DNA of 34,726 nucleotides from an uncultured Gammaproteobacteria bacterium. Lineage in GTDB: Bacteria; Patescibacteriota; Patescibacteriia; JACRDY01. The position numbers and the translations under genes are program-made. The first letter of the stretch is position 1; every line of letters starts with the position of its first letter. Positions 1-34,726 of the stretch are shown in pieces. The stretch is taken from assembly GCA_964523165.1 (NCBI GenBank), contig CAZFXZ010000003.1, forward strand, positions 1 to 34,726, written 5' to 3'. A model generated the notes under the pieces. The model was not told the origin of the DNA. It did no database searches and was given only the letters and a program-made list of their open reading frames with translations.

Positions 1-867
1 TAGCCGGTGTTTTTTGATCAGTTTTTTTATCACCGGGATGATGGTTTTTAGTTCGAGGTTTTCGTAATCTTTTTTCCGTAAAATGATCTTTAGATTTTGG
101 CCGCCAGCCAACATTTTGCCGACCGCACCATGTCGACCAAAATGACAAGTGGCGATTAGGTCAGCCAGGCCGGCCGGCGTACTGACAAAAGTTTGCGGCC
201 GACAACCCAGAGTTTGTAAAATGGTTTTTATCTCAGCGTTGATATTTTTTAATAATATTTTTTCGTCAATCTTATTTTTGGCTGACAGATAACAAAAAGC
301 CGTGGCGTAAAGTTGTTTCAAAACTCCCGACCATTCCACGCCGGCCACGTCGGTACTGTGTTGCAGTGTCAGATAGGGCGGGAAATTTAATAACGGTTTT
401 AGAGAGGTAAAAGATTTTTTGTCAGTAGCCAAGACGGCCGAGAATTTTTTGGCTAAAGTTTTATTTTTGGCCAAATTACCGACCAGCTGACTGGCAATAT
501 TCGGGCCGGCCAAAACGGCATAAGCAGTTGACCGTGGCAATTTTGCCCGTTGGCTGACGGCCTGACCACTGATCAGGCCCTTGGCGGCGTTGACGAAAAA
601 TTTTGGCTGGGCGGCACGAATGGCCGGCAAATAAGCTGGTAAAAATTTGCTCGGTAAAGCATTGACCACAATATCGCTATTTTTTAAAACCGCTTTTAAG
701 TTTTTACTTAACAAAACATTGTTGGGTAGTTTTCTGGCCGGACTAAATTTTTCCCAGACTTTAATGGTGATGTTTTTGTCAGCCCGATATTTTTTGGTCC
801 ACAATAAAACTAGGGCGCTGCCAAAGTCTCCGGCACCCAAAATAGCCAGCGTGGTTTTTTTGGCCAT
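1..867 (-). CDS. gpsA: NAD(P)H-dependent glycerol-3-phosphate dehydrogenase, 3' end cut by the window edge
   Basis: Hand translation of the minus strand from ATG (complement of 865-867) gives MAKKTTLAILGAGDFGSALVLLWTKKYRA, with a Rossmann GxGxxG at the N-terminus. Further on it gives LPRSTAYAVLAGPNIASQLV, which fits the GpsA layout. The frame stays open to position 1. It is absent from the ORF track because no stop lies inside the window. Confidence 0.75.
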   Translation of the reverse strand, partial: MAKKTTLAILGAGDFGSALVLLWTKKYRADKNITIKVWEKFSPARKLPNNVLLSKNLKAVLKNSDIVVNALPSKFLPAYLPAIRAAQPKFFVNAAKGLISGQAVSQRAKLPRSTAYAVLAGPNIASQLVGNLAKNKTLAKKFSAVLATDKKSFTSLKPLLNFPPYLTLQHSTDVAGVEWSGVLKQLYATAFCYLSAKNKIDEKILLKNINAEIKTILQTLGCRPQTFVSTPAGLADLIATCHFGRHGAVGKMLAGGQNLKIILRKKDYENLELKTIIPVIKKLIKKHRL

Positions 868-870
868 AGT

Positions 871-3444
871 TTAGTTGAACAAAAAGTTTACTTCGATTGT
901 TTGTTCGGCGCTGTTGCCGACGTCGTCAAAAGCTTTGGCGGTGAGCTGGTGAAAGCCATTAGTTTTGTCGACCAAGGAAATATTGAGACTAAAAGGTGCC
1001 GAGGTGGCGGTGCCCAGCGGACTACCGTCGAGCCAATATTCGACTCGCGTCAAACCGCGATTAGCCGAAGCCGTCACGGTCGCGTTTATAGAGTTGCTGT
1101 TGATGGTCTGGCCGTGGCTGGGAGAGGTGATGGTGATATTGGGTTTGTTGTCGGGAGTGTGAACGTCATCGTATTCTGTTGGGATAGGGTCGTTGCTCTC
1201 GACTAAGCCTTTTTTGGCTACCCATTTTCGGATGCCTTCTTCCCAAGTCCCAAACTGCGGATCAACCAACGGATTTTTGGGCGCTGGTCCGCGCGGATCG
1301 TCTTTATCGACGTAGTACAAAATCGTATGATGTTGAGAAAAGACACGCTCTTCGACGTAGTCGGGCGGTGTTAGCTCGGTGGCCAATTTGCCCGAAGCCT
1401 TGTCGATCTTAATTGGTGCAATGCCGGCAATTTCGCCGCGCAAAACCGGTTTGGTCGCGTCGTTAGCCGGCGGAGCGTTGAAGTATTCGACTGGTTTGTC
1501 AGCCAAAACTTCTTTCATAAATTGATTCCAGATCGGCGCGGCCACCACACTGCCATCGGCGCCGCGTTTCATGGCCGCATTGTCGCTGTTGCCGACCCAG
1601 ACTCCCGTAGCTAAGCTGGGCGTATAGCCCATCGTCCAAGCGTCGTGATAATCGTTGGTCGTGCCGGTTTTGGCGGCCACTGGTCGGCTGCCCAACGTTA
1701 AATAATTATTTTCACCAAAGATATAAGCTCGAGCGGCGTTGTCTGATAGCACGCTAGAAGTTAGGCGAAAAATTTCCGGTGATAAAACTTTTTTGGTTTC
1801 GACTTTTTCTCGTTCAAATAAAACCTTGCCGTTGGCGTCTTGGACTTTCAAAATCGCGACGGGCGGATGATATTCGCCTTCTTGGGCCATGGTCGCAAAA
1901 GCCGCTGTGTGTTCCAAAAGTTTTACTTCACCGCCACCCAAAACTAGAGACAGGCCAAAACGGCTGCGGTCTTTTAATGTCGTGTAGCCCAAGTCTTCAG
2001 CTAATTTTAAAGTATAATCAATGCCGGCTAAATATAATGTTTTGACGGCCGGAATGTTGAGTGAGCCAGCTAAGGCACTGCGCATGCTTACAGGACCGTG
2101 TTCACCGCCATCATAGTTGTGAGGGACGTAGTCCTGCATGTCCGTTTTGAAAACAGTTTCGACGTCATATAGAGTTGTTTCTGGCGTGTAGCCTTTAGAA
2201 AAAGCCGCCGTGTAAACCAAGGGTTTAAATGATGAACCGGGCTGGCGCGGTCGCAAGGCGACGTTGACCTGACCGTCGATATCTTCGTTGAAAAAATCAG
2301 CCGAACCAACCATAGCCATAATGTCGCCGGTCTTAGTGTCCAAAGAAACTAGGGCGGCATTACCGGCGTTGTATTTATCTTTATTATTTTGCCAATGATC
2401 AGCCACCGATTTTTCCGCCGCTTTTTGATAATCGACATCTAGTGTGGTCGTCACGCGCAATCCGCCTTCTTCGACAAAAGTTTCGCCGTATTGCTCAGCT
2501 AATAACTCGCGCACATACATGACAAAATGTGGCGCGATTAAACTTTCTTCTTTGGGTTTGAATTTTATCTCTTCGGCTTTGGCGGCGGCGGCTTGGTCTT
2601 TGCTAATATGATCAAATTTTACCAAACGATCCAAAATCCATTCTTGCCTGGCTTTTAATTCGTCGAGATGACTACCGTAGGGTGAAAAATAAGTTGGACG
2701 TTGTGGAATACCGGCCAACATTGCCGCTTCGGCTAGAGTTAAGTCTTTGGCTGATTTATCGAAAAAAGTTTGGGCGGCGGCTTCGATGCCGTAAACCACC
2801 GAGCCGTAGGGAATTTCGTTGAAATAAAGTTGTAAAATTTCGTCTTTGGCGAATTTCTTTTCGATCCGATAGGCTAAAATCAATTCTTTAAACTTGCGAA
2901 TGATGCTCCGTTCGTTGGTCAAGATAGCGTTTTTGACAAATTGTTGAGTGATGGTGCTGCCGCCCCGTTGTGGCCCGATGCCGATAGTGGCAAATCCGGC
3001 CTTGACGATACCACCAACGTCAAAACCTGAGTGGTTGTAAAAATTATCATCTTCGGCCACAATGCTGGCCCATTTAACATAGTCGGGCAAATCTTGAAGC
3101 TTGATCAGCTTGCGATTGATGTCGCCGTGTATTTGATACAAAACAGTTTCTTCTTTGCGATCCAAAATGGTTGTGCTTTGCTCGATGTTTCTTTCCAAAA
3201 GTTTTTGTGGGTCGGGCAAAAGACGTGATGTCCAAGCGTATAAAATCACCAAGCCAAAAAAGCCCACCACGGCCAAAATTAGGCCGGCAGAAATGGCGTA
3301 GTTGGTTAGCAGCTTGATTTGTTCACGACGATTGTGTTGCTGGTATGACAAACGACTAATTTTCCAACGACGTTTTTTGCCCAAACGACTGGGTTTGTCC
3401 AAGTCGTTGTGGGACTGAATGCGATTGAGTTGATTTAAAGGCAT
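871..3444 (-). CDS. ponA: Class A penicillin-binding protein (PBP1A-type transglycosylase/transpeptidase) with an extra C-terminal beta-rich domain
   Basis: 857-aa ORF with an N-terminal TM anchor. GT51 motifs: EDDNFYNHSGFD, GGSTITQQ, RKFKE. Transpeptidase motifs: SSFKP (SxxK), SLN (SxN), KTGTT (KTG). The last ~90 aa look like an Ig-like appendage. Confidence 0.93.
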   Translation of the reverse strand: MPLNQLNRIQSHNDLDKPSRLGKKRRWKISRLSYQQHNRREQIKLLTNYAISAGLILAVVGFFGLVILYAWTSRLLPDPQKLLERNIEQSTTILDRKEETVLYQIHGDINRKLIKLQDLPDYVKWASIVAEDDNFYNHSGFDVGGIVKAGFATIGIGPQRGGSTITQQFVKNAILTNERSIIRKFKELILAYRIEKKFAKDEILQLYFNEIPYGSVVYGIEAAAQTFFDKSAKDLTLAEAAMLAGIPQRPTYFSPYGSHLDELKARQEWILDRLVKFDHISKDQAAAAKAEEIKFKPKEESLIAPHFVMYVRELLAEQYGETFVEEGGLRVTTTLDVDYQKAAEKSVADHWQNNKDKYNAGNAALVSLDTKTGDIMAMVGSADFFNEDIDGQVNVALRPRQPGSSFKPLVYTAAFSKGYTPETTLYDVETVFKTDMQDYVPHNYDGGEHGPVSMRSALAGSLNIPAVKTLYLAGIDYTLKLAEDLGYTTLKDRSRFGLSLVLGGGEVKLLEHTAAFATMAQEGEYHPPVAILKVQDANGKVLFEREKVETKKVLSPEIFRLTSSVLSDNAARAYIFGENNYLTLGSRPVAAKTGTTNDYHDAWTMGYTPSLATGVWVGNSDNAAMKRGADGSVVAAPIWNQFMKEVLADKPVEYFNAPPANDATKPVLRGEIAGIAPIKIDKASGKLATELTPPDYVEERVFSQHHTILYYVDKDDPRGPAPKNPLVDPQFGTWEEGIRKWVAKKGLVESNDPIPTEYDDVHTPDNKPNITITSPSHGQTINSNSINATVTASANRGLTRVEYWLDGSPLGTATSAPFSLNISLVDKTNGFHQLTAKAFDDVGNSAEQTIEVNFLFN

Positions 3445-3481
3445 AAAGGCTTAACTTTGCTAATTATAATGGAAAAGCCCC

Positions 3482-3509
3482 TTGACAACAAGTCGCAATG
3501 TTTTATACT
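3482..3509 (+). promoter_or_regulatory. Sigma70-type promoter for the GC-rich orphan gene
   Basis: TTGACA (3482-3487), 16-nt spacer, TATACT (3504-3509). It is followed by GGGAGG (3524-3529) and ATG at 3535. Confidence 0.6.
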
Positions 3510-3534
3510 GCGGCTATCTTTTTGGGAGGCTGAC

Positions 3535-4068
3535 ATGCACACGCACACGCCGGAAGCTCGTCGGGCCAAGCTTTTGGGGGATATCGACAGGTCGGTTTTG
3601 CCTGAAGGTGAAAAAACCGCCCTGAAAAATTTCCTGACATCTTGGGATCTGGCCAGCGCTCAGGATGCCGCCAACAAACTATTTTCCTATCTGGTTGTTT
3701 GGCTGGCTGGTTGGTCGTTCGTCGATCAAGACGACATGAAAGCGATCCGTCGACAAACGGTCCGAGTTCGCGAGGCGAAAATCAAAAAAACTCGTCATCG
3801 CACGAGTCAAAAAAATGTCCTGAGACCACATCTGCTGGCTCGGGCCGTTGGTCGGACGATGTGGTACACTTTGCGAGCCATCACCATCAAACGTTTGAGT
3901 GGCTGGACCGGCGAACAAGACACGATTGTCGTTGTCAAAACCGCCGTGGCTCTCAAGGTTTGGGACTATCGTCGCTCCGACAAGTGGCACGACCAAGAAT
4001 GGCTGATCGAGGCCACGGCCGCCTGGCTGCTGGTCTTCGAAGGCATGTTTTACGCTCAGAAATCCTGA
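3535..4068 (+). CDS. Hypothetical protein (GC-rich orphan 1, Trp-rich, no recognised domain)
   Basis: The ORF track gives 3457-4068 from a TTG start. I prefer ATG 3535 because the promoter lies at 3482-3509 and a GGGAGG SD box sits 5 nt upstream. The overlapping ORFs 3642-4106(+) and 3679-3996(-) are GC-driven shadows. Confidence 0.6.
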   Translation: MHTHTPEARRAKLLGDIDRSVLPEGEKTALKNFLTSWDLASAQDAANKLFSYLVVWLAGWSFVDQDDMKAIRRQTVRVREAKIKKTRHRTSQKNVLRPHLLARAVGRTMWYTLRAITIKRLSGWTGEQDTIVVVKTAVALKVWDYRRSDKWHDQEWLIEATAAWLLVFEGMFYAQKS

Positions 4069-4090
4069 TGTTTTGTCAGGATTTTTTTAT
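4061..4090 (+). terminator. Intrinsic terminator hairpin shared by convergent genes
   Basis: AATCCTGA (4061-4068), loop TGTTTTG, TCAGGATT (4076-4083), then a TTTTTAT run. The TGA stop of 3535-4068 lies in the left arm. The stop of the minus-strand ORF 4076-5014 lies in the right arm. On the minus side only TTT follows the stem. Confidence 0.6.
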
Positions 4091-5014
4091 TGGCCCAAAC
4101 AGTTGATCTAAAATATCTTGGCCGGGTTGTTGGGCGCGACCAAAATGCGGGAAATGATGTATGCGCAAACCCGGATCGGCGTTGACTTCAATGATCCGAC
4201 CAAAAGATTTTTTTATATCCGGCGAGATGACATCGATACCAACGACGGCTAGGTTTAAAAATTTGGCCACCGCCACGGCCTGAGCTTTGATCCGAGCGGG
4301 GAGTTGATCTGTCACGTCAACGGTCGTGCCGCCAGTGTGTAAATTGGCGGTCTTGCGCAGGTAGATAATCCGGTCTTTGACCGGCCGACTGGTCAAAGTC
4401 AAATGCTGTTCTTTGAGAAATTTTTTAGTCAAAGCGTCTTTGGGGATCTCGACTTTATAAATTAGTTTGGCCTGATTTTTTTGATCAATGAGTTGACTGA
4501 CTGTTTGTTGTCCGTCGCCAACGACATAGGCCGGCAAGCGCAAGATGCTGTAAACTTTTTGATAGTTGATGACCAAAAGGCGATAGTCTCGGCCGACCAG
4601 CATTTTTTCGACCAAAAAACTTTTTTTGTTAATTAGCTTAATGGCTTGACGCAAAGCTTGGGGTGTCGTGATATCAACGCTGATATTTTTACCTTGCTTA
4701 GACGATAATGGTTTGACGACAACGCGACGATGCTGGCGCAAAAATTTTTGCGCTTCGGCTAGGTGGTGGCAATATTTATTGAGGGCTGTCGGGAAGCCTC
4801 CGGCTTTTAGTAAGGCGATGGTGGCATATTTGTTTTTGGCGATCAGAGCTGATGCCGCGCCACTTTGGTCGCTCAAGACTCCGCCTAGGACTAAGCGATT
4901 TTTTTTACCTTGGCTAAACAAATAAAAGTTACCCAGCGGATCGAGACGCTTTATTTTGAGGCCACGGTCTTTAGCCAGTTTGGCCAAAAAGGCTGAATAA
5001 GGATTGCCGGTCAC
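4076..5014 (-). CDS. ATP-grasp ligase resembling the cyanophycin synthetase G-domain (paralog 2)
   Basis: 312 aa with a GTG start. VVVKPLSSKQGKNI, YRLLVINYQKVYSILRLPAYVVGDGQQTVSQLIDQKN, LRKTANLHTGGTTVDVTD and IIEVNADPGLRIHHFP are colinear with the ATP-grasp domain of CphA. No Mur-ligase-like domain is present. Confidence 0.7.
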   Translation of the reverse strand: MTGNPYSAFLAKLAKDRGLKIKRLDPLGNFYLFSQGKKNRLVLGGVLSDQSGAASALIAKNKYATIALLKAGGFPTALNKYCHHLAEAQKFLRQHRRVVVKPLSSKQGKNISVDITTPQALRQAIKLINKKSFLVEKMLVGRDYRLLVINYQKVYSILRLPAYVVGDGQQTVSQLIDQKNQAKLIYKVEIPKDALTKKFLKEQHLTLTSRPVKDRIIYLRKTANLHTGGTTVDVTDQLPARIKAQAVAVAKFLNLAVVGIDVISPDIKKSFGRIIEVNADPGLRIHHFPHFGRAQQPGQDILDQLFGPIKKS

Positions 5015-5017
5015 AAA

Positions 5018-6037
5018 TTATTTTTTCTTAGTTTTGGTTTCCGGGAAAAGCAGATCAATGATGGCGCCGGCGGCATCGCGTTGTTTGCCTTGATAAGGAT
5101 CGTGGTGCATCGAGACCATCGGCGAATCATTGAGTTCGATGATTATATATTGACCACGTTTTGGCGCTTTGGTCACGTCGGTGGTCAAAAAATCAATGCC
5201 AGCATAAGCTAGACCGGGGATGGCTCGGATGGTTTTGACCGCCAATTTTTTTACGGCCGGATGGACAGCGGTGGTCACATCAATACTATCGCCACCGGTA
5301 GACAGATTAGAGTTGCGACGCAAAAAAACAAACTGCCCAACTTGGGGTTTGGACCGCAAAGATAGTTTTTGTTCACGCAGGACGCGCTTGACTTCATCGT
5401 CGACGGTGATGCCGACTAAGGCGTGACCGTGATCAAAACCCCGACGCGGATCGCTATTTTTTATTTTGATCAATTCTTTAATGTTGTGATTACCGTCACC
5501 AATGACGTTGGCTGGTATGCGATGCGTTGCGGCTACAAATTTTTCTCGAGTGGCAAAAATCCGATATTCCAAACCCTTGAACTCTTTTTCCACCAAAAAA
5601 TGAGCATAGCGGGCCGCGACTTGCTTGATGGCCTTGGCTGTTTGCTTGGCGTCGTTAAGCCCAACAAACACCATTTTGCCTTGGATGCCGTCATGAGGTT
5701 TAACGACGACCGGAAAACCGATTTTTTTAGCATAAGCCAAAGCTTGATCGGCTTGACGTCGTCGAAAGGTTTGACCTTGAGCGGTGGCGATGCCATTTTT
5801 TTCCAGCAAGACTTTGGTGGCTTGTTTGTTTTTGGTCAGCCAATAAGCCACCGAGCCGGTTTGGTTGATGCGTTGGCCGACGATCACCTCAAAATGTTTT
5901 TTGTATTGCAGCTCGACCAAACTATGCTTGGCAAAAACGCCGCTGCTAAACATTTTTTTTACTTTGACACCTCGGCGTTCGGCTTCGGCGGCGATCAGAT
6001 AAGTGCTGTAGTGATTAAAATTACTTCTTTTTAGCAT
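5018..6037 (-). CDS. ATP-grasp ligase resembling the cyanophycin synthetase G-domain (paralog 1)
   Basis: 339 aa. LIAAEAERRGVKV, NKQATKVLLEKNGIATAQG, IGFPVVVKPHDGIQGKMVFVGL, RIPANVIGDGNHNIKELIKIKNSDPRRG, LRRNSNLSTGGDSIDVT and IIELNDSPMVSMHH give a CphA-like order of motifs. Confidence 0.72.
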   Translation of the reverse strand: MLKRSNFNHYSTYLIAAEAERRGVKVKKMFSSGVFAKHSLVELQYKKHFEVIVGQRINQTGSVAYWLTKNKQATKVLLEKNGIATAQGQTFRRRQADQALAYAKKIGFPVVVKPHDGIQGKMVFVGLNDAKQTAKAIKQVAARYAHFLVEKEFKGLEYRIFATREKFVAATHRIPANVIGDGNHNIKELIKIKNSDPRRGFDHGHALVGITVDDEVKRVLREQKLSLRSKPQVGQFVFLRRNSNLSTGGDSIDVTTAVHPAVKKLAVKTIRAIPGLAYAGIDFLTTDVTKAPKRGQYIIIELNDSPMVSMHHDPYQGKQRDAAGAIIDLLFPETKTKKK

Positions 6038-6872
6038 AAAGTCTGTGCAGGTAATTAATTATTTGGCCGGCCACGTCAATTTTTGTCACAGCCGTTAGTC
6101 TTTTAAATTTGGGACAACGATTTACTTCCAAGACTACCGCTTGGCCGGCCTGATCGACCATGATGTCGACGCCGGAAATGTCAAAACCCATGACTTGATG
6201 AGCGTGTCGAGCTAGGTCGGTGACATTTTTTGGTAAAATCGTTTTGTGGGCTCGATCCGACAATGATAATCCGGGATGTTGGCTCTGGTAGTGTAAACTA
6301 AAACGTCGCAAACCGCCAATTACTTGTGAGCCAACCATAAAGACTCGATAGTAATAATCACCGGCGATAAATTTTTGCCAGACAAAACGTCTTAGAGGTA
6401 GCGGTTTGTTTTTAAGCCAATTTTGCGCGGCTGGCCAATCCGGTAAAATAAAAACATGGCGACCGTGCATACCTTCTATATCTTTAGCCACGATTGGCCA
6501 ACCGATCCGAGAAAGCTTTTTTTGATTACAGTCGGACTGACGGCCAAAATGAATGGTGGTTGGGATGGCAACGTGATGTCGTTTGAGTTTTTGATACATC
6601 GCCAGTTTGTTAAAGCCCGGCCAGCCATCAGTCAGGATTTGGTCGACAATCAGGATTTTGTGGTGACGTAAAAATTTTAAAACGCTGGCGGTCTGGCGAT
6701 CGTGAGGCACGACACCGCGGATCAAGGCCATGTCATAATCCAGAGCAATCTTTTTTAACAAGGCGGTGTCGAGGACAGAAATAATTTTGGCCGTATGTCC
6801 GGCCTGACGAGCGGCCCGGACTAAAAGCTTATTTTCGACTGAAGTTGTCGGACCGACGATGAGAATTTTCAT
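6021..6872 (-). CDS. RimK-type ATP-grasp ligase (short form)
   Basis: 283 aa. GWPIVAKDIEGMHGRHVFIL, YYYRVFMVGSQVIGGLRRF and DISGVDIMVDQAGQAVVLEVNRCPKF fit the RimK family. It overlaps the next gene by 17 nt. Confidence 0.65.
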   Translation of the reverse strand: MKILIVGPTTSVENKLLVRAARQAGHTAKIISVLDTALLKKIALDYDMALIRGVVPHDRQTASVLKFLRHHKILIVDQILTDGWPGFNKLAMYQKLKRHHVAIPTTIHFGRQSDCNQKKLSRIGWPIVAKDIEGMHGRHVFILPDWPAAQNWLKNKPLPLRRFVWQKFIAGDYYYRVFMVGSQVIGGLRRFSLHYQSQHPGLSLSDRAHKTILPKNVTDLARHAHQVMGFDISGVDIMVDQAGQAVVLEVNRCPKFKRLTAVTKIDVAGQIINYLHRLYAKKK

Positions 6873-6873
6873 A

Positions 6874-8295
6874 CTATTTTTTAGTCGGGTCGATGAAAAA
6901 ATATTTCAAGTCTTTGCGGCCGATGATCATCGAGTAATTAAGTTGGGTGCGCTCGGCGATACTGACGACCGATTCGATCTTTTTACCGCCCAAGTTGAAA
7001 GACAAATTGACGGCCGGTCGAATAGTTTGACCGTTGGCCGAATAAACTATTTTGACGCTGGCGATGTCGGGGTTTATCAAGCGCAGTTCGTTGGTTAGCT
7101 GGGCGTCAAAATATTTTACTTCCTCGCGATCAAAATCCACCGGCTTGGGAAAATTGTCAAAGTCGGTTAGAAGTTTTTCGTAACCTAATTTTTTAGCCAA
7201 CTCGCGATCAATTGACGACGAGTCGGCGCCCGTGTCTATTTTGGCATTGACCAAATGTTTTTCGCCGGTTTGCGGATGAAAGATGGCGACTTTTTCGATC
7301 CGACCAATGACTTTGCGACCGGAAATTTCTTGGACTTCTTTTTCGATAACATTGCCAAACAAATCTTTGGCGATCTGAATAGCCTTGTTGTGATTGTTGA
7401 CCTTCAAACCCTCGACGCGCTGTAGGCGTAAATACAGAGGAGCCAAATTGGCGTTTTGGATACTCAGGCCCGGTCGGGCGTTAACTTCCAAAATTACCGG
7501 ACCGTGCTCTTTGTCAAAAGCAATGTCGATGCCGGCAAAACCCAAGCCGACAGCTTGGGCCGCTTCCAAAGCCAAGTGCAAAACGCGATCCCAGTTGGGG
7601 ATTTGCAAACCGCGTAATTTCAAATTAGTCCCGGGCAAAGTTTCGATCGGTCGCTCAAACCATTTGCCCTTGATGACGGCGTTTGTCGTTTGACCGGTGG
7701 CGATATCTAAACCGATACCAATACCACCCTGACTTAAATTGGCTCGGCCGCCGGATTTGCGAGTCGGTAGGCGAAACATGGCCATGATTGGGATGTTGTT
7801 GTAGACGATAACGCGAATATCGGGCAGGCCCTTGTGAGCATAAAGTTTGAAATCAGGATCAAGCTTGAGTCTTTCTTCAAAAAAGGCGACATCAGGTAAA
7901 CTGGCTTTATTAAATTCACCGTCGAGAATGTCTAAGATGTGACGAAACAAATCGTCGCGACTCATTTCTTGTCCGCCCAAACGAACCCAATTACCATTTT
8001 TCTTTTGGCCGTAGGCGATAACAATACCTTCGCCCATCATGCCCAAGGCCGGCTTTAAGACAAAACTTTTGGGCAACTTGTCCCAGTCAAAATTAAACAA
8101 ATCAACACGACGCCTAATGACGGCGATGGTTTTGGGTACCGGGACCTTGGCTTTGATCAAAACTTTTTTAGTCTGAAGTTTGTGGTCGGCAATTTGAATA
8201 GCGTCGGCAAAATTGTTGGGCCGCAAAAACAGCAAACTACGAGCGTTGATGCCCAGCAAGTTATTGCTGGGGTTGAGTTTGTTTAGCATGGGCAA
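6874..8295 (-). CDS. RimK-related alpha-L-glutamate-ligase-like ATP-grasp fused to a C-terminal retropepsin-like (PF05618-type) domain
   Basis: The N-terminal ~320 aa carry GLPDIRVIVYNNIPIMAMFRLPTRKSGGRANLSQGGIGIGLD and ILEVNARPGLSIQNAN, as I recall for TIGR02291/PF14397-type ligases. The C-terminal ~140 aa carry AKIDTGADSSSI (a DTGA aspartic-protease signature) and IIGRKDLKYFFIDP. The track start at 8295 is TTG. ATG at 8289 (MLNKLNP...) is the more likely start. Confidence 0.72.
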   Translation of the reverse strand: MPMLNKLNPSNNLLGINARSLLFLRPNNFADAIQIADHKLQTKKVLIKAKVPVPKTIAVIRRRVDLFNFDWDKLPKSFVLKPALGMMGEGIVIAYGQKKNGNWVRLGGQEMSRDDLFRHILDILDGEFNKASLPDVAFFEERLKLDPDFKLYAHKGLPDIRVIVYNNIPIMAMFRLPTRKSGGRANLSQGGIGIGLDIATGQTTNAVIKGKWFERPIETLPGTNLKLRGLQIPNWDRVLHLALEAAQAVGLGFAGIDIAFDKEHGPVILEVNARPGLSIQNANLAPLYLRLQRVEGLKVNNHNKAIQIAKDLFGNVIEKEVQEISGRKVIGRIEKVAIFHPQTGEKHLVNAKIDTGADSSSIDRELAKKLGYEKLLTDFDNFPKPVDFDREEVKYFDAQLTNELRLINPDIASVKIVYSANGQTIRPAVNLSFNLGGKKIESVVSIAERTQLNYSMIIGRKDLKYFFIDPTKK

Positions 8296-9796
8296 TGATA
8301 TCGCGAAAACGGATGTATTCGATAAGACGCAAACCGCTCCAGCGACCGATTAAGAAATTGATCAAGATGGTTAGCAAGACCAGCTCGGGATAGCCCAACA
8401 ACAGCGTCCGAAAGATTTCCCAACTGGCAATGACATAACAAACTATCGACAAAGCCAAAGTTTCAACCGTCAGCTTGATAGCCGTCTGACTGCCTTGGTC
8501 GATTTGCGCGGCGATAAATTTTTCCGTCAAAACAACTAGTAATAAAATAGGGAAGATTGATAAGTTGGTAATTGTCGGTTGATCTAAAACGGTCCCGACA
8601 AAGAGCAAGAAGAAAATTACCAAACTGATAATTATCAAAACCAGGGCCATGCGAGGCATGTACAGCAAGCGAATGCGTTTGCCGGCTAAACGGGTAGCCG
8701 TACCAGCCGCCAAGATGATGACAAAAAACAACAAACCAAGCTGCAGGCCGGTAGCTAAAAATGACAAAGTGATAATGGTTGACGGATAAATACCAAAAGT
8801 TTTTAAGCCGATGATTTGACGAGCAAAGGCGATAATCGTGGCGATGACTGGTACGATCAAGATCAAAAATATGGTATTGAGAGCTACGCCCTGATTGACC
8901 ATATATTGGACGGCTTGCGACATGATGCCAAGTTTGCCAAAAAACGAATCACCGGCTTTGCTGTGCACGCCAATGATTTGATATTCCGAATCGGTGGTTT
9001 TTAGTTGATTGATCAGCTTGTCGGTGTCGGTGGTGCTGATCAAAGCATTGATGGCCGGCTCTTTAGCGACAATGACAAAGCGCGGTTTGAGTAAGTCAAA
9101 CAAGTTTTGCGCGATTTTGCGAGTCGCGGTTGGGCTTTGATCGCTGACGATCGCCAAGTTTTTGTTTTGCCAACCGTATTCGGCCGTGCTTTTTTGTGGA
9201 TCTTCAAGATTGGCCAAAACTTGGGCGGCTTCGACCAAAGCGTTTTGCCCGACCGTGCCAGCTGTCCAAGCGATGATCGATGAAGCCAGCTTGACGTTTT
9301 CTTTATTATCCCAAAACTGTTGGGCTAATTGTTTTTCGATGATATAGCCGGGCTGGTCGTCGAGGTTTGTAATATTTATTAGCAAAACATTTTGCGTATT
9401 AGCGTATTCACGCAAACTAGCCAGCTTATCTTGATTGATTGATTTGTCGGTCAAGAGTAAGACAATATCTTTTTCGACCGAGACAATAGTTTCGTCGGTA
9501 TTGAGATTTTGGCCGTCGCTGACTGTTAGTCGGACCTTGTAAGTACCGGGCGCGCGATAACTGTGGCTGACTTCCAAACCTTCGGCGCGATTGCCGTCAC
9601 CAAATTCCCAACGATAAGTCAGCGGTTTGTTTTGCTCGGTCGTCGAGTTGGCGGCCGAAAAAACGATTTGTCGATTAACTAAAACGTTACGATCGTCGCC
9701 GGCGTTGGCGGTGATAGTATTAAAATTTTGGGCGCCAACCAAACTGGGTAACAACAACCAAATTGTCAGAGTGACGGCTAGAAAAATTTTTTTCAT
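8261..9796 (-). CDS. Secreted PKD-domain protein with a C-terminal 7-TM module (the type usually fused to an inactive transglutaminase)
   Basis: Signal peptide MKKIFLAVTLTIWLLLPSLVGAQ. PKD motif YRWEFGDGNRAEG...HSYRAPGTYKVRLTVSDG. An unassigned region of ~190 aa follows, then about seven hydrophobic helices ending in GRWSGLRLIEYIRFRD. It overlaps the next gene's start by ~29-35 nt. Confidence 0.65.
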   Translation of the reverse strand: MKKIFLAVTLTIWLLLPSLVGAQNFNTITANAGDDRNVLVNRQIVFSAANSTTEQNKPLTYRWEFGDGNRAEGLEVSHSYRAPGTYKVRLTVSDGQNLNTDETIVSVEKDIVLLLTDKSINQDKLASLREYANTQNVLLINITNLDDQPGYIIEKQLAQQFWDNKENVKLASSIIAWTAGTVGQNALVEAAQVLANLEDPQKSTAEYGWQNKNLAIVSDQSPTATRKIAQNLFDLLKPRFVIVAKEPAINALISTTDTDKLINQLKTTDSEYQIIGVHSKAGDSFFGKLGIMSQAVQYMVNQGVALNTIFLILIVPVIATIIAFARQIIGLKTFGIYPSTIITLSFLATGLQLGLLFFVIILAAGTATRLAGKRIRLLYMPRMALVLIIISLVIFFLLFVGTVLDQPTITNLSIFPILLLVVLTEKFIAAQIDQGSQTAIKLTVETLALSIVCYVIASWEIFRTLLLGYPELVLLTILINFLIGRWSGLRLIEYIRFRDIIAHAKQTQPQQ

Positions 9797-9799
9797 ATT

Positions 9800-10288
9800 T
9801 TATTTATGAGGGATCAAAGCGGGACTATGAGCGCAAGTAATGGCGATGGCCAAAGCGTCGGCGGCGTCGTCGGGTTGCGGGATGGTTTGGAGTCGGAGAA
9901 GGGCGGCCACCATTTTTTGCACTTGTTTTTTGTCGGCCTGACCAAACGAAGTAATGGCTTGTTTGACCTGTAGGGGTGTGTATTCGCTGATCGGTAGTTT
10001 ATGACGTTGACCAAGAAGTAGTATCACGCCTCGAGCCTGACCGACGGCCAGAGCGGTTGTGACATTTTTGGCAAAAAATAATTCTTCAATGGCTAGTTTG
10101 TCGGGCTGATATTTTTTTATTAATTTTTCAAAATCATCAGCGATCGTCATGAGTCTTTGGGCCAAAGGTTGTTTGGCTGGCGTACTTATGACACCGTAAG
10201 CCACGGCCGTGATAGAGCTGGTGGTTTGTTTGATAACGCCCCAGCCGGTGGTGGCCACGCCCGGATCAATACCGATGATCGTGGGCAT
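9800..10288 (-). CDS. ruvC: Crossover junction endodeoxyribonuclease RuvC
   Basis: 162 aa. IIGIDPGVATTGWGVI at the N-terminus and a typical RuvC length and C-terminus (DAADALAIAITCA). Confidence 0.9.
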   Translation of the reverse strand: MPTIIGIDPGVATTGWGVIKQTTSSITAVAYGVISTPAKQPLAQRLMTIADDFEKLIKKYQPDKLAIEELFFAKNVTTALAVGQARGVILLLGQRHKLPISEYTPLQVKQAITSFGQADKKQVQKMVAALLRLQTIPQPDDAADALAIAITCAHSPALIPHK

Positions 10289-10297
10289 AATTAAATT

Positions 10298-11017
10298 TTA
10301 ATAGTTAACGTTGCAAAAAACTTCCGTCACGTCTTCGTCGTCAGACAGGGCCTCAACGATTTGCTTGATGATTTCCGTTGTCGGCTCGTCGAGATCGAGG
10401 GTTTCGTTGGCGATAAATTCCAAATTGTCTTGTTCGATTTTATAGCCGGCGTTTATCAGTCGATCTTTGACTTGATTAAGTTCTGATGGAGCGGTCATGA
10501 CAATAACGGTTTGATCTTCGACAATGACGTCTTGAGCTCCGGCTTCGATAGCTGCCAATTCGGCTTTGTCGGTGTCGGTAGTTTCAGCCAAAATGATCAG
10601 GCCGCGCTGACTAAACATCCAAGCCACGCTGTTGGGTCCGCCCAAGCTGCCACCATGGCGAGTAAAAATATGCTTGATTGACGCCACGGTCCGATTGCGA
10701 TTGTCCGTCAAAGTTTTGACATAAAAAGCGCTGCCGGCCGGACCAAAACCTTCATAGGCTATTTCTTCGATTTGTACGCCGTCGCTGTTTTCGCCCGTAC
10801 CGCGTTTGACGGCTCGATCGATGTTGTCTTTGGGCATGTTGGCCGCTCGGGCCTTGTCGATAGCCAAACGCAATTTAAAATTAGTATCAGGATCGCCACC
10901 CAATTCTTGAGCTGCCAAAGTGATAGCTTTGGCTAGTTTGGTAAAAGCGCTGGCGCGTTTGGCGTCAGCGGCAAATTTTTGGCGTTTAGTCGTCGCCCAC
11001 TTACTGTGTCCAGACAT
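10298..11017 (-). CDS. yebC: YebC/PmpR family DNA-binding transcriptional regulator
   Basis: 239 aa. MSGHSKWATTKRQKFAADAKRA is the family-defining N-terminus. The gene sits 9 nt upstream of ruvC. Confidence 0.9.
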   Translation of the reverse strand: MSGHSKWATTKRQKFAADAKRASAFTKLAKAITLAAQELGGDPDTNFKLRLAIDKARAANMPKDNIDRAVKRGTGENSDGVQIEEIAYEGFGPAGSAFYVKTLTDNRNRTVASIKHIFTRHGGSLGGPNSVAWMFSQRGLIILAETTDTDKAELAAIEAGAQDVIVEDQTVIVMTAPSELNQVKDRLINAGYKIEQDNLEFIANETLDLDEPTTEIIKQIVEALSDDEDVTEVFCNVNY

Positions 11018-11064
11018 AGATAATATGCCTATAGGCTAACAAAAATATGATCAAAAATCAAGAT

Positions 11065-11099
11065 GAAAAAAATAAAAAAGCGAGAAATGATTTTCTCGC
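11065..11099 (-). terminator. Intrinsic terminator after orphan 2
   Basis: The minus strand reads GCGAGAAA, loop ATCA, TTTCTCGC, then TTTTTTATTTTTTT. Confidence 0.7.
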
Positions 11100-11110
11100 G
11101 TTGAACGCTC

Positions 11111-11599
11111 TTATCCGCTGATAATGATATAGTTGCCTTGGCGGTTGTCCTGACGATGACGCCGCTTTTTCTCGTCAACCCGATCGTGCCAACGAGCCAT
11201 GGTATCGAAGCGGTCGCATCGTGCCACTTCCACGCCGAGTTCTTCGAGTCGCGTTGCGACTCTCCAAACTTCTTTGTGCCAGTCGTTGATCCACGGACCA
11301 CGACGATCCATGAAGTCTCGCATGGCTTCGACGTCGTCGGGCCGGTTTTGGACCAGCCAGCGGGCCCAAGCGGGGATGACCGCGTTGTAGAGCGTGTCGT
11401 ACTGTTGGTTTATTTCGGAGAAGCGATAGGCTTCCCAGAATTCCTCGGGCGACCGGGCTTTGGCCGCCGCTTCCTTGATCAGGCGACGATACTTTTTGCC
11501 GATCGGATATGTCGTCCAGTCAAACATGAGGATCATGTTGACGCGGCCGTTGATGATCCGATTGGCCTCGTCCCGGATTTCTGCAAATGTGCGTGACAT
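11111..11599 (-). CDS. Hypothetical protein (GC-rich orphan 2, Trp/Arg-rich)
   Basis: 162 aa. GGGGGAGGAG lies directly upstream of the ATG. It has its own terminator. The opposite-strand ORF 11138-11596 is a shadow. Confidence 0.6.
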   Translation of the reverse strand: MSRTFAEIRDEANRIINGRVNMILMFDWTTYPIGKKYRRLIKEAAAKARSPEEFWEAYRFSEINQQYDTLYNAVIPAWARWLVQNRPDDVEAMRDFMDRRGPWINDWHKEVWRVATRLEELGVEVARCDRFDTMARWHDRVDEKKRRHRQDNRQGNYIIISG

Positions 11600-11661
11600 C
11601 TCCTCCCCCTGCGTGATAATGGGTTTTTAAACCATTTGAAGATAAAAGTCAATAAACTTTT

Positions 11662-11703
11662 GATGAAATAAAAAAACGGGACGACTGATTTTGAAGCTCC
11701 CGT
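11662..11703 (-). terminator. Intrinsic terminator after orphan 3
   Basis: The minus strand reads ACGGGA, a 16-nt loop, TCCCGT, then TTTTTTTATTTC. Confidence 0.6.
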
Positions 11704-11708
11704 TGAGA

Positions 11709-12296
11709 TTATTTCTGTTGAACTGCCTGCGATTTGCGGGCCTTGGTCAGGCGCTGTCGTAGCTCATTGAGCTGGGGATGGTGGTCGGCGAGCTCGGCCG
11801 CCTGCACCGCCCTGGCGAGTCGCTTGGAGTCATCGTCGACCAGCCCGACGAGCTTGTCGATGACATCGCGATGGGCGCGCATCGCATTATACTGGACCTG
11901 GTACGAGGTGCACCAGGGGCAGACGTGGATGAAAACGCTCTCCCACTCCTGCCAGGTCGTCGCCCGCTTTTTCATCCCCTCGTAGACCTCGGGGAAGTAG
12001 TCGGCGCCACCTTCCATGGTCTGGCAGAGGCTCACCCAGTCCGCGAACGTCTTGGTCTGCCGAATGGCACGCCTGACGATCTTTTTCACCGCTCTCGTCA
12101 CTGGCCAGTGATAGTCGCGGATGTGGTCCCACTGGTAATACCGGTAGACGGCCAGGCACTGCTCAAGAGTGTCAGTGCGCGGCAGTACCTTCCTCATGGA
12201 GAACGAACGCTGTACGTCGAGAGAAGCGCTCTCTCGTCGGCCGATGGCGGCCGCCAGATCGGGGAACGCCTCCGCGAGCGTCAGGACTCTGTCCAT
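11709..12296 (-). CDS. Hypothetical protein (GC-rich orphan 3; contains CPWC)
   Basis: The track gives 11709-12308. The first ATG is part of ATGGAGGGTTCCATG, so GGAGGG acts as an SD box for the second ATG (complement of 12294-12296). The opposite-strand ORF 11778-12392 is a shadow. Confidence 0.6.
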   Translation of the reverse strand: MDRVLTLAEAFPDLAAAIGRRESASLDVQRSFSMRKVLPRTDTLEQCLAVYRYYQWDHIRDYHWPVTRAVKKIVRRAIRQTKTFADWVSLCQTMEGGADYFPEVYEGMKKRATTWQEWESVFIHVCPWCTSYQVQYNAMRAHRDVIDKLVGLVDDDSKRLARAVQAAELADHHPQLNELRQRLTKARKSQAVQQK

Positions 12297-12326
12297 GGAA
12301 CCCTCCATTGGTTAGGACGTCCTTTA

Positions 12327-12355
12327 CTTTTACTCCAGGATAACCCGCTCGTCAA
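12327..12355 (-). promoter_or_regulatory. Sigma70-type promoter for orphan 3
   Basis: The minus strand reads TTGACG (12355-12350), a 17-nt spacer, then TAAAAG (12332-12327). Confidence 0.5.
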
Positions 12356-12408
12356 GCAAGGCGGTCTTTACAGAAAACATTTTGACGTATAATCTAAAAG
12401 CACCACTT

Positions 12409-13608
12409 ATGCTAAAAATAAAAATCAAAAACTTTGCCCCGTTACGCCAGTCAGGGGAATGGCAAAAAAAATCTCGTCAGCTTGCGGCCCTTAAAGCGCC
12501 TGATTTTGTAACTCATCGGCCGGACTTTGCCAGACTCAAACAAGTCAATAAAAAGTTTAAAAACATTAAACAGATAATCGTCGTAGCTAACGGCGGATCG
12601 CGCAACACGACTTTGGCTTTGGTCAACAGCTTGTCGCATTTTTATCCCAAGGCCCCAAAATTTTTCTTTGTCTCTTCTGGTCAGCCCGATTATTTGGCAC
12701 AAATCAGTCGGCAGTGCCCAGCGGCCAACACTTTGATTTTTGCTGTCTCTAAATCGGGGACTAACATAAACTCGCTCGAGCCATTACTGTATTTTATTGC
12801 CAAAAAATATAGCCAGATCGTTGTCATAACACAAGATGATGGTAACCCGTTAGTAAATATTGCTCAAAATTATAATTTTCCTATTATTGTTCATCCGCCG
12901 ATCTCTGGACGATTTTCGGGTCGGACCAGCTCGACGTTAGCCCCGGCAAGTTGGTTGGGTTTGGACGTGGAAAAATTTAACAATGACGTCGTGGCGGCTT
13001 ACAAAAAATATCGCCAATCGGCTTTAACTGTCGCTCAATTTTTAGCCCAGCTCAACGCCGGCGGTTATTCAGAAATTTTTACCCCGATTTATTCGCAGTA
13101 TGTCAGTGGCTTTTTGCCTCTGCTTGTCCAATTGATTCACGAAAGTACTGGTCAGTTGGGTCGTGGCTTTACGATCTTTGGCGACGCTGGGCCGGAAACC
13201 CAACATCATACCAATCAGCGATTTTTTGGCGGGCAACAAAACGTCGTCGGGTTTTTTGTCCGACAATTAAATTTTGTTGATGATAAAAAGATCATGATCG
13301 CTAAAAATTTAAAAAATTTACCATATCGTGACGGCGTTTTGGGCCAGCTCGACGGTCGATCGTTGGCTGGTGGTTTGTCGGCCGACGTCGAGGCGGTCAT
13401 AAAAAATACTGAAGAAAATAAAATTCCTCACGTGGTCATTGATATCGACAAGTGGAACGTTGAATCAGCGGCTGAATTTTTAGCTTTTTGGCAACTCCTG
13501 ACTTATTATTTGGCTTTATTGCTAAATCTCGACCCTTTTGATCAGCCACAAGTTGAGCGGGCCAAAAAAATCAGCTGGCAGTATCGTTTAAGCCCTAGAC
13601 AAAAATAA
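12409..13608 (+). CDS. pgi: Glucose-6-phosphate isomerase-like SIS-domain protein
   Basis: VVANGGSRNT, AVSKSGTNINSLEP and ISGRFSGRTSSTLAPASWLG resemble the PGI signature regions. The track start at 12382 is a TTG that overlaps a TATAAT box (12388-12393), so ATG 12409 is preferred. Confidence 0.6.
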   Translation: MLKIKIKNFAPLRQSGEWQKKSRQLAALKAPDFVTHRPDFARLKQVNKKFKNIKQIIVVANGGSRNTTLALVNSLSHFYPKAPKFFFVSSGQPDYLAQISRQCPAANTLIFAVSKSGTNINSLEPLLYFIAKKYSQIVVITQDDGNPLVNIAQNYNFPIIVHPPISGRFSGRTSSTLAPASWLGLDVEKFNNDVVAAYKKYRQSALTVAQFLAQLNAGGYSEIFTPIYSQYVSGFLPLLVQLIHESTGQLGRGFTIFGDAGPETQHHTNQRFFGGQQNVVGFFVRQLNFVDDKKIMIAKNLKNLPYRDGVLGQLDGRSLAGGLSADVEAVIKNTEENKIPHVVIDIDKWNVESAAEFLAFWQLLTYYLALLLNLDPFDQPQVERAKKISWQYRLSPRQK

Positions 13609-13646
13609 TATTAACCGCTAGGCTAAAAATAACCGTTCATTGTTTT

Positions 13647-13704
13647 AGCCCTCACGGGCATTTTCTCTCCCATGCTTGGAGAAAAGCCGCGAGGGCTTTT
13701 ATAT
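13647..13704 (+). terminator. Long imperfect hairpin plus T-run after the pgi-like gene
   Basis: AGCCCTC...TTTTCTC pairs with GAGAAAA...GAGGGCT, followed by TTTTAT. Confidence 0.5.
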
Positions 13705-13733
13705 TTGACAAAGATAGGTAGGCCAATTAAAGT
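13705..13733 (+). promoter_or_regulatory. Sigma70-type promoter for orphan 4
   Basis: TTGACA (13705-13710), 17-nt spacer, TAAAGT (13728-13733). GGAGG then lies 5 nt before ATG 13755. Confidence 0.6.
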
Positions 13734-13754
13734 GACAACAACTCGGAGGTGGGC

Positions 13755-14150
13755 ATGAACAGATGTTCTTTGATCGTTACGGATAAAACCCTGACGAGCA
13801 TCTACAACCGACCGGATGGCAACACTACGACCGGCGCGTTGTTGGTCATCCATGCGGCTGACGCTTCGGCTGATCCGACGCTTTGGATCGGCCGGGTCGG
13901 CGACGAATGGCAATTCGAGATCTGTCTCAACGATCGTCGAACCCAACTGACCGGCCGGGTGCAGGGGTTTTTCACCGTCAAATTTCACGATGATGAAAAT
14001 CGCCGCGGTCTGCTGATCGAAGTCAGAAATTATGATCAGTTTTTGGGCCTGTTGCGGCTCAACTTGACCATGCGGCCGATGAAGATTGACTATCGGGAGT
14101 TGGCCGACAGCCACTGGTGTGTCAATCCGGCCGCGATCAGTCTGCATTAA
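13755..14150 (+). CDS. Hypothetical protein (GC-rich orphan 4, beta-rich)
   Basis: The track gives 13749 (GTG). ATG 13755 has better SD spacing. The 231-aa minus ORF 13623-14318 runs across the promoter and terminator and is Arg-rich, so I treat it as a shadow. Confidence 0.6.
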   Translation: MNRCSLIVTDKTLTSIYNRPDGNTTTGALLVIHAADASADPTLWIGRVGDEWQFEICLNDRRTQLTGRVQGFFTVKFHDDENRRGLLIEVRNYDQFLGLLRLNLTMRPMKIDYRELADSHWCVNPAAISLH

Positions 14151-14195
14151 TAGCGCGTTTACCCGACGTGCTTTTTTATTTGCTATACTGTTAAC

Positions 14196-15509
14196 ATGAT
14201 TGATAAAAAGCATCTCTTTATATTTGGCGCGACGATCTCCTTGATTTTGTGGGCGACGTTGTGGCTGTGGCAAAAGTTGGTGGTGGCCGTTGGCCAAGCC
14301 GCTTACTTGCCGCCGCAAGCGCCGGCTGTTAACAATCTATGGTTATTAATAATTTTTGCTCTGCTGGCGGCCTATGTGGCCAGTTATTACGTTGTAGGTC
14401 GACAAGTTAAATTGACGATCGGGGTGGCGACGCTCTCAGCCCTGATTTTACTGCTTATCCCACCGTTTTTGTCGGCTGATCTGTATTTGTATATTATTTA
14501 TCCCAAGATGGTTTTGTCGGGTTTCAATCCGTTTATTTTGCCGTTAGATAGCATGTCGGGCGATATATTTTTTAATTCTGGTTATGTCATTCAAGCTTGG
14601 CGGCCCTACGCCATGGCTTATGGTCCGGCTTGGTTGGTGTTGGCTTGGCCTTTTGTGGCCAGTCTGGCGAACAGTGTTGTAGTGGCGGTGCTGTCACTAA
14701 AAATCATGGCCGTGACATTTTTCGCCCTGACTGGTTATTTAATATATTTGATTGGCAAAAAATTATCGCCAGCCCAAATAGAGAAAAAACTTTTTTTGTA
14801 TTTGCTTTCGCCCTTTATATTATTGGAGGTGGTAATTCATGGCCACAATGATATCGTAGCAGTGTTTTTTGTTTTAGCGGCTTTGACTAGTTTGTTGTAC
14901 AAAAAACCTTTTTGGTCATTACCATTGTTGATGATGTCGGTGTTGGTAAAATATTCGACAATATTTTTGTGGCCAGTGCTGTTGGTTTATTTGTGGCGCA
15001 CGGCCGGCCGCCGCCTAGCTCTGGCCGGCGCTGTTTTGTCGGTCGTCGTAGCCGTGGTGTTGTTTGCGCCCTGGTGGGCCGGCCTAGAAACGTTTAGCGG
15101 GCTGAGTATCATGAGCCAACTACAAATTGTTCAGCGTTGGCCATGGTGGTGGTCGATGGTCGGTGGTTTTTCGGTTAATGTTTGGTGGTGGAGCAAGATA
15201 TTATTTTTGGTTGTTTATTTTTGGCTCTTAGCCAGACGCCTACCGCCAACAATAAACAACTTACTAGCCGACTTCCTGATTGTGATACTGTTGCCCTTTG
15301 TGACGTTTTTGGGCTACAGCCAGCCGTGGTATTTTATTTTGCCCATGGTGTTGTTGATTATAAATCCGATTGTTAATCATCGCTGGGTGTTTGTATTTAC
15401 GGCCGCGGCTCTGTTGTATAATTTTTTGCCTCTAGCATTGCTGACAACGATTTTAACTTTGTGGTGGTCGGGCGAAATACTGATAAAAAAATATTATGCC
15501 ACTCTTTAA
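14196..15509 (+). CDS. Polytopic membrane protein, GT-C-fold glycosyltransferase-like (DUF2029/GT87-like)
   Basis: 437 aa with more than 10 predicted TM helices. HGHNDIVAVFFVLAALTSLLYKKPFWS...VLVKYSTIFLWP resembles the mannosyltransferase-like DUF2029 core. TATACT (14184-14189) ends 6 nt before the ATG, so the mRNA may be leaderless. Confidence 0.55.
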   Translation: MIDKKHLFIFGATISLILWATLWLWQKLVVAVGQAAYLPPQAPAVNNLWLLIIFALLAAYVASYYVVGRQVKLTIGVATLSALILLLIPPFLSADLYLYIIYPKMVLSGFNPFILPLDSMSGDIFFNSGYVIQAWRPYAMAYGPAWLVLAWPFVASLANSVVVAVLSLKIMAVTFFALTGYLIYLIGKKLSPAQIEKKLFLYLLSPFILLEVVIHGHNDIVAVFFVLAALTSLLYKKPFWSLPLLMMSVLVKYSTIFLWPVLLVYLWRTAGRRLALAGAVLSVVVAVVLFAPWWAGLETFSGLSIMSQLQIVQRWPWWWSMVGGFSVNVWWWSKILFLVVYFWLLARRLPPTINNLLADFLIVILLPFVTFLGYSQPWYFILPMVLLIINPIVNHRWVFVFTAAALLYNFLPLALLTTILTLWWSGEILIKKYYATL

Positions 15510-17082
15510 AGAAAAGAAAGAAAGAAATGTCGTTTGCTTGATCATCATCGGGCTGATACTTTTAAGCGTTGCTCCGCAATTAATTGGGGCATGGCGAGCC
15601 AATGACGAATATGTTTTTACCGGGACAAATTTCACTCAAACTTACGATTATCCTGTCTATTTGTCGTCGATCGAACAAGCCCGCCAAGGAAATTTTTTAT
15701 CACTTAATCTGTATACATCTGAAAATCAACGCGCGGTGTTGTTTAGTCCGTTGTGGTGGGTGTTGGGCAATATTAGTCGTCTGACAACGTTATCGCCGAT
15801 CATAATCTTTCATCTGGCTCGGGCTTTGTCGGGCGGTTTGTTGTTGGCGGCTCTTTACTGGTTGACCGGCAAAATGTTTGCCGATAGTCGTCAGCGTCTT
15901 ATGGCTTTGTTGGTGGTGGGGGCCAGCTCTGGTTGGGGAACTTGGGCTTTTTTGCAATCCGGAGCCTTGCAAAGTTGGTCGGAAATTTTTTATCGGGCAC
16001 CGATTGATTTGTGGGTGTCGGAAGCTAACACTTTTTTGACGCTTTACCATTCGCCACTCTTTATCGTCAGTCAATTATTGTTGGTGGTCATAATGTTTTC
16101 TTGGCTAGAAAAAAAGTATCAATGGTGGTTGCCGTTGGCCAGTGGCCTGTTGGCGCTTTTGCACCCCTATGATGTTTTTATTGTCACTGTCGTAGGCGGC
16201 CTGTGGTTGATTGGGCAAATTTTTTATAAAACAACGACTCGCCAACAACTGGTCAATTTGACATTAACAGCCGCGGGTATCGTACCAGTGATTTTTTATT
16301 ATCAACACTTTGTTTTAACGGAAAGTGTCATGGCCGGTTGGGCGGCGCGCAACATCACCTTGACCCCGCCCTTGATAAATTGGTTGTTGGGCTATGGCTG
16401 GCTCATCCCCTTGGCCGTTATCGGTCTGGTGAAAATAAAAAAAGACATTAATCAGTGTTGGCTGATGATAATATTGTGGTTAGTCAGCGCTGTTTTATTG
16501 TTAAGCGCGCCTCTAGATATTGCCAGACGTTTTAGCAATGGTTTGCATATCCCCTTAAGCTTATTGGCCGCGCGCGGTGGTTGGGACATATTATTGTTTT
16601 TAAAAAATCGTTTTGTCTGGCGGGCGATTTTTATTTGGATTGTGGGCGGCGGATTATTTTTAACCAATATAACTATTGTGGCTCAAGATATTTATAGTTA
16701 TCAAAATTACACTTTGCCAAATTATTTACCCCAAGATTATTACAATGGCGCGCGCTGGCTAGCCAACAACACTTTGGTCGATAGTGCGATCTTGGCTGAA
16801 CCCAGTCTGGGTAATTTGCTGCCGGCTTTTAGCGGCCGACGAGTTTTTGTCGGGCATGGTCATCAAACGATTGATTTTGAAAAAAAATCTCAAGCTTGGC
16901 AAGATTTTTTGTCGAGCAACGATGATGATGAACATAAAAAAAATTGGCTACACCAAATGGGAGTTGACTATTTGTGGTTTGATCAACAAACTGCCAAAAC
17001 CAGCTCATTTTTGCCCGGACAAAAAAAATACTTACAGCCGGCGTGGATCAGTCCAAGCTTGACTATTTATCGTCTAGAGTAA
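15496..17082 (+). CDS. Polytopic membrane protein with a C-terminal extracytoplasmic domain, GT-C-like (family not assigned)
   Basis: 528 aa with many TM helices followed by a ~130-aa soluble tail. It overlaps the upstream gene by 14 nt. Confidence 0.45.
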   Translation: MPLFKEKKERNVVCLIIIGLILLSVAPQLIGAWRANDEYVFTGTNFTQTYDYPVYLSSIEQARQGNFLSLNLYTSENQRAVLFSPLWWVLGNISRLTTLSPIIIFHLARALSGGLLLAALYWLTGKMFADSRQRLMALLVVGASSGWGTWAFLQSGALQSWSEIFYRAPIDLWVSEANTFLTLYHSPLFIVSQLLLVVIMFSWLEKKYQWWLPLASGLLALLHPYDVFIVTVVGGLWLIGQIFYKTTTRQQLVNLTLTAAGIVPVIFYYQHFVLTESVMAGWAARNITLTPPLINWLLGYGWLIPLAVIGLVKIKKDINQCWLMIILWLVSAVLLLSAPLDIARRFSNGLHIPLSLLAARGGWDILLFLKNRFVWRAIFIWIVGGGLFLTNITIVAQDIYSYQNYTLPNYLPQDYYNGARWLANNTLVDSAILAEPSLGNLLPAFSGRRVFVGHGHQTIDFEKKSQAWQDFLSSNDDDEHKKNWLHQMGVDYLWFDQQTAKTSSFLPGQKKYLQPAWISPSLTIYRLE

Positions 17083-18988
17083 AACAATTTGTCTGCAAGC
17101 TGGTCAGTGAGTCACTGACGGGGGCCAAGCCGCGACTGGCGTTGATTTGTACACCTCCGATGATTTTGACCAAATCCAAACAAAATTTTATATCGCTAGA
17201 TTGTGGTTGGGGCCAAGATAAATGATAATCGCTCCGAGTTGATTGTCGAGAAGGAGAAAAGATATCGGCTAGACCGTAGGCGATGGGCAGGAGTCGACTG
17301 GCGGTGGTTTGATCGTGGTTATCAACCAATCGCACTTGCCAAGCTGTGACAGTATCTTGAGATTTGGCGTTTTGAAAATCACAACTAAAATCTAATTGGC
17401 TGGTGGGCGGGAATAATCTTTGGCAGTCAGCCAGAGATTTTTGATTTTGATAATCTTGAATGTTGATTGGTAGGGGATTTTTGTCAGTATTTTTTTGCAG
17501 TAAAAAAACACTATCGACCGCCTCAACGAGACGAAAGTTTTTGGTGATCAAAAAATTTTGTAAATTGTCGGTGCTGTTTAGCAAGGCCGGGCGGTAAAAA
17601 TTGTTTGGCCAATATTGCAATTGATAAGTTAAGATTTCGTCAAAATTGATGATGGCGTAGTCAATGTCATCACTGAGCGTAAATTTTTGCTGGGAATATT
17701 GTTGTTGACCGATAAAGACGTAATTTAAAGCTACGACGTTTGGACGACTGGACAGAGCGGGCAAAAATTCATAACTGGCGACCACGCCGGCTTGGGCTGG
17801 GATTTTGTCGAGTAGGGCTTTTTGAGCTGTTATGACATTTAGCGGCCGCGAGGTTTGTAAAATATTTGGTCCGATCATAATTGTGGTATAGAGCAGACAA
17901 ACCCCGGCCATGATCAAAATAAAATTATGATGATCGGGATAGCGTTTTAATAAAACCGGTGCGGCGTAAAGCGAGCTGACGAAAAGACCGATCATCAAGG
18001 GTAGGGCGTAATGAGTTTGAAAGATTAAAGCTCCGCCGCCCGGTGCGCCCAAAATAATTGGCAGTAACGGCAAGCTCGACAGCCACCAGTAATGTGGTTT
18101 GAGTAAGGGCAAAAACAAACAGGACAACAACAAGCCCAAGACCATTTCCAGATTGCCGATCGTCAAAAAATGTTTCAATAGCAAACCGGGCTTAAGAAAA
18201 GAAGTTTGTAAAATTTCCCACCAGCCGTTACCCAGCCAACTGTAATAAATAAAAAATTTGTAATGAGTGTCGGGGTTAAAATAAGCGATGATTTTTAAAC
18301 TGGCTACCAACCAAAAAGCGCTTAGAGCAAAAATCGGCATCAGCCAGGCCCAATTTATTTTTTGCTGATTTTTCCAGTCGTCAAAAAATATAAAAATACC
18401 CAAGCTGGCTAAAACTAAAGCCATGTCTTCGCGAACCAACAACAGTAAAATGGCGGTCAAAAAAAATGGCCAGTATTTTTTTTCTAACCAAAAATAAAAC
18501 AACCCAAAACCCAACAACGGCACCAAAGATAAAAAATGAAATTCATAAAAAGCCGCGTTTAAAACAACCGGATTAAAAAGATAAAATATTACGGCCAGCA
18601 GTGCAACCTTTTCTTTTGACCAAATTTTTTTAGCGATCAAATACAGCGGCATGGCACCCAAACTAATTAATATTACTTGTATGATGACTAGGCCCCAAGC
18701 GCTTTGACCCAGTAGGACATAAAATGGCAAGAGCAAGAGCAAGATCGGCGAAAAGTGATCGCCCAGATAAGAGCTGGGGTGGATGGATGAGGCAAAGGGC
18801 GCGCCGTGAGCGGTGTTATAAAAAGCTTGATTGATAATACTCAGGTCTAGGGCGTTATAACCTAAAACGTAGTATTTGTAAGAAACTAGAGCGCCAACCA
18901 CAATGATATAAAACAAAATAAAACCGGTCAGCCAGTGCTGGGCCGAGTAAAAATCGACTATTTTTCTTAATTTAGCTTGTATTGACAT
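17063..18988 (-). CDS. DUF2079-like polytopic membrane protein
   Basis: 641 aa. The N-terminal YNALDLSIINQAFYNTAHGAPFASSI...LGDHFSPILLLLLPFY matches my recollection of the DUF2079 signature. A large C-terminal soluble domain follows. Its 3' end overlaps the convergent gene by 20 nt. Confidence 0.6.
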   Translation of the reverse strand: MSIQAKLRKIVDFYSAQHWLTGFILFYIIVVGALVSYKYYVLGYNALDLSIINQAFYNTAHGAPFASSIHPSSYLGDHFSPILLLLLPFYVLLGQSAWGLVIIQVILISLGAMPLYLIAKKIWSKEKVALLAVIFYLFNPVVLNAAFYEFHFLSLVPLLGFGLFYFWLEKKYWPFFLTAILLLLVREDMALVLASLGIFIFFDDWKNQQKINWAWLMPIFALSAFWLVASLKIIAYFNPDTHYKFFIYYSWLGNGWWEILQTSFLKPGLLLKHFLTIGNLEMVLGLLLSCLFLPLLKPHYWWLSSLPLLPIILGAPGGGALIFQTHYALPLMIGLFVSSLYAAPVLLKRYPDHHNFILIMAGVCLLYTTIMIGPNILQTSRPLNVITAQKALLDKIPAQAGVVASYEFLPALSSRPNVVALNYVFIGQQQYSQQKFTLSDDIDYAIINFDEILTYQLQYWPNNFYRPALLNSTDNLQNFLITKNFRLVEAVDSVFLLQKNTDKNPLPINIQDYQNQKSLADCQRLFPPTSQLDFSCDFQNAKSQDTVTAWQVRLVDNHDQTTASRLLPIAYGLADIFSPSRQSTRSDYHLSWPQPQSSDIKFCLDLVKIIGGVQINASRGLAPVSDSLTSLQTNCFTLDDK

Positions 18989-19040
18989 TGGTTTAAAAAT
19001 CGCTTACGATTATCGCTGTCATTATACATTAGTAAGTTAT

Positions 19041-19116
19041 GCGGCGGTAGTTCAGTTGGTAGAACGCTTCCTTGCCAAGGAAGAGGTCGCCGGTTCGAGT
19101 CCGGTTCGCCGCTCCA
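19041..19116 (+). tRNA. tRNA-Gly (anticodon GCC), CCA encoded
   Basis: Cloverleaf by hand: GCGGCGG / GTTC..GAAC / CTTCC-TTGCCAA-GGAAG / GCCGG-TTCGAGT-CCGGT / TCGCCGC-T-CCA. Confidence 0.9.
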
Positions 19117-19127
19117 ATAAAAAATAG

Positions 19128-19164
19128 AGAGGTCGTCCCGCAAGGCGGGATTCGCCGCTCCAAT
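19128..19164 (+). repeat. Partial 3' copy of tRNA-Gly with the T-arm replaced by a different hairpin
   Basis: The copy reads AGAGGTCG, then TCCCGCAAGGCGGGA, then TTCGCCGCTCCAAT. The gene reads AGAGGTCG, then CCGGTTCGAGTCCGG, then TTCGCCGCTCCAAT. The replaced block is 15 nt in both. Confidence 0.7.
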
Positions 19165-19174
19165 GACATTAAAG

Positions 19175-19263
19175 AGTAGTTGGTAATTTGTAGTTAGTAG
19201 TTAGGATGTTATGATAAGGCCGTTGCCCTAATTACAAAATACGAATTGCTAACTACTTTTTTT
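19175..19263 (+). other. Long AT-rich imperfect hairpin followed by a T7 run (terminator or small RNA candidate)
   Basis: Two 31-nt arms, 19175-19205 and 19227-19257, pair with 25 Watson-Crick pairs, 3 G-U pairs and 3 mismatches. The loop is 21 nt. TTTTTTT lies at 19257-19263. Confidence 0.45.
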
Positions 19264-19264
19264 G

Positions 19265-19313
19265 AGCCGAGGTGGCGGAACTGTCCCGAAGGGACCCCTT
19301 CGGGGGTAGACGC
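19265..19313 (+). repeat. Partial 5' copy of tRNA-Leu interrupted in the D-loop by a 22-nt GC palindrome
   Basis: AGCCGAGGTGGCGGAACTG (19265-19283) and GTAGACGC (19306-19313) equal 19571-19597 of the real gene. The insert is TCCCGAAGGGACCCCTTCGGGG. Confidence 0.75.
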
Positions 19314-19316
19314 TTT

Positions 19317-19571
19317 ATGAAATATTATGTTTATATATTAAAATCAAAAAATAAGAATTGGTTTTATATTGGTTGCACTAAAGATCTTAACAAGCGATTA
19401 GAAAAACATAATAAAGGAGCTGTTAGGTCTACTAAGGCCTATAAACAATTTGAACCAATATTCATGAGAGAATTTGAAAATTTAAGCCAAGCTAGAAAAT
19501 ATGAAGATCATTTAAAATCACCCAAAGGTTATTTAGAAAAATTAGAAATTATAAAAAAATATAAAGATTAA
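19317..19571 (+). CDS. Small GIY-YIG nuclease family protein
   Basis: 84 aa from ATG 19317: MKYYVYILKSKNKNWFYIGCTKDLNKRLEKHNKG...REFENLSQARKYEDHLKS, showing GIY / YIG / R / E features of the YhbQ/UPF0213 type. The track start at 19272 would read through the tRNA-like stub. The TAA stop ends at 19571 and abuts the tRNA. Confidence 0.75.
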   Translation: MKYYVYILKSKNKNWFYIGCTKDLNKRLEKHNKGAVRSTKAYKQFEPIFMREFENLSQARKYEDHLKSPKGYLEKLEIIKKYKD

Positions 19572-19660
19572 GCCGAGGTGGCGGAACTGGTAGACGCGAA
19601 GGACTTAAAATCCTTTGAGAATTAAATCTCGTGCGGGTTCGATTCCCGCTCTCGGCACCA
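19572..19660 (+). tRNA. tRNA-Leu (anticodon TAA), long variable arm, CCA encoded
   Basis: GCCGAGG acceptor, anticodon stem-loop AAGGA-CTTAAAA-TCCTT, T-arm GCGGG-TTCGATT-CCCGC, 3' end TCTCGGC-A-CCA. Confidence 0.9.
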
Positions 19661-19665
19661 CAAAA

Positions 19666-19692
19666 CCCATCCGTGAAGGATGGAGTTTTTTT
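19666..19692 (+). terminator. Intrinsic terminator after tRNA-Leu
   Basis: CCATCC, loop GTGAA, GGATGG, then AG plus TTTTTTT. Confidence 0.7.
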
Positions 19693-19728
19693 ATTAAAAA
19701 ACCCCAATTGGTAAAAACCACGGGGTTT
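19690..19728 (-). terminator. Intrinsic terminator after pyrC
   Basis: The minus strand reads AAACCCC...GGGGTTT followed by TTTAATAAAAAAA. Confidence 0.5.
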
Positions 19729-19739
19729 AGAATAGACGC

Positions 19740-20768
19740 TCAGGCCACGCGCCACTCCAGAGTTTCGCCGCTCCAGAAAGGCACGACGCCGGCGATTTCG
19801 GCCGGCACCATCCAGGGGTCGACGTACAGTTCGATGGTCTGGTCGGTGGCTGGGAGTTTGTGAAACTCCCGGAAAAAACCGGAGGTAAAGCCGGCCAGTC
19901 CGCCCAAGACGTTGTATGTATTAAAGATCTCTGCCAGTCCGGGCAGTAAGACCGGCGCGGAAAACACCCCACACGAGCCATGGCCCGATTCTTTTTTGAT
20001 CCGCAGATGCGGCGCCGAGTCGGAGCCCAGCATAAATCGGGGATGGCCGTCGAATACGACTTCTTGCAAAGCCCGCCGGTCGCCGGGGTTTTTTGGTACG
20101 GGCATGCACATATTGTGCGGCCGCGTGCCGGTGCCGATGACATCATCGAGCGTACAGATGAGATGATGAAGCGTGATGGTGGCCGCCACGCCGGTTCGAG
20201 CCGACTTGATCATTTCGACGCCCGCCTTGGTCGAGACGTGTTCGAGCACGACGCGCAGTTTGTCGAATTTTTTGATCAACTCGACAAACATCGGCAGAAA
20301 ATTGCTCTCACGATCCATGATCGTTGAGTCAGGCGTGGCGTGCTCGCCATGGATGAGCAGAGGCATGTCCAGATCGGACATGGCGGCCAGCACTTTGCCG
20401 ATGTGACGAGCGGCCAGATCGGCCGGCCCGGACGAAGAATTGGTCGTCATGCCGCGCGGGTAGACCTTGACGGCAAAGACTCCGGCCTGATGAGCTTGCT
20501 CGATCATGTCCGGCTTTGTGTCGTCGGTCAGATATATGGTCATCAGTGGTTGGAAGTCATGATGACCGGCCATTCGGCAAGCGTCGATGATGCTCTGTTT
20601 GTACGTCCTCGCTTCGACCGCCGTGGTGATCGGCGGCGTCAGGTTGGGCATGACCACGGCGGCGGCGAAATCTCTGGCCGTCAGCGGCGCGACGGCTGTC
20701 AGCATGGCGTGGTCGCGAAAATGGACATGGCCATCGATCGGCCGCGGGATCATCATGTGGTCTGTCAC
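19740..20768 (-). CDS. pyrC: Dihydroorotase, E. coli-type (class II) PyrC
   Basis: 342 aa. It is colinear with E. coli PyrC, including the metal and active-site motifs DGHVHFRD (HxH), FAVKVYP (carboxylated Lys), LLIHGE, VLEHVST and LGSDSAPH. GTG start with GGAGG 5 nt upstream. Visibly GC-rich. Confidence 0.88.
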   Translation of the reverse strand: MTDHMMIPRPIDGHVHFRDHAMLTAVAPLTARDFAAAVVMPNLTPPITTAVEARTYKQSIIDACRMAGHHDFQPLMTIYLTDDTKPDMIEQAHQAGVFAVKVYPRGMTTNSSSGPADLAARHIGKVLAAMSDLDMPLLIHGEHATPDSTIMDRESNFLPMFVELIKKFDKLRVVLEHVSTKAGVEMIKSARTGVAATITLHHLICTLDDVIGTGTRPHNMCMPVPKNPGDRRALQEVVFDGHPRFMLGSDSAPHLRIKKESGHGSCGVFSAPVLLPGLAEIFNTYNVLGGLAGFTSGFFREFHKLPATDQTIELYVDPWMVPAEIAGVVPFWSGETLEWRVA

Positions 20769-20838
20769 GGCAACCTCCTTTATGGGTTGTGAAGATCTGG
20801 TCGCATCTAATCACAACCACCCTAATTTTGCAAGATTA

Positions 20839-20867
20839 TTGACAAAACATTATGGCCAGAGTAAATT
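20839..20867 (+). promoter_or_regulatory. Sigma70-type promoter driving the leader of orphan 5
   Basis: TTGACA (20839-20844), 17-nt spacer, TAAATT (20862-20867). Confidence 0.55.
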
Positions 20868-20877
20868 ACAAAATAAT

Positions 20878-21002
20878 ATGCTAAGTTACAATCTCGGTTT
20901 GATTGTCAGCTTGATTATCGCCTCACGGCGCGAGGTTTTTGTGGCTTAGATACAGAGAGCAGTTAGCGATTACCACAAACCTCGCTTCGGCGAGGTTTTT
21001 TG
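20878..21002 (+). promoter_or_regulatory. Structured 5' leader: 23-codon hydrophobic mini-ORF, alternative pairing and intrinsic terminator
   Basis: The mini-ORF 20878-20949 encodes MLSYNLGLIVSLIIASRREVFVA. GAGGTTTTTGTGG (20932-20944) can pair with CCACAAACCTC (20973-20983). That pairing competes with the terminator AACCTCGC-TTCG-GCGAGGTT plus T-run (20978-21002). Confidence 0.45.
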
Positions 21003-21045
21003 ATAGAGCCGTTCTTTTTGGTCACCACATCACAGGAGGTTTTGG

Positions 21046-21672
21046 ATGAAAGCTTGTCGCAAGGATGTTGGTCCATTTTCTGACCAACATGATCTGACTA
21101 CGGCCTTGCCAACACAGTGGCAAATCTTGGCCGACGCCGGTGCGGCTGCCGTCATGCGCTGGACTGACAAAAGGCTGTTGGATCACTGTCGCAAGCTGAC
21201 CGAGCAAGCTGGGCAAAATGATCTGCCTTTGCAAGTTTGCGCCGTAATCCCCATGCGGAGTCAAAGAGTCGTCGGGTCGAATATGGTCCGGCGCCATGAA
21301 GTTGATCACGTCTCCGACTTTGAGGCCGTGCCGACTCGGCCGTATGTGATTTGCGGTCTGACGTTGAGCTGGGAATCTCTGCTGCGCGTCCCGCCGTATA
21401 TGGCGGATAAGATTCTCAAAAACACCAATCAGCAGTATGGTTCAAAGGCTCGCGGCCTGACGCTGGCTGAGGGTGTCTGCTTGGCCCTGGCCTATCCTCG
21501 ACTGCTGAACAGTGTCTCGATGTCACTGATCGGCTCGTGTGTCGGCACCAATCACATCACGACGATTCGGCGTGGAGAAGATGGCGCTATCGTCGTCGAG
21601 CCCCTACACTGGGGGGAGACGCCGATGGGACAAAACATCACGCCATGCTGCGAAGGAGTCGTTGCGCTTTAA
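21046..21672 (+). CDS. Hypothetical protein (GC-rich orphan 5)
   Basis: 208 aa. AGGAGG lies 6 nt upstream of the ATG. I recognise no domain. The minus ORF 21022-21309 is a shadow. Confidence 0.6.
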   Translation: MKACRKDVGPFSDQHDLTTALPTQWQILADAGAAAVMRWTDKRLLDHCRKLTEQAGQNDLPLQVCAVIPMRSQRVVGSNMVRRHEVDHVSDFEAVPTRPYVICGLTLSWESLLRVPPYMADKILKNTNQQYGSKARGLTLAEGVCLALAYPRLLNSVSMSLIGSCVGTNHITTIRRGEDGAIVVEPLHWGETPMGQNITPCCEGVVAL

Positions 21673-21730
21673 CCGTTTTACCAAAAACGGTTTTTTTATC
21701 CCGTCGTTCGCGAGCGACGGGATTTATTTG
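21671..21730 (+). terminator. Tandem intrinsic terminators after orphan 5
   Basis: First AACCGTTTT-ACCA-AAAACGGTT plus TTTTTTT. Then ATCCCGTCG-TTCGCGAG-CGACGGGAT plus TTATTT. Confidence 0.7.
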
Positions 21731-21769
21731 GCTTGTTTTTTGCTCATAAAAAAGCTAAACTAGCACTAT

Positions 21770-22795
21770 ATGATTACTTCTGACGATCGTCTGGTCGCTC
21801 CCAGTGAAGCCGATAATGAAATCGAGCTCGAGGTCGGTTTGCGGCCTAAAACTTTAGCTGAATATGTCGGCCAACAAAAGATCAAAAACAATCTAGAGAT
21901 TTTTATGGCCGCGGCCAAAAAACGTGGCGAGCCGCTTGAGCATGTTTTGCTTTATGGTCCGCCGGGCTTGGGTAAAACCACCTTGGCTCACATCATTGCC
22001 AGTGAAATGGGGGCTAATATTCGCGTGACTTCCGGTCCGGCGATTGAACGCTCGGGCGACCTAGCGGCCATTTTGACCAATTTAGCCGATGGCGATGTCT
22101 TGTTTATCGACGAAATTCATCGTCTAAATAAAGTTGTGGAAGAAATATTGTATCCGGCCATGGAAGATTACGCTCTAGATATTGTCATCGGCAAAGGACC
22201 GTCGGCCAAAACCTTGCGCTTGGCTTTGCCAAAATTTACGATCATTGGCGCTACGACCAAAGTTGGCTCGCTGTCATCGCCGTTGCGCGATCGTTTTGGC
22301 AATATTTATCATTTGGATTTTTATCAAGATGATGAAATTGAAAAAATTATTAAACGATCAGCCAAAATATTAAACATTGATTGTCAGCCAGCCGCCGGCG
22401 CGCTGATCGCCAGTCGGGCTCGCAAGACGCCGCGCATCGCCAACCGCTTACTCAAACGCGTCCGCGACTTTGCGGAAATCAAAGGCAGTGGCACGATCAC
22501 CGTCGAGTCAACCAATCAAGCTTTGGATATGCTTGAGGTTGATGGTTTTGGTTTGGACGCTGTCGATCGTCGTTTGCTCGAAGTCATCATTGATAAATTT
22601 GCCGGTGGGCCGGTCGGTCTGGGCACAATCGCGGCGGCCATCTCCGAAGAGGTTGAAACCATCGAAGATGTTTATGAGCCGTTTTTAATGCAAATGGGTT
22701 TTTTGTCACGCACGCCGCGGGGACGCATGGCCACGGATTTGGCTTACAGTCATCTGGGTCGTCACAAGACGGCTACGCAAAAAATGATCATTTGA
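21770..22795 (+). CDS. ruvB: Holliday junction branch migration helicase RuvB
   Basis: 341 aa. [12 protein letters not shown], Walker [21 protein letters not shown], and the winged-helix C-terminus. It ends with TGA. Confidence 0.95.
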
Positions 22796-22796
22796 T

Positions 22797-23051
22797 ATGG
22801 CTATTCCGTTGATTTATTTTCTTTATTTATATTTACTCATTTTAGTCATTGGCGTAGTTTTGGCTTTTTTTAACATTTATCACATGGCGCGTTTTTCTTT
22901 TTACAGTTTTACGGCCTTTTTAGTCACGACTATATTTGCTTTAGGCACGGCCGCTATTTTACTAACGTCTTTAGTCACGGTGTCTGGTTTTAATTGGCAG
23001 GTGGATTGGCAGATTATACCCGGGGGCTGGTTTGACATTCCAACACTATGA
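22797..23051 (+). CDS. Small hydrophobic membrane protein
   Basis: 84 aa with 2-3 predicted TM helices. It overlaps the next ORF by 4 nt. Confidence 0.45.
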   Translation: MAIPLIYFLYLYLLILVIGVVLAFFNIYHMARFSFYSFTAFLVTTIFALGTAAILLTSLVTVSGFNWQVDWQIIPGGWFDIPTL

Positions 23052-23626
23052 CCTCAATGCGTTTAGTTAAAATTTATGTGCCCGACCTAACCTCCGATGA
23101 AAAAGTTGAAATGGTTTTGCGTCGTCACGGCGTTATTATGCTTTTTGATGTTTTATTATTTTTGCTATTGCTAGCCGTGCCGATAGTGGTGGAGTCGTTT
23201 TTGTCTCGCGAATTTGCTTCTTTATTAGTAGGACCGGTCTCTAAACCATTATTATTTTGCTTGGGCAGTATTTATTATTTTTATATCTGGGTTTATTTTT
23301 TTGCCACCTTTATTGATTACTGGCTCGATGTTTGGATCGTGACTGATCGTCGGATCGTTTCGCTCGAGCAAAAGGGGACTTTTTCACGACGTTCATCAGA
23401 ACAGCAACTGTATCGGATTCAAGACGTGACTTCGGCCGTGACCGGATTTTTGCCGACGATTTTGCGCTATGGTGATGTCGTGGCCCAATCAGCCGGCACG
23501 GTCCAAAATACTCAGCTCCAACAAATCGCCCATCCCGACGCCGTCGCTCGACGCATTATGGAGCTAGTTGAGCAAGCCAAACGTCGGCAACCCGACCTGA
23601 CCGATCAATCAACCGCCAAGCTTTAG
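23048..23626 (+). CDS. Membrane protein with a bacterial PH (bPH/YdbS-like) domain
   Basis: 192 aa. Two TM helices are followed by WIVTDRRIVSLEQKGTFSRRSSEQQLYRIQDV...YGDVVAQSAG, which is typical of the bPH fold. Confidence 0.5.
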   Translation: MTSMRLVKIYVPDLTSDEKVEMVLRRHGVIMLFDVLLFLLLLAVPIVVESFLSREFASLLVGPVSKPLLFCLGSIYYFYIWVYFFATFIDYWLDVWIVTDRRIVSLEQKGTFSRRSSEQQLYRIQDVTSAVTGFLPTILRYGDVVAQSAGTVQNTQLQQIAHPDAVARRIMELVEQAKRRQPDLTDQSTAKL

Positions 23627-23630
23627 CCTC

Positions 23631-25052
23631 ATGTCATTAGCCAAAAAAATCGCCCACAACACCGCCTTACAAATCACTGGTAAAGTTATCAGTACGATCT
23701 TAGGTTTAGTGGCTGTGGCCATGATGACGCGTTATTTGGGGCCGACGGGCTTTGGTCACTACACAACGATCATTGCCTTTTTACAATTTTTTGGCATCGT
23801 GGTGGATATGGGCTTGTCGTTGGTGGTGATTCAGATGACGGCTGAAGATGAAAAAAATCAACAAAAGATCGCCAGCAATATTTTTACTCTAAGGCTTATC
23901 AGTGCGGCGGTTATTTTGGGCAGTGCGCCATTGTTAGCTTTACTCTTTCCTTATCCGGCAGTGGTCAAAACCGGTATTGCTTTAACGACGCTATCCTTTT
24001 TCTTTATTTCGCTAAACCAAATTATTATCGGTCTATTTCAGAAGCAGTTAAAAATGTTGACCGTGGCGGTGGCCGAAGTTATTAGTCGAGTGGTTTTAGT
24101 CGCGGGTATTGCCGCGGTCATGTTTTACGACGCGGGATTTTTGCCAGTCATGAGCGTGATCGTCGTCGGCAGTTTAGTCAACTTTTTTATAACTTTTGTT
24201 AAAATAAAAAAATCTTTTCATCTTCACTTGTCTTGGGACAAAACAGTCTGGGTTGAGGCTTTGCGCCGTAGTTGGCCGATCGCCATCTCGATTGTTTTTA
24301 ATTTATTATATTTCAAAGCCGATACGGTCATTTTGTCGCTATATCGACCGGCGGCCGAAGTCGGGATTTACGGGGCGACTTATAAAGTCTTGGAAGTTTT
24401 GACCCAGATCACTTATTTGTTTATGGGTTTGATTTTGCCGATCTATTCGGCGACCTGGGCCAGCAAAAATTTAGCTTCTTTTAAAGATGCTATCCAAAAA
24501 GCTTTTGACGCCACGGCCATAATTGCTATGCCAATGGTGGCCGGGTTGTTTTTATTGGGCACGCCAGTCATGATGTTGGTGGCCGGATCAGAATTTGCCG
24601 ACGCTGGGCCACTGTTGCAAATTTTAATTTTTGCTACGGGGGCAATATTTTTTACCAATGTTTTCACTTACGCTATCGTGGCGGCCAAATTACAAAAAAC
24701 CATGCTCTGGGGCTTTGTGGCGGCGGCGGTCATTGGCTTAGCCGGATATTTTGTTTTAATCCCGTTGTATTCATATTGGGGCGCGGCCATCATGACATTG
24801 GTTGTAGAAAGTTTTGTTAGTTGTTATGCCATGTGGGTCATTTATCAAGCCGTTGGCTATCGACCACGATTAAAAATATTTTTTAAAGCCGTAGCTGCCG
24901 CTCTGATCATGGCCGCGGCTGTTTGGTTTGTCGAGCCGATTATGCCGTTGTTATTGACCATCGCCGTCGGGGCGGTCGTTTATCCGACAGTCTTGTATTT
25001 ATTAAACGGTTATGACAAAAAATTACTCAAAGAAATTTTAAGTCGTCCGTGA
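23631..25052 (+). CDS. MOP-superfamily polysaccharide/oligosaccharide flippase (Wzx/MurJ-like)
   Basis: 473 aa with ~14 TM helices. The N-terminus IAHNTALQITGKVISTILGLVAVAMMTRYLGPTGFG is typical of the polysaccharide biosynthesis protein family. Confidence 0.65.
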   Translation: MSLAKKIAHNTALQITGKVISTILGLVAVAMMTRYLGPTGFGHYTTIIAFLQFFGIVVDMGLSLVVIQMTAEDEKNQQKIASNIFTLRLISAAVILGSAPLLALLFPYPAVVKTGIALTTLSFFFISLNQIIIGLFQKQLKMLTVAVAEVISRVVLVAGIAAVMFYDAGFLPVMSVIVVGSLVNFFITFVKIKKSFHLHLSWDKTVWVEALRRSWPIAISIVFNLLYFKADTVILSLYRPAAEVGIYGATYKVLEVLTQITYLFMGLILPIYSATWASKNLASFKDAIQKAFDATAIIAMPMVAGLFLLGTPVMMLVAGSEFADAGPLLQILIFATGAIFFTNVFTYAIVAAKLQKTMLWGFVAAAVIGLAGYFVLIPLYSYWGAAIMTLVVESFVSCYAMWVIYQAVGYRPRLKIFFKAVAAALIMAAAVWFVEPIMPLLLTIAVGAVVYPTVLYLLNGYDKKLLKEILSRP

Positions 25053-25053
25053 G

Positions 25054-26286
25054 ATGATTATCGCCTCATCGATTTTACTTGCTCTATTGGTCGGTTATCT
25101 GACCTATCGCCACCTCGACTGGGGTGTATATATTGTTTTGGCTTGTTTGCCGGCCTACGGCCTGCGCTTCACGCTCGGTGGTATTCCCTTTACGTTGTTG
25201 GAATTTTTGATCTTGACCGTCGTGGCTGTTTGGTTGTGGCGGCGGCCGGCCATCACCCCCATAGGGACAACCCTAGGATTGTCCTCCCTACGCTGGGCAA
25301 TGATCGCGGTTGTCGTTATGGCCACCATGGCGGTTTTTGTCGCCACCGATTGGCCGGCCGCCGCCGGTTATTGGAAGGCTTATTTTATCGAACCGATTTT
25401 ATTTGCCATTGTGTTTATTTCTACCATCAAAACCGCTGATCAATTTCGTCGAGTCGTGTGGGCGCTGGCCGTGCCAGCCACTGCGATTTCTCTGTTTGCG
25501 ATCTTTCAATATTTGGCCGGAGGTTTTTTGGTGCCGGTTGATTATTGGTTGGGTGGTGAGGGGCAACGCGTGACCAGCTTTTATAGCTATCCCAATGCTA
25601 TCGGTTTGTTTGTCGCGCCGATCATTGGTTTATTAATCGGTTTACTCGTCGATCGCTGGCACGCTAAACAATGGCCGGCAGTCCTTGTCTCTTGTCTTGT
25701 TATCATCAGCGGTATGATCGCGATTATCTTAGCCAAGTCTGACGGCGCGCTCGTGGCGTTAGTCGCCGCACTGTTCATCGCCTTACTTATCACTCGTTAC
25801 ACTCGTTGGCCGACAATTATACTGCTCATCCTCGGTGGAGTATTTGTCGCCTGGCAAAGCTTTCCTTCATCCATCAGCGACGTCCTGCTATTGCGCGACT
25901 GGTCTGGTCAAGTGCGACTGACAATGTGGAGTGAGACGTGGCAACTGATTAAAGATCATTGGCTGTTGGGTGTGGGTTTGGGCGGTTATCAAACGGCCAT
26001 GATCCCGTATCACTCGGCCAAACACTTAGAAATATTTTTATATCCGCATAATATTTTATTTAATTTTTGGGTGGAAATTGGTCTGGCTGGAATGTTGGTT
26101 TTTTTGGGAATGTTATTTGCCGCTCTGCGCCATACGGCATACGCCATACGCCATACGGCATACGGTATTGGCATTCTTATGGCTGTTGTTATATTAGTTG
26201 TTCACGGTCTTGTCGATGTGCCATATTTCAAAAATGATTTGGCCGTGTTATGGTGGGTAGTAATAGCTTTAGCTTATGAATCCTGA
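25054..26286 (+). CDS. O-antigen ligase/polymerase-like (Wzy_C-type) membrane protein
   Basis: 410 aa, polytopic. The central loop region with AKSDGALVALVAALFIALL and the following large loop resembles the Wzy_C family. Confidence 0.5.
   Translation: MIIASSILLALLVGYLTYRHLDWGVYIVLACLPAYGLRFTLGGIPFTLLEFLILTVVAVWLWRRPAITPIGTTLGLSSLRWAMIAVVVMATMAVFVATDWPAAAGYWKAYFIEPILFAIVFISTIKTADQFRRVVWALAVPATAISLFAIFQYLAGGFLVPVDYWLGGEGQRVTSFYSYPNAIGLFVAPIIGLLIGLLVDRWHAKQWPAVLVSCLVIISGMIAIILAKSDGALVALVAALFIALLITRYTRWPTIILLILGGVFVAWQSFPSSISDVLLLRDWSGQVRLTMWSETWQLIKDHWLLGVGLGGYQTAMIPYHSAKHLEIFLYPHNILFNFWVEIGLAGMLVFLGMLFAALRHTAYAIRHTAYGIGILMAVVILVVHGLVDVPYFKNDLAVLWWVVIALAYES
26128..26169 (+). repeat. Imperfect heptanucleotide repeat (six units) inside the ligase-like gene
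   Basis: CGCCATA CGGCATA CGCCATA CGCCATA CGGCATA CGGTATT. This equals two 21-bp units encoding RHTAYAI and RHTAYGI. Confidence 0.8.
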
Positions 26287-27070
26287 ACGTGGCGGTTATA
26301 TCCCCCCGGAAGAAAAAAGGGATGATAAAAAAAGTTGGCTCAAAAAAACCGCCAAAGGCGCTGGTATTGTCGGTGGGGTAACGGCGGCTTTGCTAGCGGC
26401 TGGTGGTCGTGAACGCCCGCAATCGCCGGAACAATTTTCAGCCGAAGATGTTTTAAATGATCATATTGAGCAACAAGAAAGTAACCGCGAAAATGAGAAG
26501 AATTTGGACGATATAAAAAATAATACTTCAGATAAAATCAGCGCCGATTTTGGTCCGATAAATTTTGAAGATTGGGAAAAGATCATTGACGCTTATGAAG
26601 CTGGTTTTTATATTTATGGTGGTCGGGCCGGTAAAAATTTACTAGCTTTAAAAAATTCTGAAGGCCGTGATATGTTAGTACCGTTGAGTGATTGGGTTGA
26701 AGAGGAAATAGACACTTGGCAGGAGGTAGATCAAAAAGACGGAGAAGAAAATGAAAGAAGTGATCAGTGGTGGCAAGAAGCTCCTTCTGACTCTGAGCAA
26801 GAACGTCTAGCCGACATGGGGGTTGTTGAAGGTGAAGGATTGTTCAAGTCAATTGACTTGACAGCTACGGCCGCAGAAATCCTAGGTCGAGAGCAAACGG
26901 CTGAATTGAGTAATAGACTAAGTAAAATGAGCGATCCGGCAGATCAAGAAAAATTGTTATGGCGGATAAATAATATGTCGGCCGATTCTTTAAAAAAATT
27001 ATCCGGCGATATAAACATTTGGCAAAGCAGTTTAGACTTTTTGATCGAACAAATTGAAAAAGAAAAATAA
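26276..27070 (+). CDS. Hypothetical acidic protein with an N-terminal TM segment
   Basis: 264 aa, Glu/Asp-rich, with one hydrophobic segment (GAGIVGGVTAALLAAGG). No recognised domain. Confidence 0.45.
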   Translation: MNPERGGYIPPEEKRDDKKSWLKKTAKGAGIVGGVTAALLAAGGRERPQSPEQFSAEDVLNDHIEQQESNRENEKNLDDIKNNTSDKISADFGPINFEDWEKIIDAYEAGFYIYGGRAGKNLLALKNSEGRDMLVPLSDWVEEEIDTWQEVDQKDGEENERSDQWWQEAPSDSEQERLADMGVVEGEGLFKSIDLTATAAEILGREQTAELSNRLSKMSDPADQEKLLWRINNMSADSLKKLSGDINIWQSSLDFLIEQIEKEK

Positions 27071-27362
27071 TACTAATTATAAATATATGGAATGGGGAGA
27101 AGATTTGCGCCAACAATATTTAGATCAACCTGATACTGATGAAGGTTATGACCATCGAGCAAAAGAGGTAGACGAGAAAATTCGTCGGCAATACGCCATT
27201 GATGAAATGAATGAATATCGGGCTGAGTTAGAGCGACAGCTTTATCGCACCAAGTCGACTTTTGCTAATCCGCAAGTCCAGCTACGTTACCGTTGCCGAC
27301 AAATTTGTAAAAAATATCGCTTGGAGTTTTCCGAAGAGTTTTTGAAACAATTCTTGCAATAA
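27054..27362 (+). CDS. Hypothetical protein
   Basis: 102-aa ORF. An alternative ATG at 27087 (MEWGED...) would avoid overlap with the upstream gene. Confidence 0.4.
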   Translation: MKKKNNTNYKYMEWGEDLRQQYLDQPDTDEGYDHRAKEVDEKIRRQYAIDEMNEYRAELERQLYRTKSTFANPQVQLRYRCRQICKKYRLEFSEEFLKQFLQ

Positions 27363-27393
27363 TCAAGGAAAATTGATAACGTAGTCCCGTCTT

Positions 27394-27569
27394 GGAGAGG
27401 TGGCTGCCCGCTCGTCAGAGCGAGCGGGTCCGCTCACGGCTTTGCCGATGAGCGGAAGTGGTCGAAAGGTTGTTTTATTTTGGAGAGGTGGCTGCCCGCT
27501 CGTCAGAGCGAGCGGGTCCGCTCACGGCTTTGCCGATGAGCGGAAGTGGTCGAAAGGTTGTTTTATTTT
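27394..27569 (+). repeat. Two perfect 88-bp tandem units, each a 5' fragment of tRNA-Ser split by a 50-nt double hairpin
   Basis: Unit layout: GGAGAGGTGGCTG, then CCCGCTCGTCAGAGCGAGCGGG and TCCGCTCACGGCTTTGCCGATGAGCGGA, then AGTGGTCGAAAG, then GTTGTTTTATTTT. The units start at 27394 and 27482, and the real tRNA starts at 27570, in the same 88-nt phase. Confidence 0.85.
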
Positions 27570-29194
27570 GGAGAGGTGGCTGAGTGGTCGAAAGCGCAGC
27601 ACTCGAAATGCTGTATGGGAGAAATCCCATCGAGGGTTCGAATCCCTCCCTCTCCGCCAGATTGGCAACTTTGAACTTTAGTCACGGCAAGGGTTTTCGA
27701 GGCGATTTTCGAGCCCTTGCCGCCGACTTTTGGGGGATCGAAGTTGCTAGAGTTTAAGTCCATAAGAACATCAAAGACTGGCGTCCAAATAGGCGTCAGT
27801 TTTTGATTTTGCACTGTGAAGCCCTCAAAGCAGAGCTTTACCAGTGTTCGCTTCTGATGCATGCCACTGGTTCGGAATACCTTATCGGCATGATCCGTAA
27901 AATCGAGTATCTCATTAAACTTCTGCACAAATTTGTCAGACTTACCCTCAAGGATCGACAAGCGTTCCTGATACATCTCTTTCTCCTTTAAGAGCTCGTC
28001 CTGAATCTTTATAAACACGTCTGCGTCTATGATGCGTTTTGAGCGATCCACGACAATGTTGCGGATCTGCTGTTGCACTCTTACCAGCTCCTGCCTGAGA
28101 GTCTTTCTCTCCCTTTCTTCCTGACCCATTCGCTCTTTGGCGAAGTGTTGAAAGTAAGCATCCAAGACCTTCTTAAACCGATCTGGTAATTGCACCCTTG
28201 AGAGATGCATTGCAACCTGTTCCTCAACCGACTCCCAGCGTATGTATTTACGCTCCGAGCAAGTTTTATCATTCCAGTGGGTGCATGCGTAGTAGAGATG
28301 ACCCTTTTGCGTTTGTCCGCAAAGAGTAGAACCACAGACCGCACATCGCATAAAACCCGCCATCGGATAAGAGTGCTTGCGACTGCGATCGGCAGAGTGA
28401 TTGTGCTGTTGGATGATCTCCTGAACGTCGTCAAAGAGCTTTTTGGTGATGAGTGTAGGAAAACTCGACTGACACGTTGCCGAACGAGTTTTAACGAGAC
28501 CGTAGTAGATCGGGTTCATAAGGATATGCTCAATCGATGTTCGTCTCACCAGATTGCCGTACTTACTTTTGAAGCCACGCTTGGCAAGCTCGGCCGCAAG
28601 CGAATCGTAGCTGTACTTGCCGGTGGCGTAGAACTCAAATGCCATCTTTACGAACGGTGCTCGCAGAGGATCGACAATGAGTGATTTTGTTTTCTTATCG
28701 TTCAAATAGCCAGTCGGTGCGTATCCGGGGAACCGTCCACGCTCTACCGCCTCCTTGAGGCCTTTTCTGACCTCCCAGCTGATATTCTGGGAAGTCCATT
28801 GAGCGATTGACGACATGATGTTCTCGACGAGCTCGCCAGAGAAAGATTCATCGAATTGCTCGACCACCGAGATCAGACGAACGTCATGCTTTTTAAGCAT
28901 CATTTTGATGGCCGCATAGTCAGCAACATTGCGACACATACGATCAAGTTTGTGCATCAAGATAACATCAATCTTGGCATCGGTCTTAGCCCGGTGAAGC
29001 ATTTTCTGAAGCTGTGGACGTTCGACCGTTCGAGCCGATTCACCTTTCTCCTCGTAAATGCCATCCGGTGCAAGAGTCCAATGGTGATCCATTCCGTACT
29101 TTTGGCATGCTTTGACCTGCGCCGGAATACTGAGTTCTCGCTCGGCCTGACGAGAGGTAGAGACACGGCCGTAGATTAAATAATTTGTGCTCAT
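27563..29194 (-). CDS. Large serine recombinase (integrase)
   Basis: 543 aa. The N-terminal resolvase domain has YGRVSTSRQ (catalytic Ser). A recombinase domain follows, then a Cys-rich zinc ribbon (CAVCGSTLCG...YYACTHW...C) and a coiled-coil region. The last ~32 codons are the antisense of tRNA-Ser, so the functional C-terminus is uncertain. Confidence 0.9.
   Translation of the reverse strand: MSTNYLIYGRVSTSRQAERELSIPAQVKACQKYGMDHHWTLAPDGIYEEKGESARTVERPQLQKMLHRAKTDAKIDVILMHKLDRMCRNVADYAAIKMMLKKHDVRLISVVEQFDESFSGELVENIMSSIAQWTSQNISWEVRKGLKEAVERGRFPGYAPTGYLNDKKTKSLIVDPLRAPFVKMAFEFYATGKYSYDSLAAELAKRGFKSKYGNLVRRTSIEHILMNPIYYGLVKTRSATCQSSFPTLITKKLFDDVQEIIQQHNHSADRSRKHSYPMAGFMRCAVCGSTLCGQTQKGHLYYACTHWNDKTCSERKYIRWESVEEQVAMHLSRVQLPDRFKKVLDAYFQHFAKERMGQEERERKTLRQELVRVQQQIRNIVVDRSKRIIDADVFIKIQDELLKEKEMYQERLSILEGKSDKFVQKFNEILDFTDHADKVFRTSGMHQKRTLVKLCFEGFTVQNQKLTPIWTPVFDVLMDLNSSNFDPPKVGGKGSKIASKTLAVTKVQSCQSGGEGGIRTLDGISPIQHFECCAFDHSATSPK
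27570..27659 (+). tRNA. tRNA-Ser (anticodon CGA), long variable arm, CCA encoded
   Basis: GGAGAGG acceptor, anticodon stem-loop CAGCA-CTCGAAA-TGCTG, variable arm TATGGGAGAAATCCCATC, T-arm GAGGG-TTCGAAT-CCCTC, 3' end CCTCTCC-G-CCA. Confidence 0.9.
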
Positions 29195-29204
29195 AGTTTT
29201 GTTT

Positions 29205-29241
29205 CTATAAAAGCGGCAGGGCTCTCGGATTGAGAGCCCTG
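29205..29241 (-). terminator. Hairpin between the CI-like gene and the integrase
   Basis: The minus strand reads CAGGGCTCTC-AATCC-GAGAGCCCTG, then CCGC and TTTTAT. The integrase ATG follows within ~20 nt, so integrase transcription probably needs read-through. Confidence 0.5.
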
Positions 29242-29246
29242 TTGGG

Positions 29247-29963
29247 TTAATATTTTTTTAAGTGATAAATTAATCGACCTATCATCTTGCTCTCCTTGAG
29301 ATGGTAGGTTTTTTTGAATCCTTCCTTCTCCGGCCGGAGCTCAAGATGTTCGCCCCGTTCGTGGTAGTAGGTCATTGCCAGACCATCCGGTGTGCTCATG
29401 ATCACAATGTCGCCATTTTTTGGAGGTGCATCGGCATCAAGGACGATGAAATCTCCGGAAAGGATACCTGCGTCAGGGAGTGTGAGGTCGGACACTCGAA
29501 GCCCGAATACTCGATGACCTGGCACAACGTTATCTTTTGGAAGCATGACAAAATCAGTCGTTCGACTTAGATGACCATCGAGATCGTCAATAGGGATTGC
29601 TACGAGAACCGGCAATTTGAAATGACCGTCAGCCGTAAAAGTTTTTTTCAACTCCTCAAGTCCTTGCTCGAGCTTACTTGCGGCCTCGTGTACACGCTTC
29701 TCTCCAACGTCCTTGATATCAAATTTATAATTACCCTCCATGCTCACCTGTTGGATTTTACCTTCGGTCCAACGCTTCCTCACTTCCTCCTCGGGGAGCT
29801 GATAGGCCTTAGCGAAAGTGGCCAGCTGTTTCTGAGATGGGATACGAGTCCCGTTCTCCAGCTGGCTGATGTAGCTGGACGAAAAGCCGAGCCGCTCGGC
29901 CAGCTCTTTTATAGTCCAGTTATTCGATTCCCTTTGTTGTTTTAGATATGAACCAAATGACAT
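29247..29963 (-). CDS. CI/LexA-like repressor: XRE HTH plus an S24-fold C-terminal domain
   Basis: The N-terminus WTIKELAERLGFSSSYISQLENGTRIPS is an XRE HTH. The C-terminus FGLRVSDLTLPDAGILSGDFIVLD...NGDIVIM...LELRPEK is colinear with the LexA/CI peptidase domain. Confidence 0.8.
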   Translation of the reverse strand: MSFGSYLKQQRESNNWTIKELAERLGFSSSYISQLENGTRIPSQKQLATFAKAYQLPEEEVRKRWTEGKIQQVSMEGNYKFDIKDVGEKRVHEAASKLEQGLEELKKTFTADGHFKLPVLVAIPIDDLDGHLSRTTDFVMLPKDNVVPGHRVFGLRVSDLTLPDAGILSGDFIVLDADAPPKNGDIVIMSTPDGLAMTYYHERGEHLELRPEKEGFKKTYHLKESKMIGRLIYHLKKY

Positions 29964-30029
29964 ATTTGTTGTTTTTGCTTAATCGATTATTTGCGACCTG
30001 TTAATTGAAGTATAGCAAATTAGTAAAGA

Positions 30030-30047
30030 TTAAGCAACTTTGCTTAT
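30030..30047. promoter_or_regulatory. Operator-like palindrome overlapping the -35 of the leftward promoter
   Basis: TTAAGCAA-CT-TTGCTTAT, with 7 of 8 symmetric pairs. The leftward promoter on the minus strand is TTGCTT (30037-30032), 17 nt, TATACT (30014-30009). Confidence 0.55.
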
Positions 30048-30070
30048 CCACATCCCCTATTCTTGACCAG

Positions 30071-30088
30071 TTAAGCAAAATTGCTTAA
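30071..30088. promoter_or_regulatory. Operator-like perfect palindrome between -35 and -10 of the rightward promoter
   Basis: TTAAGCAA-AA-TTGCTTAA. The rightward promoter is TTGACC (30063-30068), 17 nt, TAATAT (30086-30091). A further half-site TTGCTTAA lies at 29975-29982. Confidence 0.6.
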
Positions 30089-30119
30089 TATGACTATAGA
30101 GGTCTATTAGCTAAACACT

Positions 30120-30326
30120 ATGAGAACAACACCAACGAATATACGGCTGAGAGATCTCCGGATCAAGAAAGGGCTGACCCAGTACCAGCTTGCTCGGATT
30201 CTCGGATTTCGCCATAACACGGCGATCAGTCGATACGAGACAGGCCGGAAGCGGCCGAATCTTGAAACTGCCCAGCGAATCGCCCTCGCGCTGGGAGCAA
30301 CAGTCGAAGAGGTCTTCCTGCCGTGA
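30120..30326 (+). CDS. Cro-like XRE-family HTH protein
   Basis: 68 aa. LRIKKGLTQYQLARILGFRHNTAISRYETGRKRPNLETAQRIALALG is a classic XRE HTH. It is divergent from the CI-like gene. Confidence 0.8.
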   Translation: MRTTPTNIRLRDLRIKKGLTQYQLARILGFRHNTAISRYETGRKRPNLETAQRIALALGATVEEVFLP

Positions 30327-30379
30327 ACAGGAATGCGAGATCAATAAAAGTGTGAGGTCACTCTTATGAATCGCAACAC

Positions 30380-30658
30380 ATGTCACAACCAAAAAAAGAC
30401 GAGGAAGCCCTCATGGGGCTTACCAAGAACGCTCTCGCCGATGTTCTCGGCCGAGAGCCTACCAAGCAAGAGGTTTGGCGTGTCCATGCTGGCTTCAAGC
30501 GCATGGCATTCATGCTATTGGATCACTTAGATCACATCAAAAAGTATGACGACAAAAATCCTGATCAAGAGACTTATCCAGAGGATCTGGAAGCGGATGA
30601 CTCGGAAGCCCCCGACTCGGAGGGAACTGTTGGCACGGAGGGAGAGTCTCCTAAGTAA
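30380..30658 (+). CDS. Hypothetical protein with an acidic tail
   Basis: 92-aa ORF in the rightward module. No recognised domain. Confidence 0.4.
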   Translation: MSQPKKDEEALMGLTKNALADVLGREPTKQEVWRVHAGFKRMAFMLLDHLDHIKKYDDKNPDQETYPEDLEADDSEAPDSEGTVGTEGESPK

Positions 30659-30818
30659 TTTCACAATCCGCGAATTAGAAAATACGACCATGCGCCGGGA
30701 CTTCTGTCGAGCTATGGACAACATCGACCGAGCCCTGCCCAAGGCCAGAGAGTGGTAGATAGCGCCTTACTCTCCCCTCAATGGCGCCAGACGTGAAGGG
30801 AGGAATAAGGCGCGATCC

Positions 30819-31388
30819 GTGAGGTCGATCACGCCTTTATTATCCGTGGCCATGTCAGATGAAAAAATCAAAGTAAGGGACGTAAGAAATGGCGATTGGT
30901 ATTGGGTCAGCAAAGTGCTTCTCGATGAGTATGGCGACAAACTCAAACCAATCGGCATCGCAATTTATAACTGCCTGGCGGCACATGCTAACCAGGAGGG
31001 TTTTTGTTTTCCATCCCACAAGCACATTGCCGCAAAAATAGGGGCAAGCATCTCGAGCGTGCAAAGAGGCATTCGAGATTTGATCAAACTTGAGATCATC
31101 CGCAAGACCCGACAACGCTATCACAATGTTTATTACCTGTTGAAAGTAGATAGGTCATATAGACCGAACTCAAACAAGCTCGGTCAGTCAGACCGGCACA
31201 TCGGTCATACAGACCGGTCAGATCAGTCAGCCGGAACTACTAACAAGAATAAAGAAAAATATTTAAATAAAAAGAATTACGCAGGTTTTGAAAAAATTGG
31301 GGATAACTTGAGCGAATTGAAATCAAAGCTCGTTGAAAAAATGTCGATGGGTGGTTCAAAAAAGAGATCGGCAATGGATGACACCTAG
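30819..31388 (+). CDS. Winged-helix/HTH protein resembling phage or plasmid replication organisers
   Basis: IGIAIYNCLAAHANQEGFCFPSHKHIAAKIGASISSVQRGIRDLIKLEIIRKTR resembles the HTH_36/DnaD-N-like family. The start is uncertain: GTG 30819 or ATG 30852. Confidence 0.55.
   Translation: MRSITPLLSVAMSDEKIKVRDVRNGDWYWVSKVLLDEYGDKLKPIGIAIYNCLAAHANQEGFCFPSHKHIAAKIGASISSVQRGIRDLIKLEIIRKTRQRYHNVYYLLKVDRSYRPNSNKLGQSDRHIGHTDRSDQSAGTTNKNKEKYLNKKNYAGFEKIGDNLSELKSKLVEKMSMGGSKKRSAMDDT
31153..31215. repeat. Three 13-bp palindromic iteron-like units inside the Rep-like gene
   Basis: GGTCATATAGACC (31153), GGTCAGTCAGACC (31182) and GGTCATACAGACC (31203), plus a degenerate fourth at 31216-31234. The spacings are 29 and 21 bp. 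Confidence 0.6.
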
Positions 31389-31399
31389 CTTGCCCGTTA

Positions 31400-31430
31400 G
31401 CCGTCCGGGGCGTAGTCGACCCCGGACGGC
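31400..31430. other. Perfect 11-bp GC-rich hairpin without a T-run
   Basis: GCCGTCCGGGG-CGTAGTCGA-CCCCGGACGGC, lying 12 nt after the Rep-like stop. Confidence 0.6.
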
Positions 31431-31577
31431 GACGATTATTAATTAACCATGATCGAGGATATCTGAGGCCGGAGCCCGAATGGCACACGAACCGTTCTTT
31501 GACGTTGATGCCTCTGTTGCCAATCAGAACGGGAACCTACGTCGGGTTGGCAACAGACCACCTCTGGAAAAACAACT

Positions 31578-31865
31578 ATGGATAACAACATAGGCAATTG
31601 CCCACATTGCACGAGGATCATCTTCAAAGATGCCATTTTCAATTCCGAGGCCTCATTCTCCACGCGTTGCCCTCACTGCAACAAAGCCGTAAGGGTAATC
31701 ATCAAACACAAAGTTGAGATCACACTTATAGCGGTAACAGATGAACGCAAGCCAAAGAAAGGTCCCGGGCCCGGCATCGTTGTAGTAATCCTTGCGCTTT
31801 ATCTGCCGACCATCATTCATCATGTGATGAGTCACGCAGACGATATAATCGATATTCTGACATAA
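31578..31865 (+). CDS. Small zinc-ribbon protein with a C-terminal TM helix
   Basis: 95 aa. CPHC...(18 residues)...CPHC, followed by GIVVVILALYLPTII. Confidence 0.45.
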   Translation: MDNNIGNCPHCTRIIFKDAIFNSEASFSTRCPHCNKAVRVIIKHKVEITLIAVTDERKPKKGPGPGIVVVILALYLPTIIHHVMSHADDIIDILT

Positions 31866-31890
31866 CCCAAGCCCCTTGAGAGATGAAAAC

Positions 31891-31919
31891 AAAAAGGAGC
31901 TACGGTGTAGCCCCTTTTT
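31891..31919. terminator. Bidirectional intrinsic terminator
   Basis: AAAAA-GGAGCTAC-GGT-GTAGCCCC-TTTTT, with one mismatch. It lies between convergent gene sets. Confidence 0.6.
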
Positions 31920-32001
31920 GCCATTTGTTTGCCCCTGTGGCGAGCTTTGCCAAATGGTTCAATCTTTGATCCACTTTGCCCACGGGTTCTTAAGCACACC
32001 A

Positions 32002-32496
32002 TCACGGGTTCCTTGGACTTGTTGAAACAAATGGACCAACATTCACAATCATATTACGCGATGGACTGTATAATATGGCTTTTTGAGAAACTGTATATAT
32101 CAAAAGTTTATCTCCATTAACCGCCTCTTTGTAAAACGCCTGTTGCGATGCAAGAGTTTTTGTATCATTAACAGTTGCAATCACTGGCGTTTCTTCACTT
32201 GGTAGAATAATCAATTTGCCAACTTTTTGTATCAACTGTTTAGCTTCCTGCTGTTGTTGTGCGGCCTGAAGCTCGGGATTTTTATACACTCTTAGTTCCT
32301 GATAAAATTTGTACGATAATCCTATCGCAACTAAAAACACAATAACAAAAGCCAACTTCGCTCCTCTGCGAATTTTACGCCATTTTGTTTTAGGCGGCTC
32401 TTTTATGTTATTCCCAAACACAGTAGGCGATTCGTACTGCTTTTCAGTAAAATCTGTTTGAGAATTATCAATTTTATTTTTCGTTACTTTAGTCAT
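32002..32496 (-). CDS. Membrane-anchored hypothetical protein
   Basis: 164 aa. A basic N-terminus, one TM helix (LAFVIVFLVAIGLSY) and a small extracytoplasmic domain. Its start overlaps the stop of the upstream gene by 4 nt (32493-32496). Confidence 0.5.
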   Translation of the reverse strand: MTKVTKNKIDNSQTDFTEKQYESPTVFGNNIKEPPKTKWRKIRRGAKLAFVIVFLVAIGLSYKFYQELRVYKNPELQAAQQQQEAKQLIQKVGKLIILPSEETPVIATVNDTKTLASQQAFYKEAVNGDKLLIYTVSQKAILYSPSRNMIVNVGPFVSTSPRNP

Positions 32497-33809
32497 AAAT
32501 TACTACCAACTTTCTTTCGTTTAGCTATTGTTAGTATAGCAAAAATTACAACAATAATCAAAATTATCAAAAACCAAGAAAAATTGGTTGGCACTATAGA
32601 TTGGTTATCCGCCAAAGTAACTAAAAAATATGATAGGTGATCAGCGGAAATTACCACATCAGTGCTTGTAAGTTCTTGTATGCTCACCGGGCTCCATTCA
32701 GAAGAATCTTCGGGACGCTGAAATACCCTTACCTTTTTTTCATGCAAAGCCTCTGGCAGTGGTAATGTAATCAAAATATCCTTATCAAATTTCTGAACCA
32801 ACACACCATTACTGTTTTTGGCGTAAATGTGAAAGATATAACCCTGACCTTTTTGTGGTAATCCTTGAAAGTTAACACTAGAGAGATCAATTTGTTGGGG
32901 GTTATTTTCAGCAATAAAAGTCAGTTGTTCGGGGCTTGTTTTTGGAGATACATTAATGATAATCTTGCCGAAATTTAGGACTTCTTGTTCTAGCTTACCT
33001 GCTTGTTCTGGTGTTATGACCAGCGGATTATTTTGTATGAAAGAGTTTGTTGGTTCTGGTTTGGTTTTTGGAAAAACAATTTTTGGTGGAACAACTTGAC
33101 ATCCCGGGCCTGAACAGCCAGGAAATGTTATTACTTCTGGTATTGATGGCGTATTGGTGACAGGAGGGGTATTAGCAGGAGTGGGTTGAATTATTCCACC
33201 ACCTCCACCACTACTTCCGCCGCTACCGCCGGAGCCTGAACCGCTCGATTGATTACGAACCGATGCTGGTCGCCAATCTGTTTGAACGCATGAAGAAGCT
33301 GACGAGCAATCAAACTTTATCCAACCAAAATTTTGGCTCCATGCGTAACCGGCAAGTTTACCGTCAGAGCCAACGGTGACCTTCGCATTATTATTAGACG
33401 AACAATTATCAGTCTCCTCATTTGCGCAACTAAAACTGATCCATCCAGTGTTTTCTCCCCACGCATAACCTGACAATTCACCAGCGTCGGTATTTGCCAC
33501 TTTAAAATTACTACTCCCGCAAGAACTTGTATTGGAACAATTAAGTGAAATCCACCCAACTCCCGGCCCCCACAAATATCCCGTTAATTCACTGTCAGTA
33601 ATATGTACATCGTAGGGTGATGGTGTATCCCAAAATATCTTTTCTGTATCAGCTGTCCCAGACGACCAAAGCCCTGCAGTATTATCAAGAAGTATAGATG
33701 TATAACTACTACCTACCGTGCCATCAGTGGTAGAGGCAAAAGCAAAATAAATAGGCAAAAAAGAGAGCAGAAGAATTACAAAAATAAATTTCCTTCGTAG
33801 CTTATACAT
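32493..33809 (-). CDS. Secreted, C-terminally anchored surface protein with GW-type Cys repeats
   Basis: 438 aa with a signal peptide. There are three repeats: LTGYLWGPGVGWISLNCS..C, LSGYAWGENTGWISFSCA..C and LAGYAWSQNFGWIKFDCS..C. These are followed by a Gly/Ser linker, a Pro/Thr-rich stretch and a beta-rich domain. The C-terminus is VPTNF plus a hydrophobic helix plus KRKK. Confidence 0.6.
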   Translation of the reverse strand: MYKLRRKFIFVILLLSFLPIYFAFASTTDGTVGSSYTSILLDNTAGLWSSGTADTEKIFWDTPSPYDVHITDSELTGYLWGPGVGWISLNCSNTSSCGSSNFKVANTDAGELSGYAWGENTGWISFSCANEETDNCSSNNNAKVTVGSDGKLAGYAWSQNFGWIKFDCSSASSCVQTDWRPASVRNQSSGSGSGGSGGSSGGGGGIIQPTPANTPPVTNTPSIPEVITFPGCSGPGCQVVPPKIVFPKTKPEPTNSFIQNNPLVITPEQAGKLEQEVLNFGKIIINVSPKTSPEQLTFIAENNPQQIDLSSVNFQGLPQKGQGYIFHIYAKNSNGVLVQKFDKDILITLPLPEALHEKKVRVFQRPEDSSEWSPVSIQELTSTDVVISADHLSYFLVTLADNQSIVPTNFSWFLIILIIVVIFAILTIAKRKKVGSNL

Positions 33810-33814
33810 AAAAC

Positions 33815-34300
33815 TTAATTGGTATTCAGAAGCAGTTCAGCTTTTTTTGCCAAATCAAATAAAATACCAATTTCATCTATTGATAATTTCCTAGGCTTAG
33901 TGTCTTTTACGCAAAAAACCCCGATTGGTGCTCCAGTTACAGAATCCCGGATTGCAAACCCAGCATAAAACCGTATATATGGAGGTCCAACTACATAAGG
34001 ATTCTCCTTGAAACGTTCATCTTCCAATGTGTCACTAACCATAAAAATATCCATCGATAAGAGTGCCCACCCGCAAAATGATACCTCGCGCGAGCCTTCT
34101 TTCATATCAAGACCTTGGCATGATTTGTACCACTCACGATCGGTGTCAAGAATGGAGACGGTTGATATCGGAACGTGCAATTTTTCGGTAGCTTCTCTTG
34201 TTAAGGCATCATATTTTGGATCTGGTTTAGTGTCCAAAATGCCTAGGCGATGCACAGCTTCTAATCTTTCTTTTTCATTGTTTGGTATTGGTGCTTTCAT
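33815..34300 (-). CDS. Stand-alone GAF domain protein
   Basis: 161 aa. NEKERLEAVHRLGILDT...STVSILDTDREWYKS...EVSFCGWAL...DERFKENPYVVGPPYIRFYAG...GVFCVKDTKPR matches the GAF pattern found at the N-termini of signalling proteins. Confidence 0.75.
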   Translation of the reverse strand: MKAPIPNNEKERLEAVHRLGILDTKPDPKYDALTREATEKLHVPISTVSILDTDREWYKSCQGLDMKEGSREVSFCGWALLSMDIFMVSDTLEDERFKENPYVVGPPYIRFYAGFAIRDSVTGAPIGVFCVKDTKPRKLSIDEIGILFDLAKKAELLLNTN

Positions 34301-34317
34301 ATTTTTAATTTTTACTG

Positions 34318-34726
34318 TTAATTATTTTCATTTGATACCGGGTCCAGAGCTATCGTTGGCTCTGGATCGGGTGTGGCTATTTCCTGTGCCACTTCTGGGC
34401 TTTGGTCTGATTCTTCAACCGCTTCAGGTTCGGAGGTTATGTCTTCTGGAGTCTCTTCGACCACAGGTTCCAATATTTCTGGATTAGAATCAATGATGGT
34501 ATTGTTTGATTGTTCTTCAATAGCACTATTGTTATTAGATTCTATTGCCGAATCAGTTGGTATAGAGTTGTTGTTATCGTCCGTAACAATTCCATCAGAA
34601 GATCCATTGCCATGGTCATTTGACGGTTGTGGATTAGTATTTATTTGTTGATTGCTATTTTGGAGTAAGACATCGAGTTGGTCTTTGGTAATGCAGGTCT
34701 CATTGTCCTGTGTACCGACACAGAGC
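34318..34726 (-). CDS. Hypothetical protein, C-terminal part only (acidic, Asn/Ser/Glu-rich tail)
   Basis: Hand translation of the minus strand is open from the window edge to TAA (complement of 34318-34320): ...CITKDQLDVLLQNSNQQINTNPQPSNDHGNGSSDG...PDPEPTIALDPVSNENN. The plus-strand ORFs here look like shadows. Confidence 0.45.
   Translation of the reverse strand, partial: LCVGTQDNETCITKDQLDVLLQNSNQQINTNPQPSNDHGNGSSDGIVTDDNNNSIPTDSAIESNNNSAIEEQSNNTIIDSNPEILEPVVEETPEDITSEPEAVEESDQSPEVAQEIATPDPEPTIALDPVSNENN

Follow-up and report, generated by a model that had tools for sequence, protein, structure and literature searches.

The question raised by this locus is why six GC-rich open reading frames (ORFs), each preceded by a strong Shine-Dalgarno (SD) box, are scattered among core genes that start without one. 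In the window, by which we mean the whole 34.7-kb stretch that was analysed (34,726 nucleotides), the GC content of the six cassette ORFs was 0.54-0.62 as compared with 0.29-0.50 for the 25 other ORFs. Third codon positions showed the greatest rise, with GC3 values of 0.60, 0.67, 0.80, 0.67, 0.73 and 0.62 for orphans 1, 2, 3 and 4, pyrC and orphan 6, respectively, and no overlap between the ranges of the cassettes (0.60-0.80) and the 25 other genes (0.15-0.55; Mann-Whitney p=2.7e-6). GC1 was also raised in the cassettes and their amino-acid composition was shifted (Arg 9.7% vs 4.1%), and the GC content dropped sharply at the cassette borders, within AT-rich promoters and terminators. A GGAGG-type box was located 2-6 nt upstream of all six cassette starts and of none of the 25 others (Fisher p=1.4e-6). 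Although 29 GGAGG pentamers occur on the two strands of the window, only at the six cassettes is one placed in SD geometry before the start of a long ORF. By contrast, a T at position -1 was found at 20 of the 25 core starts and at none of the six cassette starts (p=6e-4), an excess in the core genes over the background of 0.30 (binomial p=3.5e-7). The core starts were also looser, with folding energies over -30..+33 of -6.7 kcal/mol as compared with -13.8 kcal/mol for the cassettes (p=0.004).

These values bear out what a sequence-only reading had judged by eye, namely that the six ORFs are GC-richer than their surroundings, that each has a canonical SD box and that some 25 other starts lack a comparable one. 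Its claim that long shadow ORFs appear only at the cassettes held as an enrichment but not as exclusivity, since such ORFs were also found elsewhere. The comparison of GC3 and codon usage that it had proposed placed the cassettes outside the core range and closer to one another: the RSCU values of each cassette correlated at 0.50-0.85 with the other cassettes and at -0.03 to 0.56 with the core genes. In both gene classes, GCC was used far more than GCG, while GCA, GGA, GTA and AGR were avoided. The cassettes share one codon dialect, with the quirks of the host retained.

Each cassette resembles a separate small transcription unit at an operon boundary, with a putative sigma-70-type promoter, usually a leader of 15-30 nt with a strong SD box, the GC3-rich ORF and a predicted intrinsic terminator. 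The candidate promoters are clear in four of the six units, whereas that of orphan 2 is weak and pyrC has a poor one. Three of the six best matches in a promoter scan were located exactly upstream of cassettes (orphans 1, 4 and 6), and promoter-like matches overall were not above shuffles (34 vs 26.7 +/- 5.2). A hairpin plus T-run site followed all six cassettes, that of orphan 1 being common with a convergent ATP-grasp gene. No flanking repeats, mobility genes, integrase or att sites were found around the cassettes.

The promoter of cassette 1, TTGACA-16-TATACT (3482..3509, +), was the best scan match of the region with 11/12 matches, and there is overlap between its -35 box and that of a divergent PBP1A promoter. 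The SD box GGGAGG (3524..3529, +) lies 5 nt upstream of the ATG of orphan 1 (3535..4068, +; 177 aa, GC 0.54). Downstream, a bidirectional hairpin that was read directly (ATCCTGA-N7-TCAGGAT then a T-run, 4062..4091, either strand) is common to orphan 1 and its convergent ATP-grasp neighbour, and the stop codons of both genes lie within its stem arms. Two alleles of orphan 1 occurred together in the source samples, as a bubble at 3558-4148 in X1 and X2. The 18 differences within the ORF were distributed as 6/0/12 over the codon positions, a pattern that points to a protein-coding gene. No relatives of orphan 1 were found among viral or JGI contigs.

Cassettes 2 and 3 are both on the minus strand. 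Orphan 2 (11111..11599; 162 aa, GC 0.56) has the SD box GGGGGAGGAG (11600..11609) directly upstream of its ATG, with GGAGG 2 nt from the start, or a spacing of 5 nt with GGGGG as the pairing core. Its promoter-like box, TTGACT-16-TTAAAA (11625..11652), was read directly, has a weak -10 and fell under the scan threshold, and its terminator, GCGAGAAAATCATTTCTCGC then a T-run (11070..11099), was identified by the scan. Orphan 3 (11709..12296; 195 aa, GC 0.62) contains a CPWC motif and is preceded by the SD box GGAGGG (12301..12306), 4 nt from the ATG at 12296, and by a promoter-like box read directly as TTGACG-17-TAAAAG (12327..12355). Its terminator, ACGGGA-N16-TCCCGT then T7 (11669..11703), was read by eye because its loop exceeds the length that the scan accepts. 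Both orphans are located in a 1.9-kb tract (10866-12723) that is almost identical to the relative in X3-X6, which differs by ~15-19% from this genome in core genes elsewhere. The tract also takes in parts of yebC and a pgi-like gene, neither of which is GC-enriched. Orphan 3 differed from the sister-species copy at one nucleotide, and 9 of the 13 differences in orphan 2 were at third positions of the frame given here.

For cassette 4, the scan identified the promoter TTGACA-17-TAAAGT (13705..13733, +) and a terminator hairpin then T-run (14152..14180, +). The SD box GGAGG (13745..13749, +) is located 5 nt upstream of the ATG of orphan 4 (13755..14150, +; 131 aa, GC 0.54). A syntenic orthologue is present in the sister-species locus L092 (76% amino-acid and 82.6% nucleotide identity; 22/13/34 differences by codon position), at a divergence on a par with that of the flanking core genes. 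The GC3 value of this orthologue was 0.65 as compared with 0.39 in the flanking gene. The -35 box, -10 box, UTR, SD box and terminator stem were identical in the two loci while the promoter spacer had diverged, which indicates conservation of the putative expression signals.

The pyrC gene (19740..20768, -; 342 aa, GTG start, GC 0.59) encodes a full-length class II homodimeric-type dihydroorotase (TIGR00856, 354.6 bits vs a cut-off of 293). It has an AGGAGG box (20774..20779, -) 5 nt upstream of the GTG, a poor promoter-like box read by eye (TTGCAA-17-TTAGAT) and a terminator that was read directly (AAACCCC-N16-GGGGTTT then a T-run, 19686..19728, -); a second bidirectional hairpin, from the scan (19666-19684), adjoins tRNA-Leu. 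The best homologue among 5.8 billion proteins searched was at most 51% identical, and the nearest relatives (44-51% identity) were in CPR-type contigs. In most of the other CPR-type contigs examined, pyrC and pyrD are SD-led amid SD-less neighbours. In L086, L087, L090 and L094, AGGAGG-like boxes precede both genes while the neighbours are SD-less or leaderless-looking, and in L094 such boxes also precede pyrF and pyrE. The closest relative of pyrC, in L093, is without an SD box.

The scan placed the promoter of cassette 6, TTGACA-17-TAAATT, at 20839..20867 (+). It is followed by a leader of ~170 nt (20874..21045, +; fold z-score -2.1) with two hairpin-plus-T-run elements (20920-20945, 20966-21004) and, within it, the SD box AGGAGG (21034-21039, +). 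The leader matched no Rfam family and may be an attenuator. Orphan 6 (21046..21672, +; 208 aa, GC 0.56) had no real homologue among 1.84e9 representatives and its predicted structure had a pLDDT of 44; an RNA-library contig of 311 nt covers 21159-21469, inside the ORF. Two tandem terminators follow (21671..21733, +; scan), and the sister species, which is without orphan 6, retains this terminator region ahead of ruvB. In the Buchananbacteria loci L001 and L020, the place upstream of ruvB is taken by cassettes that are likewise GC-rich but not homologous.

No match to the five orphans was found in Pfam, NCBIfam, PHROGs or PADLOC, and the only hit of any cassette was that of pyrC to TIGR00856, as expected from the earlier remark that five cassettes have no recognisable motif and that the other is pyrC. 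The orphans had no detectable homologues and no confident folds, the AF2 model of orphan 4 being poor. No relatives of orphans 3, 4 and 6 were found outside this species group, the search of 5.8e9 proteins with orphan 3 retrieved orphan 3 itself only, and IMG/VR yielded no relative. Judged from their sequences, orphans 1, 2 and 4 and pyrC are protein-coding; for orphans 3 and 6, which have no diverged homologue, the case for coding is built on GC3 specific to the frame, on SD geometry and on one RNA contig. Presence and absence in relatives, a comparison also proposed earlier, gave a mixed picture: pyrC and orphan 6 had zero depth in X3-X6 and are missing in that relative, orphan 1 is probably missing from the sister species, orphans 2 and 3 are near-identical and orphan 4 has an orthologue. 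The alignments indicate a recombination mosaic along with presence/absence differences between sister species, and cassettes have been gained and lost quickly, apparently through homologous recombination in the core genes beside them. Also in the window are an integrative element and a GIY-YIG gene not present in the sister species.

Could the pattern be an artefact of chimeric assembly, or of GC-rich, non-coding DNA with spurious ORFs? GC-rich DNA does give rise to long ORFs in either direction, and for orphans 2 and 3 a periodicity score favoured the other strand. However, all junctions were reproduced in contigs from two source-study runs and one 2025 study, at an even depth of ~9x, and chimerism, against which a check had been advised, is excluded since independent Logan contigs span every border. 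Moreover, the codon-position substitution patterns back the frames of orphans 1, 2 and 4, pyrC is full-length, and the strand given carries the SD box and start as well as the promoter and terminator, which makes an artefact extremely improbable. Recombination hot spots might instead have raised the GC content through GC-biased gene conversion, with the SD boxes secondary because GC-rich starts fold. The positions of the cassettes match those of recombination tracts and allelic bubbles, and GC3 is the most elevated, but the yebC and pgi-like parts of the exchanged tract are not enriched, the GC content falls abruptly in the AT-rich promoters and terminators, and GC1 and the amino acids, arginine in particular, are shifted too; we consider this explanation very unlikely.

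The sequence-only reading had proposed independent acquisitions from a higher-GC, SD-using donor. If recent, and from one or more donors outside the CPR, their composition and SD boxes would be unameliorated donor traits. Lawrence and Ochman reportedly developed an amelioration model for horizontally acquired genomic islets of atypical composition. The cassettes resemble such islets in their GC content and codon usage, in their patchiness among sister species (pyrC and orphan 6 being absent, as probably is orphan 1), in being self-contained units of which some lie at operon boundaries or beside a tRNA gene, and in that five lack any family. Unlike islets, they have no identifiable donor or donor-like homologue (pyrC <=51% identity, the orphans without matches) and no flanking integrase, mobility genes, repeats or att sites, and a single dialect, with host-specific codon quirks retained, is common to all six. 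Orphan 4 is syntenic and of core-like divergence in the sister species, yet its GC3 and expression signals are unchanged, so that this orthologue pair shows no amelioration; the terminator and -35 box of orphan 1 are interlocked with neighbouring core genes; and an SD box also precedes pyrC and pyrD in other CPR-type contigs. We regard donor import as quite unlikely: the donor part of the proposal is largely at odds with the lack of a homologue and with the single dialect, while the acquisition part is favoured by the rapid gain and loss. Phage morons, often of deviant GC content, stand between conserved genes as autonomous units of promoter, ORF and terminator, and the cassettes are like them in architecture and in their placement between genes adjacent in relatives. 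They could be moron-like cargo of a CPR-specific mobile pool (phages, plasmids and integrative elements of Patescibacteria) with a GC-richer, SD-using style, dropped into intergenic slots and passed among related species. The single dialect of unrelated genes, the fast turnover with a 1.9-kb tract moved between species, and the integrative element and GIY-YIG gene would agree with this. Unlike morons, however, the cassettes are found among the housekeeping operons of a cellular chromosome, with core genes on both sides of every unit, and the window itself is no prophage; no phage relatives were found in PHROGs or IMG/VR, pyrC is a housekeeping-type enzyme with relatives inside the CPR, and the observed transfer was by homologous recombination in core flanks with no mobile element. 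Mobile cargo is unlikely, although the orphans may have come from one foreign pool such as CPR phages or plasmids.

On balance, the six units are probably a resident accessory gene class in the genome of an ultra-small, uncultured, Buchananbacteria-like member of the CPR/Patescibacteria, SD-led beside an SD-less core. The second alternative of the sequence-only reading, a separately translated class in an otherwise SD-less genome, fits the SD counts (6/6 vs 0/25) and the signals kept in L092. Core genes, which appear often to be tightly operon-coupled or to have very short leaders, would initiate without SD where the start region is rich in A/U, folds weakly and has U at -1. The GC-rich cassette mRNAs, with a tighter fold at the start, would need SD/anti-SD pairing for 30S recruitment; their SD boxes would be read by the ribosome of this organism, and mRNA folding may explain why high GC and SD go together. 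If the 16S rRNA of this genome were without CCUCC, as reported for about half of the Parcubacteria, SD pairing could not work in the way proposed. The GC-rich, SD-led state would be maintained and not a fading trace of recent import, while the genes themselves would be gained, lost and replaced quickly among sister species, for the most part through homologous recombination in the adjoining core genes. Five units would be lineage-restricted orphans for soluble proteins and one a pyrimidine-pathway enzyme, from a pathway that is usually SD-led in CPR-type contigs.

Scharff et al. are said to have linked SD-less starts to locally unstructured mRNA in plastids and bacteria, and U(-1) reportedly pairs with A37 of the initiator tRNA (Esposito et al. 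2003). The SD-less core starts likewise are weakly folded with U at -1 and the SD-led starts are tighter, but here the two modes are divided between two compositional gene classes of one genome. For Parcubacteria, the same broad lineage, the part of Tsurumaki et al. 2022 (RNA 28:1041; PMC9297842) drawn on here analyses rRNA and ribosomal proteins, and reports loss or reduction of the anti-SD in a subgroup, reduced use of SD and anti-SD and frequent absence of bS21. This offers a published basis for SD-poor core genes, and an SD-led, GC-rich gene class is not described in that part of the study. In Bacteroidia, translation is SD-independent, with the anti-SD sequestered by bS21/bS18/bS6, and rpsU keeps a strong SD (PMC7797042, PMC9976891, PMC13000453). 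As in Bacteroidia, most genes, here the core genes of the window, are SD-less with an A/U-rich start context and a few have a strong, well-placed SD, but the few genes with an SD are pyrC and GC-rich accessory or orphan genes instead of a ribosomal autoregulatory gene, and the context signal is U at -1 instead of upstream adenines. In a test that pooled 26 CPR loci and relied on a crude ORF caller, GC3 and SD were weakly associated (odds ratio 2.6, p=0.02), and a Firmicutes control was shifted in the same direction.

The six cassettes, orphan 1 (3535-4068, plus strand), orphan 2 (11111-11599, minus), orphan 3 (11709-12296, minus), orphan 4 (13755-14150, plus), pyrC (19740-20768, minus) and orphan 6 (21046-21672, plus), had G+C contents of 0.54-0.62 and GC3 values of 0.60-0.80. 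The GC3 values of the 25 other ORFs in the window, here referred to as core genes, were 0.15-0.55, with zero overlap between the two classes (Mann-Whitney p = 2.7e-6). A GGAGG-type box was located immediately 5' of the start in all six cassettes, as compared to none of the 25 core genes (Fisher p = 1.4e-6). The sequence-only reading of this DNA had described by eye both the higher G+C content of the six ORFs and a Shine-Dalgarno (SD) box at each of them and at none of the other starts inspected, and the computed values agree with it on both points. Its statement that long shadow ORFs occur only at the cassettes holds in part, in that they are enriched in the cassettes but are also present elsewhere. 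The window contains 29 GGAGG pentamers, of which only six, all at cassettes, are placed in SD geometry ahead of a long ORF; the original list of cassettes is thus complete for the window. A gene caller based on G1-G2 periodicity mis-called strands in the GC-rich islands and placed 2 of the 6 cassettes on the wrong strand.

The two classes also differed in other features of the start site. A T at position -1 was found at 20 of the 25 core starts and at none of the six cassette starts (binomial p = 3.5e-7 for a base frequency of 0.30), a pattern reminiscent of a Kozak-like context, U(-1)AUG, that would serve initiation without an SD. The core starts compared include those at 3444, 5014, 6037, 9796, 10288, 11017 and on the 22795 side. 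The mean folding energy of the segment from -30 to +33 was -6.7 kcal/mol for the core genes versus -13.8 kcal/mol for the cassettes (p = 0.004). Taken together with the SD boxes, these contrasts indicate that the classes differ in the entire design of the start site. Coupling is tight for many core genes, which overlap or are separated by 1-10 nt, and some operon-first core genes have a -10 box so near the ATG, such as TATACT located 6 nt 5' of the ATG at 14196, that the leader has to be very short or missing. Using one crude ORF caller for both groups, we obtained SD frequencies of 14% for CPR relatives versus 51% for Firmicutes-like loci. A pooled test of the association between GC3 and SD in 26 CPR loci gave a weak result that is only weakly informative because of the crudeness of the caller.

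Three of the six top matches of a promoter scan in the region were located exactly 5' of cassettes 1, 4 and 6. By direct reading, cassette 3 has a promoter-like box (TTGACG-17-TAAAAG) and cassette 2 a weak one (TTGACT-16-TTAAAA), while pyrC has a poor candidate only; the TTGAC-type promoters proposed earlier for four of the six cassettes were thereby recovered, as was the weak candidate box at pyrC. A hairpin followed by a T-run was found 3' of each unit, as had also been proposed. The signals of cassette 1 are interlocked with those of the neighbouring genes through an overlapping -35 box and a common terminator hairpin. It is transcribed divergently from PBP1A (TATAAT, minus strand) from back-to-back promoters at 3464-3509, in which the -35 boxes overlap (TTGACAAC / GTTGTCAA), and a bidirectional terminator hairpin at 4062-4091, whose stem arms contain the TGA stops of the two genes, serves orphan 1 on the plus strand and the last ATP-grasp gene on the minus strand. 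Orphan 6 is preceded by a leader of about 170 nt (20874-21045) that contains two hairpin-plus-T-run elements and a mini-ORF of 23 codons, with a fold z-score of -2.1, and which may be an attenuator. No Rfam family matched any of the cassettes or the leader of orphan 6.

Independent contigs across the junctions and an even depth of about 9x rule out that the cassettes are artefacts of the assembly. The order GIY-YIG, pyrC, orphan 6 and ruvB was reproduced in an independent Logan contig from the source study (L081), further Logan contigs from that study, among them L085, span orphans 2-4, and contigs from a different study (L083, L084 and L092) cover orphans 2, 3 and 4. Differences by codon position were 6/0/12 for two alleles of orphan 1 and 22/13/34 for orphan 4, and 9 of the 13 differences in orphan 2 were at third positions, indicating that these three orphans are protein-coding in the stated frames. 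For orphans 3 and 6, which lack a diverged homologue, coding support comes from frame-specific GC3 values (0.80 and 0.62) and SD geometry. A 311-nt contig from a 2025 RNA-Seq library (X16) matched orphan 6 at 21159-21469 with 3 differences, which adds weak coding support; no core gene was covered across the 20 kb in this library, and the contig could reflect either expression or carry-over of DNA.

The five orphans code for accessory proteins that are restricted to the lineage and under purifying selection. These proteins are predicted soluble, have a high content of Arg, Trp and Cys and show no paralogy to each other. No recognizable motif had been seen in them at the outset, and searches of Pfam, PHROGs, PADLOC and NCBIfam were likewise empty. 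Among 5.8 billion proteins, orphans 3 and 4 matched only themselves or copies from the sister species. When all 1.84 billion representatives were scanned by HMMER with orphan 6, the only matches were two low-complexity repeat proteins, which we judged to be spurious, and scans of viral and JGI metagenome contigs with orphans 1 and 2 gave no matches. The AlphaFold models were of low confidence, with pLDDT values of 44 for orphan 6 and 36 for orphan 4.

The sequence-only reading had offered two alternatives, of which the first attributed the cassettes to a higher-GC, SD-using donor and the second to a separately translated gene class. Their composition and codon usage do deviate from those of the host. 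The remaining observations are at odds with the attribution to a donor. No close homologues were identified in a donor lineage, the best relatives of pyrC being at most 51% identical and orphans 3, 4 and 6 having no relatives beyond the species group. In a locus of the sister species, L092, an orthologue of orphan 4 is located at the same site, with 76% identity at the protein level and 82.6% at the DNA level, which is close to the 78% of the whole locus. The GC3 values of the two copies were 0.67 and 0.65 at a divergence of 17%, versus 0.39-0.44 for the flanking gene, and thus there was no sign of amelioration towards host composition in this single, unpolarised pair. Moreover, the two copies agree fully in the -35 and -10 boxes, 5' UTR, SD box and terminator stem while the promoter spacer has diverged, a pattern expected of functional signals under selection. 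The six cassettes have a codon dialect in common, with a preference for CTG, GTC, GGC, ACG and TCG/TCC, that retains quirks of the host, such as GCC far above GCG and avoidance of GCA, GGA, GTA and AGR. No flanking direct or inverted repeats and no mobility genes were found at the cassette borders, and the sole integrase in the window (27563-29194) is located away from the cassettes. As judged from these comparisons, from the interlocking of cassette 1 with its flanking genes and from the SD boxes at pyr genes of CPR-like contigs, it is most improbable that a high-GC donor recently supplied the cassettes.

Known systems of movable or variable genes were also considered. Like phage morons, the cassettes are autonomous promoter-ORF-terminator units placed between conserved genes, and the slot at ruvB varies in the Buchananbacteria loci L001 and L020; unlike morons, they are flanked by PBP1A, yebC, ruvC, ruvB and GT-C genes rather than by phage or prophage genes, and they had no phage relatives in PHROGs or IMG/VR. 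Integron gene cassettes were rejected since each unit has its own promoter and no repeated attC-like element was seen, and variable-protein genes of the DGR type since the window contains no repeat pair and no RT. A 64-bp patch of differences in orphan 2 is mostly synonymous and hence not DGR-like. The closest characterised dual-initiation system is that of the Bacteroidia, in which bS21/bS18/bS6 sequester the anti-SD and an SD is retained by a small number of genes (PMC7797042, PMC9976891, PMC13000453); the likeness lies in the great majority of genes without an SD, which in the window includes all 25 core genes. No paper was found that describes for CPR bacteria a class of GC-rich genes led by an SD.

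Statements on the genome are based on the 34,726-base window, which is a complete contig of an NCBI metagenome-assembled genome, and the retrieved loci. The RuvB protein of the window was most similar to those of Candidatus Buchananbacteria MAGs (73-74% identity), followed by other Patescibacteria/CPR. Near-identical sequences were present in two wastewater runs from 2019 (X1 and X2) and, at low depth, in several further studies, and a diverged relative, with core genes about 15-19% different from the window, was present in four bioreactor runs from 2025 (X3-X6). Homologues of the cassette genes were found in none of 80 ruvB-anchored loci, of which the nearest genomes had only 74% RuvB identity.

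As the comparison of these sequences shows, the cassettes are a fast-moving part of the genome. Orphan 1 formed an assembly bubble in the source samples, with alleles at depths of 5.7 and about 4.8 that differ by 6-9% over 3558-4148 and a single sequence on either side; it was unmatched in the X3-X6 relative. No coverage of pyrC and orphan 6 was obtained in any of the four runs X3-X6, and the ruvB contig of the relative starts to match only at the terminator of orphan 6. In L001 and L020, the slot 5' of ruvB is occupied by different GC-rich ORFs without homology to those of the window, and in L020 the ORF comes with a perfect TTGACA-17-TATAAT promoter, a GGAG box and a terminator. The GC-rich ORF of 389 aa 5' of ruvB in L001 is separated from a terminator by about 140 nt of GC-rich and apparently structured sequence (2560-2700), possibly a leader RNA or small RNA. 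Over 10866-12723, the X3-X6 relative shows no differences from the window other than the 64-bp patch and one base, and divergence returns abruptly at both ends. This tract takes in orphans 2 and 3 together with the 5' end of yebC and a 5' portion of the pgi-like gene. It marks a recent interspecies exchange through homologous recombination, the end points of which lie in core genes, and shows how such genes move: 1.9 kb with two orphans is near-identical in species with a divergence of about 15-19% in other regions. The patch itself (11483-11546), with 13 mostly synonymous differences, appears to be a mosaic inside the mosaic. A GIY-YIG ORF at 19117-19571, between the genes for tRNA-Gly and tRNA-Leu, is absent from the X3 relative, in which a contig of 1044 bp carries both tRNA genes only about 105 nt apart, indicating that the endonuclease gene was inserted in the window lineage.

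The mechanism proposed for the window is that core mRNAs, which are A/U-rich and open at the start with U(-1), would be initiated without an SD, and that cassette mRNAs, which are GC-rich and more tightly folded, would rely on SD/anti-SD pairing. This model fits the association of SD-less starts with a local absence of mRNA structure as well as a pairing that has been proposed between U(-1) and A37 of the initiator tRNA. A further, rather unlikely reading of these data is that Parcubacteria-type CPR bacteria maintain two initiation channels by selection, one free of SD for housekeeping genes, with U(-1)AUG, unstructured starts or leaderless mRNAs, and one dependent on SD for GC-rich, fast-exchanged flexible genes and a few pathways such as pyrimidine synthesis. 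If the two-channel model were true, the flexible gene set could be switched as a block through control of anti-SD availability, for which bS21 status, changes in the 16S tail and RNAs that mimic the anti-SD are candidates. For Parcubacteria, a published analysis describes bS21 as often missing and an anti-SD motif as detected in only about half of the genomes (PMC9297842). No 16S 3' end was present in the window or in any retrieved locus; if the 16S rRNA were without an anti-SD, the conserved GGAGG boxes would have to be read by non-canonical means. Should the class be real and general, CPR gene finders and start-site models would need two initiation models, the equation of atypical GC with recent transfer would be misleading in CPR genomes, and the minimal translation apparatus of these ultra-small bacteria would have a built-in distinction between accessory and core genes, with a bearing on the evolution of SD-independent initiation.

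The one cassette with a recognizable function had been read as pyrC, and the match to TIGR00856 bears this out at full length and above the curated equivalog cut-off (354.6 bits versus 292.95, covering residues 6-341 of 342). Pfam Amidohydro_1 also matched, and the product is a full-length class II dihydroorotase of the homodimeric, E. coli type. Pyrimidine synthesis is impossible with pyrC alone. The contigs with the best pyrC relatives (at most 51% identity among the 5.8 billion proteins) look CPR-like and usually have pyrC after pyrD. In four of them (L086, L087, L090 and L094), AAGGAG/AGGAGG boxes were seen at the pyr genes and were absent at their neighbours, and in three of these four the pyr genes were somewhat richer in GC than the neighbours; the single closest relative, in L093, was without an SD. 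L094, a CPR-like contig of 588 kb, has an SD-like box at each of pyrD, pyrC, pyrF and pyrE (6922-10811), and several of the neighbouring genes have TATAAT or TAGAAT 5-8 nt 5' of the ATG and look leaderless. On L087, a Paceibacterota contig, two ORFs of 107 and 79 aa (7295-7975) located directly 3' of pyrD-pyrC have AGGAGGTG boxes and are richer in GC than the flanking core genes.

Follow-up and report, generated by a model that had tools for sequence, protein, structure and literature searches.

A 7TM protein and a ligase-retropepsin fusion adjoin a variable island of ATP-grasp ligases in Patescibacteria

We analysed a 34,726-nucleotide stretch of DNA (the window) in which five adjacent minus-strand genes, A to E, encode a 7TM protein, an ATP-grasp ligase fused to a retropepsin-like protease, and three more ATP-grasp ligases. 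This locus is one version of a block with wide conservation across Patescibacteria. A and B are its only constant genes, and the set of accessory ATP-grasp genes differs by lineage. Our tentative proposal, to which we give somewhat less than an even chance, is that the block encodes a membrane-docked ligase and protease that make and trim Glu-rich peptide chains for the envelope, and that the accessory ligases diversify these chains. A sequence-only reading of the same DNA had suggested a peptide or poly-amino-acid product that is handled at the membrane, and as far as we can infer this is still the best reading.

Layout of the locus

11065-11099, minus strand: terminator-like hairpin and T-run upstream of yebC (sequence scan)
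9800-11017, minus strand: upstream neighbours ruvC and yebC (position; sequence analysis)
10298-11017, minus strand: yebC, 9-nt gap to ruvC
9800-10288, minus strand: ruvC, 3-nt gap to A
8261-9796, minus strand: gene A, 511 aa, signal peptide, PKD, alpha/beta ectodomain and 7TM (PF14402, RloB-like membrane module)
6874-8295, minus strand: gene B, 473 aa, RloC-type ATP-grasp ligase and RimB/RloA-type retropepsin-like protease; alternative start at ATG 8289
6021-6872, minus strand: gene C, 283 aa, divergent RimK/LysX-family ATP-grasp ligase, accessory and lineage-variable (profile search)
5018-6037, minus strand: gene D, 339 aa, stand-alone cyanophycin-synthetase (CphA) G-domain-like ATP-grasp ligase, accessory (profile search)
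4076-5014, minus strand: gene E, 312 aa, second CphA G-domain-like ligase, accessory, paralogue of D (profile search)
4060-4084, no strand assigned: 9-bp hairpin within which both convergent genes have their TGA stop (fold -12.3 kcal/mol, z = -2.65)
3482-4068, plus strand: convergent orphan gene and its upstream signals (CDS 3535-4068, 177 aa)
871-3444, minus strand: class A penicillin-binding protein PBP1a, with transglycosylase, transpeptidase and Big_7 (Pfam)

All five ORFs lie where the sequence-only reading had placed them, with the junctions that it gave. A and B overlap by 35 nt if B starts at TTG 8295 and by 29 nt if it starts at ATG 8289; B and C are 1 nt apart, C and D overlap by 17 nt, and D and E are 3 nt apart. 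The packing stays tight upstream of A, with gaps of 3 nt between ruvC and A and of 9 nt between yebC and ruvC, so the co-directional string has seven genes, not five. The transcription unit probably starts at yebC, and the hairpin and T-run at 11099-11065 are likely its 5' boundary. Although ruvC and yebC are probably co-transcribed with the module, their function is unrelated to it. A search for Shine-Dalgarno motifs 5' of each operon gene found none, and promoter and terminator matches across the region were no more frequent than chance; therefore, translational coupling and a single transcript of the operon are plausible at most.

The earlier reading also ended the coupled unit at the hairpin between the convergent genes. 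The tight packing holds up, but the hairpin suits the gene on the other strand: a T-run follows it on the plus strand only, and the minus strand has no U-tail, so that it fits best as a putative terminator of the orphan gene. This gene has a promoter-like, near-consensus site (3482-3509) and a GGGAGG Shine-Dalgarno sequence (3524-3529), and its product has no match in Pfam, PADLOC, or PHROG. In the closest relative (L081), a homolog occupies the equivalent position. In the window, the orphan gene separates E from PBP1a and so breaks the adjacency of the module and PBP1a.

The 7TM protein

9731-9796, minus strand: N-terminal signal peptide or anchor helix, aa 1-22, MKKIFLAVTLTIWLLLPSLVGA (helix 2-19 in the AF2 model)
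9473-9709, minus strand: PKD domain, aa 30-108, predicted to be extracytoplasmic (Pfam PKD; Foldseek)
8897-9469, minus strand: Rossmann-like alpha/beta ectodomain, aa 110-300 (AF2)
8276-8881, minus strand: 7TM bundle, aa 306-486, and basic C-terminal amphipathic helix (PF14402 at residues 309-500; AF2 helices)

The description of A as a PKD domain joined to a 7TM module agrees with profile searches (PF14402, 103 bits; PKD_4, 78 bits) and with the AF2 model (pLDDT 80). The NCBIfam RloB model scores 61 bits and matches the C-terminal 7TM part only. By Foldseek, the PKD domain resembles those of ColG and ColH (target-normalised TM 0.79-0.88). The N-terminal segment may be cleaved as a signal peptide, and the positive-inside rule suggests an N-out/C-in topology. 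The sequence-only reading described the 7TM module as of a kind usually fused to an inactive transglutaminase; A itself has no transglutaminase domain. Its ectodomain is modelled as PKD plus a Rossmann-like fold with alternating beta and alpha elements (pLDDT about 85-90 for aa 110-300). Of the 80 relatives, 71 lack an ectodomain altogether. Residues 110-300 had no match in Pfam and no confident Foldseek match in the PDB.

Invariant residues of the 7TM module are Q327, E425, E471, N480, R490, E493, R496, and F497. Its conserved, basic, amphipathic C-terminal helix (GRWxGLRLxEYIRFR) is predicted to be cytoplasmic. Foldseek found no relative of the 7TM fold among solved structures in the PDB, which leaves transport or scaffolding by this module conjectural.

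The ligase-retropepsin fusion

7351-8238, minus strand: ATP-grasp ligase domain, aa 20-315, motifs K81, D257, E270/N272 (30-sequence alignment; Foldseek)
7300-7350, minus strand: Glu-rich, conserved interdomain linker, aa 316-332 (AF2 pLDDT; linker alignment)
6898-7299, minus strand: retropepsin-like domain, aa 333-466 (profile search against the PDB)

B has more than 2600 homologs, and it scores 207 bits with PF14397, 251 bits with TIGR02291 (a nearly full-length match for the ligase), 31 bits with PF05618, and 35 bits with RloA3 (AF2 model, pLDDT 81). Its ligase motif residues are invariant columns in an alignment of 30 sequences. The closest structural relative of the ligase domain is the poly-alpha-Glu synthetase RimK (5zct and 7qys), and ArgX/LysX is also among the top Foldseek matches. 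The linker is disordered (pLDDT < 50), with the family consensus LFGGEIEEExEEISGKK. Beyond it lies the retropepsin-like domain that had been recognised by its DTGA motif (residues 354-357, nt 7225-7236); against the PDB it matches the RloA structures 9g58 and 9g59 (E 4e-8) and 2pma (E 4e-6). Across the same 30 sequences, K352, the DTGA that starts at D354, R426, and R449 are invariant, and K352/D354/R426/R449 line up with K46/D48/R114/R137 of RloA.

The accessory ligases

The ATP-grasp motifs (K, D, and ExN) are intact in B, C, D, and E, so these four ligases have not lost their ATP-binding residues. Profiles also bear out three flavours: TIGR02291 for B, RimK/LysX-like for C, and CphA G-domain-like for D and E. 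C scores 110 bits with TIGR00768 (cut-off 143), 91 bits with LysX (also under the family cut-off), and 50 bits against RimK 7qys from the PDB. D and E match the same region of TIGR02068 (positions 160-477, with 295 and 226 bits). D also matches the C-terminal domain of GshAB (220 bits) and CphA1 7lgn (185 bits), while E matches NAGGN synthetase (190 bits) and CphA1 7lgm (144 bits); D and E are 33% identical (BLASTP). Assignment to housekeeping ligases (Ddl, GshB, or RimK) was checked, and all of the ligases fall far below the equivalog cut-offs; for E. coli RimK, the cut-off is 331 bits and B and C score 24 and 45.

D has 686 stand-alone homologs, mainly from Patescibacteria. Identity to the nearest orthologue is 31-42% for C and E and 54-57% for D, so C and E are fast evolving compared with D. 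CphA G-domain-like enzymes extend a peptide's C-terminal carboxylate. The window has neither a CphA M-domain-like (branching) enzyme nor a CphA N domain.

Conservation in Patescibacteria

Relatives of B are encoded by at least 567 species-level genomes. We examined synteny in the 80 best loci, all of which have the gene order of Patescibacteria: yebC and ruvC, then the 7TM gene, the fusion, a variable ligase island, and PBP1a. At all 80 loci the ligase-retropepsin gene directly follows the 7TM gene, and at most of them the two overlap slightly. Upstream, RuvC is present at 64 of 71 loci and YebC at 49 of 61; downstream, PBP1a lies no more than 10 kb away at 48 of 55, and on the same strand at 46. 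(The sequence-only reading overlooked both PBP1a and yebC-ruvC.) That reading took the locus to be an expanded, fused version of a known trio. The trio of 7TM, ligase, and PF05618 protein is there with extra amidoligases, but in Patescibacteria such a fusion beside a 7TM gene is the norm.

The core order is strongly kept, yet the five genes do not recur as one fixed set. Almost all islands (52 of 54) contain extra ATP-grasp genes, one to five per island, and RimK-like ATP-grasps account for 94 of 135 island ORFs. The exact combination of C, D, and E occurs in just 2 of 54 loci; L081 lacks C, and D and E reappear in related lineages. G-like and M-like genes never occur together in the 54 islands, and some relatives' islands have stand-alone CphA M-domain-like genes. 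Other island genes in relatives encode YdjC (chitin-disaccharide-deacetylase-like, 114 bits), GT4 glycosyltransferases, GNAT proteins, Mur-ligase-fold enzymes, MATCAP-like tail carboxypeptidases, and TTL-like profile matches. Relatives also have fusions of RloC-retropepsin to YdjC (single proteins P0056 and P0113), of RloC-retropepsin to a MATCAP-like carboxypeptidase (MATCAP-core fusions in L044 and L051), and of a CphA-G-like ligase to a retropepsin domain. Because the islands are mostly ATP-grasp genes and these fusions join island and core parts, the accessory genes belong with the core.

Comparison with the Rlo system and a proposed mechanism

The trio was described to us as experimentally uncharacterised, which is out of date: RloA, RloB, and RloC of Pseudomonas aeruginosa were studied in 2025 by genetics and crystallography, and poly-Glu cleavage was shown (PMC12239564). 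K46, D48, R114, and R137 of RloA coordinate poly-Glu, and R114A and R137A lose function (PMC12239564). RimB and RloA cleave only Glu runs of at least 6-8 residues and do not cleave Asp. A triple protease deletion is lethal and is rescued by loss of rloB or rloC (PMC12239564), so ligase and 7TM protein together give rise to a product whose removal by the protease is essential. The rlo mutants show hypo-osmotic lysis, sensitivity to beta-lactams (ampicillin), and altered shape, and Rlo is described as a stress-tolerance system tied to osmotic stress (PMC12239564). A Shewanella 7TM-transglutaminase mutant over-produces membrane vesicles.

A and B are a fused, cytoplasm-facing variant of RloA/RloB/RloC. 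In Pseudomonas, an "export then trim" logic was proposed; in B the protease lacks a signal peptide and shares its polypeptide with a cytoplasmic ligase, so that logic cannot hold as such, and as we read these sequences, they do not require export of the product. We know of no RloC-clade enzyme with a known product or acceptor, so we extrapolate the chemistry from RimK and from the specificity of the protease.

We propose that the ligase domain of B docks onto the 7TM protein from the cytoplasmic side and would use ATP to join Glu-type residues to a carboxylate acceptor. The resulting oligo- or poly-amino-acid chain would be acidic and alpha-linked. The retropepsin domain of B, as a dimer, would cleave Glu runs and so limit or recycle the chain. 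C, D, and E may attach further residues, so the product would be lineage-specific. The 7TM protein would display the product at the cell envelope or export it there.

The downstream PBP1a, the Pseudomonas phenotypes, and the Shewanella vesicles point towards the envelope, and PBP1a may be functionally linked to the module. On the other hand, its synteny may be inherited order, as the unrelated ruvC and yebC are conserved equally. Also counting against the proposal are the orphan gene between E and PBP1a, the absence of Shine-Dalgarno or promoter support for the operon, the fast evolution of C and E, and the fact that sequence does not reveal which substrates C, D, and E accept.

Alternative explanations

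The acceptor might instead belong to the peptidoglycan precursors, or to other glycans that are linked to a lipid or a nucleotide; examples would be the carboxylate of a lipid II stem peptide and a de-N-acetylated amino sugar. In this reading, the 7TM protein would hold a lipid-linked substrate, the ligases would attach amino acids that differ by lineage, or short acidic side chains, ahead of polymerisation by PBP1a, and the retropepsin and MATCAP-like peptidases would edit the product. The position of PBP1a immediately after the island fits this idea, as do relatives' YdjC (including the YdjC fusions), GT4, GNAT, and Mur-ligase-fold genes, the Pfam name of PF14397 ("sugar-transfer associated ATP-grasp"), and the Pseudomonas phenotypes, which resemble peptidoglycan defects. 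Gene turnover between lineages inside a fixed frame is also typical of surface-structure loci. Nevertheless, we consider it unlikely: the window's own island has no YdjC, GT4, GNAT, or Mur-like gene, adjacency to PBP1a may be historical, and relatives' Mur-fold genes score higher with the CphA M domain (189-209 bits) than with MurE (63-78 bits). Lipid II is not a known substrate of any ATP-grasp enzyme from these clades, and it is not obvious how known peptidoglycan chemistry would accommodate a protease family specific for poly-Glu. It seems quite unlikely that the system writes and erases protein tails, as RimK and RimB do on ribosomal protein S6, with the ligases putting Glu/Asp tails on one particular protein's C-terminus (perhaps a ribosomal, carrier, or membrane protein), the retropepsin and relatives' MATCAP-like carboxypeptidases taking them off, and the 7TM protein as regulator or anchor. 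Known members of C's family do act on protein C-terminal Glu residues (RpsF and LysW), the nearest folds to B are RimK complexed with RpsF and ArgX/LysX complexed with LysW, the protease is cytoplasmic like RimB, an active RimB-RimK hybrid enzyme is known, and the MATCAP and TTL-like matches and MATCAP fusions would make sense. But B and C are not RimK orthologues, a ribosomal target leaves the strict 7TM pairing unexplained, the block encodes no candidate acceptor with an acidic C-terminus, and rimB has no genetic interaction with the rlo genes in Pseudomonas (PMC12239564).

A soluble product, either a small free peptide that serves as an osmolyte (of the glutathione, NAGGN, or dipeptide type) or a polymer stored in the cytoplasm (cyanophycin or poly-Asp/Glu type), with a sensing or minor role for the 7TM protein, strikes us as improbable. 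D and E do match the CphA G domain, the ATP-grasp half of GshAB, and NAGGN synthetase; some islands have M-domain-like genes; RimK makes free poly-alpha-Glu in vitro, stimulated by RimB; and Rlo is tied to osmotic stress. However, the N and M domains are missing from the window, G-like and M-like genes are never found together, profile searches of the window found no cyanophycinase, glutamate-cysteine ligase, or GNAT partner, and the universal 7TM partner, whose gene overlaps the ligase gene, favours a membrane-associated process. Finally, independent ligases might sit together through frozen gene order in small Patescibacterial genomes: yebC and ruvC are clearly unrelated and are conserved in the block too, the promoter and terminator signals are uninformative, and accessory genes come and go. 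We find this very hard to credit, as single polypeptides combine ligase, retropepsin, YdjC, MATCAP, and CphA-G-like parts, the overlap of the 7TM and ligase genes is conserved, Pseudomonas genetics has proven that the trio forms a unit, and one enzyme class makes up most of 52 of the 54 islands.

The gene block and its limits

Five consecutive minus-strand genes, which we call A to E, lie between positions 4076 and 9796 of the window. The sequence-only reading had proposed the same five open reading frames, and all of them are present. Its domain calls were also borne out by profile searches. It did miss two conserved neighbors, ruvC and the gene for the peptidoglycan synthase PBP1a.

Features of the gene block and its surroundings (positions in the window, strand, description)
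11099-11065, minus: terminator-like hairpin with a long T-run, upstream of yebC
10298-11017, minus: yebC, with its stop 9 nt before ruvC
9800-10288, minus: ruvC, with its stop 3 nt before gene A
8261-9796, minus: gene A, a PKD and PF14402 7TM protein
6874-8295 (alternative ATG at 8289), minus: gene B, an ATP-grasp ligase fused to a retropepsin
6021-6872, minus: gene C, a divergent RimK/LysX-family ligase
5018-6037, minus: gene D, a ligase resembling the G domain of cyanophycin synthetase (CphA)
4076-5014, minus: gene E, a second CphA G-domain-like ligase
4060-4084, T-run on the plus strand only: hairpin (fold -12.3 kcal/mol, z = -2.65)
3535-4068, plus: convergent orphan gene of 177 aa (element 3482-4084), between E and PBP1a

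The genes are tightly packed: A and B overlap by 35 nt (or by 29 nt if B starts at the ATG at 8289), B and C are separated by 1 nt, C and D overlap by 17 nt, and D and E are 3 nt apart. The packing extends past A into ruvC and yebC. Given the gaps of 3 and 9 nt there and the terminator-like hairpin upstream of yebC, the likely transcription unit has seven genes, from yebC to E. It is plausible that A through E are co-transcribed and translationally coupled. We found no Shine-Dalgarno motif before any of the operon genes, and ribosome-binding sites thus offer no argument for coupling. Similarly, a scan of the region for promoters and terminators gave the same counts as shuffled sequences and is therefore uninformative about the limits of the operon. 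The same scan flagged the promoter of the plus-strand orphan gene and the terminator upstream of yebC.

The operon had been read as ending at a hairpin at the end of E. The hairpin exists, at 4060-4084, and the TGA stops of the two convergent genes both lie inside it, but its T-run is on the plus strand only. The orphan gene has its own promoter, which is near the sigma-70 consensus (TTGACA-16-TATACT, 3482-3509), and its own Shine-Dalgarno sequence (GGGAGG, 5 nt ahead of the ATG). Because of these signals and the placement of the T-run, the hairpin is best read as the terminator of the orphan gene, possibly a bidirectional one.

The 7TM protein and the ligase-retropepsin fusion

Protein A matches the PKD family (78 bits) and PF14402, or 7TM_transglut (103 bits; the cut-off is 25). 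Against the NCBIfam model for RloB it reaches 61 bits of a required 900, with just its C-terminal 7TM part. In an AlphaFold2 model (41-sequence alignment, pLDDT 80), a signal or anchor helix is followed by the PKD domain, a Rossmann-like alpha/beta domain, the 7TM bundle, and a conserved basic C-terminal helix. When we searched with this model using Foldseek, the PKD domain was confirmed and was the sole part matched: the alpha/beta domain had no confident relative and the 7TM bundle had none. There were no profile matches in A to transglutaminase, nor was that fold present in the AlphaFold2 model. The sequence-only reading had noted that 7TM modules of this kind are usually fused to an inactive transglutaminase; A instead has an ectodomain with the PKD domain and, in the AlphaFold2 model, the Rossmann-like domain. 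Proteins with the PKD-7TM architecture form a family of their own, with at least 238 clusters.

Protein B matches PF14397 at 207 bits (the cut-off is 31) and TIGR02291 at 251 bits, over positions 10-303 of that model's 317. Since the latter score is below the equivalog cut-off of 314, B is a homolog within the RloC clade rather than an equivalog. Its protease part matches PF05618 (31 bits) and RloA3 (35 bits). In an AlphaFold2 model (30-sequence alignment, pLDDT 81), residues 20-315 of B form an ATP-grasp domain, residues 316-332 a disordered linker, and residues 333-466 a beta-rich domain. The N-terminus of B carries a conserved motif, ILGxNARNL. By Foldseek, the ligase domain is nearest to RimK and ArgX/LysX. 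A profile of the C-terminal domain finds the crystal structures of RloA in the PDB (9G58/9G59, E = 4e-8) and the Legionella structure 2PMA; plain phmmer of the whole fusion protein missed the protease domain, so a domain profile was needed.

The residues that matter for the protease are kept. The DTGA motif is at residues 354-357 (translated from nt 7225-7236), and K352, D354, R426, and R449 show little or no variation among 30 homologs. K352, R426, and R449 align with K26, R94, and R117 of 9g58, which, with an inferred offset of 20 residues, would be K46, R114, and R137 of RloA. The spacing of the aligned positions in 9G58 (66 residues from D to R and 23 from R to R) is that of D48, R114, and R137 in RloA. 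K46, D48, R114, and R137 of RloA are reported to coordinate poly-Glu (PMC12239564).

B has no signal peptide or transmembrane segment, and its retropepsin domain sits behind the disordered linker. Since the protease follows the ligase in a single chain and lacks a signal peptide, we predict that it is cytoplasmic rather than secreted, with the ligase also in the cytoplasm and the 7TM module in the membrane. The linker (nt 7300-7350, minus strand) is conserved and Glu-rich, with the consensus LFGGEIEEExEEISGKK. Self-cleavage at this segment is unlikely: it has at most 3 consecutive Glu, as compared to at least 6 for RimB and at least 8 for RloA. Too few consecutive Glu also means that it is not a canonical substrate, and it might instead be a pseudo-substrate or an autoinhibitory segment.

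The accessory ligases

The lysine, aspartate, and ExN motifs for binding ATP are kept in all four ligases, as had been noticed from the sequence. C scores 110 bits against TIGR00768 (the rimK family; the cut-off is 143) and 91 bits against LysX, and is a divergent member of the RimK/LysX family. D and E match the ATP-grasp part of cyanophycin synthetase, its G domain, at 295 bits for D (positions 160-477) and 226 bits for E (164-473), and they match CphA1 in the PDB at 185 and 144 bits. They are stand-alone enzymes of about 310-340 aa from a mainly Patescibacterial family. D and E also match the ATP-grasp half, and just that half, of GshAB (220 and 179 bits; the cut-off is 425) and of NAGGN synthetase (163 and 190 bits; the cut-off is 569).

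We considered whether these are familiar enzymes. For the RimK orthologue model NF007764 (cut-off 331), B and C score just 24 and 45 bits. Ddl models give at most 40 bits (cut-offs above 240) and GshB models at most 21 bits (cut-offs above 270). As no ligase reaches any of these cut-offs, housekeeping Ddl, GshB, and RimK acting on S6 are ruled out. The block in the window has no glutamate-cysteine ligase or GNAT partner. Searches of the five proteins against PADLOC defense profiles matched 0 families, and the PHROG matches were to generic RimK-like proteins only, which excludes a defense-system or phage origin at the profile level.

A conserved core with a variable island

More than 2,600 homologs of the fusion protein were found, mostly in Patescibacteria, with the best just 52% identical. 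In a scan with one genome per species, at least 567 genomes had a relative of the fusion, and we took 80 loci for analysis of gene order. All 80, which have the Patescibacterial-type order, carry a 7TM gene as the immediate upstream neighbor of the fusion gene, and in 66 of them the gap or overlap is no more than 60 nt. The sequence-only reading had made the locus out to be more unusual than it is. In 71 of the 80 loci the 7TM protein is short (about 220 aa) and lacks an ectodomain; the other 9 have the long form with a PKD domain that is also seen in the window. Upstream, ruvC is present in 64/71 loci and yebC in 49/61. Downstream, PBP1a is within 10 kb in 48/55 loci, and on the same strand in 46.

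Between the fusion gene and PBP1a is an island of genes that varies by lineage. Of 135 island ORFs, 94 are RimK-like ATP-grasps, with three main families:

Main ligase families of the island (number of loci, representative in the window)
YheCD/GshB-like family of about 319 aa: 31 loci, absent from the window
RimK-like family: 28 loci, gene C
CphA-G-like family: 20 loci, genes D and E

From 1 to 5 extra ATP-grasp genes are present in 52 of the 54 loci that are bounded by PBP1a. A fixed set of five genes, as had been supposed, is likewise too strong a claim: the composition in the window (one RimK-like and two CphA-G-like ligases) recurs in just two of these 54 loci (L010 and L032), and the closest relative that we found, L081 (fusion 79% and PBP1a 73% identical), has the order fusion-D-E-orphans-PBP1a, without C. 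Another locus, L083, has the order yebC-ruvC-PKD-7TM-fusion-DUF3541-D-E-like-PBP1a. Islands also contain genes for YdjC deacetylase-like proteins, MATCAP-like carboxypeptidases, GT4, GNAT, and Mur-fold proteins. The Mur-fold proteins score 189-209 bits against the CphA M domain as compared to 63-78 bits against MurE.

Domain fusions tie the parts of the module together. Single proteins combine an RloC-like ligase and a retropepsin with YdjC (P0056 and P0113) or with MATCAP (L044:10001-12832 and L051:3891-6758); another fuses a CphA-G-like ligase to a retropepsin (P0356); and L026 and L053 encode double ATP-grasp proteins.

We also noticed that many of the 80 loci are from metagenome-assembled genomes that are labelled as Gammaproteobacteria, Bdellovibrionales, Micavibrio, or Bathyarchaeia (L001, L010, L015, L024, L029, and others). 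The taxonomy of these public records looks mis-assigned.

Relationship to known systems

In 2009, Iyer, Abhiman, Burroughs, and Aravind reportedly predicted a peptide-modification system of a 7TM-transglutaminase protein, an ATP-grasp ligase, and a protease; the prediction is said to cover the same trio as here, with ligation of peptides at the membrane. Most of the Patescibacterial genomes with the module became available after 2009. NCBIfam now has named models for this neighborhood (RloA1-3, RloB, and RimB). The trio had been described to us as experimentally uncharacterized, which is outdated, as the Rlo system of Pseudomonas aeruginosa was studied in 2025 (Lormand et al., mBio 2025, PMC12239564). 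It comprises a retropepsin (RloA), an inactive-transglutaminase-7TM protein (RloB), and an ATP-grasp ligase (RloC). The secreted proteases RloA1-3 cleave runs of at least 8 Glu and are jointly required to survive hypo-osmotic conditions, tolerate antibiotics, form biofilms, and maintain cell shape; deletion of rloB or of rloC rescues the triple protease mutant (PMC12239564). As to family and type of chemistry, the sequence-only reading was correct.

Like the Rlo system, the window has a PF05618 retropepsin in one neighborhood with a PF14402 7TM protein and a TIGR02291/PF14397 ligase. The two correspond in ligase clade, in 7TM module, and in the catalytic and binding residues of the retropepsin (DTGA and the K/R/R positions that bind poly-Glu), and the genes are adjacent, with A and B overlapping by 29-35 nt. 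The differences are also clear. RloB has a periplasmic inactive transglutaminase domain, whereas A has PKD and alpha/beta domains. RloA is secreted and stands alone with a signal peptide, whereas the protease in the window is a C-terminal fusion to the ligase. Unlike in the Rlo system, extra ATP-grasp ligases follow the core (three of them in the window), ruvC and PBP1a lie to either side of the block, and the host is a Patescibacterium. In the literature that we searched, the Patescibacterial module is not described. We regard the Patescibacterial form as a fused variant of the Rlo system.

Another comparison is to RimK and its protease RimB, which is cytoplasmic, cleaves runs of at least 6 Glu but not Asp, and stimulates the synthesis of poly-alpha-Glu by RimK (Little et al., JBC 2025, PMC11957791). 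Here too a cytoplasmic retropepsin-like protease from a family that is specific for runs of Glu accompanies an alpha-L-glutamate-type ligase of the RimK superfamily. The window contains no rpsF. In RimBK, which is found mainly in Flavobacteriales, Rhodobacterales, and Desulfotalea, RimB (residues 1-163) is N-terminal to a true RimK (PMC11957791), while the protease in the window is C-terminal to a ligase of the RloC clade.

As for CphA1, which has N, G, and M domains (PDB 7LG5, 7LGN, and 7WAC), D and E cover the whole of the G domain. The N and M domains are absent from both, and there is no Mur-fold gene in the block. Some related islands do have stand-alone M-like genes (L012:12398-13666, L074:11480-12739, and L077:14305-15312), but never along with G-like ligases. 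Because the window lacks the N and M domains, and because G-like and M-like proteins never occur together in the loci that we examined, canonical cyanophycin synthesis is ruled out.

A tentative model and its rivals

The chain handled by the module would most likely be Glu-rich, given the specificity of the protease family for poly-Glu and the conserved binding residues in B. The most likely maker of this chain is the ligase domain of B, a member of the RloC clade with a fold like that of RimK, which is fused to the protease. We would place the reaction at the membrane, given the universal 7TM partner, whose gene overlaps that of the ligase. C, D, and E probably add further residues to give a lineage-specific product: the RimK/LysX, CphA G, GshAB (ATP-grasp half), and NAGGN synthetase families all extend a peptide carboxylate. 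Finally, the product may be linked to the cell envelope. This would fit with the phenotypes in Pseudomonas (PMC12239564), with a vesicle phenotype reported in Shewanella, and with the synteny with PBP1a. That synteny calls for caution, as ruvC and yebC are conserved in the block too despite being unrelated. As a whole, this model of a Glu-rich chain made and trimmed at the membrane is tentative, and we would put its chances somewhat short of even.

The main rival is that the machinery acts on peptidoglycan or glycan precursors. The adjacency to PBP1a and the GT4 and Mur-fold genes of some islands would suit this idea, and the Glu specificity of the protease family suits the Glu-rich chain; we consider the rival unlikely, if worth keeping in mind. 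A more specific proposal, which we think is rather improbable, is that the module is a lineage-variable machine for non-ribosomal peptide decoration, with ATP-grasp writers, retropepsin and MATCAP-like erasers, and incorporation by PBP1a. In that case, acidic amino-acid chains would be put on lipid-linked peptidoglycan or glycan precursors that are held by the 7TM protein. We give a similarly low chance to a RimK-style system that adds tails to proteins: the fold of B's ligase domain is RimK-like, but RimK has no 7TM partner and its target is ribosomal protein S6. Less probable again is that the products are soluble peptides or a storage polymer. The matches of D and E to CphA and GshAB bring this to mind, but the constant 7TM partner speaks for a process at the membrane, and no cyanophycinase is present in the window. 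That A-E are not a functional unit at all seems very improbable; the island is variable, but the 7TM-fusion pair is constant in the loci compared, and domain fusions join the parts in some relatives.

The Rlo system influences how Pseudomonas tolerates antibiotics, forms biofilms, and keeps its shape, and the Patescibacterial loci are natural experiments on it. Their architectures imply that the transglutaminase domain is dispensable in this form and that a protease fused to the ligase can function in the cytoplasm. Peptide-chain chemistry is indicated by the partners found with the core or fused to it (ligases resembling the CphA G and M domains, RimK-like ligases, MATCAP-like carboxypeptidases, and the YdjC deacetylase). 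The known distribution is also wider: RloB had been reported as 96% Proteobacterial, and the operon was regarded as an innovation of Gammaproteobacteria (PMC12239564), and relatives of the fusion are now seen in at least 567 species-level genomes, with the trio in 80/80 Patescibacterial-type loci. Kept next to the main peptidoglycan synthase, and with a ligase island that changes quickly, the block makes a strong candidate for a feature of the envelope that bears on the host-attached life of Patescibacteria. If the decoration proposal were true, the product would correspond, in peptide form, to teichoic acids or to variable peptidoglycan side chains, and one would know what class of substrate Rlo acts on in Pseudomonas and Vibrio.

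Other features of the window

The convergent orphan gene (3535-4068; GC 0.515) has a Trp/Arg-rich product with no matches in Pfam, PADLOC, or PHROG. It has a homolog at the same convergent position in L081 (49% identity over 65 aa). Two other orphan ORFs lie just upstream of yebC on the minus strand (11111-11599 and 11709-12308). Their products are also Trp/Arg-rich, their GC contents are 0.56 and 0.615 (about 0.46 for their neighbors), and they have no family match and no homologs among the 80 related loci. This DNA looks like a lineage-specific insertion. The orphan ORFs of the window are unrelated to each other and to the 80 loci, with the sole homolog being the one in L081.

The window also has a gene for a large serine recombinase with Resolvase, Recombinase, and Zn-ribbon domains (27563-29194, minus strand), whose 3' end overlaps tRNA-Ser(CGA) (27570-27659, plus strand). 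The GC content drops to 0.36-0.42 at 32-34 kb. There may be an integrated mobile element at this tRNA. The stretches 23631-26286 (plus strand), 17063-18988 (minus strand), and 21770-22795 (plus strand) include other envelope genes, for a Wzx-like polysaccharide flippase, a Wzy_C (O-antigen-ligase-like) protein, and a DUF2079 membrane protein. The flippase gene adjoins that of the Wzy_C protein, and a DUF2079 gene is near the module in L083 as well. Finally, ruvB is encoded on the other strand from ruvC, at a distance of about 12 kb.
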